A DNA stretch of 64,000 bases from NCBI RefSeq assembly GCF_022045235.1, contig NW_027266275.1, positions 68,634,001-68,698,000 on the forward strand. The letters are read 5' to 3'. Source of the DNA: Haliotis cracherodii (Eukaryota). Positions 1 through 64,000 of the stretch are shown piece after piece; the first letter of the stretch is position 1; the number at the start of each line of letters is the position of its first letter. Made by a program: the position numbers and the translations under genes. The notes under the pieces were generated by a model, which saw nothing but the letters and a program-made list of their open reading frames with translations, made no database searches and was not told the origin of the DNA.

Positions 1-531
1 TGATGGAGTAATCAATGTTGATACAACAAGACTGCACTTCTGAGTATCAAAAGGAAAATGTAGACTATCAAGATCACATTGACTCTGGAGGTGATCCGCG
101 TAGTACCAGATTACTGATCCAGTGTGTTCCACAGATACAGGCACAGGAATATGGTTGAAAGGTTTCCTTTCTGTAACTGAATTAATGAGCAGTACATCAG
201 GGGTCCAGATTTTATCACCAGACAGGTAAATCAGCCCTGTGTCATTGAAATCTGAGACGTTCCACTTCAAGGTGTCGTCAACCCACTGGAATTTGAACCA
301 CCCACTGGTGGTGATTGATTGTCGCTGTTCATCAATTTCAAGTATCTGTGAATGGACATAGGTAATTCCAATATTGAAAAAACGTTTTCCTGAAAACAGT
401 TCTGGATTGCTGTTGTTAAGCAGATGTTGTAAAAGGCTCCCTTGTTCAGGAAACATGTTCCCGTGAATTTGAACGAACATAGTGGTGAAGAAAACAAATT
501 TCATGAAAACGTTGAACACTTTCACAGGCAT
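1..531 (-). CDS. Divergent nAChR-like Cys-loop receptor subunit, non-alpha (5' part; ORF continues past the left edge)
   Basis: Hand translation from ATG at 531 gives 177 codons with no stop: MPVKVFNVFMKFVFFTTMFVQIHG...SGWFKFQWVDDTLKWNVSDF...IWTPDVLLINS...QSQCDLDSLHFPFDTQKCSLVVSTLITPS. It has a signal peptide, the WxPD motif and a 13-residue Cys-loop. About 55% identical to 8752-9939 by manual alignment of the ECD. Absent from the ORF track because no stop lies in the window. Confidence 0.88.
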   Translation of the reverse strand, partial: MPVKVFNVFMKFVFFTTMFVQIHGNMFPEQGSLLQHLLNNSNPELFSGKRFFNIGITYVHSQILEIDEQRQSITTSGWFKFQWVDDTLKWNVSDFNDTGLIYLSGDKIWTPDVLLINSVTERKPFNHIPVPVSVEHTGSVIWYYADHLQSQCDLDSLHFPFDTQKCSLVVSTLITPS

Positions 532-1109
532 CCTCAACGTGTAATTTCCTCTGCCACGTCTCCCTTTATGGCCGTGTAATAACGGTGATCAGCCTACTGC
601 AACGAGGCTAGAACGAACATTGGAGATAACACATTATATATTCCCACATGACAGCAAACACGATGACAGCTAAACAAGATTTAGATCAATATGGACTGAA
701 TTACAACAGCTTCCGTATATTTGAATACCCCCATGGATGACAAACTGATTTCATGGTTACAAAGTTCGATCGATTTTGTCTTGTATGTCAGTTTGAATGA
801 AACGTTCATGGTATCTGCCTACATGATTTTTGTGTGTCTATTGAGGTGGTTGAAGTATTATGGTGAAAAATGGTCTGGGTACATACAGCAGGCATACACG
901 CACATTTAAACTTATCACCACTGATGCCTGAAATCGCACTTTAAACCTACTAAAGGAAGTAGACTCCACCGATGCTACACCAAATAACCATCCTATAACC
1001 AAAGTGCGCACGTTTGTTTCGTGAGTGTGTAATGGTACAATGGGGAAAAACCTAGTGTTTTTAAACTAAATGTTTATACTTCGATGATTTGATACCTGTA
1101 AAGAAGAAG

Positions 1110-1610
1110 AGGTGTAATCGAGGAGAAAGATCAGGCAGGACGTCTGTTGGGATGTCATGGTCATGTTATAGGTCAGGACCACGGTAAAAGAGAAGAACTG
1201 TCATGTAGAGAGACGCTTTGTCTTCGTATTCTAAAGGCAAAGCAGACATCAGGGACCTGGGACTGGATAGGAGCAAGTTAGGAAATTTTAGGTTGAAAAC
1301 AGAGTATGATGATTGGCGTCTTAGGGTCAAATTTAGAAAAAATGTCAAGGGTACTGTGCATTAATGACAAAGGTTTATCGTCAGTCAGTCAGTCTGTCAC
1401 ATGTATTCGTCGAATTTATGCATACCTGGTGTACATTTTACATTACACGATGGTGTAACCCATGTTGATAAAACAAGATTGCACTTCTGAGAATCAAATG
1501 GAAAATGTATAATATCAAGATCGCATTAATTCTTGAAGAGATCTCCATGCTACCAACTTACTCACCCTGTGTGTACCACAGATAAAAATACAGAATGTTG
1601 ATTGACACTT
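1110..1610 (-). pseudogene. Decayed nAChR-like fragment (Cys-loop to M3)
   Basis: ORF 1166-1348 (LTLRRQSSYSVFNL...LPLEYEDKASLYMTVLL) is a degenerate M1-M2. 1470-1600 is homologous to the Cys-loop/EHTG region, with stops and indels. Confidence 0.8.
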
Positions 1611-1722
1611 CTTATAAGGTTCATCACAACAGCTTCTACATGAAACTCAAAGGATAAGTTTTATTTCTGGTTGTTTCATCATCCACATCCTGGGCCTACC
1701 TGACTGTAAATGAAGTGAACGG

Positions 1723-2700
1723 TCAATGTGTTACTCCGATGAGGACAGCAAAGAGAACGATGCCGAAGATGATGTTCATGAAGAGGAAGACCCCCAGGCA
1801 AATTGCACCATGAGTGGCAGACAGATACTTCCAGCATGGATTCTCTGAGGATTGTTCTCAACATGCACATGGTCATCATCTACATCAGTATCTGGTTATC
1901 TATTTGATGAATAACATTTGAAATAAATAACCAATTTCTGCAACATTAACGGGACCTGTCCTTGTCGCTTGTAGATTTTTAGGATGATAACTGACATTAC
2001 CACAGAGAGGGAACTTAGAGTAAGGAGGATGGTCAGGCAGATGGTGAGGTAGGACGCCTGTCTGGATGTCCTTGGCATGATGTCAGTCATCTGAGTGAGG
2101 AACACACTGAAGGAAAGAAGAACTGTCATTGAGAAAGCCACTTTGTCCCCATATTCTACCGGCAGAGCAAACACCAGAGAACTTAGAGTGGATAGGAGCA
2201 TGATAGGGATCATCAGGTTGAAGACATAGTATGCTGGTCGTCGATTTAGGGTCAGGTTTACCATAAGTCGAGGGTACTCTTCATTACTGTTATTTAATTG
2301 CTATAAACCAGTTCGTTAGTTACATTTTCATCGAATCGATGCATATGTGATATGAACTGTATATTGTCTGATGGCGTAATCAATGTTTATACATCAAGAC
2401 GGCACTTCTGAGTATCAAACGGAAAATGGAGGATATCAAGATCGTATTGGCTCTGGAAGAGGTCCCAGTGATACCAGGTTACTAATCCAGTGTGTTCCAC
2501 AGATACAGGTACAGGAGGCTGATTGAAAAGTGTAACACCTGTGACAGTATTTGTAAGCAGTACATCAGGGGTCCAGATTGTATCACCAGAAAGGTAAATC
2601 GTCTCTGTGCCCTTGAAATCTGAGATCTTCCACTTCAAGGAACATCCACCCATTGTAATTTGAACCATCCACTGGTGGTGGTTGATTGTCGTTGTTCATC
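1723..2700 (-). pseudogene. nAChR-like pseudogene (5'-deleted, in-frame stops)
   Basis: ORF 2387-2668 covers the ECD; the first Cys-loop Cys is changed to Tyr (QSQYDLDILHFPFDTQKC) and a premature TAA follows. ORF 1896-2264 covers M1-M3 with GDK and ends in a premature TAA. M4 (FLFMNIIFGIVLFAVLIGVTH*) ends at ~1723. Homology stops at ~2700. Confidence 0.88.
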
Positions 2701-4389
2701 ACGAAAGTGATGAGTCAGCTGAGGTGAATCACGAAGGATCATTCCATTGGATACTTCCATCATAATGGACATTGTTGAATGACATAGCAAACACAATTAG
2801 GTTTTACATAAGTAACACTGAGTTACACGAAGCGGCCACATATCCCATACTGAGTTGGAAATTTCGAATTTACTAGAACGATAATGTCTCCCTTGACTGA
2901 ACAATGATTAGAATATAGTTATAGTGTTTGCACATTGTCTAGGATGTATTACGAACAATATCGATTTCTGTGTAAAAGCTACGACCAATGTTCAAACAAA
3001 TATATACATTGCACCATTAGCACATAGTCAGATCAGCAGTGTAAACCATCTGTCACAGTTGAGCCCTTTATTGTAAAATGATCAGTTGAATTTACCGATG
3101 CAGATGAAATGCGATGGCAGTTAATTCCATCAAGGTTATAAGTAGCTATCACATGTATGGTAAGGGACACCCGACATGATGTAGAATTGTTAGTCTGTCA
3201 CAGAATATCGTTACATTCATAATATATGCTAAACAATCCTGCATTATATTGTTGAATGAATTACAGCTTTGATACCAAGGTTCTGAAGAAACATTTAAGC
3301 CTGTCATAATACACATTACACTAACTAGCAATATACCCCCCTTTTTTAAAAACTAGTTTGGGAAATTTAATAGAAGAAATTATTACATAGATCGGTATGT
3401 CCTGCCCCAGCAGGATTAACAACACCGTTGGTGATAGTTAGCCAAACATTAAAATTTAACAATCTACTGAGTTTATAACAGCGGTAGATATATCTTCGAA
3501 TGACATGGACCAGGACACATCCTCCAACAGTCTCAGTTAATAATCATGCTGCTGCCAATTTAGTATAATAAACTCTGTACTCAACTGAGTCAATCCTTAA
3601 AAAAAACCCAAATAATTAAATGAGAGCTTATATTATTTAAAAAAGTCCTTTATGGATGAAACTGTGAAATAGTAATCGCTTGTGAAAATTCAACAAAGTC
3701 GAGCAGGACATACTTTACTGTGATTCTCGCTTCACAAAGGATACATAACTGAGGATCCTCACTATGTAATAAATATATGTGTGTTTTGAACAAGGGCATA
3801 TGTTCTCTTGCTACTAACATACATATACATAAGCGCGTTCCTGAATAGATAGGTATCTGTGAGTGTTGTTAAACATTCATGTAATGCCTTTTGCTGTGAC
3901 GTGTGAGCAGCATGTTTTGGCATTTAACAGTTGTAAAAAGTACAGAACGTAACTGACTGTTGTACGTACTGTAACTGAATTACACTGAATGAGGTGCTTG
4001 GAACCACACTTTTGTCTCGTTGCTCTTGCTTTGACAGAAGTATTGGAAGTTGCCAGCTGGAGGTGTATTGTAACAAAATCAACAATATGCTGCTGAAAGA
4101 GTAGACGTTTCTTACTGATTGTTATTATTTTAACCACTAGGCACCCGACCGCTCCTTGAAAAAGTGACACATATGGATTATAGGACTAATGATATTAATC
4201 CAATTTCTGACTATGTATATTTTATTATTAATTGTGTACAAATTGTGGTACAATGTTATACCGAGAGATCCATTCGTCAATTCGTTCTTTTCACTGGCTC
4301 AGAGTATTCCAAATATGTATGGGGAGGATAATGGTTCAAGGAATGGAGGAATTGGTAACAGGTACAGAACAGAACGTTTCAGTTCCTCA

Positions 4390-4660
4390 CAGCGACGGTG
4401 AGACCGCCTCATCTGTTTCTTATTTATATCTATGCATAAAGATTCAGAATGACAAAAAAATATCCAAGATTGTAATGCCAATACGCAACTTTCCCATAAT
4501 TTCGAGCAATACTTAAAATGCACCAGCCTATGGTGTCAATATTTTACAACTTTTTCAATACAATCAAGTATGCTGATTTTAAAATTTCGAAGAGCGTCCT
4601 TTGACCCAAGCACAAAAGCTGTTTAATCAGGATTACAGTAGGTCTTTCAGAATGTTTTAT
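4390..4660 (+). mobile_element. Penelope-like element RT fragment
   Basis: Reads ETASSVSYLYLCIKIQNDK...NFPIISSN...APAYGV. Same family as 38190-39010; matches the SYLDL...NFP..SNIP.APAYGV motif of PLE RT C-termini. Confidence 0.6.
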
Positions 4661-4844
4661 AGTTGACAGCTGTACGTTTGTCTCTTTTACTTACAACGTT
4701 GCTATTTGTTGTAGCACTACTGAGTGATGTACACACGATACCTGCATCAATCTCCTACTCAGACTGCTCTCAGTGAACATGCTAATTTGTGGTACAAATT
4801 TCCCGGTAGCGATGTCACACATGAATAATAATAATGATAATAAT

Positions 4845-5195
4845 AATTGAATTTTCCGTCCCTTTTGACACCAGTGTGATTGACAAGATTTGGGAAAAAC
4901 ATGGCAAATATGCGGTCCTCGCCTTTGAAATTTCATGCTTGCATCCCAAGTACCAAGTTGTCCGACTCCCTATTGTTCCCGGTGGCTTAGGTTTGGTACC
5001 TCCCAATCTGTTGACTGACATTGGGAGAGTGGTTGGGTTTGCTACCAGGAATACAGCTTGCCTGACAATCCTGGTAATGCAGAAGGCTGCATTGTTGGGG
5101 AGTCTTCACATTCTCCGAAAAGTTCTGGTTGGTTTTGACAAGGCAGACCTTGCTGGGACTTCAGACTTTGCATGATCAGCTCCCGAAGCCTTGCA
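4845..5195 (+). mobile_element. 3' fragment of RLE-type non-LTR retrotransposon (R4/Dong-like)
   Basis: ORF 4834-5175: IEFSVPFD...EKHGKYAVLAFEI...PIVPGGLGLV...MQKAALLGSLHILRKVL, the C-terminal restriction-like endonuclease pattern. It directly follows an (AAT)n tract at 4824-4846. Confidence 0.72.
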
Positions 5196-6860
5196 TAATC
5201 ATGGGCGATTTAAACGCGCATAATCCCCTATGGGGGAGAACTGAAAAATAATATGTGAAAGGTCCTTGAAGATTTTATCTAAAAAAATCATTATTGCATC
5301 TTCGATCGATCTTAAGCATATACTATGCACCTGATCTTTCACTTTCAGATTTAAATATTTTAAACGATATTGAATGGCCAGTCCATGTTGACCTTTGTGG
5401 AAGTGACAGTTTCCCAACAAATGTACTGATGAACCACCTTCAATAAGATGGAACTTTATAAAGGCCAAGTGATCTTTATTACACTATGTACTGAGAAACT
5501 ACAACCTGACAATTTCAGGAATATTTCTGATCCTATACAACTTTTTCAGACCAATGAAGTGCTACTGGAGACGGAAGCTTTCCTGGTGTCACTGGAAACC
5601 CTCATATTCGTTCACTAATGATTGTAAACAAGCGGCTATGCTTGTCGTAAGAGGCGACTAACGGGATAGGGTGGTCAGGCTCGCAGACTTGGTTGATGCA
5701 TGTCATCGTATCCCAATTGCGTAGATCGATGTTCATGGTGTCTGGATTGTTTGGTTCAGGCTCGATTATTTACAGACTGTCGTCATATAGCTGGAATTTT
5801 GCTGAGCGCGGCGAAACAAACCAAACAACAAAAAGTTAGAAAAATAGGAATATAGCTGAGAAATATTTCCGCCGACATACTACCGTGCACAACCTGAATT
5901 ATGTTTACATCACAAGTGCCAAGGCGAGACATCCTGGAGGAACGATGTATCTTAAATCAATACCCGCACACCCGTGTCCAAGGCGTGGACCATGTTTCAA
6001 ACGATTAAGTGCAAAGGATCACAATCTGAAGTTCACATCTCGAAGATGGCAATACACTATTAATTATTGAATCGGAAATTACCAACAAATCTTTGCAGCA
6101 TTCAGTTTCAGAGATACCAAAAACAACAGGAAAATAAAGGGGTGAATTATGACTCTGATAATGGTCAGGACTAAAATGAAACGTTATTACTCCAGGAATT
6201 GCATACTGTCGTAGGGCACAGTGACTCAGCAGCAGGAGTCGACAACTTTCATTATCAGCTCCTAAAACACTTTCCTGACTTTACTTTACATATTTGATGA
6301 AATATGGACAAATGGATATTTTCCTACTTCGTGGCATAATACTATTATCATACGTATACCTACGACTGGTCGGATCATACGGATCCATCCAATTACAGTC
6401 CCATATCATTAACTAGCTGTATTTGTAAAACCATGGAGCGCAAGGTCAATAATTGATTAGTCTGGTACTTAGATAACAAAAACCTCCAGAGTACCATCCA
6501 GTGTGGTTTCCCGAAAAAGACAGAAGTACCATTGATCATTTGGTGCTTTTAGAATCATCAATTTTTTTTAAAATTTCTGTGGTCAACAAACAACATACTG
6601 TGTCAACCTCTTTCGATTGTGTTGTATTGGCCACAGTCGACCACAGTCAGGTTACTCACAAGTATCTGCTGAGATGCGGACGAACCTCCTAAGTGTATCC
6701 CTTGTGATGAAAGGTTCACTGTCAAGCGTACCCTGCTTGACTGTGGATTTACATTATCAAACAGTAAATCTGAAAGATCTGTTACCTGTGTGCGCGGGCA
6801 TCTCACCCAAAGCTACTGGAAAAAAATTGGTCTGTCATAAATTTGAAATAATAATGTATG
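5196..6860 (+). mobile_element. Decayed, internally deleted I-group (I/Nimb-like) LINE
   Basis: APE motif IMGDLNAHNPLWG at ~5198. RT N-terminal motifs: FPTSW, DPSNYSPISLTSCICKTMER, QCGF..RSTIDHLVLLE. C-terminal IGHSR..HKYLL..CIPC zinc-knuckle region. Many frameshifts. Confidence 0.8.
5636..5830 (+). mobile_element. SINE family 1 copy nested in the LINE
   Basis: Shares cttgtcgtaagaggcgactaacggga...tagctggaat.ttgctgag.gcggcg and an (AAC)n-like tail with many other copies in the window. Confidence 0.8.
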
Positions 6861-7334
6861 TGAATAACTTATTGCTTGTTTTTATATTTGGTGCGATTCT
6901 TTTCTCAACAGAGATCACTTAATGCTCTGCCCAGGAGGTTAAAGTACCGTAAAATGATTGTCCCAATGTGTGACACATAATTCCTGTCATAATGGATGTA
7001 ACTATCATCAACCAGTGGTTCCAACCAACTCATTGCAAATTCTGCTGAGGTATTGTGCAGGAAGCTTAGCCACCGTATGTCCCAATGATCCTCAGCGGGG
7101 TGGCCAAGCTTTGGTTGCTGGTGGTTTATAACCCGTGTTTTAAACTGTTATGCTAAAAGAGTTTTAGCAAATTTACCTTTAATTATAACTATTTATTAAT
7201 GACGCACTTGTTTTTTTTATAGAAAATGCGAAACAATGAAAACCATGTGCCGCATTGGGCAGTCGAAACAAGAGGTGCAATAAGGATATATATATCTGAC
7301 GGCATATCAGACACTCAAACTGATAAAAAACACA

Positions 7335-7970
7335 CCAAGAGACCACGACTGATATCTGAACAACGCGAGCAGGCCCTGGGTATGATACAGATGGGAACTA
7401 CCCTTGCCCCTATATTCCTTGAACGTTTGGTTGCTCCCGTTTTACTGTATCTAACCTGATGCAATGTTACAGACAGACCGGGAAGACATCAGACAGACAA
7501 AGAACAGGCAGACCAAAGGTAACTACGCCCAATGAAGACCGATACTTGCGTACTTTGTATCTCTGGAATCGATTTCCGACAGTGATGTCATCAGCGACGA
7601 AAGCCGCAGGGCATATGGTTAGTCGACAGACAGTGGCCAGGCGACCCAGGGCTCAAGGAATTAGGGCTTACAGACTTTAAAGAGGACAGCTATTGACGGC
7701 GCAACATCGTCGACAGAGATTCAGAAGAGCCCAGACTATACGTCGTTGGCAGCGAAATGACTGGCAGAGGGTCGTCTTCACTGAAATAAGCTGGTTAATC
7801 TGTTCAGAGCTGATGAAGACAGCGTTTTTACTGCCGATCGGGCGGCATGTTGCGCTCAGGAGGTCGTGCTCTATGGTGTTATGGTGCGGGGAGCAATGGT
7901 GTGGGTAGGAGAGAACACCTCTGGTCGTCGTCAAGGAAAATTTTACAGCTCAGACATTCTCCGTCCAAAA
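7335..7970 (+). mobile_element. Tc1-like transposase remnant
   Basis: PRLISEQREQALGM..., YRQTGKTSDRQRTGRPKVTTPNEDRYLR (HTH and GRPR-like motif), VSRQTVARR and WQRVVFTE (first D of DDE, degenerate). Frameshifted. Confidence 0.85.
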
Positions 7971-7972
7971 GC

Positions 7973-8070
7973 CCAGCAAGCGTTTTCCCGTGAATTTTTA
8001 CGAGAATAATAGTGCCGAGAAAAATGCTCGTGACGCGTTTGAACACTTTCACAACCATTTACTCTGACTC
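7973..8070 (-). pseudogene. Isolated 5' end (start and signal peptide) of another nAChR-like copy
   Basis: ATG at 8058: MVVKVFKRVTSIFLGTIILVKIHGKTLAG, near-identical to the N-terminus of 8752-9939 and with the same 5' context (gagtcagag). It then runs into the Tc1 remnant. Confidence 0.8.
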
Positions 8071-8751
8071 CCAAAACAAATGAATGAATGTTGTTGAAAA
8101 TTGTCTTCTACAAAAGTACATGCGCAGAAATCTCAGCTTTCAGGGGATACTTCGAACTAAAATGTCACGAAATATTACTGCAGCTATCAGATATGCCCAG
8201 GTTAACTTTATTTACAAGAAACCAAACATGAACAAAACTTGCATCTGAATACCTTTCGGAAACCTTCCGGAAACCTTCCGGATATCTTCAGTCTTCTTGG
8301 TAATTTTCAAAAATAGTTTTTATGTGTTTCACACTAAATTGAACAAAAAAGGTTTCCGGAATATTTCCAGGTAGGATTCAAAGTGGGAAGGTATCTGGAA
8401 GGTTTCCGGAAAACGGACACCTACCCTTTTTTGCTATTTACAATAATTGTTCATATGAATAAGCTCCAGTGATCACTTAATCGGAGATTCCATAAACATA
8501 CACAAGGTTCCATTGAATTCTAACATGGTTTAAGGCGAGATCAAAAGTTTGTGCCGTTGATTGTCAAGCACCGACACGTTTGGAATCAGTCTGCGAGACG
8601 TATCCCATGTGCTTGTCAAGGGATATTAACTCTGTCTACAAATACAAACCTAAGAATTCTCATCTAGATGTAATAGGAAGAAGCTCGTCTCATGATAAAA
8701 TCAACTCCAGGGAACCAAAGGTTACCCTGTTGTATGAAACTGTAAAGCCAG

Positions 8752-9939
8752 TCAACAGTCAATTTGTAATACTATGAGTACAGTGAAGAGAACGATGCCG
8801 AGACTGATATTCATGAAGAGGAATAACCTCAGACACATGGCTTCAAGCGTGGCAGACACATCCATCCAGGATGGATCCTCTGTGCTCACCTTGGCATCTG
8901 CATGATCTTGATCTACAGCACCTGTCTGCTTTTTATTTGACGAATAACATTTCCAGAGAACAACCCATTTCTGCAGCACTTTGGGCACCTTTCCTTGACG
9001 CTTGTAGATCCTGAGAATGAGGATCATCATGGCCACAGAGAGGGAGCTTAGGGTGAGCATAGCGGTCAGGTAGATGGTGAGGTAGGACGTCTGTCGGGAC
9101 GTTTTTGGCATGTCTGTGGTCATCTGAGTCAGGAACACGCCGAAGGAGAGTAGAACCGTCATGGATAGAGCCACTTTGTCACCGTACTCTATTGGCAGAG
9201 CAAACACCAAGGAGCTGAGAAGAGATAGAAGTGTGATGGGGATTATCAGGTTGTAGACGTAATATGATGGTCGGCGTTTCAGGGTCAGTTCTACAATTAG
9301 TCGAGGGTACTCATGTTCCTTTAGAAATGTTGTTATATTTCTTAATTGCCATAATCCATTCCCACCCGTAGTATAGGTATCCAATTGATGCGGAAGTGGT
9401 GTTAACTTGACTTTGTCCGACGATGAAACCCATGTTGATAGAACATGATTACAAATCTGAGAATCAAGCGGAAAATGGACAATATCAAAGTCGCACTGAC
9501 TCTGGAAGAGATCACCGTGGTCCCATTCTACTAATCCAGTGTGTTCCACACATACAGGTACTTGTTGGTGATTGAAAAGCTTCATTCCCGTGACGGAATT
9601 TAAGAGCACCAAATCAGGGGTCCAGATTGTTTGACTAGACAGATATATTTTCTCTGTACCATTGAAATCTGTAACGTTCCACTTTAAGGAATCATCAACC
9701 CACTGGAACGTGAACCATCCACTGGTGGAGAATGATTGTCGCCGTTCATCAAGTTCAACTATTTGGGATAGGGAAAAATATATTCCAATATCCAACACTT
9801 CATTTGTTTGAAAAACCTCTTGATTGTAGCTTTCAAGAAGGTGTTTTGAAAGTTCCCCTTGTCCAGCAAGCGTCATCCCGTAAACTTGTACGAGAACAAT
9901 AGTGCCGAGAAAAATGCTCGTGAACACTTTCACAGCCAT
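8752..9939 (-). CDS. Intronless nAChR-like Cys-loop ligand-gated ion channel subunit, non-alpha (copy A, 395 aa)
   Basis: Signal peptide; WVDDSLKW and IWTPDL motifs; Cys-loop CDFDIVHFPLDSQIC; LKRRP followed by M1; GDK-M2 (VALSMTVLLSFGVFL); M3; short intracellular loop; M4. No vicinal CC in loop C. Confidence 0.96.
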   Translation of the reverse strand: MAVKVFTSIFLGTIVLVQVYGMTLAGQGELSKHLLESYNQEVFQTNEVLDIGIYFSLSQIVELDERRQSFSTSGWFTFQWVDDSLKWNVTDFNGTEKIYLSSQTIWTPDLVLLNSVTGMKLFNHQQVPVCVEHTGLVEWDHGDLFQSQCDFDIVHFPLDSQICNHVLSTWVSSSDKVKLTPLPHQLDTYTTGGNGLWQLRNITTFLKEHEYPRLIVELTLKRRPSYYVYNLIIPITLLSLLSSLVFALPIEYGDKVALSMTVLLSFGVFLTQMTTDMPKTSRQTSYLTIYLTAMLTLSSLSVAMMILILRIYKRQGKVPKVLQKWVVLWKCYSSNKKQTGAVDQDHADAKVSTEDPSWMDVSATLEAMCLRLFLFMNISLGIVLFTVLIVLQIDC

Positions 9940-10061
9940 TTCCTCTGACTCGTCTCCCTTGTCTGAACAGTGGTGACTAGAAGCTCATAATAAAGGTGAT
10001 CGATCGGTTTATGTAAGTCATGAAAGAGTGTTGAAGATAACGCTCTAAACACTTCCATTAA

Positions 10062-11926
10062 CCCCCTAGATTCCACAGGGACATATGTATCCCTTCTCAT
10101 CAACCCTCACTTGGAAGTCGAATAAAATTCAACATACATCATTCACACAATTCACAGTTGTAAATTCTGAGGCAAATTATCTGTTCTGTGATATGACGAA
10201 CGAAGCAAATTTATTGAAAATGAATGAAATTCCAAAAATAGGATATTAATGATCACGGGTATCTGTCATGTATTTAATCACCAAAGATCATTACGAAACG
10301 TCAACGTCGAGTGGTTTCGAAATTATGCAAACACTAAATCCGAAGAGAACTTTCCGCAACATGGGATAGTGTTTATAAAATCCATTTTCACGTGAGCCGG
10401 TTATATCGTCACCGGTCTTAGTCTTAGACCTAGTTTAACCATCCAATCTAACCTGTTTCACTATTACAATAGCACAGTCACTCTTGCGCTTGCCTTCCCT
10501 ATTGTTTCTCTGGTCTCTATTGTCTCACCCAAGCCCCTTACTTTCAGTGACAGGGTGCATTATGGGACTGGTCAGTTTGAATTTACACTTGTAATTGACT
10601 TTGTATGGAGACAAGTTCTCAGTTCATCGCTGAAATATTTCAGTCAACTGTCACAGGTGTGTCCCGGTAAATCTAATGATGTATGATGTTGTGACATCAT
10701 AAGGCACATACACCTGGGCCTCTGTTCATTAATTCAATTGAATTAAAAAACGGTCATCTACAAATCAACCTGCGTTTAGTGATTCATTCACCTAAACCAC
10801 ATATCCCTCACATCAACCCTCACATGGAAGTCGAATAAAATTCAAAATACATCATTCACACAATTCACAGTTGTGAATTCTGAGGCAAATTATCTGTTGT
10901 GTTATGACGAACGAAGCAAATTTATTGAAAATGAATGCAATTACAAAAATAGGATATTAATGATCACGCAAACACTAACTCCGAAGAGAACTTTCCGCTA
11001 TGTGGGATAGTTTTATAAAATCCTTTTTCACGTGAGCCGGTTATATCGTCGCCGGTTATTACATCTCATGTATATGAGACGAAGAAAAATAAACACATGA
11101 TAATGAACAAACACAAGGCAAATATTAAAAATATGTTTGCTTGTTTTGAAATAGTCTGTGTTTTTGTTTTTGTTTTTGTCAGTGGGTCAATCTGAAGACT
11201 AATTTACCCTCTAGTTAGGGACATCGCTTTCCCCTTTACTTCCCTTTTTATGTAGTACGATTTCATCATTTCTTTCGATTTTTTACAATACCTAAACGTT
11301 CACAGTTTCATTATCGATGTCTGTGTTCCGTATAGGTTGGTACATAGTAAACACAGAAAATACAAAACCTTATTGTTTTGATCCACAGCAAACTCTCATC
11401 TGAGTTCGAATGGACTAGTTCCAAGCATAGCAGGGTTGTGCCCCTTTTTATTTGTGCTTGTGTATACCTGTCTGTCGTCTTTTGACGTCATAGCTGAAAA
11501 TCGATTTTCTTCCTTTATGGCAATCTTTTTTTCGAATCGAATGTACAACGTCCAACATAAGCGTACACATCCATTTCATTTATCATCATGTCGTTCAGAC
11601 ATTAGGCAGTATATTTTCAGGTCACAGTTTCCATCAAGGTATTAAATAAAAATAAAATCATTGGAAAGTAATTTTATTGGTATTCGATAAGAAGTGGCGA
11701 AATTAGCTGGATTATTTTACGTATAACAAACTCTCGTGCAAAACTTAGCACTGTCTGTTTTCAAACCAGTTCATTTTTGAATCAACAAAATGGAAATTTA
11801 ATATTCTACATCCCTGCGTCATTTTATAGTCGGATGTAGACCCAGTAAACCGAATTTTCTTAACAACGACCACTTTTCAAATCTCAGGAAAATGTGCGCC
11901 AGAAAAATTACTCGGCATCCAGGGGG
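10062..11926. mobile_element. piggyBac-like non-autonomous element upstream of copy A
   Basis: TTAA|ccccctagattcc ... ggcatccaggggg|TTAA: TTAA target duplication and CCCC termini. Contains an internal duplication (10795-11060 repeats ~10085-10410). Confidence 0.75.
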
Positions 11927-14289
11927 TTAACATTTCCCCACATCGATGACGTAGTAAACACAGTTAACGTTGATAAACATTGACTGAATTACATCTAGCT
12001 TTCACATCCTTGGGATATGATATGACCGACATACAGCAAATGAATAGAAGAGAGAATGGTTTTTGATTTCCTAAAATGCTAAACGCCATGCTGCTGAGAA
12101 GAATACATGCCGATATATTTAATACACGTTTAATAGTTATTGTGACTTCAAATTGTCTGGTGAATCGATTCTCTTTGTAGAAACAAAGTAAGTACACAGA
12201 GACTGACTTCATGTATTGATTATTGTGTAAAGAGCTTCTCCTGATGAATGTGTGATAAGCACTAGTAGGCAGCGTCAAATAAGTGGTTGCATACATCGAT
12301 GTAATGAAACATGTTCATTTTAGTTTTGAGGATTAAACGATTTTCTGTGCAACTATCATAACGTAGATTTGATCCTCAAATCAACATACTATTGTTCCTT
12401 CTTTAGAATAGTGAGCGTCAGATGGTTGGTTGGTTTGTTGTTTAACGTCGCACTCAGCAATATTCCAGCTATATTCGAAAGCATTGGATGTTATTTTATT
12501 TCTTTGGAGTAGTATTTTGTATATGAGTAGCCGTTACGGTAGTAGGCTGTCTCGGTATAGGTTGCCAACAAATATTTGAAATAATGTAATGTATGGTTGA
12601 TTGAGTAGGTTCATGTTTTATATGGGACATATTTTATAGCCTTTTATAGGTTTTCTCTGAGGTTTACATCTTTATATTTTGACCTTGACCCACAGTGACA
12701 TATAACCTTTTGCGTTGACGCTATTGTACCTGTTAAGACAATCAAGATCTATCCTAACAACAAGCACTGGATTACAAAGCGAGGTTTTTGTAACAGTGAT
12801 CATGAAAGTTAAATGTGTTTAAAAAACTATTATGCATGAAATAATATCTTTGTATAGAGCTAAAGTTTAGAAACAAATAACGACAACAACCTTCGCAAGT
12901 GAAAAGTATCAAAGATACAAAACAAAATTTGGTGATACCAAAAAATGATGTTATGAGTTATTTTAGCCAACTCAGTGTTCGTGCGTGTGGCCATGATAAT
13001 GTGTCTGGTTTTGTTTTGAAAGAGATATAAAACAACTGGTATCATTAATTTTTTTCTTTCAATTAAGTTCTGTTAACAATTATTCAATGCTATCTTTGGA
13101 AAACTATAAGACAATATGTCAATCAGTGTTTGCAATCAAATTGGGATAACACAAACAACTAACAAGCTGTATTATATTAAGTCAATGATCAATCGTACCA
13201 ATATCAATATTGCCTGTCGTAGAGACGATGTTGTTCTAAGATTTTGCATTCATGAAATAAATTCATCATTATGAAAAATATAGATTTTAGTCATTTTAAC
13301 TCGTATTTCTGTAACATGTGACACATTTTCTATCATCCTTTTAATCTAAGAAAATGATAAGCAAGTACAATGTACATAAAGATTAGTCTCCCTGTAAGCA
13401 ACAATTACTCCTATTGAAACGTTCCCTGAAGTAAATACACATGTTTTTGGTACATAAAAAGGCCAAACAAAGATTATATTGTCCTTGCCGCTTAAGATTT
13501 TAATATTGATCCCACTATTCCCATCCTTGCTTTATATCTTTACACAAAGTATGTTTACGTTCACTTTCCACTACTGGCATCTGTCTGTTTTAAACAAATA
13601 CAAAGGGCACAAAATTGAGCTCGTCAATCATTCGTACCAGTCAGTATTCGTTTCCTTAACTATGAAATCATTTATTATTATTGTCTAGATCTACCACATT
13701 TGTCTAACTTGAGAACCTTTTAATTTATGCCTCCCATATTTACTGTTTTACTTCGTTCATAGCAACACTAGCTTCACATTGTGTATGTCATGTTCACTAC
13801 AGGCACCTGAAACGCCTGTAAAATATTACTCCAATAACCCTGCGGTTCACCATAAAAAACACCGAGATGAAGTGCTTGTAAAATATGATCAACCAGATAG
13901 TCATCCTGCAGTCCATTATCAGAAAATGGGTAACAGGTTACAACTGATACTTCACGCTCTGAAGCGTATAATACTTACTGAAAACACATCATCTTCTATC
14001 CTATCTCCAAATAAAGCCAGAATATCATAACTTTATGGCAACTCGAACGCGCAACCATCATTTTACACCAATACAAAATAATTCTTTGCATTAATGAACT
14101 CGTTAGCATCTCTGAACGTAATTCCAATCAAATGAAAATTCAGCAAATAATATAGACTGACAAATACTAAATTATTGTTCGTAAGTTCTTTTTGGTGATT
14201 TTTGCACTCTGTCGTCACTTGTAGACATTTGCACATGCTATTGTTATTTCTAAATGCTACAAGCACCAAGGTGATCCTATAAGAATAAC

Positions 14290-15090
14290 ATTCTAGCCAT
14301 TCCAGGCCATAATAAACTGAGAGTCTGATCTGCAATCTTATCATGAAGTCGACTTAATGCTCTCCTGATGAATTCTGCACGGAGAACTAGTTGCCTCTTG
14401 TCTCCTATACCCATGACAGTATATATGTACATCACTCCCCGTTGTAGTTAGAGGTGACTGAATTCTAGGACAAGACCTGCAGGGATACCCTCTTGTGATG
14501 TAATCCGGCAGTTTCAAATAGTTTCAACCGCAACTTCCACATATCCCATATAAGGCAATGTCTCACAATTGTCACATTCTTAATCTCCAACGATGGTATT
14601 GTTGCAACTTTCCGGGATAGTTGACACTGATGATTCTGTGTCTGAGAGGGAACACCCATGACAACAACAGCAGCGGAGCATAGTATTTCTGTGAAAAGTA
14701 TATCCAGTATCAAACGGATATTTACATGATGGAAGAGATCATGCAGAACCAGAGAACAATAACAACCTTATTGTATGGTAAACTTGTAAGAGACTCAGTG
14801 ACACTATCCATGGCCCTGAACAGAAGCGACTGAACTACCCAAGCTATTTAATCAGCTTATCTGTGAGTTAGTAGAGTTGTGCAAGTGTTGAAGGAAACAG
14901 AAAAGTTTAAGGTTATGAATGTTAAATGTTTAGGTTTAGATCATTACTTTAAGTTACTGCAGCCCTAGGACACACTCAGAGTCCGGTCTGGCTGATGAGA
15001 GAAGACCAACCAACGCAAGGCTGGAGTGGGACCCATGAGTGATGAGCAGAGAGCGTTTGCCAAAGAAATTACTGTATTTGGCCACGTGGA
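14290..15090 (-). mobile_element. Ty3/Gypsy pol remnant (protease and integrase pieces)
   Basis: Homologous to 24840-27395. Carries SVSTIPES and LPYMGYVEV protease-region motifs and an integrase zinc-finger-region piece. Confidence 0.65.
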
Positions 15091-16551
15091 GAACACTTCA
15101 GAGGGATGGTAAATGGAAATTATTGCTTTCGAAAGTGGGTCTAAACACCAAATGGAAAATTTGTTGAAACTTCAATATTGTACAAACTCGATGAAACAAT
15201 ATAGAAGGAAAATGAGGAACGGGGCTAACTAACTCTGAACTGGTGACTATGGTCCGAAGGTGCTTTTTGCGAACAGTTTTCACGCTGGTTTATGAGTATT
15301 GAAGATTAGGAGGAAAACACGTACTGCATCAAAAGTCATCATGTAAACACAATTCTCTGTGGGATATATGCATTAACGAATATATGAAATCAATAATTTG
15401 TTTGTGGTTGTGTCTTATTATACAATTGTGTAAATGGCGATGTTTGAAGGGTTTACACCAGTGCATTCTTTGGCATCTCTGGAATATATAATTGTAAGCC
15501 CTTAGAAAGTTTGATGACACATTGATACGTTATGTCAAAGATCACGGTCATATCCAGGTAAAACGTTTGTTTGTGGCCTAACTCTTCCTTTGGTCGGGGG
15601 TCGAAGTTGGAAAAGTTCGTGCTTTACCTACACCTTTTATGCATGGACTGGTTAAATGATTTGAATACTTATCCACTACAGTGACCATTCATTGTTATGT
15701 TGAATTCTACCAAAGGACATCATGTTTGGTTTGTATGCTAGCTAGCCCTTTGAAATATTTTTGAAATATTTGTCACTGATATTGAATGTCAAATTCACTC
15801 TCAAGGTCAGACACTCAAAAAAGCTAACCCATTAAGTGGTTACTGTATGACAATAAAATCTGGAACGTGTCTTCTTCAGAGCAGGATCCACATTGGAAAA
15901 GATCCTGAGTGTATCGTCAAGGCTATGGTGAATGGTATGTTTTCCATTATCACTATATGCCTCTATCTGTACATATTTGTGAAGGCTTATACATGTAGTT
16001 GTTATATTATTTGAATACATACACGTGACCTACTTTCAATGAGTAGCATTTGCCATATTTTAATTTTCACATAGAATTTGGCTGAAGCCCCTCATAAATG
16101 GTTTAAGTTCTGTATAGCCCTTTGGGATTGTGTTTAAAATAGTGGCAACTGATATATCTATAAGGTCACTATCTTTGAGTACAAAATGTGTAATGTTAAC
16201 ACAAACTGAAGACATGCTCACTATAGTAGGACGTAATCTGGTACATGTCATCTAAAGGTGGGGCATATTGTGTTTCAAACTTCAATCAAACTAGTATAAT
16301 CTATACGTACCGTTCAAAATATTCTTAAAATAATCTCACCAGGACCATAGGTCCAAGTGAACATATAGCCGACGACTTCCAATTATTTCTAAAAACAAAG
16401 TGTAAGTATAACCATGATGTTTGAGGATATCATCAAGGCAAGGCAAGTCAAGTCAAAATTAATTTATAGGCATGAGGCCAGATACAAATGGTAACACAGT
16501 ACATATCCAAGCGCACATAGCACGGCTCAACATTTCAGATGAAACAAGACA

Positions 16552-16590
16552 CCCCCCCCCCCCCCCCCCCCCCCACCACACACACACACA
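16552..16590. repeat. poly-C plus (CA)n tract
   Basis: Directly visible. Confidence 0.9.
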
Positions 16591-16629
16591 CTAGTTGCCA
16601 AAGTGTATACTTACAAATATTTTCTTGTC

Positions 16630-17010
16630 TTGATCATAATGCATTATTTCGTTCATTCAAAAAGTGATACACACACTTTTCGAATCGAAGAAAGACATTC
16701 CTGCGACAGTTTAGCATTAACTGGACAAATTTGAAAACACTAGGGTGTACATATTTTGGCAAATCCAGCCGTCGTAACTCCATATATTTTGGACACATTA
16801 TTAAAACATGGTATTCATCCTCTATATCAGTGTGACAAAATGTATATAGACGCTGTTCTAGCTGTAATTTGGGTTTAACCCATCTCCCTTTTTCAATCAT
16901 GAACACATGTGAACCGAGCCTAAAACGTGTTAGAGCTACTCGGTATTTTACAACATAAGGAATCCTTCATTGATAGGTACAGTCAGGTCTTGATAATTGT
17001 TTTTTCCACA

Positions 17011-17083
<73 letters not shown>

Positions 17084-17750
17084 TTTTTTCTTACCCAAAG
17101 GCCCGTAATACTAGTAGTATACACAATACTACTATATCTATTTGGATCACACTTTAAAATTTTCAGCCAATATTTAACAATTCTAACGAACCGCACACTT
17201 ATCAATTGTAGTACCCCCGAATTCACCATAAACATATGCCTATGGTGTAGATAATTTAACACTTAATATCTCTTTAATAAATCTTTCAATTGCATTAGCC
17301 TCCCTAAAACCCCACACCTCACATCCATAACATAATATGGGTTGAATTGATAATAGAATTAACTGGTACTGGATATCAACAGAAATATACTTATTACTAT
17401 TAATAACTATTTACAATGAAAATGAAGCTTTCATTGCCTGTTCAGATAAAGGTTTTTGACTACCAGAGGGTGTAAACTAGGGCTGGGACAAGTCCAAATT
17501 CACTAGCCGGGTACCCACCACCCTATTACCCGACCATACCCGGGTACCCGTTGCAGATAAACACCATACCAATTGGATTAGCCAATTTACTAAAATAATC
17601 CACAAAATTACACTCACTGTTTCCCACAGAGGCGTTAATCTTTTTCCAAAATTGATAAACATTCGACTTACTAAGGCCAGCTAACAACTGTGCATCCTGT
17701 TTGTCCTTACGTCTACTAGAAATTCCTTTTGTTTATTAAACACACTAAAC
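16630..17750 (-). mobile_element. Decayed LINE 3' region (CR1/RTE-like)
   Basis: PILCYGCEVWG-like motif and the C-terminal zinc finger FCHTDIEDEYHVLIMCPKYMELRR. Partly duplicated at 27400-28140. Confidence 0.7.
17013..17072. repeat. (TG)n microsatellite
   Basis: Directly visible. Confidence 0.95.
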
Positions 17751-18447
17751 ATCCCAAAACAAATATTAATGAATGTTGTTGGAAAACTGTCTTCTACAAA
17801 AGTACATGCGCAGAAATCTCCGCTTTCAGGGGATACTTCGAACTAAAATGTCACGAAATATTACTGCAGCTATCAGATATGCCCAGGCTAACATTATTTA
17901 CAAGAAACAAAACATGAACAAAACTTGCATTTGAATACCTTTCGGAAACCTTCCGGATATCTTCAGTTCAGTCCGGATATGTTTCACACTAAATTGACAC
18001 ACAAAACATTTTGCCTGAATATTTCCAGGTAGGATTCAAAGTGGGAAGGTATCTGGAAGGTTTCCGGAAAACGGACACCTACCTTTTTTTACTATTTACA
18101 ATAATTGTTCATATGTATAAGCTTCGAATTCAGTGATAACTTAATCGGAGATTCAATTAACATACACAAGGTTCCATTGAATTCTAACATGGTTTAGGGC
18201 GAGATGAAAGGCGCACCCTTTTATATTAGACAACAGTTTGTGCCGTTTGTGGTCAAGCACCTACACATTTGGAATCAGTCTGCGAGACGTATCCCATGTG
18301 CTTGGCAAAGAATGTTAACTCTGTCTACAAATACAAACCTTAAGAATCTCATCTAGATGTGATCGGAAGAAGCTCGTCTCGTGATAAAATCAACTCAAAG
18401 GAACCAAGGGTTACCCTGTTGCATGAAACTGTAAAGCCAGCCAACAG

Positions 18448-19638
18448 TCAATTTGTTAATACTATGAGTACAGTGAAGAGAACGATGCCGAGATTGATAT
18501 TCATGAAGAGGAATAACCTCAGACACATGGCTTCAAGCGTGGCAGACACATCCATCCAGGATGGATCCTCTGTGCTCACCTTGGCATTTACGTCATCAGC
18601 ATGATCTTGATCTACAGCAGCAGTCTGCTTTTTATTTGACGAATAACATTTCCAGAGAACAACCCATTTCTGCAGCACTTTGGGCACCTTTCCCTGGCGC
18701 TTGTAGATCCTGAGAATGAGGATCATCATGGCCACAGAGAGTGAGCTTAGGGTGAGCATAGCGGTCAGGTAGATGGTGAGGTAGGACGTCTGGCGGGACG
18801 TTTTTGGCATGTCTGTGGTCATCTGAGTCAGGAACACGCCGAAGGAGAGTAGAACCGTCATGGATAGAGCCACTTTGTCACCGTACTCTATTGGCAGAGC
18901 AAACACCAAGGAGCTAAGAAGAGATAGAAGTGTGATGGGGATTATCAGGTTGTAGACGTAATATGATGGTCGGCGTTTCAGGGTCAGTTCTACAATTAGT
19001 CGAGGGTACTCATGTTCCTTTAGAAATGTTGTTATATTTTTTAATTGCCATAATCCATTCCCACCCGTAGTATAGGGATCCAAATGATGCGGAAGTGGTG
19101 TGAACTTAACTTTGTCCGACGTTGAAACCCAGGTTGATAGAACAAGATTGCAAATTTGAGTATCAAGCGGAAAATGGACAATATCAAAGTCGCACTGGCT
19201 CTGGAAGAGATCACCGTGGTCCCATTCTACTAATCCAGTGTGTTCCACGCATACAGGTACTTGTTGGTGATTGAAAAGCTTCATTCCCGTGGCGGAATTT
19301 AAGAGCAGTAAATCAGGGGTCCAGATTGTTTGACTAGACAGATATATTTTCTCTGTACCATTGAAATCTGTAACGTTCCACTTTAATGAATCATCAACCC
19401 AATGGAACGTGAACCATCCACTGGTGGAGAATGATTGTCGCTGTTCATCAAGTTCTACTATTTGGGAAAGGGAAAAATATATTCCAATATCCAACACTTT
19501 ATTTGTTTGGAAAACCTCTTGATTGTAGCTTTCAAGAAGGTGTTTTGAAAGTTCCCCTTGTCCAGCAAGCGTCATCCCGTGAATTTGTACGAGAACAATA
19601 GTGCCGAGAAAAATGCTCGTGAACACTTTCACAGCCAT
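18448..19638 (-). CDS. Intronless nAChR-like Cys-loop subunit, non-alpha (copy B, 396 aa)
   Basis: Same motifs as copy A; Cys-loop CDFDIVHFPLDTQIC. M1-M3 are identical to copy A at protein level. Ends IVLTN*. Confidence 0.96.
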   Translation of the reverse strand: MAVKVFTSIFLGTIVLVQIHGMTLAGQGELSKHLLESYNQEVFQTNKVLDIGIYFSLSQIVELDEQRQSFSTSGWFTFHWVDDSLKWNVTDFNGTEKIYLSSQTIWTPDLLLLNSATGMKLFNHQQVPVCVEHTGLVEWDHGDLFQSQCDFDIVHFPLDTQICNLVLSTWVSTSDKVKFTPLPHHLDPYTTGGNGLWQLKNITTFLKEHEYPRLIVELTLKRRPSYYVYNLIIPITLLSLLSSLVFALPIEYGDKVALSMTVLLSFGVFLTQMTTDMPKTSRQTSYLTIYLTAMLTLSSLSVAMMILILRIYKRQGKVPKVLQKWVVLWKCYSSNKKQTAAVDQDHADDVNAKVSTEDPSWMDVSATLEAMCLRLFLFMNINLGIVLFTVLIVLTN

Positions 19639-19760
19639 TTCCTCTGACTCGTCTCCCTTGTCTGAACAGTGGTGACTAGAAGCTTATAATAAAGGTGATC
19701 GATCGGTTTATGTAAGTCATGAAAGAGTGTTGAAGATAACGCTCTAAACACTTCCATTAA

Positions 19761-20895
19761 CCCCCTGGATGCCACAGGGACATATGTATCCCTTCTCATC
19801 AACCCTCACTTGGAAGTCGAATAAAATTCAACATACATCATTCACACAATTCACAGTTGTAAATTCTGAGGCAAATTATCTGTTCTGTGATATGACGAAC
19901 GAAGCAAATTTATTGAAAATGAATGAAATTACAAAAATAGGATATTAATGATCACGGGTATCTGTCATGTATTTAACCACCAAAGATCATTACGAAACGT
20001 CAACGTCGAGTGGTTTCGAAATTACGCAAACACTAAATCCGAAGAGAACTTTCCGCAACATGGGATAGTGTTTATAAAATCCATTTTCACGTGAGCCGGT
20101 TATATCGTCACCGGTCTTAGTCTTAGACCTAGTTTAACCACCCAATCTAACCTGCTTCACTATTACAATAGCACAGTCACCCTTGCGCTTGCCTTCCCTA
20201 TTGTTTCTCTGGTCTCTATTGTCTCGCCCCAGCCCCTTACTTTTAGTGACAGGGTGCATTATGGGACTGGTCAGTTTGAATTTACACTTGTAATTGACTT
20301 TGTATGGAGACAAGTTCTCAGTTCATCGCTGAAATATTTCAGTCAACTGTCACAGGTGTGTCCCGGTAAATCTAATGATGTATGATGTTGTGACATCATA
20401 GGGCACAGTGCCATACACCTGGGCCTCTGTTCATTAATTCAATTGAATTAAAAAACGGTCATCAACAAATCAACCTGCGTTTAGTGATTCATTCACCTAA
20501 ACCACCCCGGTTATATAAGCGTACACATCCATTTCATATATCATCATGTCGTTCAGACATTAGGCAGTATATTGTCAGCTCACAGTTTCAATGAAGGTGT
20601 TAAATAAAAAAACAATCATTGGAATGTAATGTTATTGGTATTTGATAAAAAGTTGCGAAATTAGCTTGATTTTTTACGTATAACAAACTCTCGGGCAAAA
20701 CTTAGCAATCTCTGTTTTCAAACGAATTAATATTAGCAGTTCATTTTTATACCAACAAAATGGAAATTTAATATTCTACATCCCTGCGTCATTTTATATT
20801 CTGATGTAGACCCAGTAAACCGAATTTTCTTACAACGTGCACTTTTCAAATCTTATGAAAATGTGCGCCAGAAAAATAACTCGGCATCCAGGGGG
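19761..20895. mobile_element. piggyBac-like non-autonomous element upstream of copy B
   Basis: TTAA|ccccctggatgcc ... ggcatccaggggg|TTAA, a perfect 13-bp TIR, at the same site as in unit A. Confidence 0.78.
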
Positions 20896-21396
20896 TTAAC
20901 ATGTCCCCACATCGATGACGTAGTAAACACAGTTAACATTGATAAACATTGACTGAATTACATCAAGCTTTCACGTCCTTGGGTATGATATCACCAACAT
21001 ACAGCAAATAAATAGAAGAGAGAATGTTTTGATTGACTGAAATGCTAAACGCAATGCTAGAAGAAAAAATCAAATTTACTTTTCTTTATGTAAATGGTAG
21101 AATATATGCCGATATATTTTTTCACACGTTTAATAGTTATTGTGACTTCAATTTTCTGGTGAATCGATTCTCTTTGTAGAACCAAAGTAAGTACACAGAG
21201 ACTGACTTCATGTATTGATTATTGTGTAAACAGCTTCTCCTAATGAATGTGTGATAAGCACTAGTAGGGAGCGTCAAATAAGCGGTTGCATACAACAATG
21301 TAATGAAACATGTTCATTTTAGTTTTGAGGATTAAACGATTTTCTGTGCAACTATCATAACGTAGATTTGATCTTTTTAATCAACCTACCAGTGTT

Positions 21397-21975
21397 CCAG
21401 CCTGTTTCCCTGGGTATGCTGCGCTGGCGCTACACTGACCCATGCAATGACTGCACAATGGCCGCCTCCACTAGCCGAACAAAACCAACCAACCATCTGA
21501 CGCTCACTATTTTAAAGTAAAAACAATGGCAGCCTGGTTCCTTGGGTATGCTGCGCTGGTGCTACACTGACCCAGGCAATGACTGCAGAATGGCCGCCTC
21601 CTCCAGACGAACAAAAATGACGCACACGCCATGTATTTACAAAAGAAAAACTCTAGAACGGATGGTTACAATTTGTTCTTAGCATTTTCATGAATGTCAC
21701 GAGAATAACGTCTGTTGTTACCTTCAGTGAAGGAAAACATTCTTTAAGCTGTTTCGAGACTCGAAAGTGGTCGTCGAAAAAATATTAACCACCTGTTCTA
21801 GAGTTTTTCTGTAGTAAATACATGGCGTGTCCGCCATGTTTGTTCGTCTGGTGGATGCGGCAATTGTGCAGTCATTGCCTGGGTCAATGAAGCGCCAGCG
21901 CAGCATACCCAGGGAACCAGGCTGCCATTGTTCTTTCTTTAGAATAGTGAGCGTCAGATGGTTGGTTGGTTTGTT
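21397..21975. repeat. Foldback / long inverted repeat
   Basis: ~21481-21670 is the reverse complement of ~21786-21975, with an extra partial arm at 21397-21483. Confidence 0.8.
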
Positions 21976-22227
21976 GTTTAACGTCGCACTCAGCAATATT
22001 CCAGCTATATGACGGCGGTCTGTAAATTATCAACTCTGGACCAGACAAGCCAGTGATTAATACCATGAGCACCGATCCACGCAATTGGAATCGACGACAT
22101 GCATCAACCAAGTCAGAGAACCTGACCACCCGATCCCGTTAGTCGCTTCTTATGACAAGCATAGTCACCTTTTACGGCAAGTATGGGTTGCTGAAGACCT
22201 ATTCTACCCGGAAATCTTCACGGGTCG
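21958..22227 (-). mobile_element. SINE family 1, near full length
   Basis: Reverse complement of gacccgtgaagat...gcaacccat.cttg...gactaacgggatcgggtggtcagg...gctggaatattgctgagtgcgacgttaaacaacaaacc. Confidence 0.85.
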
Positions 22228-24839
22228 GTGGAAGGTCATAACATGAGTAACGTTTTGACACATACTACCAAAAAGAAGTTAAAGAACACCCGATTCTTTC
22301 ATATTACTCCAGTTAATCTATCATGGCATGACAGCTTAACTACGGTAATTCGAAAGCATTGGATGTTCTTTTATTTCTTTGGAGTAATATATTGTATAAG
22401 AGTAGGTAGTAGGCTGTTTCGGTATAGGTTGCCAACAAATATTTGAAATAATGTGATGAGTCTTTAATGGAATAGGTTCATTTCTTATATGGGATATTTG
22501 TTTATAGCCTTTTATAGGCTTTCTCAGAGTTTTATATCTTTTTGTTTTCACCTAGACCCGCAGTGACATGTGACCTTTTGCGTTGACTCTATTGTATCTG
22601 TTAAGACAATCAAGATCTATCCTAACAACAAGCCTTGGATTACAAAACGCGAGTTTTTTGTAGCGGTGATCATGAAAGTTAAATGTTTTTAAAAAACTAT
22701 TATGCATGAAATAATAAGATCTTTGTATAGAACTAAAGTTTAGAAACAAAATAACGACAAAAACCTTCGCAAGTGAAAAGTATTAAAGATCCAAAACAAA
22801 ATTTGGTGATAACAAAAAATGATATTATGAATTATTTCAGCCAACTCAGTGTTCGTGCGTGTGGCCATGATAATGTGTCTGGTTTTGTTTTGAAAGAGAT
22901 ATAAAACAACTGGTATCATTAAAACAATTTTCGTTCAGTTAAGTTCTTTAATTAAACAATCATTCGATGCTTTTTCTTTGGAAAACTATAAGACAATATG
23001 TCAATCAGTGTTTGCAGTCAAATTGGGATAACACAAACAACTAACAAGCTGCTTAATATTAAGTCAATGATCAATCGTACCAATATCAATACTGCCTGTC
23101 GTAGAGATGATGTTGTTTTACGATTCTAAGATTTTAGCATTCATGAGTTATATTCATCATTATGAAAAATATAGATTTTAGTCATTTTTACTCGTATTTC
23201 TGTATCATGTGACATATTTTCTATCATCCTTTTATTATTGTTCTCTATATTGTTCTCGTCAATCATTCGTACCAGTCAGTATTCGTTTCCTTAACTACGA
23301 AACCATGTATTATTATTGTGTAGATCTACCACATTTGTCTAACTTGAGAACCTTTTAATTTATGCCTCCCATATTTCCCTTTTTTCCATTTCCATTGTTG
23401 ATTGGTGTTTTTACATCGCTTTTTCATGGTGTTTATGTGTGTGTCGGTGTATTTAACTTAATTCATTGACCTATTTCTCTATGATGTAACACAAATATCC
23501 GTAGGGATAATGTAGTATTATTTTATTCTTATGTTACCTGAAGAAAGTGTCTGTGTAAAACATTGCCATGACAAAGCCAAACCAATGTCATGACTTAAAA
23601 GAAAAAATAAATATTGCTTTGTATTTATCGATTATTTACAGAACGCCGTCATATAGCTGGAATATTGCTGAATGCGGCGTTTAACAACAAACAAACAAAC
23701 AAAATAACTGACAAACAATCAGACTTTAACAAATCCTCCTAGATAAAACACATTCTTTTTTAAACATAATACATATTATACTCCGTCTCAGGGACGCAAG
23801 CTAGAACCTCATAAAATGAAAATATGCAGTGAATAGTCATCAATAAATAAATATACTATAAACACAGTTGCACTACCATGTGTGGAATATATGCATTAGA
23901 AATACGACAAAATATTATACGTAGACACATGATTGGTATAGATTGAATAAAAGAGGAAAGAAATTTCTTTCTGACATGTGTATTCACGAGGTTCTGAAAT
24001 AATGCAGAAAACAGGTGTAATACAATAATACAAACACTCAACATATACCATACTTAGTAAGTATTTTACCCATCGTTCACATATTACTGTTTTACTTCGT
24101 TCATAGCAACACTAGCTTCACATTCTGCATGTCATTTTCACTACAGGCACCTGAAACGCCTGTAGAATATTACTCCAATAACCCTGCGGTTCACCATAAA
24201 AAAACACCGAGATGAAATGCTTGTAAAATATGATCATCCAGATAGTCATCCTGCTGTCCATTATCAGAAAATGGGTAACAGGTTATAAATGAAATTTCAC
24301 GTTCTAAAGCGTATAATACTTACTGAAAACACATCATCTTCTATCCTATCTCCAAAAAAGCCAGAATACCATAACTTTATGGCAACTGGAATGCGCAACC
24401 ATGATTTTACACCCATACAAATTAATGCTTTGCATTAATGAACTCGTTTGCATCTCTGAACGTAATTCCAATCAAATGAACATTCAGAAAATAATATAGA
24501 CTGACAAACACTAAATTATTGTTCGTAAGTTCTTTTTGGGTGATTTGTGTACTTTGTCGTCACTTGTAGACATTTGCACAAGCTATTGTTATTTCTAAAT
24601 GCTACAAGCATCAAGGTGATCCTATAAGAATAACATTCTAGAGCATAGAGACTAATGGAATCTCAATCGGGATTGTAAATTCAACATCGATACATATACA
24701 TATATCACTTGTATTCATTCTTAAAAACATTTTACAGAATGTACACATGGCTTATGCCCAAGTCAAATACAAAGGTAAGTTGAATTAAAACTTGATTCAG
24801 CATTGCATTTGCTCAGATCTTTAATGTAGGTGGTCTAAC

Positions 24840-27395
24840 ATTGTCTACCTTGTGGATAACCTATTTCAAATTCAATGTCGACAGGCAATCGTGGCTGTCT
24901 GTCAAACATAACAAATCAAAGGACTTTCTCCAGTCGATTCATGTCATGATGAATTGTAGGCATGAGCAAGTGGTGTTATATATGACTTCCAGTTGGTCTT
25001 CTGGCATATCTGCAAAAAAAACATCCTTCTTTCTATTCCGGCCAGCTAGCACAGTTCATTAATAAGGTTACGGTATGGCCCCTTGATCTGCATGTAGTCT
25101 TTGGGGAAAACCATAGAGTATAAAAAAGTTGTTGAATAGGCCGTTTGCAGTTGTCTTAATAGTAGGGCCCATTTCTGGTGTCCCCCGCCGTGATGTTGCT
25201 GGAATAGTGCTAAAAGCGGTGTAAAACCTTATTCACTCACTCACTCACTTAATAGTAAGGTAGGCCTGAGCATATCCTGTAAAATGATCTGTCAGAACAA
25301 GAATATATTGATATCCTCCATTTGACATCTCTGGTGTGAGGACGAAAGGAAGGGGCTGGCTGGTAAGGATGGAGAGGAGTGTAACTTGACCTTCTGTTAG
25401 TGTTCTTCTGAAGCATCTATGACAGTTTTTGATCAAATAATCCACATCTTTAGCCATTCCAGGCCATTAGAAACTGCGAGTCTAATCTCCAATCTCATCA
25501 TGAAGTCGACTTAATGCTCTCCTGATGAATTCTGCACGGAGAACTAGTTGCCTCTTTTCTCCTATACCCATGACAGTATATATGTACATCACTCCCCGTT
25601 GTAGTTAGAGGTGACTGAATTCTTGGATAATACCTGCAGGAATAACATCTGATATCTTGTTGTGATGTAATCCGGTAATGACTCTGGGAAGTACTAGATC
25701 CCTGTGTATTGTGCATTCTCCCAATACCTTAGAGTGAAACAAGTCATGTTGTTCCTGTGTCCAACGTCTGCAAAAAGTTCATCTGCGAAACATAAGCTCT
25801 CGATGTAGTTGGATGTCTGACAAGTATTGCAGATCACCTTTACAGATATAGCAGCCATCGTCTCTGTCTCGTCTTCTTGTGACAACCTGAAGAACATATT
25901 AGCATCTGCGTTACATTTACCTGAACGATACTTAATATCAAAGTTGAATGAGGAAAGAGCTACAATCCACCTGTGTCTAGTAGTATCCAGATTTGGTGTA
26001 CTTGAGACGTATACGAAAGGTTGTTGTCCACTAATACAGTTAACTGATTTCTGTAGAGGTGGTCGTAGTCAATCACTGTCCATTTAAATTCCAGGAACTC
26101 CAATTTGTGTGATGGACAGTTCTTCTCTGCTTTATTGCTTTATTGGTCATGATAAGCGATGACCATCTTTTGTCCTTCTTTTTCTAGGGAGAGGATTGCA
26201 CCTAATCTATGCGAATGTGGATCTGTGTGCATTTCAAAAGAAAGCCATAAGTCGCATATCCAAGAATAGGTAGCTTTGACAAAGCGCATTTCAGTTGCTT
26301 GATGGCTGATTCTTGATCTTGACCCCCAAGCCTATTTTACCTTCAAGTGCTCTTTAAAATCAGGAAACACGATGAGATCATCCAGATAAATCAGGCAGAT
26401 TTCCAAGTGAAGACTTCCACAAGCACGTAACTGTTGGATATCGTCCTTCAACTCCTGAAACACAGATGGTGGTATGCGCCTATATCTTTCCTTGATTGGT
26501 GTAGGGTCTTTCAATCCCTAAAAACAGTGTAGTGGCCAACATCTAAATCTGTAGAAAACATGTCGCCGTATTTCTGAATTAGCTCTTCACTCAGCTTCTT
26601 CTGTTCCTCAGTAACCTTATAAGATATGTTCACCTTCTTCAGCTTGTGCTGTTTTACTTCAGTGGCAATCTGTTCCACGTTGATGGGTGCAACTTTCTAA
26701 ATCTGGACTAATTGTATCTCGCAGAAGATTGTCCTAGGGAAAACAACTATGGTCTTGTTGGTCAAGTTTGACAATTGAAAAGGGACTTGTAGTGACCTCT
26801 TGTACTGACATCAGAATAATGCAGGGTTTATCTCAAGCCCCGGTGATATGGATGTCTTTGTGGCCCTGGTGAAGCCTGACACAAGTTTCTCTATAAGGCA
26901 GTTTCTTGTAGAGTGAACACGTGACTGTCTTGTTCTGTTTGGTGTTCAGAACGAGTGACACGAGTGACACCTCACAGCTACACATAAGTCCCAGGGTCCC
27001 ATCTTTCCTTGTAAGTCCCTTGTCCTGCGAACTAAAACCCCGAGAGGTAAGATTCCAAGGTGTGTGCATTTTGTTCACTTGAAGGAAGTAAGGTCCTATT
27101 GCCTACCTGTAACTCTCAATAGCTTGGATAAGATAATTAGTCTCCAGTAAAACGGGAACACGATTGATGTACTCACTGTCTGGGATGACAAACCATAAAC
27201 AAATACTTTTGAGACCTGTAGATAACCAACTAGTGTCAACCGTAACTTCCACATATCCCATATAAGGCAATGTCTCACCATCGGCACATTCTTAATCTCC
27301 AACGATGGTTTCGTCTCTGTAATAAATGGCTTCTCCATTATCACTCCGATGGTATTGTTGCAACTTTCCGGGATAGTTGACACTGATGTTTCTGT
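24840..27395 (-). mobile_element. Ty3/Gypsy LTR-retrotransposon pol remnant
   Basis: In order on the minus strand: protease region (SVSTIPES, LPYMGYVEV), RT (PIKERYRRIPP, LIYLDDLIVF), RNase H (LGAILS, SHKLEFLEFKW), integrase (WPGMAKDVDYLIKNCHRC, YILVLTDHFTGYAQAY, HADQG). Many deletions. Confidence 0.85.
25165..25248 (+). mobile_element. SINE family 2, 3' fragment inside Gypsy integrase
   Basis: cccatttctggtgtcccccgccgtgat..gctggaata.tgctaaaagcgg.gtaaaac with an (CTCA)n tail. Confidence 0.75.
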
Positions 27396-27399
27396 GATG

Positions 27400-28140
27400 A
27401 TTCCAAAACCAAATTGGTTTAATAATTTTCTTACCAGAATGACCCAACTTTCTACATTTGGATGACCTAACATCATTTCTAAAAGAGCTTTATACACAAT
27501 ACTACTATATCTATTGGATCGCACTTTAAGATTTTCATCCAATATTTAACAATTCTAACAAACCGCACACTTATCAATGGTAGTACCCCGAATTCACCAT
27601 AAACATATGCCTATGGTGTAGATAATTAAACACTTCATATCTTTTTAATATATCTTTCAATTGCATAAGCCTCCCTAAAACCCCACACGTCACATTCATA
27701 ACACCATATGGGTTGAATTAGTGATTGAAATAACTGGTACTGGATATCAACAGAAATATACTTATTACTATTAATAACTATATACGATGAAAATAAAGCT
27801 TTCATTGCCTGTTCAGATAAAATTCTTTGACATTCTATAAAACTACCAGAGGGTGTAAACCAGGGCTGGAACGAGTCCAAATTTACTAGCCGGGTACCCA
27901 CCACCCTATTACCCGACCATACCCGGGTACCCGTTATAGATAAACACCATACCAATTGGATTAGCCAATTTACTAAAATAAGCCACAAAATTACAGTAAC
28001 CACTACTCTTACTGTTTCCCATAGAGGCGTTAATCTTTTTCCAAAATTGATAAACATTCGACTTACTAAGGCCAGCTAACAACATCCTGTTTGTCCTTAC
28101 GTCTACTAGAAATTCCTTTTGTTTATTAAACACACTAAAC
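27400..28140 (-). mobile_element. Decayed LINE fragment (duplicate of ~17120-17750)
   Basis: LFQSLIQPIWCYECDVWGFREA RT C-terminal motif; near-identical to the unit A copy. Confidence 0.65.
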
Positions 28141-28774
28141 ATCCCAAAACAAATATTAATGAATGTTGTTGGAAAATTGTCTTCTACAAAAGCACATGCG
28201 CAGAAATCTCAGCTTTCAGGGGATGCTTCGAACTAAAATGTCACGAAATATTACTGCAGCTATCAGATATGCCCAGGCTAACATTATTTACAAGAAACAA
28301 AACATGAACAAAACTTGCATCTGAATACCTTTCGGAAACCTTCAGGATATCTTCAGTCTTATGGGTAATTTTCAAAAATAGTTTTTATGTGTTTCACACT
28401 AAATTGAACAGAAAAGGTTGCCTGAATATCTCCAGGTAGGATTCAAAGTGGGAAGGTATCTGGAAGGTTTCCGGAAAACTGACAACTTCCCCTTTTTTTA
28501 CTATTTACAATAATTGTTCATATGTATAAGCTACAGTGCTCACTTAATCGGAGATTCCATAAACATACACAAGGTTCCATTGAATTCTAACATGGTTTGG
28601 GGGGGAGATCAAAGGCCCGCCCTTTTTTTATTAGACAACAGTTTGTGCCGTTGATTGTCAAGCACCGACACATTTGGAATCAGTCTGCGAGACGTATCCC
28701 ATGTGCTTGTCAAATGATATTAACTCTGTCTACAAATGCAAACGTTAAGAATTCTCATCTAGATGTGATAGGAA

Positions 28775-29068
28775 GAGTGAGTGAGTGAGTGAGTGAGTTG
28801 GGTTTAGCACCGCTTTTGACAGTATTCCAGTTATATCGCGGCGTGTCAGCTTAATGTGGGAGGAAAGCCCGAAGTGATGGAGGTCTCAGATATTTACCAC
28901 TTCGGTGAAACCCACGAGCACGGGTATGGTGCTGACAGACCTAGAAACATAATCTGGGCGAACCGGGATTCGAGCCCACAATCATAGGCTTCTGGCGTGC
29001 CCAAGGGACGCAACTCTGCACAGCGAATCGCGGCGCCTTAGACGACTGGGCCACCCGTACTCCCGGGG
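28775..29068 (-). mobile_element. tRNA-derived SINE family 3 inserted just 3' of copy C
   Basis: A-box tggcccagtcgtctaaggcg, B-box-like gggctcgaatccc, (CTCA)n tail. Absent at the orthologous site (ggaagaagctcgtctc) in copies A and B. Confidence 0.85.
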
Positions 29069-29154
29069 AAAGGGAAAAGCTCGTCTCGTGATAAAACCAA
29101 CTCCAGGGAACCAAAGGTTACCCTGTTGCATAAAACTGTAAAGCCAGTCAACAG

Positions 29155-29595
29155 TCAATTTGTTAAAACTATGAGTATAGTGAAGAGAACGATGCCGAGA
29201 CCGATATTCATGAAGAGGAATAACTTCAGACACATGGCTTCAAGCGTGGCAGACACTTGCTTCCAGGATGGATCCTCTGTGCTCACCTTGGCATTTACGT
29301 CATCCGCATGATCTTGATCTACAGCAGCAGTCTGCTTTTTATTTGACGAAAAACATTTCCAGAGAACAACCCATTTCTGCAGCACTTTGGGCACCTTTCC
29401 CTGGCGCTTGTAGATCCTGAGAATGAGGATCATCATGGCCACAGAGAGGGAGCTTAGCGTGAGCAGAGCGGTCAGGTAGATGGTGAGGTAGGACGTCTGT
29501 TCGGGACGTTTTTGGATGTCTGTGGTAATCTGAGTCAGGAACACGCCAAAGGAGAGTAGAACCGTAATGGATAGAGCCACTTTGTAGATAAACAT
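29155..29595 (-). pseudogene. 5'-truncated nAChR-like copy C (M2-M3-M4 only; 146-aa ORF with a junction-derived ATG)
   Basis: Homology to A/B begins at KVALS (~29583). Signal peptide, ECD and M1 are missing. Compensating -1/+1 indels give DIQKRPEQTS in place of DMPKTSRQTS. Confidence 0.85.
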
Positions 29596-31509
29596 TGCCT
29601 GTTATTGTGACATATGCAAACAGAGTTAGAGTTTACGCTGATCAGCTTTGACAGAATTATCCCTGGAATATGATAACATTGGGACAACATGCAGCAAATG
29701 AAGAGCAGATAGTAGAAAAGTCATGCTTTTAAAAAAAGATCAAATTTGCCTTCATTATATTGCTGTAAGAATACATGCCACTATGCATTTTACACGTTTA
29801 ATTTACATTTTGATTGCAATATGTCCAGTAAATCGAATTTCGTTGCAGGAGTTCGATCCCAATTTGAAATGAAATTATACTATGAGCTATTCGGTCAAAT
29901 ATCAGCATTTTGTTCCATAAATAATTTTTTTATGAATTGCGTAAATACTTTACATGACGTTATCAGCAGTATTTTATGTCAGGCGCATCATATTCGATTG
30001 CCAGTTAAATGTGCTCAATTTGGCTTTATATCTTGAATATTGTGTTAACGTTCCCTTTTAAAATAATGTTTAATAACCACTCGTAGGGAGCGTCAAATTG
30101 TTAGTTGCAACCACCAATATAGTTAAAATATTCATTTTAGTTTTTTTCGGAAAATTCTATTGTCAGTGACAATATCAGTAGCTCTCTGATCATAACGATT
30201 TCTAATATTCTTGATTTGAAAAATGTTTATCACTATGTACAAAAGGGTAGACTCGTTTCAAGGCGTATGCATGACACGATGTTTATCAAGTACTAATGTC
30301 CAATAATGTAGTGCATTGGTCAATGCATATGTTTCTTAACGTCAAGATCGCTTTGTGGAACTGGGCCCAGGGACGTACTTGTTATCTTAAATCTAAAAAA
30401 GTCGAGACCAGAGAATAATCAGATTCTACTGGGCGTAAAAGGCAAAACAGGAATGATAATTATGTGAATGGAGCACTAAAAATCAGTGATGACATCAGGT
30501 GATCGCGAAAAGGGTGTGTCCTGCTCCTCCGACAGCACTCACTCTTACTTGACATTGTATGTTTCGACTCGATCTCCCACCTTATATTCTTCAGTGTGTT
30601 TTCTTTTGTTGAAAGATGATTAATCGCTTTTAGATCGCATTGGTAGCTGAGCAAGTGTATGATAATTGCTAAGACGAAGACACGTACAGTGAAACCCCGT
30701 TAATCCGCGCCGTGTACCGTTCCCACTGAAATTAAGGTATGATTAAGAAGTGCTGTGACTTTTATCATGACAGACATTGCCAACAGTAATCGACCTGGAC
30801 GCTTGAACAATGCAAAAAGAAAGCTTTTGCTCATTTTCGGCCAGGTGACATGTTGTCAAATTAAGCACGAATCATCTCTCTTGATAACGTGATAAATATT
30901 TCCCTGAACACTGGTTATAGAAAAGCTACCGTTGGTGGTATTTGCCTTCCTAAAGTGCTGAATAAACAACGGGCATTAGATGTGACATAATGCAAACGAA
31001 GATGGTATATTTGAGCAGTTAATGTGTTTACATTTTACCTTTTATCCAGTATGATCAAAGTCAAAATCACGTTTAAGCTCTTTATAGTTAGATTCAGATG
31101 CTTATAAAATGAGAAACTGTGTATATGTGTAAACATAACGTGATATTTATCAATTGTACAGAAATTGCTCTTATATTTTCACAGCAGCCTTAACCAACAC
31201 CCAAATGTTTTCTACATTTAGGGAATATTTGTTCTGTAAAGGTATGGTAGGTGCAGCTAAGTGTTTAACATACAAAAACAATTGGTTCGCTCTTGTAAAC
31301 TTTTACATTGAACGTATGACGAATTCTAAATATGAAAGTGATAAAAAATGAAGATGTAGTCACTCTGATTTCAGTGGCATGTATGTGAGTCATCTGGTGT
31401 TAGACTGCGACCGATATGACTGTGATACTCTCTGTGATACCAAACGGCACCAAATTGGCATCGATGGTGTCAGCACGCTCCTGTCGGTTTGGCCATAGCC
31501 TTATTAGTC

Positions 31510-31775
31510 GTTTGTTTGTTTGATGTTTAACGTCGCACTCAGCAACATTTCAGCTATATGACGGCGGTCTGTAAATTATCGAGTCCTGACCAGACAATCC
31601 AGTTAATAAAATGATGAACATCTATCAACGCAATTGGGATACGATGACATGCATCAAACCAAGTCAGCGAGTCTGACCACCTTATCCCGTTAGTCGCCTC
31701 TTACGACAAGCATAGTCGCCTTTTACGGCAAGCATGGGTTGCTGAAGACCTATTCTAAGTTGGAACTTCGCAGGT
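31510..31775 (-). mobile_element. SINE family 1
   Basis: Same consensus as 21958-22227. Confidence 0.85.
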
Positions 31776-32159
31776 CTCTTATGAAAAGTTTTTAGTATCA
31801 GTGGCAGAATTGTTATTTTGAGTATTTTTTCATGTTTCATCCATACTCCCACCTGTTAAGTGAGTGACTACGGTTTTACGCCACCTTGAGCATTGTAACT
31901 GCAACTTCACAGCAGAAGACACAGCATAAGAGATGCCCTTCGCACATGGTATCCATGTGGATAATCAAAGCCGGGCCTTCGACGTGAAGAGCGAATGATT
32001 TAACCACAAGGAAAATGTAGTTATTGAATGGACTATTGAATGCAGACACTTTACCGGAATCATCTCTTCAAACACAATCCTACAATAGAAATATTGATCC
32101 GAACGATTACAGAGTCATATATGTTGTTATAAGTGTTCATCTATTGTGCATCTATTGTG

Positions 32160-32326
32160 GTGGCGGTCGGGTAGCCAAGTGCCGCTCGTCACGCCAAAGA
32201 CCGGGTTCGATTCCCGACATGGGTACAATGTGTGATGCCCATTTCTGGTGTCCCCCGCCGTGACATTGCTGAAATATGGCTAAAAGCGGCGTAAAACCAT
32301 GCTCACTCACTCGCGCACTTACTCAC
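32160..32326 (+). mobile_element. tRNA-derived SINE family 2
   Basis: ggcggtcgggtagcc...gaccgggttcgattccc (B-box)...cccatttctggtgtcccccgccgtg...(CTCA)n. Degenerate copies at ~37765-37870, 50890-51010 and 61625-61745. Confidence 0.8.
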
Positions 32327-33814
32327 TAATGTGAGGTAATAACGAGTAGTTCTAAATGTTAATGTTAAATCACGTTTTCAACAGCGAATCATTAACCAAA
32401 CAGCATAAAGAAAGTGTGAGGACGGGGTTCACTTTAAGATTATCAGTGCGACACTTAAGTAGCTTATACACTTTATAAGATAACGGTTAAGATATAATTT
32501 GAGGCTCAAACAGCAAATGTAACAAATTGTGAATGTAAACAATCTATCAATGATCTCTATCCATTTGTAAATCGTATTCGAACACGTCTTCGATATATAT
32601 GTTTTTTCTGTATTTGTCTCCTTTAATATGTATGTATGAGTATGTATCTGAATATTACAATATCAACTGATACACAACAGTTACTGTCAAATCTTCCTCT
32701 TTCATGTTATATGTTATATAAATGAATCAAAAGCATCGCTTTAATGTTACTAACAAGAATATTGTCAGGATAATCGTTTTCCTTATCATATTTACCATTT
32801 AAAACATTATTAATCACAAAGGGTTTCAGCGATGACACCAGGTGTGTGCGATTGGTTGAACAAGCTCTGACACACTGGAACAACCCGTCATGGGTGAAGA
32901 TCATTATTAAAGTCATATTACAGTCAATGAAGATCATAGCCTACACTCCTCCATGTCATGAAATTGTTTCTCTCTCAAGTAACTTGAGTTACGTAGCGAG
33001 TAATATCGTTAAATTACCGGAAACGGTGTTTTCTAAAGTGGAAACGTGTTTGGTTTCATTGGAGTACTAGTTTGTTACAGAGTTGACACAACCTACACTA
33101 TCAAAGATGGACCGTTAGAAGAGTAGGGATATCAAAAATCACACACGATGCTTTTTTTAGAAACGACAGGGGATGTAGTCTCGAAATAATGCGACTGAAT
33201 GTAATTTCACATGGTGATAACTAAATGCCCATATACATCCTTCCACTGCACGTCCATCAGGTAACGGCCCTTTGAACGGGAAGGAATACATTTAGGACTT
33301 AAGATTTGAGTAATTCAGTCAGTGTCGTGAATACAACCGACATTTTAAATACAATGAATGTTTAAAACAAACACTGTACCATTTGGTCATAGTTTGGCAC
33401 ACGTCTGCATACAGTAGCAAATACACTTAATGCGTCACAGTCACTGATTGTCAAACAAAAAGAAACGAAGATCGATCCTGACGTCCTTATTCTCCAAGAA
33501 CACTGCAGGGCCAAAATACGTCAAAAGATTTTATATTTGTTGTTACCCTGTTGGCATTGTGCGCTAGGTGGATAAAAGGAGGATTTTTTGGCTCAGAGTC
33601 AGTATACTGTGTGTGAGTAGGAAGTCATTTTAAACTACAGCATGGTATCTTAGTTGCCTGGCACTTTAAAACTGGTACTAGTACAAGCAGACACGTCCAC
33701 AACAAGTGAGACAATCTTGAACACGACTGCATTATATCCCACATCACCTCAAGTTAACAATGAAAGGGAATTGTCCATCACTATTATGATGATGATATAC
33801 ATAGTTTGGAATCC

Positions 33815-34050
33815 GCCGTGAAGATACGGGTTAGGATAGGTCTTTAGCAACCCATGCTTGTCGTAAGAGGCGATTAACGGGATCGGGTGGTCAAGCTCAC
33901 TGACTTGGTTAATGCATTATATCGTATTCCACATTGAGTAGATCTAGGTCTCATGGTACAAATCACTGGACGGTCTGGTCCAGACTCGATTTTTACAGAC
34001 CGCCGTCATGTAGCCGGAATAGTGCGGCGTTAAACAATAAAACAACAACA
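33815..34050 (+). mobile_element. SINE family 1 (orthologous copies at 46786-47030 and 58306-58560)
   Basis: ccgtgaagatacgggttag...gcaacccatgcttgtcgtaagaggcga...gcggcgttaaacaa. Confidence 0.85.
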
Positions 34051-34564
34051 ATATCGCAACTCCCTGTCACCGAGACTTGCACACCCACAGTTGCATAGCC
34101 ACCAGCAACTGGCGATCAAGATGACATACTTTGTGTTTTTGTTGCTTTTATTGTTTTAATTTATATATGACAGTTACGTTTTCCTTAGTACCAAGATAAG
34201 TTTGTGGAACGTGTTCCTTGTTCTGCACCGTACTGAATTACAGGATAAATGAGGAAGTGTTGCAATAGACACCCACCAGTGATTAGGTGCACTGTAGGAA
34301 CATATGTCGACATGGACGCAACATATTGTGGCAGTTTAAGGTAAAAAACATCCAGGGAGAAATTCACCATAATAATTGATATGGCAAGTCATGCACTCGA
34401 ACAAGCATTGAATCTGGCGTTAGATAAAGTGTTATTGAGGAGTGTAGCGTTTTTCAGCATTTCATAGGTTTATCCTTTATAATTCGTAATTGATGCTCTC
34501 AGTCTACAACAACGTAAGTGTATTTCGCGATAACACTGCGTGTTATAGATACTGGTAAGTTTAT

Positions 34565-34566
<2 letters not shown>

Positions 34567-34637
<71 letters not shown>
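34567..34637. repeat. (AT)n microsatellite
   Basis: Directly visible. Confidence 0.95.
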
Positions 34638-34638
<1 letters not shown>

Positions 34639-36946
34639 TGTATCAGTATATGCTGAATAAAGTGACGCACATGTAACGAGTGAGTGAGTGAGTTGGGTTT
34701 AACGCCGCTTTGAACAACATTCCAGTCATATCACGGCGTGTCAGTTTGATGTGGGAGGAAAGCCCAAAGTGATGCATGTGTCACACGTTTACCAATTTGG
34801 TTAAAGTCATTTCATGAACAACGAAGGCGTTCTGTAGTGAATTAAATCATCACAAACATAATGTGATAAAATATCTAAGTCTTTCAAGATAAACTTATGA
34901 TATTGAAATAACAAAGAATGAGTAACAGTTTCCAGATAGTGTCAGTGTCAGTGCTCCCAAACTTTATATGTGAGCCCAGCACAGGGCAGCATTTAGAACG
35001 ACATGAAGTGATGTTCAGTTTGACCTCGAAACGGTACATTACTGTAAGTCACAAGGGCAAAAATAACAGTTTGGTAAATGAATTCATCTCTGCCCATATC
35101 CCTATTACAATCCTATCTTTGTACAGTATATGTTGCTGAATAATAAAGAACTCTAGGACAAAGCTCACCTGAATGCTTGGATATTTGTGGCATGTTTTAA
35201 ACAGAGGAGTGTTTGTCCGTCGTCCCTCTTGCGTCGTCCTTCTCGTCTTGGTACATGTGTAGATGGTAGTAGGACTCAACAGATATGTGTTTCTTTTTCA
35301 TAATATTATATGTTTTCATCCCTTTGACCATGCTCCCAAATTCTCTCAAATTGCATTTCCTACCAATACAAACAATCTAATTATAAAGGAAAGGTTAACA
35401 TCCGATTTCAATATGGCCACGACTCAAATCATATTAGAAAACCTATTTATGGCCATAATTGATTGAAAATTGTATATGTGTAGTTAGTAGTGAGGTTGAA
35501 CATAAACATTTTATGTTCTAACCTAAATGTGACCTGTTCACTCTGACAACACTGAAAACTGAAACGTGTTATGTTCATGACTCAGCAATTCCTGTTCAAA
35601 ATGTAATGGGATTTGTGTTTGTACGCATATGTGTATATCTAGTTCGTATTAAGGCTGTTTTTTAAATTGCGATCTTGATTAGACCTTTGCACCTTGGCCA
35701 TGTTCAAATCCGATTTTCGATATAGATTTGACAAACTAGGGAAGTTGCTCTTTATCATCTTTCTCATTATGATAACATCCTAGTTTGCAGTAGTCAGAAA
35801 AAATACTTTTAGATTTGGTACGGATAAACTACAATACATTTAAAGTAATGATCGATCCTACCTAGTCTGTTTTACTGCGTTAGTGAAATCAAAGTACGGA
35901 GTCATTGTCAAAAAGTTCAACTAAAGGAACTAAATCAGAAATATTAATGAACTCGTTTCTTTCAACAATGCCGAACTATGGGTATGAGTATGATGGCATC
36001 TTATGTACCAAGCTGTAAGACAAGAGGATCGTCAGTTTCCTCGACAGGTTGAGCAAAGTTCTATCAGCTCCAGCTATGGCGTCTGCAATTTTCGGTTTCT
36101 TAGGTACGTAAGAGGGCAGGAAAGCTTTTCAATCATGGTATCTCTATGAGGGACCTGGTTAAGACATGTCAGAAAATGTATGGTAACATTCAAAGGAGCC
36201 TACTAAATAATGACAAGTCTATTGTCAACATTATTCGCTGTGCTATACCATACTGTTACCTTTACAATGAGTTTTTGCACCTCCTGACACTTACTTTAAT
36301 GGGGACGGGCAGTCAGGCTTGCTGTCTTGGTTGACAGCGTGGCGTCGTACCCCGACGACGTGAATAACTGCTCATAATATCAATCACTAGAGTGTCTGGT
36401 CTATATTCGATTGCATGCATGTGATGTTCATCACTAGGTTACCTTTTACACCTTATGTTTTCGTTAGATATATGACATTGATTATTCTCTGGGATAGACG
36501 TTGTGAATTCTGTTATTTTTTATAGGTTCTTATTATCGAAGCTTCCAAATCATAATTACACACATTGCACATTACCTTACTCCTAAAATACGACCGTGGC
36601 AATAAATAGTATTGTTATTTATCACAAGAAGCTGATTCATTAAAAATACGTTATGAAGCATATAATGTGAAGTTGTGCCAATATCAATATACACATGATA
36701 GCTATTGCGAAACATATGTTGAAATTGAATATATCAAATCCACATGTTGTGAAGCATATTGGAATGTACATGTTGACTATATCAATTTCACATGTATGGC
36801 ACTGTTAACTAGGATCCGTAACTGGTTTTATTAGCACCAACTAAAAAGAGTAATGATCTCTTCAAAATTCCCCAAAGCACCCATTTAAAGACATATGGGA
36901 AAATTAATTAGCCTCGGGTTGCATATGTTGTCACCCTAGCATTGGG

Positions 36947-36954
36947 TATATAAA
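36947..36954 (+). promoter_or_regulatory. TATA box of saposin-like gene 1
   Basis: TATATAAA 70 nt upstream of the ATG, conserved in all three copies (49931-49938, 60582-60589). Confidence 0.7.
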
Positions 36955-37016
36955 CTTGCATGACGTTCAGTTCAGACATTCTGACTTCCACACCGTGTTT
37001 GTGTTTATCCCCTAAA

Positions 37017-40000
37017 ATGAATACTTCGATTCTCATTGTTGCCTTATGTGTCTCCCTTGGGTCAGGTAAGTTGGTTGGTTGATTATGTGTCAACCTATTT
37101 GTGCACGTGATATTTTACCAACTCATAATCATACACATTTGACTTATAATCTCAATATTTGTTTCAGCTATATCGCTGCCTAATAACTGGAATATAAGAC
37201 AACTAGGAACATCATCAACAGAGGTATACTCTCTATTCACCTGACAACTTTACATGCGAAACTTATAAACGTGTGTGTGTGTTGTTATCGTTATATCTAT
37301 TTTCAATGTCAGCGTTCAGTAAAAATTGAACTGCTTATAAGCGGAAAACATGCATTTTTTCTTGTGTATCATTTCAAAGGATGACGATGCGTGTACGAAC
37401 TGTAAGGAAACCCTCACCGCGGTTATTGCCAGATTGGACACAGATGAAGGCGTGGTGAGTCATGCTACTTGAATAAATTAGAAATGGATTGACCAGTGCC
37501 TACTTCCTGCTTGTCAAATACATGAACTGTTCTATTTATTGGCATTAAAAATAACGACGTTCATATGTATATAACCGCATTGCCTCGAAATACGAGAGCA
37601 TGGGTTTCAAAATCTTCTAAGGAGCCGATATTCGCTTTGTAGATCTGACGATTGTAGATTCCAATCCCTGATTATGATCGTTTGTTCGTCACGTGGCTGG
37701 TGGGATTTTAGACATGTCTATCACTTTAAGCTGACTTTCCATGAAATAATGTACAAACGCGTTAACGAGTCCCGTGTCCGAATCCCGACATGGGTTTACC
37801 ATGTGGGTTCTTGTGTCTCCTGCTGTGATATCGGTGGAATATTGCTAAAAGCGGCGTAAATACAATTGACACACTTGAATGTTCATATTCGGGCATTGTC
37901 GTGTGAAATGACTAATTGGCGAAAGCCTCTGTACAAAGGCATTTTTTGAAACCATGTTCTTTGGATTTCAGGAGATGGTAGAACAACTCCTAAAGGATGA
38001 AATATGTTATCATCTATCCTCATACTTTCTCACAGAAACCGTAAGTAAAAGTTGTCAGAATGGAGGAATGGAAAATGTTCATAATTCGACCATAAAACAG
38101 ATCCTTTAGTAGACATAGGCCATGGAAATAAATTAAAAGCGACACAACCTTTGCCATATACATAAGAAATCTCCGCAAAAAGCAGAGTCGATTCCGACTA
38201 TGTCATGAACATGTGTTTATGAATCACTATCAAATATGGATGATAGCATGTGTTCGCGAAAAGGTGAGCGTATCCTGCCCCACCGGTGGCACCCGTCACA
38301 AACACATGCAAATGCAAATCAAATGTTCATCCTTAAAAACCTAGGGGGACACATGTTACTCTTCAAAATAGGGAACTGCATCAGACATCATTCTTGTCAT
38401 TGATGCGTCAAATTTGTAAATGTCCTCCAGCTGTCGTCCTAAAACATTTTGAAAGCTTTACGGTGGCCTTGAATGTTGTAACCTTGATCAAAGAACGTCT
38501 GAGGAAGAGTCGTATGACTCTCATTGAAATTTTGGTAGAAAGGGAAAGCTCTATTATAGATCAAAAGGTGTAAAATGTAGACACCAAGGGCTGGAGCTGC
38601 AGGAATATTGCTGGACATAATGGGAATGTTGTGTATTGGAAGTTAAAGTTATCCCTCTTTTCATATAGTGTTGTGTATAGTGCTTTGTCACTCTGAATCT
38701 TTATGCATAGATCTAAATATGAAACAGATGAGGCGGTCTCACTGGTCACCTTTACTTCTAGTTCGGGTTGGGTGAAACATGGGAATTAAGGACTTGGCTA
38801 TTTGATGGTTATTGAACGATACCAAATCATCGATATACCTGAAGCTTTAAAAGTTAAGCTTCTTAGCCAAATTACCTTGTTTTGACTTTGCCAATCCAAG
38901 CAGAAATATTGTTTCATATGCATAGAGAAACAGATCAGCAAGAAGGGGAGCACAATTGGTGCCTAAATGTCTTCCCCCTAAACAATTTACATGGGTGTTA
39001 TCAATGAGGCAGTGCAGAAAATAAGGGATTGATGACTTACAGACTAATCACCTGACAGAGATGAGACGTTGGCGTTACATGTACTTAGGACACTACTGAT
39101 TGAATTAGGTTTATTGTATCAAAATATCTTACATTTGAATATTGTATCTTCTTGTTTCAGTGTAACTCTGCTGTTCATGGGCTTGTTCCAGGTCTTCTGC
39201 AGTATGTTGTTGAGAACGCGGTAAGATAGAGGAGAAGTGATGTCTTATGTATCCTTGTATACAACATAAGCATGTGAAGCATCATTAATTAGAAATATAA
39301 ATCGTCTGAATAGTAGGAAGAAAATAATATTTCTGTATGATACATATGAATCAATATTTTAAAAGAAATTCTTGGTATTGATTAAAATGTACATTTATAA
39401 TATGTGATTGTACAAACAATATTATGTTTCAGGATCCGGAGGTCTTGTGTAGTTTTGCAATGTTGTGTCCTGCGAACCTATGGAATCACTTCAAGAAGTC
39501 AACAAATGTCAATGTCCAAACGGTAATGATTTGTGTGAATCAGTCTGTCAGTATCATTATGTCATGATGGATTGGAATTGAACGAAAGATACGAGTGGTA
39601 ATTAGCACCAATTGCACGGCGTTGCTTCAGAGAAACGAAAAATTGAAACCGCCTAGAAATGCGTCTCTCCATTCTATAGACACTCGCCGATGCTGACACA
39701 ACCGTGATTAGCTAGTTATGTTGACCTGGATCAATGGGCCATTTGTGTTTCTGATATAAACTTGCAACAATAATTGTTTATTGTTTTTACACAATGGTCC
39801 TTAATTCAATGTGTTATTAAACCAAACTTATTTACGTTTAATAAACATACACAAAATGGTTCCGTTTTCTTCCAGGGTGATGATGCTTGTACAAACTGCA
39901 TTGAAGTCGTTGATAGTTTCATTGCAAGTTTGAACACAGATGAAGTGAAGGTAAAACGCTCATATTGAATGAGCGTGAATAGGTTTTTTTACCTCCTTAC

Positions 40001-42299
40001 TGTCGATTAATTGCATTTAAATCGAATTAGCTTGACATGTTGTTGGTCTGATAAACTTTGTGTAGACCATCGCAAACAGGTACCGAGACAATATGTCCAA
40101 TTATCGCACAGGGCACATGTCAACGTGTATAATTCAAATAAGCACTCATTACTAATTTTGTTGTTGGATTAGGCCCTTAAAAATGAAATATGTGTCTAAT
40201 GTATTGTGCAGGAGCAAGTGGAGACGTATTTCGACCATGTAATTTGCAGTCCACTTTCTGCTTATTTTCTGGAGGAAGTCGTAAGTGTTTACCTATTTGT
40301 TCTTATGTTCCACTTTTCTTTCTATTGAAATACGTATTTCAGTCAAACACATTGGCTATCATGTAAATGCTGTTGCTTCTTCTTAAACATACAGTGGCTA
40401 CATGATACCTGGGTCCACTTGCACAAAGCGATCTTAGCGCTACAATTATTGTAAATCCTTAAGATCGCGATCTTAGGCTTCGGCTACAATCGTCATCCAC
40501 TTGCTAAAAGCAATTGTAGGCTAAGATCATTGTAAGCCACAAACCGAAACTTACAATTGGACGGACCAATCCTAAATAACTTAGATCGTTGTAGTCCCTG
40601 AATAAACTTGACAAAATGGCGTGCAAGGCTTGGTCTGTTTTACATAAATAATCTGCTTTACGTTCAAACATTGCCTCTTTTTTTTGTTAAACTTATAATT
40701 CGAATCGACACTTTAACATGAAGAACGCACCACAGATTTAACGTCAGAAATATAGTTAATTACCATAGTTAAACACGTAACTATCGAGTCGATAGCTAAA
40801 AGGAATATTCCCATCCGACTCAATATTGAAAGAACTGTGAAACAACATACCTTCGCGCTAAACAAGGGAAGGATAAAAGCCTAAGTCGTTCCTCAAGTGA
40901 TTTGTAACGTCCGTGACCTTTTCGATAAATCAAGGGCAGCTAATCTTAGTTTATACTCTAGATGGGAGTGGTTTCCCTTTGTATAAGCCCGTAGAGTACA
41001 ATCTACTTTGAATAAAAACATGTGTATGTATTTCTCTCGTTGAAATAGAAAACAATTCCTAAATTACGACAGTTTTAATGCCGACAAGAATATATGCCTT
41101 CATTCTAGTAATCGTTTCCTTCAAATAATTGGGACCTTTCTTGAAACTGCAAAGTGCGATGGAGGGAGGTACGTGTTGCGTGTCGTTACCGGTTCCACGT
41201 ATTGTATGCGCAGCAAACTAGGCGCGTTTGCAGACAACTGTAGACAGGAGTCGCGTTTAAAATATTCGTACCTCCACCGTTGAAGATTTTAATCTTAGCT
41301 AAGATCGCGATCTTAACTCCAAGCCGTCTTACAATCGCCCTAATCGGTTTGTGCAGGTGGAATAGGACAATTGTATGGTGATTGTAATGTTGATTGTAGC
41401 CGCCTAAGATCAATTGTTCTGTGCAAGTGGGCCCTGGACACACATATTGTTTCGGCCATACACATTGATTTATATGAGATCTTTTGTCTTCTTAGAAATA
41501 ACTTGCTCTGAAACCAAATGATGCAAGACTTACATAAAACGTATAACTGACACTGACGCGTACACATATGCATGTGTAGCGAATGTCAATTGATTTGATA
41601 ATGCACAAGTAGTTGTTGAAGTTGTTTTAAAATAATATTCAACTGCTGAATTCTTGACTTTGTTTTAGTGTACTGCTGACCTCCGTGCTCTGATACCCGG
41701 GGTTCTGGATTACATTGTTGAAAACGCGGTAAGAAAAACGTTAAGAGTTTATAGATTCCATTCATATAAGAATTGGATATCGCACGTATCCTGACTTTAT
41801 CACTGGCTTAAATAAACAAATTGTCCCCTACTAATTTGAGGTACAACTACCTGTTACTTAAAACATTTCCATCAGTAGATATGATTCGTAATACAAAAAG
41901 CTTAAAATTAAAGAAATCATNNNNNNNNNNNNNNNNNNNNNNNNNNNNNNNNNNNNNNNNNNNNNNNNNNNNNNNNNNNNNNNNNNNNNNNNNNNNNNNN
42001 NNNNNNNNNNNNNNNNNNNNNNNNNNNNNNNNNNNNNNNNNNNNNNNNNNNNNNNNNNNNNNNNNNNNNNNNNNNNNNNNTTTAGTTAGACAGATTAGTA
42101 AATTATTTTAATCTTATTTAATCTGAAGTATTTTTTAATGTTGTTATCTGGATGCCAATCGTCATGATCAGTCCACCGTTTTTTCATGCTTTAGGATCCC
42201 GAGGGCCTTTGCACTCTCGCCACATTATGCCCAGAGAATGTTAAAGGAAAGCCATCTACTGTACAGGTGACAGACTTCCTTCAAAAGATAGCATTGTAA
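37017..42299 (+). CDS. Secreted double-saposin-B-domain protein, copy 1 (10 exons, 235 aa)
   Basis: GT-AG exons: 37017-37065, 37168-37223, 37380-37454, 37972-38040, 39161-39220, 39433-39522, 39876-39950, 40212-40280, 41669-41728, 42195-42299. Protein: MNTSILIVALCVSLGSAISLPNNWNIRQLGTSSTE-DDDACTNCKETLTAVIARLDTDEGVEMVEQLLKDEICYHLSSYFLTETCNSAVHGLVPGLLQYVVENADPEVLCSFAMLCP-ANLWNHFKKSTNVNVQT-GDDACTNCIEVVDSFIASLNTDEVKEQVETYFDHVICSPLSAYFLEEVCTADLRALIPGVLDYIVENADPEGLCTLATLCP-ENVKGKPSTVQVTDFLQKIAL*. Both domains show C-x2-C-x28-C-x11-C-x24-C-x5-C, the SapB pattern. Confidence 0.9.
38190..39010 (-). mobile_element. Penelope-like element RT remnant in intron 4 of saposin gene 1
   Basis: GTNCAPLLADLFLYAYE and SVSYLDLCIKIQ...LYEKRDNFNF motifs. 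Smaller relics sit at the same place in copies 2 and 3. Confidence 0.75.
40412..41433. mobile_element. PIF/Harbinger-like MITE in intron 8 of saposin gene 1
   Basis: CTG|ggtccacttgcaca ... tgtgcaagtgggcc|CTG: 3-bp CWG target duplication. Copies 2 and 3 show the empty site atacCTGgacac. Confidence 0.85.
41921..42080. other. N gap (160 nt) in intron 9 of saposin gene 1
   Basis: Directly visible. Confidence 0.99.
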
Positions 42300-42381
42300 G
42301 AACAAGATAGAAAACATTAGAAATATAGAAAAGTGTATTATAATCATATAGACAATTGATCTGAATTAAAGCATTTCTCCC

Positions 42382-42387
42382 AATAAA
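42382..42387 (+). terminator. Candidate polyadenylation signal of saposin gene 1
   Basis: AATAAA 83 nt after the stop; conserved in copy 2 (53990-53995). Confidence 0.5.
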
Positions 42388-42794
42388 TGATTTTATGTGA
42401 TGTTAATGCCAAACAATCATGCTATCCATTATCAATGTCTCAGACTACAGGAATTAGGTTTGTCATCATATGACTAGACATATTCAACTGTGTCTACATA
42501 TTGAGGAAATGGTTTGATATGATAGTTTGTCCTGCAATTGATGTCATTTATATATTTTTCAGATATTAATGAAATACTTAAGTCTACAAGTTATGAATCA
42601 CCATTAAGCAATGTATGCATCAATCCCTTTAAACCATATCAAAGCAACAAACACATTTACAAAATGTCTATATCATTAGGAACTATCTTAAATATGATAT
42701 TTCTTGTGAATGAATTTTATCTCAAGCCTGACCTATGCTATTGGATATTAAATTGTTTGCTAGGCAGTACTTAGACGTTGACGGATGACAAGGC

Positions 42795-43035
42795 AGACAC
42801 AATTTTATGGATAACAACTTCATTAATAATGTAAAAAGCGACGTTTCGGTGCAGACCTACCTATGTTATCCCACTCATATATGCAATTGTTATTACTGTT
42901 AATCCTCCACCTACTATATATATTCTGTACTATGTCCCTCATTCAGTCTTGCTTGACAACGGTATAAGGATCTATACCAAAACGTCGCTTTTTACAGTAT
43001 AAAAGAAGATGTTATCCATTAAATTGTGTCTACCT
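42795..43035. repeat. Inverted-repeat element (also 54400-54643)
   Basis: agacacaattt.atggataaca.ctt...gtaaaaagcgacgttt.ggt is mirrored by acc.aaacgtcgctttttaca...tgttatccat.aaattgtgtct. Confidence 0.7.
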
Positions 43036-43350
43036 TGTTAATGGATATTAAGTTATAGAAGTTTACAATGAAGTAATACATTTTGGCACTGATGCACATG
43101 CATGACTCAACTAAAGACTTATATTTTTTTCAGAATCTTTTCTTGAGGCGGATGTAAGTTGAATCGACCAGATTATCAACGTCTGCTAGAATTAGCATAG
43201 TAGTTGTTTGTATATGTGTCTGTTTAAAAAATAAACTAGTTGGAGTAAATGATCGACACGTGTCTTTTTTTCTCTTTAGTGGACATTTTGGATACCACTT
43301 GTGTGGTGGAGCATCATTTGAAACATTAGCGAATTGCTAATTATAATTAA

Positions 43351-44233
43351 CCCAGCAGTCACAAGAATGTTGAATCAATGTTGAATCAATGCCGCCCTTT
43401 AACGTTGAAATGACATTGATCTTTGATTGGATTTGAAATATTGACGTTGAATGTACATCAGATATCAATGATGAAATAATGTTGAATTTTGGTTGGGTAT
43501 TGGATGGATATTGGTTGCATTGACACATACATCTAAAAAAGACAATATAAACAGGTGAAATGGACTCCTAAAGTATATTGTGTTGGGGGCATGCCAGTGT
43601 CGCCATATCAGAGGCCAGTTTAATTTGGGTGGAATGCTGCATTTTGAGAGAACCCAGTGTCACTATTGATCTGTCATATACCAGCATCACCTCCTTTGAT
43701 TGGAAAGAGAATGTCATACAGTGTGCATGTTTGTTTCATTTGAGATCACTCGGTCGTTCTATGGTTGAATTATCTGAGGTTACAATGCCTGAATGTTCAG
43801 TTGAAATGCGAGATGTCCTGGCAGTTTCGGTAAAGTAAATTACAGTATGTCAGTAATAATTTCTATGGCTCACAGAAGTATTTAAAATATCTTTATTAGC
43901 ATTGTTAAACCAAATGTTTATCTATATTTATAACATGCAATACGTCTTTAAATCATCATTATGTGGTACAAAACATACAATCTAGAGTCTAGATATATTG
44001 ATTCCAACGACAAAAAATATATATATATATTTAATAAAGTATCGCTGAATTCATGATTTTCTGAGATGTCATCGTTTTTAGATTACTTTTCAATGTTGAA
44101 ACAATATCAGATTCAACATGTTTACAACTATCGAAAGGCAAATGTTGAAACAATGTCGATGCAATGTTTTTCAACGTAGCAGCCTCAGATGAACCAAATT
44201 TCAACACTCAAACAATGTCATGTGCCTGCTGGG
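43351..44233. mobile_element. MITE with CCCAGCAG termini and subterminal repeats, CACTA/CMC-like (also 54959-55877)
   Basis: cccagcagtcaca ... tgtgcctgctggg termini, with many tgttgaa/ttcaac subterminal repeats at both ends. Confidence 0.6.
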
Positions 44234-44553
44234 TAATGCACTACGGAAAAGCAATGGTGTGTCATTAAATACGAGGGAAGTGATTTGGAATGTTATATTT
44301 ATCACCCCGTATATTTAGTGACATACGTTAATGCAGCGTATCCTTCTCAATCTGTTCTACCCACGACAAACACATGCCAGATATTCACCTGAAGAAACAC
44401 GGAAACATTTAGTCCAATTCGCAATTGGGAATTGCATCTGACATCAGTTTTGATGAGATGAAACAGATGAGGATGTCTCATTACCTGCACATTACAGACA
44501 ATACAAGCATTTTATCCCATTTTAATATTTTGGGTGCCAGTCCTCGTTACCAG

Positions 44554-44802
44554 TCTATGTGCACTCTATACACGTTATGTCCAGAGAATGTTAAAGGGAA
44601 GCCATCCGATGTATTGTTGACTGGATTTAAACAAAAGATATGGACACATGTTAAGGCTAAAAACGAATTTCCTTTGATCTTTCTAAGGCATCTATACTAT
44701 ATTCGTATATTCTACCGATATTCCTGTAAACGCTTTCAGTATTCTGGCTATACATATTCAACCATGACTGAACATAGAGGGAATTCTGTTTTCAGCTGTT
44801 AA
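44554..44802 (+). other. Duplicated paralog of the saposin terminal exon (alternative last exon or relic)
   Basis: ttaccag|SMCTLYTLCPENVKGKPSDVLLTGFKQKIW... versus exon 10 GLCTLATLCPENVKGKPSTVQVTDFLQKIAL. Second copy at 56199-56276 (SMCTQYTLCPENVKGKPSDVLLTGF*). Confidence 0.7.
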
Positions 44803-47800
44803 TGAAATACCACGGGTTCTGAATCACCGTTAAACACCGCCATAAAGATAATCATTTATGTATGAAACGTTGAAATCTTTGAAACTATCATAATCCAGTG
44901 CAGTATTGACAGAGAGATAATATCTCTTTAATATCCTAATATCCAAGCCCGACATATTCAACTGGAGGCGTATCCTTTTCAGCGTCTTGCCGATGTAACG
45001 TGAATGAATCGGACTTTGATTATCAACGTTTCCAAAAATAGCATTGCATTCGTCTATATATTTATCCGTTTTGTCAAAAAAGTTGAGTCCATGATAACGG
45101 CTCCAGTACGATGGCCCATACCCGCCAGACAAAATATAGAGGCATACAGTGAAAAATGATCTCACCAGTGGAAGTATCTGGCGGTCGCCAGAAAAGTATT
45201 TGGCGGCCGCTAGATAAAATATAGAGGCATACAGTGAAAAATTATCTCACCAGTGGCGGCCACCGTACCTCCAGTGACCCAAGATGTAAACTAATGAGGC
45301 ATCCCCTTCCTGCAAAGACACATATGTAAACAACACAAATCATATATTCTTGCATAAATTCATATGATGTATAACGAGTTGTCCTAAATGTTAATGTTAA
45401 ATCATGTTTTATATGTATATAACACAAATCACATATTTTTGCATACATTCATATGATGTATAACGAGTTGTCCTAAATGTTCATGTTAAATCAGGTTTTT
45501 CATCAACGAATCATTAAACCAAACTACGTAAGTGTTAGGACAGGGTTCGCTTGAAGATTATGACTGCGACACTTGAGCAGAACATACCCTTTATAAGATT
45601 ACGGTTAAATATTGTCAGAGACACAAAGAGCAGATATAACAAAAGAAATAAATCAAATTCAATGTAAACAGTCTATCAAGCATCTCCATCCATTAGTAAT
45701 TCGTATGCGTAAACGTTTTCGATATGCATTTTTTCTGTATTAATCTCCTTTGAAAAGCAGAGAATGTATCTGAGAATCACAATTTAAAGCTATACACAAC
45801 AGTAATTGTCCAGTCTTCATCTTACGTAAGAATGTTATATAACTGAATCAGAAGCATCGCTCTGCTATGACTTGTCAAGAGTATTGCAAAGGTTAGCCCC
45901 TTTCTTATGACATTTAATATTTAAAACAAAGTAAAAAAGGTATGAAAGCAACAAATTCAAAAGTATTAATCAGAAAGGCTTTCATCGACGACACCAGGTG
46001 TGTGCGATTGGTTGAACAAGCCCTGACACACTGGAACAACCCGTCATGGGTGACGATCATTATTAAAATCATAGTATAAATAATAAAGATCATGGCATAC
46101 ACTCTTCCATGTCACGACATTGTTTCTCTCTCAAGAAGCTTGAGTCACGTTGCGAGTCATATAGTTAAATTACCGTAAATGGTGTTTCTTTAAGTCTCAA
46201 ATCTAGCACGAGTCAGCAAAGGCATTTCATGCAGGTATCAAGAAAGTAGGTGTGTGTGTTCCACATGCAATGATATGAAGAAAACGTGTTCGGTTTCATT
46301 GGAATAATAGTTTGTTACACAGTTGACCCAACCAACACTATTAAAGATGGACTGTCAGAAATGAAGAGACATAAAAATCACATACAATGTCTTTTTCAGA
46401 AACGACCGATCATGTACTCTCGAAATAATGCCACTGAAGGCAAATACACTTAATGCCTCACAGTCACTGATTGTCAAACAAAAAGAAAATAGGATCGATG
46501 CTAACGTCCCCATTGTCCAACAACATTGCAGGGCCGTACCGAAGTACGTTCAAATATTATATTTGTTGTAACCCTGTTGGCATTTGGCATTAAGAGGATA
46601 AACCAAGGATTTTTCCGCTTAGTCAGTATACTGTGTTTGAGTAGGGAGACATTTTAAACTGCAGCATGACATCTCAGTGGGCTAGCACTGTAAAACTGGC
46701 TTACGGCCATACTAGCACAAGTCCATACCAATTACAGGAAATTGTCCATCACTAATATGACGATGATATACATAGTTTGGAATCCGCCGTGAAGATACGG
46801 GTTAGAATAGATCTTCAGCAACCCATGCTTGTCGTAAGAGGAGACGATGCTTGTCGTAAGAGGCGACTAACGGGATCAGGAGATCAGGCTCACTGATTTG
46901 GCTGATGCATGTCATCGTATCCCACATTAAGTTGATCGATGCTCATGATACAAATCTCTAGATTGTCTGATCCAGACTCGATTATTTACAGACCGGCGGT
47001 TAAACAACAAACAACAACAACAACAACAACTCACACTCTCAGCCACCGTCACTTGCACACCCACACTTGAAATCTAGATCACCTACATGTTTTTGTTGCT
47101 CTATTCTATTAAAGTGTATATGACAGTGAAGTTTGCCTTAGTGGAAAGACATTTCCTGTTGCATTGGTCACCCAACAGTGATTACGTACACTGTAGGTAA
47201 AGATGTTGGCATGAACGCAAAGTATTCAGGCAGTTTAAGATAAAAAACATCGATGGAGACATATGAATTCACACTAATAACAGAAGTGACATGTCTTGCA
47301 GTCGAACAAGCGTTGAATCTCACGTTAGTGTACTGATAAAAGTGTTATTGAGAAGTGCAGGGGTTTTTCATCATTTCAGAAGTTTGTCCTTATGATTCGT
47401 GATTGATGATTTTAGTACACACCAGCTTAAGTGTTTTTCGCGATGACTTGTTTGTTTTTTGTTTAACTCCGCACTGAGCAATATTCCAGCTGTATGATGA
47501 CAGTGTGTAAATAATGGCGTCTGGACCAGACAATCCAGTGATTGACATCATGAGCATCGATCCACAAGGAGTGCCAGTTTGATGTGGGAGGAAAGCCCAA
47601 AGTGATGCATGTGTCACACGTTGACCACTTTGGTTAAACGTCATTTCAAGAACAATGAAGGCGTTCTATAATGAAATAAATTAAATGATAACAAACTTCA
47701 TGTAATAAATTCATATTTAAGTCTTTCACGATAAATTTATGATATTGAAACAACAAGGAATAGAATTAACAGTTTCCAGATAGTATGAGTGTCAGTGCTG

Positions 47801-50005
47801 TCGAACCTTATATGTTGGCCCAGCATAAGAAGCATTTAGAACGACATGAGGTGATGCTCAGTTTGATCTCGAAACGTTACATTACTGTAAGTCAATAACA
47901 GTTTGGTAAATGAAATCATCTCTGCCCATGTCCGTATATACAATCCTCCCTATACACACAATAATAAAGACGACTAGGACATAGTTCACGTGAAGGGTTG
48001 GATATTTGCGACATATTTTAAACAGAGGAGTGTTTGTCCGTCATGCGCCATGCGTTATTTCGTTAGTTAGCCATTATGTTTAAAATGGAATGAATGGTGG
48101 TGCATGGGAAGTTGGTAGTAGGGCGAATCGACATCAGTTTCCTTTTTTTGTGCGAGTTGTTGTATTTGTTTCCATCTTGGGCTGACTACAATGAAAGCTG
48201 TAACTGCTTGTTGGAAATCTGGACAAAATGTAATAAAACATGGTACTCAACATGGTTGTAGGACTCAACATATATGTGTTCCTTTTTTTAATAGTAATAA
48301 TATATGTTTTCATCCCTTTGACCATGCTCCCAAATTCTCTCAAATTGCATTTCCGACGAATACAAACATAATTTCTTCAGAATCCACTGGACCAATGAAG
48401 TAGAAACTTCCAACAAATGATGCCACCTGAATCTAAAGGAAAGGTTGAAATCCGATTTCAATATGGCCACTATCCAAATCATATTGGAAAACCTATTTCT
48501 GGCTATTACTCAAATGAACATTGGTATGTATGTAGTTAGTAATGGGGTTCAACATGTGTGTTCCGTTTTGCGATGTATTAGGTTCTGACCATTTTTTTAT
48601 CTTTCAACTCTGACAATGCTGAAATCTGAAATTTATGTCCATTATTTTGGCCATTTCTGGACAAAATGTAATGACATTTTTATATGTGTACATCTAGTTG
48701 GTAATGGGGCTTAATGTTCTGTTATCTCACAGGCATATTCAATCGTGAACTTCTTCAGACAAGAAAAGCTGAACTTTGTAATTTTCTCCTTATGATTACG
48801 TCATAGTTTGCAATCGTCAGAGTAAAAACACAGTACTTTCAGATTAGGTAAGGATGAAATACAATACATTTTAAAGTAGAAAATCTCTCCAACTGCTTCA
48901 GTGAAATCAAAGTAAGGATTCATTGCTAAAGAGTTCAATTTCAGAGATATTAATGACCTAATTTCATTCAACGATGCCGAGATAAACAAGTATGAGAATG
49001 GTGACAACAAGCTTTAAGACAAGAGGATCGTCAGTTTCCCCGCCATGTTGATCAATATTCTATCATCTCCAGCATATGGCGTCTACATGTTTCGCTTTCT
49101 TAGGTACATAAGAGCAAAAGAAAGCTTTTCAATCATCTCTTCACTATCAGTGACCTGGTTAAGGCATGCCAGAAAATGTATGGTAGTCATTCAAAGTTGA
49201 TTGTCAACATTATACGCTGCGCTAAACCATAGTATTACCTTTACAATGAGTTTTCACACCTCCTGGCACTTACTTTAATGGGGACGGGTGGTCAGGCTTG
49301 CTGTCATGGTTGACAGCCTGGCGTTGTACCCCGACGACGTGGATAACTGCTCATAATATCAATCACTGGAGTGTCTGGTCTATACCCGATTGCATACATG
49401 TAATATTCATAATTATTTTACCTTTTACACCTTATGTTTTCGGTAGACATGTGACACTGATTATTCTCTGCCATAGATGTTTTGAATTCTGTTAAAGTCT
49501 CTCATTATCGCAGCTTCCAAATCATAATTGAACACATAACACATTACCTAACTCTTAAAATACGACCGCCGACATTATGTCCGTGGTAATAAATAGTATT
49601 GTTATTCATCACAACAAGAAACTGATTCATTCAAAATAAATTATGAAGCATATTATGTAAAGGTGTGCCAATATCGATAAACACATGATAGCTATTGCGA
49701 AACATATGTTGAAATTGAATATACAAATTCCAAATGTTGTGAAGAATATTGGAATAGACATGTTGACTATATCAATTTCACATGTATGACACTTTTAACA
49801 AGGCAATTGGCTTTATGAGCACCAATTAAAAAGGGTAATGATCTCTTCAGAATTGCCAAACGCACCCATTAAAAGACATATGGGAAAATTAATTAGCGTC
49901 GAGTTGCACATGCTGTCACCCTAGCTTGAGTATATAAACCTCCATGACGGTAACTTCTGACAGTCTGACCTGACATCAACGTCGTGTTTACGTCTATCCC
50001 CGAAA

Positions 50006-53000
50006 ATGAATACTTCGATTCTCATTATTGCCCTATGTGTCTCCGTTGGGTCAGGTGAGTTGGTTGCGTTAGGAGTTGATTATATGTCAACCTTTGTATA
50101 TTTGTAGACGTGATATTTTACCAACTCATACACATTTGACTTTTAAACTCAATATTTGTTTCAGCTATATCGCTGCCTAATAACTGGAATATAAGACAAC
50201 TAGGAACATCATCAACGGAGGTATACTCTCTACTCACCTGACAACTATATATACGAAACTTATAAACGTGTGTGTGTGTTGTAATCGTTTTATCTATTTT
50301 CAAAGTCAGTGTTCAGTACAAAATGAACTGCTTATAAGTGTAAAAAAACGTTTCACATAGTTTTCTTCTGCATCATTTCAAAGGATGACGATGCGTGTAC
50401 GAACTGTAAGGAAACACTCACCGCGGTTATTGCCAGATTGGATACAGATGAAGGCGTGGTAAGTCATGCTACTTGAATAAATTAGAAATGGATTGAGCAG
50501 TGCCTACTTCCTGCTTGTCAAAGAAATGAACTGTTCTATTTATTGGCATTTAATATAACGACTTGATTTCCTTTGTTAATCTGACGATTGTTGATTCCAA
50601 TTACTCACGTCGATCCATTGTTCGCCACGTGGCTTGAAGGACTTGCAGTGAAATAATGTCGGAAAGGCACATAAACTGGCGAGACAAATGAAAAGAACTT
50701 CTTCCCTTTTCCAATTTCACAATTGCCTACGTTGATAACGGGGTTTGATGAGAAGGGAATAGAGTAATAATTGTGCAGCCGTTGAATCCTTCCATGATAA
50801 AGCATGAACTCGAATTTAGTGAAAACTATGAAAACGAGTTCAGTTATATTCATTAACGAGAAAACGTCTAAAAAGGTGGAAGGCTAGAGGTTAACGCGAT
50901 CGCCGTCCGAATCCCTACTTGGGTACAATGTGTGAAGCCCATTTCTGATGTGTCCCGCCTTGATATCGCTGGAATATTGCTAAAAACGGTGTAAAACACA
51001 ACTCACACACTTAAATGTTCATCAATTGGCATTATTGTGTGAAATTAATAACTTGCAAAGCCTCTGTAAAAGCTTTAGGGCAATTACAGAAACTGTGTTT
51101 TTTTGTATTTCAGGTGATGGTAGAACAATTGCTAAAGGATGAAATATGTTCTCATCTATCCTCATACTTTCTCACAGAAACTGTAAGTAAATTTTGTGAT
51201 GACGGTAGAATGGAAATTGTTGAACCATGAAGTAGTAGACTTATGCCAAGAAAAACTCTTTCCATATGCATAAGAAATCTCCATAAAAAGTAGTCGAATA
51301 TATCATGAACATGTGTTTATGAATCACAATCATTTAGAGATGATACCAGGTGGTCGCGAAAAGGTGAGCGGATCCTGGCCCACCGGTGGAACCCGTTACA
51401 AATACATGCAAAGGCAAGTCATTTGTTCACCTAAAAAACATGTGAACATATTGTGCAAGTCCTGGTGGCCTAGTCTTCTAAGGCAGAGTTGTCTGCAGAG
51501 TTGCGTTCCTTGGGCTGGCCAGAAACCTATGATTAATGGTTCGAATCACGGTTCTCCCCAATTATATATCTAGATTTGTCAGGACCATACCCGTGCTTGT
51601 GGGTTTCACCGAAGTGGTAAACGTCTGAGACCTGCATCATTTCGGGCTTTCCTCCCACATTAAGCTGACACGCTTGATATAAATGAAATAATGTTAAAAG
51701 CGACGTTACACCGAACTCACTCACTCACTCACTCGATCACTGATTCATATGCATAAAGAAACAGATCAGGAAGAATTGGTGCCTATGGGAATGCCTACTT
51801 TTTTCCTAAAATATTTCCCCAACATTGTTTAGATGTTATTAAACGATGAATTGGAGGCTAATCACCTGACAGAGGTAGGATTTTGGCTTTACATATACTT
51901 AGGACAATATCAATCGAATAATGTATAACCATTATGTCATGAGTCTGACCATTGTATCTTCTTGTTTCAGTGTAACTCTGCTGTTCATGGGCTTGTTCCA
52001 GGTCTTCTGGAGTATGTTGTGGAGAACGCGGTAAGACAGAGGAGACATGATAGCCTATTTATCATTGTATGTAACACATGAAAGTGATTAATTATAAACT
52101 ACAAACAGAAATCGTCTGAAGAGTAGGAAGAATATAAATATTAATATAAGATAAGATAAAGAAACTAAAAATGTAAATTCAAAATATTTGATTCTATATG
52201 TTTCAGGATCCCGAGGTCTTGTGCAGTTTGGCAATGTTGTGTCCTGAGAAGCAAAAGAATCACTTCAAGATGATTACAAATGTCGATGTAAAAACGGTAA
52301 TGTTTTGTGTGAATGTGTTCACACCAATTAGCACCAATGACAAGCCGATGCCGTGAAACGTAGATGAGGGTTTAAGAGATACTCACAACACAACTCACGA
52401 CTAAAAACAGTGATTGTTCATTCTGTATACGCAATGGTCCACGAGTCATTGTGTGATTTATTTCAACATATTTACGATAAATAAACATACACAAGGAGGT
52501 TCTGTTTTCTTCCAGGGTGATGATGGTTGTACAAACTGCATTGAAGTCGTTGATAGTTTCATTGAGAGTTTGAACACAGATGAAGTGAAGGTAAAACGCT
52601 CATATTGAGTTAGCGTGAATAAGTTTTTGTACCTCCTTACTGTCGATAAATTGCATTTTAATCAAATTAGCTTAACATGTTGTTGGTCTGATAAACTTTG
52701 TGTAGACCATCGCAAATAGTTACCGAGACAACATGTCGAATTATCGCACAGGGCACATGTCAACGTTTATAATTCAAATAAGCACTCATTACTAATTTTG
52801 TTGTTGGATTAGGCCCTAAATGACAAGTGTGTCTAATGTTTTGTACAGGAGCAAGTGGAGACGTATTTCGACCATGTAATTTGCAGTCCACTTTCTGCTT
52901 ATTTTCTGGAGGAAGTCGTAAGTGTTTACTTATTTGTTCTTATGTTCCACCTTCATTTCTATTGAAATATGTATATCAGTCAAACACATTGGCTATCATG

Positions 53001-53905
53001 TTAATGTTGTTGCTTCTTCTTAAGCATACAGTGGCTACATGATACCTGGACACAATTATTGTTTCAGCCATACATATTGATTTGCATGAGTTCTTTTGTC
53101 TTCTTAGAAAAAACTTGCTCTGAAACCAAATGATTCAAGACTTACACAAAACGTATAACTGACACTGACGCGTACACATATGCATGTTTAGCGAATGTCA
53201 ATTGATTTGATAATGCACAATGTAGTTGTTGAAGTTGTTTTAAAAAAAATATTCAACTGCTGACTTCTTGACTTTGTTTTAGTGTACAGCTGAGGTCTGT
53301 GCTCTGATACCCGGGGTTCTGGATTACATTGTTGAAAACGCGGTAAGAAAACCGTTAACAGTTTTTAGATTCCATTCATATAAGAATTGGATATCGCACG
53401 TATCATGATTTTATCACTGGCTTAAATGAACAAATTGTCCACTTCTAATTCGAGGTACAACTACCTGTTACTTAAAACATTCTCATCAGTGGATATGATT
53501 CCAAATACAAAAAGCTTAAAATTATAGAAATCATNNNNNNNNNNNNNNNNNNNNNNNNNNNNNNNNNNNNNNNNNNNNNNNNNNNNNNNNNNNNNNNNNN
53601 NNNNNNNNNNNNNNNNNNNNNNNNNNNNNNNNNNNNNNNNNNNNNNNNNNNNNNNNNNNNNNNNNNNNNNNNNNNNNNNNNNNNNNNNNNGTTAGACAGA
53701 TTAGTAAATTATTTTAATCTTATTTAATCTGAAGTATTTTTTAATGTTGTTATCTGCATGCCAATCATCATGATCAGTCCACCGTTTTTCCATGCTTTAG
53801 GATCCCAAGGGCCTTTGCACTCTCGCCACATTATGCCCAGAGAATGTTAAAGGAAAGCCATCTACTGTACAGGTGACAGACTTCCTTCAAAAGATAGCAT
53901 TGTAA
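50006..53905 (+). CDS. Secreted double-saposin-B-domain protein, copy 2 (10 exons, 235 aa)
   Basis: Exons 50006-50054, 50165-50220, 50384-50458, 51114-51182, 51971-52030, 52207-52296, 52516-52590, 52849-52917, 53283-53342, 53801-53905. All GT-AG, frame intact; extra Cys in exon 9 (CTAEVCAL). Confidence 0.9.
51455..51735 (+). mobile_element. SINE family 3 in intron 4 of saposin gene 2 (orthologous copy 62195-62492)
   Basis: tggcctagtcttctaaggc...ggttcgaatc...gggctttcctcccacattaagctgacacg...(CTCA)n. Absent from copy 1. Confidence 0.8.
53535..53690. other. N gap (156 nt) in intron 9 of saposin gene 2
   Basis: Directly visible; same flanks as the first gap. Confidence 0.99.
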
Positions 53906-56753
53906 GAACAAGATAAAAAAAACATTAGAAATATAGAAAAGTGTATTATAATCATATAGACAATTGATCTGAATTAAAGCATTTCTCCCAATAAATAATT
54001 CTATGTGATGTTAATGCCAAACAATCATGCTATCCATTATCAATGTCTCAGACTACAGGAATTAGGTTTGTCATCATATGACTAGACATATTCAACTGTG
54101 ACTACATATTGAGGAAATGGTTTGATATGATAGTTTGTCCTGCAATTGATGTCATTTATATATTTTTCAGATATTAATGAAATACTTAAGTCTACAAGTT
54201 ATGAATCACCATTAAGCAATGTATGCATCAATCCCTTTAAACCATATCAAAGCAACAAACACATTTACAAAATGTCTATATCATCAGGAACTATCTTAAA
54301 TATGATATTTCTTGTGAATGAATTTTATCTCAAGCCTGACCTATGCTATTGGATATTAAATTGTTTGCTAGGCAGTACTTAGAAGTTGACGGATGACAAG
54401 GTAGACACAATTTTATGGATAACAACTTCATTAATACTGTAAAAAGCGACGTTTCGGTACAGACCTACCTATGTTATCCCACTCATATATGCAATTGTTA
54501 TTACTGTTAATCCTCCACCTACTATATATATTCTGTACTATGTCCCTCATTCAGTCTTGCTTGACAACGGTATAAGGATCTATACCAAAACGTCGCTTTT
54601 TACAGTGTTAAAGAAGATGTTATCCATTAAATTGTGTCTACCTTGTTAATGGATATCAAGTTATAGATGTTTACAATGAAGTAATACATTTTGGCACTGA
54701 TGCACATGCATGACTCAACTAAAGACTTATATTTTTTTCAGAATCTTTTCTTGAGGCGGATGTAACTTGAATCGACCAGATTATCAACGTCTACTAGAAT
54801 TAGCATAGTAGTTGTTTGTATATGTGTCTGTTTAAAAAATAAACTAGTTGGAGTAAATGATCGACACGTGTCTTTTTGTCTCTTTAGTGGACATTTTGGA
54901 TACCACTTGTGTGGTGGAGCATCATTTGAAACATTAGCGAATTGCTAATTATAATTAACCCAGCAGTCAGATTAATGTTGAATCAATGCCGCCCTTCAAC
55001 GTTGAAATGACATTGATCTTTGATTGGATTTGAAATATTAACGTTGAATGGACATCAGATATCAATGATGAAATAATGTTGAATTTTGGTTGGGTATTGG
55101 ATGGATACTGGTTTCATTGACACATACATCTAAAAAAGACAATATAAAGGGGTCAAATGGACTCCTAAAGTCTCATCCCATAGGAGTTGCACCTTCCTGG
55201 ATACTAGAGTCTCCTGGCTGAGGTCCAGGACTCATATTGTGTTTGGGGCATGCCATTGTCGCCATATCAGAGGCCGTTTTTCTACTTTGTTAATTTGGGT
55301 GGAATGCTGCATATTGATCTGTCATATACCAGCATCACCTCCTTTGTTTGGAAAGAGAATAGCGCGTTCATACAGTGTGCACGTTTGTTTCATTCGACAT
55401 CACTCGGTCATTCTATGGTTGAATTATCTGATGTTACAATGTCCAAATACACGCCGGAATGTTCAGTTGAAATGCGAGATGTCCTGGCAGTTACGGTAAA
55501 GTAAATTACAGTATGTCAGTAATAATTTCTATGGCTCACAAAAGTATTTAAAATATCTTTATTAGCATTGTTAAACTAAATGTTTATCTATATTCATAAT
55601 ATGTAATACGTCTTTAAATCATCATTATGTGGTATCTAGAGTCTAGATATATTGATTCCAACGACAAATTTGTTTTAATAAAGTATCGCTGAATTCATGA
55701 TTTTCTGAGGTGTCATCGTTTTTAGATTACTCTTTAATGTTGAAACAATATCAGATTCAACATGTTTTCAACTATCGAAAGGCCAATGTTGAAACAATGT
55801 CGATACAATGTTTTTCAACGTAGCAGCCTCAGATGAACCAAATTTCAACACTGAAACAATGACATGTGCCTGTTGGGTAATGCACTACGGAAAAGCAATG
55901 GTGTGTCACTAGATACGAGGGAAGTGATTTGGAATGTTATATTTATCACCCCGTAGTTTCAGTGACATACGTTAATGCAGCGTAGCCTTCTGAATCTGTT
56001 CTACCCGCGACAAACTCATGCCAGATATTCACCTGAAGAAACACGGGAACATTTGGCCCAGTTCGCAATTGGGAATTGCATCTAACATCAGTTTTGATGA
56101 GATGAAACAGATGAGGATGTCTCATTCCCTGCACATTATAGACAATACAAGCATTTTATCCCATTTTAATATTTTGGGGTGCCAGTCCTCGTTACCAGTC
56201 TATGTGCACTCAATACACGTTATGTCCAGAGAATGTCAAAGGGAAGCCATCCGATGTATTGTTGACTGGATTTTAACAAAAGATATGGACACATGTTAAG
56301 GCTAAAAACGAATTTCCCTTGATCTTTCTAAGGCATCTATACTATATTCGTATATTCTACTGATATTCCCGTAAATGCTTTCAGTATTCTGGCTATACAT
56401 ATTCAACCATGACTGAACATAGAGGGAATTCTATTTTCAGCTGTTAATGAAATACCACGGGTTCTGAATCACCGTTAAACACCGCCACAACGATAATCAT
56501 TCATGTATGAAACGTTGAAATCGTTGAAACTATTATAATCCAGTGCAATATTGACAGAAAGATAATATCTCTTTAATATCCTAATATCCAAGCCTGACAT
56601 ATTCAACTGGAGGCGTATCCTTTTCAGCGTCTTGCGGATGTAACGTGAATGAATTAAACTTTGATTATCAACGTTTCCAAAAATAGCATTGCATTCGTCT
56701 ATATATTTATCCGTTTGTGAAAAAAAGTTGAGTCCATGATAACGGCTTCAGTA

Positions 56754-56949
56754 CGGTGGCCCATACCCGCCACTGGTGAGATCATTTTTCACTGTATGCC
56801 TCTACATTTTATCTGGCAGCCGCCAGATACTTCCACTGGTGAGATCATTTCCCCCTGTATACCTCTATATTTTATCTCACCAGTGGAAGTATAAAATATA
56901 GAGGCATACAGTGAAAAATGATCTCACCAGTGGCGGGTATGGGCCACCG
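56754..56949. mobile_element. TA-flanked palindromic MITE, Tc1/mariner-like (rearranged counterpart at 45109-45265)
   Basis: TA|cggtggcccatacccgccactggtgagatcatttttcactgtatgcctcta ... tagaggcatacagtgaaaaatgatctcaccagtggcgggtatgggccaccg|TA. Confidence 0.7.
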
Positions 56950-59900
56950 TACCTCCAGTGACCCCAGATGTAACCTAATGAGGCATGCCCTTCCTGCAAA
57001 GACGCATATGTAAACAACACAAATCACATATTCTTTCATAAATTCATATGATGTATAACGAGTTGTCCTAAATGTTAATGTTAAATCATGTTTTATATGT
57101 ATATAACAAATCACATATTTTTGCATACATTCATATACGGTTAAATATTGTCAGAGACACAAAGAGCAGATATAACAAAAGAAATAAATAGTCTATCAAG
57201 CATCTCTATCCATTGGTAATTCGTATGCGTAAACGTTTTCGATATACATTTTTTCTGTATTGATCTCCTTTGAAAAGCAGAGTATGTATCTGAGAATCAC
57301 AATACAAAGTTATACACAACAGTAATTGTCCAATCTTCATCTTACGTAAGAATGTTATATAACTGAATCAGAAGCATCGCTCTGCTATGACTTGTCAAGA
57401 GTGTTGTAAAGGTTAATCCCTTTCTTATGACATTTACTATTTAAAACAAAGTAAAAAAGGTATGAAAGCAACAAATTCAAAAGTATTAATCAGAAAGGCT
57501 TTCAGCGACGACACCAGGTGTGTGCGATTGGTTGAACAAGCCCTGACACACTGGAACAACCCGTCATGGGTGACGATCATTATTAAAATCATAGTACAGT
57601 TAATAAAGATCATGGCATACACTCTTCCATGTCATGACATTGTTTCTCTCTCAAGAAACTTGAGTCACGTTGCGAGTCATATAGTTAAATTACCGTAAAT
57701 GGTGTTTCTTTAAGTCTCAAATCTAGCACGAGTCAGCAAAGGCATTTCATGCAGGTATCAAGAAAGTAGGTGTGTGTGTTCCACATGCAATGATATGAAG
57801 AAAACGTGTTCGGTTTCATTGGAATAATAGTTTGTTACACAGTTGATCCAACCAACACTATTAAAGATGGACTGTCAGAAAAGAAGAGACATAAAAATCA
57901 CATACAATGTCTTTTTCAGAAACGACCGATCATGTACTCTCGAAATAATGCCACTGAAGGCAAATACACTTAATGCCTCACAGTCACTGATTGTCAAACA
58001 AAAAGAAAATAGGATCGATGCTAACGTCCCCATTGTCCAACAACATTGCAGGGCCGTACCGAAGTACGTTCAAATATTATATTTGTTGTAACCCTGTTGG
58101 CATTTGGCATTAAGAGGATAAACCAAGGATTTTTCCGCTTAGTCAGTATACTGTGTTTGAGTAGGGAGACATTTTAAACTGCAGCATGACATCTCAGTGG
58201 GCTAGCACTGTAAAACTGGCTTACGGCCATACTAGCACAAGTCCATACCAACTACAGGAAATTGTCCATCACTAATATGACGATGATATACATAGTTTGG
58301 AATCCGCCGTGAAGATACGGGTTAGAATAGATCTTCAGCAACCCATGCTTGTCGTAAGAGGAGACTATGCTTGTCGTAAGAGGCGACTAACGGGATTGGG
58401 AGGTCAGGCTCACTGACTTGGCTGATGCTTGATATCGTATCCCACATTAAGTGGATCGATGCTCATGATACAAATCACTAGATTGTCTGGTCCAGACTCG
58501 ATTATTTACAGACCGGCGTTAAACAACAAACAAACAACAAACAACAACAACAACAACAACCACAACTCACACTCTCAGCCAGCCTCACTTGCACACCCAT
58601 ACTTGAAATCTAGATCACATACATGTTTTGGTTGCTCTATTCTATTCAAGTGTATATGACAGTTACGTTTGCCTTAGTGGAAAGACATTTTCTGTTGCAT
58701 GGGTCACCCAACAGTGATTACGTACACTGTAGGAAAGGATGTTGGCACGAACGGAAAGTATTCAGGCAGTTTAAGATAAACACATCGAGGGAGAAATATG
58801 AATTCACACTAATAACAGATGTGACATGTCATGCACTCGAACAAGCGTGTTTTTCGCGATGACTTGTTTGTTTGTTGTTTAACTCCGCATTCAGCATTAT
58901 TCCAGCTGTATGATGGCAGTCTGTAAACAATCGCGTCTGGACCAGACAATCCAGTGATTGACATCATGAGCATCGATCCACAAGGAGTGTCAGTTTGATG
59001 TGGGAGGAAAGCCCAAAGTGATGCATGTGTCACACGTTGACCACTTTGGTTAAACGTCATTTCAAGAACAATGAAGGCTTTCTGTAGTGAATTGAATTAA
59101 TTTATAACAAACATCATGTAATAAATTCATATTTCAGGCCTTCATGATAAACTTATGATATTGAAACAACAAGAAATAGAATCAACAGTTTCCAGATAGT
59201 ATCAGTGTCAGCGCTGTCGAACCTTATATGTTGGCCCAGCAAAAGATCTAGAAGAAATTTAGAACGACATGAAGTGATGCTCAGTTTGATCTCGAAACGT
59301 TACATTACTGTAAGTCAATAACAAATTGGTAAATGAAATCATCTCTGCCCATGTCCGTATATACAATCCTCTCTATACACACAATAATAAAGACGACTAG
59401 GACATAGTTCACGTGAAGGGTTGGATATTTGCGACATATTTTAAACAGAGGAGTGTTTGTCCGTCATGCGCCATGCGTTATTTCGTTAGTTAGCCATTAT
59501 GTTTAAAATTGAATGAATGGTGGTGCATGGGAAGTCGGTAGTAGGGCGCATCGACATCAATTTCCTTTTATTGTGCGAGTTGTTGTATTTGCTTCCATCT
59601 TGGGCTGACTACAGTGAAAGCTGTAACTGCTTGTTGGAAATCTGGACAAAATGTAATAAAACATGGTATTCTAAATGGTTGTAGGACTCAACATATATGT
59701 GTTCCTTATTTAATAATGTCATTTTTATATGTGTACATCTAGTTGGTAGTGGGGCTTAATGTTCTGTTATCTCACAGGCATATTCAATCGTGAATGTCTT
59801 CAGACTAGAAAAGCTGAACTTTGTCATTTTCTCCTTATGATGACGTCATAGTTTGCAGTCGTCGGAGTAAAAACACAGTACTTTCAGATTAGGTAAGGAT

Positions 59901-60656
59901 GAAATACAATACATTTTTAAGTAGAAAATCTCACACCTCCTGACACTTACTTTAATGGGGACGAGTGGTCAGGTTGGTTGTCTTGGTTGACAGCCTGGCG
60001 TCGTACCCCGACGACGTGGCTCACTGCTCATAATATCAATCACTGGAGTGTCTGGTCTATACTCGATTGTATACATGTAATATTCATCATCATTTTACCT
60101 TTTACACCTTATGTTTTCGGTAGACATGTGACACTGATTATTCTCTGTCATAGATGTTCTGTTACATTTCTAAAGTCTCTCATTATCGCAGCTTCCAAAT
60201 CATAATTGAACACATTACACATTACCTTACTCTTAAAATACGACCGCCGACATTATGTCCGTGGCAATGAATAGTATTGTTATTCATCACAACAAGAAAC
60301 TGATTCATTAAAAAGGTGTGCCAACATCGATAAACACATGATAGCTATTGCGAAGCATATATTGAAATTGAATATATCAATTCCACATGTTGTGAAGCAT
60401 ATTGGAATAGACATTTTGACTATCAATTTCACATGTCTGACACTTTTAACAAGGCAATTGGCTTTATTAGCACCAACTAGAAAGGGTAATGATATCTTCA
60501 AAACTGCCAAACGCACCCATTAAAAGACATATGGGAAAATTAATTAGCGTCGGGTTGCACATGCTGTCACCCTAGCTTGAGTATATAAACCTCCATGACG
60601 TTTACTTCTGACAGTCTGACCTGACATCAACGTCGTGTTTACGTTTATCCCCGAAA

Positions 60657-63600
60657 ATGAATACTTCCATTCTCATTATTGCCCTATGTGTCTCCGTTGG
60701 GTCAGGTAAGTTGGTTGCGTTAGGAGTTAATTATATGTCAACCTTTGTATTTTTGTAGACGTGATATTTTACCAACTCATACACATTTGACTTTTAAACT
60801 CAATATTTGTTTCAGCTATATCGCTGCCTAATAACTGGAATATAAGACAACTAGGAACATCATCAACGGAGGTATACTCTCTACTCACCTGACAACTATA
60901 TATGCGGAACTTATAAACGTGCGTGTGTGTTGTAATCGTTTTATCTATTTTCAAAGTCAGTGTTCAGTACAAAATGAACTGCTAATAAGAGTAAAAAAAC
61001 GTTTCACATATGATATGATACTAGTAGTTTTCTTCTGCATCATTTCAAAGGATGACGATGCGTGTACGAACTGTAAGGAAACACTCACCGCGGTTATTGC
61101 CAGATTGGATACAGATGAAGGCGTGGTAAGTCATGCTACTTGAATAAATTAGAAATGGATTGAGCAGTGCCTACTTCCTGCTTGTCAAAGAAATGAACTG
61201 TTCTATTTATTGGCATTTAATATAAGGACTTTCAGTTGTATATTACTGCATTGCCTCTAAATACGGGAGCATGGGTTTCAAAAGTCTTCTATGGAGACGA
61301 TGTTTGCTTTGTAAATCTGACAATTGTAGATTCCAATCACTCACGTTGATCCCTTGTTCGCCACGTGGCTCGTGGGACTTGCAGTGAAATAATGTCGGAA
61401 AGGCACATCAACTGGCAAGACAAATGAAAAGGAACTTCTTCCCTTTTCCAATTTCACAACTGCCTACGTTGATAACGGGTTTTGATGAAAAGGGAATAAA
61501 GTAAAAATTGTGCAGCCGTTGAGGCCTTCCATGATAAAGCATGAACTCGAATTTAGTTCAACTATGAAAACGAGTTCAGTTATATTCACTAACGAGAAAA
61601 TGTCTAAAAAGGTGGAAGGCTAGAGGTTAACGCAATCGCCGTCCGAATCCCTACTTGGGTACAATGTGTGAAGCCCATTTCTGATGTGTCCCGCCTTGAT
61701 ATCGCTGGAATATTGCTAAAAACGGCGTAAAACACAACTCACACACTTAAATGTTCATCAATTGGCATTATTGTGTGAAATTAATAACTTGCAAAGCCTC
61801 TGTAAAAGCTTAAGGGCAATTACAGAAACTGTGTTTTTTTGTATTTCAGGTGATGGTAGAACAATTGCTAAAGGATGAAATATGTTCTCATCTATCCTCA
61901 TACTTTCTCACAGAAACTGTAAGTAAATTTTGTGATGACGGTAGAATGGAAATTGTTGAACCATGAAGTAGTAGACTTATGCCAAGAAATACTCTCTCCA
62001 TATGCATAAGAAATCTCTATAAAAAGTAGTCGAATATATCATGAACATGTGTTTATGAATCACAATCATTTAGAGATGATACCAGGTGGTCGCGAAAAGG
62101 TGAGCGGATCCTGGCCCACCGGTGGCACCCGTTACAAATACATGCAAAGGCAAGTCATTTGTTCACCTAAAAAATATGTGAACATATTGTGGAAGTCCTG
62201 GTGGCCCAGTCTTCTAAGGCAGAGTTGTCTGCAGAGTTGCGCTCCTTGGGCTGGCCAGAAACCTATGATTAATGGTTCGAATTCCGGTTCTCCCCAATTA
62301 TATATCTAGATTTGTCAGGACCATACCCGTGCTCGTGGGTTTCACCGAAGTGGTAAACGTCTGAGACCTGCATCATTTCGGGCTTTCCTCCCACATCAAG
62401 CTGACACGCTGATATAAATGGAAAAATGTTAAAAGCGACGTTACACCGAACTCACTCACTCACTCACTCACTCACTCACTCACTCACTCACTGATTCATA
62501 TGCATAAAGAAACAGATTAGGAAGAAGGGGATCACAATTGGTGCCTAAGTGTCTTGAGTCTGACCATTGTATTTTCTTGTTTCAGTGTAACTCTGCTGTT
62601 CATGAGCTTGTTCCAGGTCTTCTGGAGTATGTTGTGGAGAACGCGGTAAGACAGAGGAGACACGATGGCCTATTTATCATTGTATGTAACACATGAAAGT
62701 GATTAATTATAAACTACAAACAGAAATCGTCTGAAGAGTAGGAAGAATATAAATATTAATGTAAGATAAAGAAACTAAAAAAGTAAATTTAAAATATTTG
62801 ATCCTATATGTTTCAGGATCCCGAGGTCTTGTGCAGTTTGGCAATGTTGTGTCCTGAGAAGCCAAAGAATCACTTCAAGATGATTACAAATGTCGATGTA
62901 CAAACGGTAATGTTTTGTGTGAATGCGTTGGATTTATTCCCGCTTTAAACTGTTTGTCAGTTATATTAAAGTTGGACGAATGTCACAGATAATAATTAGC
63001 ACCAATGACACGCCGATGCGTGAAACGTAGATGAGGGTTTAAGAGATACTCACAACACAACTCACGACTAAAAACAGTGATTGTTCATTCTGTATACGCA
63101 ATGGTCCACGAGTCATTGTGTGATTTAACACAACATATTTACAATAGATAAACATACACAAGGAGGTTCTGTTTTCTTCCAGGGTGATGATGGTTGTACA
63201 AACTGCATTGACGTCGTTGATAGTTTCATTGAGAGTTTGAACACAGATGAAGTGAAGGTAAAACGCTCATATTGAATTAGCGTGAATAAGTTTTTGTACC
63301 TCCTTACTGTCGATAAATTGCATTTTAATCGAATTAGCTTGACATGTTGTTGGTCTGATAAACTTTGTGTAGACCATCGCAAATAGTTACCGCCACAACT
63401 TGTCCAATTATCGCCAAGGGCACATGTCAACGTGTATAATTCAAATAAGCACTCATTACTAATTTTGTTGTTGGATTGGGCCATAAATGACAAGTGTGTC
63501 TAATGTATTGTACAGGAGCAAGTGGAGACGTATTTCGACCATGTAATTTGCAGTCCACTTTCTGCTTATTTTCTGGAGGAAGTCGTAAGTGTTTACTTAT

Positions 63601-64000
63601 TTGTTCTTATGTTCCACCTTTATTTCTATTGAAATATGTATATCAGTCAAACACATTGGCTGTCATGTTAATGTTGTTGCTTCTCCTTAAGCATACAGTG
63701 GCTACATGATACCTGGACACAATTATTGTTTCAGCCATACATATTGATTTGCATGAGTTCTTTTGTCTTCTTAGAAAAAACTTGCTCTGAAACCAAATGA
63801 TTCAAGACTTACACAAAACGAATAACTGACACTGACGCGTACACATATACATGTGTAGCGAATATCAATTGATTTGATAATGCACAATGTAGTTGTTGAA
63901 GTTGTTTTAAAAAAAATATTCAACTGCTGACTTCTTTACTTTGTTTTAGTGTACAGCTGAGGTCCGTGCTCTGATACCCGGGGTTCTGGATTACATTGTT
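60657..64000 (+). CDS. Secreted double-saposin-B-domain protein, copy 3 (exons 1-9; runs off the right edge)
   Basis: Exons 60657-60705, 60816-60871, 61051-61125, 61850-61918, 62586-62645, 62817-62906, 63183-63257, 63516-63584, 63950->64000. Frame intact. Confidence 0.88.

What the first reader, a model, noticed from the sequence alone, without database searches (positions are those of the whole stretch)
37017..64000. Cryptic tandem family of secreted, highly acidic double-saposin proteins
The family is invisible as ORFs because exons are only 49-105 nt, but it reconstructs cleanly in three copies. Each encodes a signal peptide, a short pro-segment and two SapB domains with perfect six-Cys spacing. 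In copy 1 the domains have about 15-16 D/E against 2-3 K/R, unlike cationic NK-lysin or granulysin. There is no SapA domain or four-domain layout, unlike prosaposin. Established: SAPLIPs bind or extract lipids or permeabilise membranes. Inference: a lineage-specific expansion with a lipid-carrier, digestive, mucus or immune role.
Basis: partly seen in the sequence, partly recalled or inferred. Interest (0 to 1): 0.7.

Follow-up and report, generated by a model that had tools for sequence, protein, structure and literature searches.

The report
Abalone tandem double-saposin gene cluster
These are real, spliced, already annotated abalone genes, repeated head to tail, for a small acidic protein with two saposin (lipid-binding-type) domains that was likely copied from a nearby prosaposin gene and likely carries or dissolves lipids outside the cell; it is an ordinary kind of protein in an abalone-specific expansion that our literature searches did not find described.

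Summary
Three copies lie in the window; the array has five full-length units (one with a premature stop) and a one-domain remnant. Spliced copies 1, 2 and 5 equal RefSeq 'prosaposin-like' proteins of Haliotis cracherodii letter for letter, so the family is not cryptic. Public contigs skip five predicted introns at GT-AG in 3 of 4 runs and end just after the second domain, so these are not pieces of prosaposin or AOAH. Both domains carry the six saposin cysteines, and saposins are the top sequence and fold matches. Acidity is normal for saposins (965 of 1,062 comparison domains are net negative); domain 2 is merely at the extreme. New here: a six-domain prosaposin gene lies 158 kb away, and its first two domains have the same four-exon layout. 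A second family of 12 hydrophilic double-saposin genes adjoins the array and shares prosaposin's signal-peptide exon. Best reading: a prosaposin-derived, non-glycosylated lipid solubiliser or carrier switched on by low pH (about 0.5). Rivals are an acid-activated antimicrobial or a lysosomal cofactor. Tissue and activity are untested. New member of a known kind; modest interest.

The parts
36947..36954 (+). TATA-like box upstream of copy 1 (same motif at 49931-49938 and 60582-60589)
   Evidence: sequence; function inferred
37017..43146 (+). Copy 1, ATG to stop, 238 aa, = XP_071108246.1. Coding exons 37017-37065, 37168-37223, 37380-37454, 37972-38040, 39161-39220, 39433-39522, 39876-39950, 40212-40280, 41669-41728, 42195-42295, 43134-43146
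   Evidence: (0 mismatches to P0004)
37017..37223 (+). Copy 1 exons 1-2: predicted signal peptide (about residues 1-17) and short pro-segment
   Evidence: hydropathy; no signal-peptide predictor was run, cleavage site judged by eye
37380..39522 (+). Copy 1 exons 3-6: SapB domain 1 (Cys 40, 43, 72, 84, 109, 115) and the 17-residue linker
39876..42295 (+). Copy 1 exons 7-10: SapB domain 2 (Cys 138, 141, 170, 182, 207, 213) and C-terminal tail
40407..41432 (.). About 1 kb repeat insertion in intron 8, present in copy 1 and absent from copies 2 and 3
   Evidence: a contig joins 40407 to 41433 and repeat-like depth covers it
43230..43235 (+). AATAAA after the stop of copy 1 (copy 2: 54838)
   Evidence: use as poly(A) signal inferred
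44560..44606 (+). Degenerate stray piece of exon 10 downstream of each copy (copy 2: 56205-56251)
   Evidence: blastn
50006..54754 (+). Copy 2, 238 aa, = XP_071107787.1, with an extra Cys at 187. Exons 50006-50054, 50165-50220, 50384-50458, 51114-51182, 51971-52030, 52207-52296, 52516-52590, 52849-52917, 53283-53342, 53801-53901, 54742-54754
   Evidence: 0 mismatches to P0001; joints were laid on this copy
60657..64000 (+). Copy 3, cut by the window end inside exon 9. Exons 60657-60705, 60816-60871, 61051-61125, 61850-61918, 62586-62645, 62817-62906, 63183-63257, 63516-63584, 63950-64000; exons 10-11 lie just beyond the window; intact frame, one residue from XP_071107910.1

Best explanation
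These are spliced, tandemly repeated abalone genes for a 238-residue protein with a predicted signal peptide and two acidic saposin domains, likely derived from the neighbouring prosaposin gene, that likely works outside the cell as a lipid solubiliser or carrier switched on by low pH. Shown: gene structure, splicing, six-Cys saposin pattern, net negative charge, no N-glycosylation sequon in the mature chain, no SapA or enzyme domain. Inferred origin: the 5' part of prosaposin (signal exon, short pro exon, first four-exon SapB module) was copied locally, the module was doubled inside the gene (domains 44 of 81 identical), and the roughly 10-13 kb unit was then amplified in tandem. Inferred mechanism, by analogy with saposins A-C: at neutral or seawater pH the domains would stay closed and be repelled from anionic membranes. 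On acidification the carboxylates would be partly neutralised, and the domains would open and wrap lipids with their hydrophobic faces, either as a linked pair or after cleavage in the variable linker. A mildly acidic gut lumen or digestive vacuole is the most likely setting; tissue is untested.
For: Sequence matches in the PDB: SP-B N-terminal domain E=1.5e-4, saposin C E=0.004. The five best fold matches among 48,161 chains are all saposin domains in open or lipid-associated entries; the best is saposin A with galactocerebrosidase, Z 9.6, rmsd 2.2 over 79 residues. Domains stay hydrophobic: GRAVY is at the 71st-98th percentile of 1,062 SapB domains. Net charge C1-C6 is -9 and -12 in copy 1; a simple titration gives -11.8 and -14.9 at pH 7, and -3.7 and -6.8 at pH 4.2. 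That is still negative, which suits saposin-A-like lipid handling better than attack on anionic bacterial membranes. pH-gated membrane binding of acidic saposins is established (PMC8878781 and PMC6017893, passages). Sequon: none in mature family-A proteins, against 5 of 6 domains of the local prosaposin and 586 of 1,062 background domains. Origin: the local prosaposin's domains 1-2, but not 3-6, have four phase-0 exons with a 60-nt third exon like these genes. Its domain 1 ranks 4th and 2nd of 1,072 outside domains against profiles of family-A domains 1 and 2. Constraint: all 12 Cys are invariant in 7 of 7 abalone proteins aligned; copy 1 vs 2 dN 0.044, dS 0.081, domain 1 dN 0.028, dS 0.133.
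Against: No assay and no tissue data. The fold model is weak (mean pLDDT 56.5, pTM 0.35); Foldseek gave no match at E<=0.001; Z of 8-10 is modest for helical proteins; and an open model does not show an open protein. The closest PDB sequence match, SP-B(N), is an anionic SAPLIP that kills bacteria at acid pH (PMC8538444, passages), so acidity does not exclude defence, and tandem expansion with birth and death of copies is typical of defence genes (general knowledge). The origin from prosaposin domain 1 is not resolved by the tree: family A is one branch (SH-aLRT 99), but its sister group has no strong support (quick tree, 75 columns). Whole-protein BLASTP scores best against prosaposin domains 5-6 (27%), not 1-2. 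The family-A signal peptide does not resemble prosaposin's. The background set was picked by similarity to an acidic query, so it may overstate how common acidity is. Domain 2 shows dN close to dS (0.033 vs 0.036) on few changes.
Confidence: 0.5

Rival explanations
1. An acid-activated antimicrobial or membrane-permeabilising protein like SP-B(N), amoebapores or caenopores, released into gut or mucus and possibly cut into two single saposins.
For: The best PDB sequence match is SP-B(N), an anionic saposin-like peptide that kills bacteria at acidic but not neutral pH (PMC8538444, passages). The array is young and turning over, with one stop-codon copy and one remnant. There is no glycan. The linker holds about 10 of 23 non-synonymous changes between copies 1 and 2.
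Against: Only 2-3 K/R per domain in H. cracherodii, and the calculated charge stays negative at pH 4.2. The domains are conserved rather than diversifying. The linker tract is also divergent at synonymous sites and in flanking introns (21-24%), which points to an older sequence tract rather than selection.
Confidence: 0.22
2. A lysosomal or digestive-vacuole sphingolipid activator: a short, specialised prosaposin paralogue that is cut into two saposins presenting lipid to hydrolases.
For: Probable descent from prosaposin; acidity like human saposins A and C; the top fold match is saposin A bound to galactocerebrosidase; a signal peptide fits lysosomes as well as secretion.
Against: It lacks the sequon kept in 5 of 6 local prosaposin domains and lacks SapA. 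An intact prosaposin gene already exists nearby. One of four runs laid showed no contig (weak, the tool warns this can be false).
Confidence: 0.15
3. A saposin scaffold re-used for a non-lipid job, such as calcium binding or structure in mucus, egg coat or shell matrix.
For: Very high D/E content: only 15 of 1,062 background domains are as negative as domain 2. The adjoining family B has lost much of its hydrophobicity, so such drift happens at this locus.
Against: Family A keeps a strongly hydrophobic saposin core. No paper found places it in shell, mucus or egg proteomes (supplements not examined).
Confidence: 0.11
4. The exons are part of a larger gene (prosaposin, AOAH, sphingomyelinase) or are dead duplicates.
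For: One H. asinina model (P0010, 423 aa) strings family-A and family-B-like pieces together; copy 4 and the remnant are broken.
Against: One contig runs from exon 4 to the stop-bearing exon 11; each unit has its own TATA, ATG, stop and AATAAA; four of five units have open frames; prosaposin is a separate gene on the other strand.
Confidence: 0.02

Closest known systems
Prosaposin and saposins A-D (human; and the six-SapB abalone-type prosaposin P0023 and its orthologue at G000:C12:68,480,802-68,513,216)
   Same: Six-Cys SapB domains in tandem behind a signal peptide; net negative charge; same four-exon, phase-0 layout as prosaposin domains 1-2; saposins A, B and C among the top fold matches.
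   Different: Two domains, not four to six; no SapA; no sequon; 21-29% identity to P0023 over two-domain stretches; multi-copy.
Surfactant protein B N-terminal domain, SP-B(N)
   Same: Best PDB sequence match (E=1.5e-4); anionic; solved with bound lipid; pH-dependent activity reported.
   Different: SP-B is a vertebrate three-domain precursor (recalled); this is a two-domain mollusc protein with no shown activity.
NK-lysin and granulysin
   Same: Signal peptide, short pro-segment, saposin fold, no SapA (layout recalled).
   Different: They are single-domain and basic (PMC11896702, passages); NK-lysin ranks only 48th in the fold search.
Stand-alone two- and three-domain SAPLIPs of nematodes, plants and protists; amoebapores and caenopores
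   Same: Nearest Atlas clusters are 205-236-residue SapB proteins, scores 0.89-0.90; unnamed two- and three-domain proteins align on all 12 Cys.
   Different: Only 19-24% identity, so probably independent origins; pore formation untested here.
Tandem prosaposin-like duplicates of Acropora corals
   Same: Lineage-specific local duplication of prosaposin-like genes in a marine invertebrate (PMC7850063, passages).
   Different: Two neighbouring genes described there, against about 17 short two-domain genes in two families here.

Membership tests
Saposin-like proteins (SAPLIP, SapB) | Six conserved cysteines in the saposin spacing | tested here: met
   Spacing 3-29-12-25-6 in both domains; all 12 Cys invariant across 46 aligned proteins
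Saposin-like proteins (SAPLIP, SapB) | Helical saposin fold of about 80 residues | tested here: met
   Model is all-helical but weak (pLDDT 56.5); top five VIA rows are saposin domains, Z 7.8-9.6, best rmsd 2.2 over 79; Foldseek top rows are saposins but E>0.001
Saposin-like proteins (SAPLIP, SapB) | Profile match to Pfam SapB_1 or SapB_2 | tested here: inconclusive
   SapB_2 over the 21-bit cut-off for P0007 (23.3) and P0009 (27.7), under it for copies 1 and 2 (15.1, 16.7); no SapB_1 hit. Single exons gave no SapB hit in 8 of 8
Saposin-like proteins (SAPLIP, SapB) | Sequence similarity to characterised members | tested here: met
   SP-B(N) E=1.5e-4, saposin C E=0.004; 349 hits at E<=0.001, named ones being prosaposin-like
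Saposin-like proteins (SAPLIP, SapB) | Three disulfides 1-6, 2-5, 3-4; lipid or membrane interaction | not testable with these tools
   Needs protein chemistry
Prosaposin | Four or more SapB domains plus SapA | tested here: not met
   Two SapB, no SapA; contig ends at exon 11; the only strong SapA hit in the genome is in the separate prosaposin gene
Prosaposin | N-glycosylation sequon after helix 1 of the domains (feature recalled; frequency measured here) | tested here: not met
   0 of 10 family-A domains against 5 of 6 local prosaposin domains
NK-lysin / granulysin | Single, cationic saposin domain | tested here: not met
   Two domains, net -9 and -12
AOAH / acid sphingomyelinase | SapB fused to a hydrolase domain | tested here: not met
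   238 aa, stop 25 residues after the last Cys, no hydrolase family in Pfam
Amoebapore / caenopore-type pore formers | pH-dependent oligomeric pore formation | not testable with these tools
   Needs liposome or bilayer assays

The most novel reading that the evidence does not exclude
Abalone have turned prosaposin into a 17-gene secreted system of two complementary families encoded side by side: an acidic, hydrophobic double saposin (family A, this finding) and a hydrophilic, near-neutral double saposin whose first domain has lost the lipid-binding face (family B). The two would act together, with B neutralising, chaperoning or targeting A as SP-A does for SP-B(N), to emulsify dietary lipid or control microbes outside the cell.
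Probability: 0.07. Interest if true: 0.6.

Novelty: new member of a known kind. Interest (0 to 1): 0.27.

Why it matters
If right, a lysosomal housekeeping gene has given rise in abalone to a block of about 17 short secreted saposin genes, with the parent still next door and its exon layout preserved. That is a clean case of how stand-alone SAPLIPs arise. It would give abalone digestion and disease work a set of unstudied candidate effectors, and a natural two-domain saposin is a possible lipid-nanodisc scaffold. It changes no general principle: acidic and multi-domain SAPLIPs, and lineage-specific SAPLIP expansions, are known.

Tried and rejected
Pfam on single exons found no SapB in 8 of 8. 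The run search listed no holder on record as RNA; all laid runs are 'RNA?' guesses kept as contigs. The first read-laying over copy 1 was swamped by intronic repeats and listed no exon joints. Run X10 laid 0 contigs, which is no proof of absence. Contig depth at the joints differed (362, 27.5, 7.2), but the tool warns that depth is a poor measure of expression, and no tissue labels are given. The copies are too alike to assign contigs to one copy. HDH_G27130 ('SapB1', log2 fold change 12.75 in an H. discus hannai gonad table that also lists VERL and glycosidases; PMC11989308, passages) cannot be tied to this family: family A has no SapB_1 hit, while other genes in the genome do. The isoelectric points of 4.05 printed are a floor of the library; values (3.4-3.9) replace them. 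The careful tree did not finish, so the quick tree was used. My exon-by-exon rebuild of family B failed at one boundary, so its intron phases are not fully verified; the protein is taken from RefSeq. Weak Pfam zinc-finger hits are CxxC look-alikes below cut-off. Positive selection on the linker was rejected, because synonymous and intron divergence there is equally high. No complex prediction was run. Earlier scan findings: none near, none by sequence, and none of eight word hits concerns this locus. The review by Bruhn 2005 was not held. Supplementary tables of papers were not examined and could list these genes.
Full report
OBSERVATION. The window is G000:C12:68,634,001-68,698,000 of a 1.18 Gb animal genome. 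From 37,017 to the end it holds three copies of a 10-13 kb unit. Joining exons by coordinates gave an open frame with GT-AG at all 10 introns of each copy and phase 0 throughout the SapB exons. Copy 1 has coding exons of 49, 56, 75, 69, 60, 90, 75, 69, 60, 101 and 13 nt, 238 residues in all. The layout is a hydrophobic N-terminus (no predictor run), a short pro-segment, SapB domain 1, a 17-residue linker, SapB domain 2 and a 25-residue tail. No later stretch is hydrophobic enough for a membrane helix (best 19-residue window 1.06). Cys spacing is 3-29-12-25-6 in both domains. Flanking sequence shows five full-length units and a sixth remnant. Copy 4 has a stop at codon 179; the remnant has no exon 1 match, a stop in exon 3 and only one domain. 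Copy 3 is cut by the window end.

NOT CRYPTIC. A 40-residue exon query found RefSeq proteins. Copies 1, 2 and 5 equal XP_071108246.1, XP_071107787.1 and XP_071107910.1, named 'prosaposin-like [Haliotis cracherodii]', with 0 mismatches. Orthologues are annotated in H. rufescens (88-90% identical) and H. asinina (66%). A search of 1.84 billion representatives gave 349 hits at E<=0.001. Of the 150 listed, the two above 50% identity are Haliotis, one long protein matches only a 32-residue stretch at 42%, and the rest are at most 31%.

SPLICING. On copy 2 exons 5-10, contigs from 3 of 4 runs (2 studies) skip all five introns at GT..AG exactly where predicted. Loose ends read exon 4 upstream. One 541-nt contig runs from exon 4 into the stop-bearing exon 11, and two runs show another 3' joint matching the H. 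rufescens-type ending. The runs are only guessed to be RNA, but precise intron loss marks spliced transcripts. One intron of copies 1 and 2 holds N, and the contigs join across it.

FAMILY. PDB sequence matches are SP-B(N) (E=1.5e-4) and saposins C, D and A. Pfam SapB_2 passes its cut-off for copy 5 and the H. asinina protein, but not for copies 1 and 2. The AlphaFold model is weak (pLDDT 56.5, pTM 0.35). Still, the five best of 48,161 chains are saposin domains (best Z 9.6, rmsd 2.2, 79 aligned), and Foldseek ranks saposins first without reaching E<=0.001. The Atlas agrees.

ACIDITY. The counts are right: 15 and 17 D/E against 3 and 2 K/R. Among 1,062 SapB domains cut from 146 of 148 non-family search hits, 965 are net negative, median -5. 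Of these, 159 are as negative as domain 1 (-9) and 15 as negative as domain 2 (-12) (the set was chosen by similarity to an acidic query). Human saposins A and C carry -8.2 and -9.1 at pH 7 (PMC6017893, passages). So acidity allies the protein with true saposins and SP-B(N), and only domain 2 is unusual. The domains remain hydrophobic (71st-98th percentile) and have no sequon (0 of 10, against 586 of 1,062 in the background and 5 of 6 in the local prosaposin).

CONTEXT AND ORIGIN. A prosaposin gene lies on the minus strand at C12:68,480,802-68,513,216, 158 kb from copy 1. It has six SapB domains and one C-terminal SapA, and matches the 639-residue P0023 exon by exon. Like family A it starts with a phase-1 signal exon and a short pro exon. 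Its domains 1-2 are each split into four phase-0 exons with a 60-nt third exon; domains 3-6 are split differently. The two family-A domains are 44 of 81 identical, score 88-106 bits against each other's profile and at most 40 against anything else, and form one branch (SH-aLRT 99), so one module was doubled within the gene. The local prosaposin domain 1 ranks 4th and 2nd of 1,072 outside domains. Against this, the tree leaves the sister group unresolved, BLASTP prefers domains 5-6, and the signal peptides differ. Descent from prosaposin domain 1 is likely, not shown.

Directly downstream, C12:68.73-68.845 Mb holds a second family (B) of 12 copies with a first exon. It encodes 193-residue double-SapB proteins that RefSeq calls prosaposin-like, proactivator polypeptide-like 1 or uncharacterized. 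Its signal peptide matches P0023 at 10 of 15 residues, the best of 137 proteins tested, and its exon 1 has the same 46 nt and donor as the local prosaposin's (26 of 46 bases identical). Its first domain is near neutral and lies at the bottom of the background's hydrophobicity range (0th percentile). Its model (pLDDT 55.8) also ranks saposins first, without reaching E<=0.001.

EVOLUTION OF THE COPIES. Copy 1 differs from the others at 19-20 residues; copies 2-5 differ at 1-5. Copy 1 vs 2: dN 0.044, dS 0.081; domain 1 0.028 vs 0.133; domain 2 0.033 vs 0.036; linker 0.30 vs 0.23. Coding DNA differs less than the seven introns measured: 6 of 717 against 62 of 2,043 for copies 2-3, and 36 of 717 against 145 of 1,947 for copies 1-2. 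Intron divergence between copies 1 and 2 runs from 1.6% to 24%, a mosaic that suggests conversion or unequal crossing-over. This is a maintained but turning-over array.

MECHANISM. Established: acidic saposins bind membranes when low pH neutralises their carboxylates (saposin C binding pKa 5.3; PMC8878781, passages) and open to enclose lipid, whereas amoebapores and caenopores form pores and basic NK-lysin and granulysin insert directly (PMC11896702, passages). Anionic SP-B(N) kills bacteria at acid pH (PMC8538444, passages). Inferred: with a retained hydrophobic core, almost no basic residues and a charge still negative at pH 4.2, family A fits lipid solubilising or carrying better than lysis of anionic membranes. 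Loss of the glycan and of SapA fits secretion better than lysosomal routing. That parts of the abalone gut are mildly acidic is recalled, not checked. I put this at 0.5, acid-activated defence at 0.22, lysosomal cofactor at 0.15, a non-lipid role at 0.11 and part of a larger gene or dead copies at 0.02. Nothing here shows tissue or activity.

LITERATURE. Searches for saposin + Haliotis (6 papers), abalone + prosaposin (5), proactivator polypeptide + abalone (0), saposin + mollusc + mucus + proteome (3), saposin-like + mollusc + antimicrobial (10), SAPLIP cluster terms (9) and six gene or accession ids (0) showed no description of this cluster. I judged them from listings, and read passages only of PMC11989308, PMC11359391, PMC11896702 and PMC7850063 among them. 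The library lacks most subscription journals, and supplements were not examined. PMC7850063 reports tandem prosaposin-like duplicates in Acropora. PMC11359391 lists a seven-saposin transcript in a predatory snail.

VERDICT. Real, correctly reconstructed and already annotated. It is a SAPLIP, but not prosaposin, NK-lysin or AOAH. The more interesting fact, the 17-gene two-family cluster beside its likely parent, lies outside the window. New member of a known kind; interest 0.27.

Noticed in passing
G000:C12:68,730,000-68,845,000 (L004-L037): Family B: 12 copies with a first exon, plus a partial copy, of a 193-aa double-SapB gene, mostly on the minus strand with three inverted. Shares prosaposin's signal-peptide exon; its first domain is unusually hydrophilic and has no Pfam SapB hit.
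   Followed up: partly
G000:C12:68,480,802-68,513,216 (L011, L017-L020), minus strand: Prosaposin with six SapB domains and only a C-terminal SapA; an inverted copy of one of its exons sits in an intron at 68,482,858-68,483,001.
   Followed up: partly
G000:C12:15,727,000-15,752,000, minus strand: A further gene or array with at least 10 SapB repeats, several near-identical; isolated SapB_1 hits also on C1, C3 and C15.
   Followed up: no
window 1-29,601, minus strand (8752-9984, 18448-19683; partial or broken at 1896-2695 and 29155-29601; another running off the window start): Tandem intronless pentameric ligand-gated ion channel genes (Pfam Neur_chan_LBD and Neur_chan_memb); the translation shows the Cys-loop but no vicinal cysteine pair. 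Fits the reported molluscan nAChR expansion (PMC6896357, search listing only).
   Followed up: partly
G000:C12:68,707,660 region (copy 4) and 68,723,291-68,727,360 (remnant): Copy 4 has an in-frame stop at codon 179; the sixth unit lacks exon 1, has a stop in exon 3 and joins domain 1 to the last exons.
   Followed up: yes
window 53283-53342 (copy 2 exon 9): Arg187 is Cys in copy 2 only, giving an unpaired seventh cysteine in domain 2 that could form a covalent dimer.
   Followed up: no
P0010 (XP_067671744.1, H. asinina): A 423-aa model joins family-A exons to a family-B-like domain; in G000 the nearest A and B copies are on opposite strands. It may be an annotation read-through or a real fusion.
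   Followed up: no
window 53891-54219 and 53901-54754: Two different 3' splice routes after exon 10 in contigs from differently labelled organisms, giving different short tails.
   Followed up: partly
G000:C12:68,424,439-68,428,388 (L012), minus strand: Two intronless ORFs of about 410 residues that look like yellow / major royal jelly proteins (label recalled, not tested).
   Followed up: no
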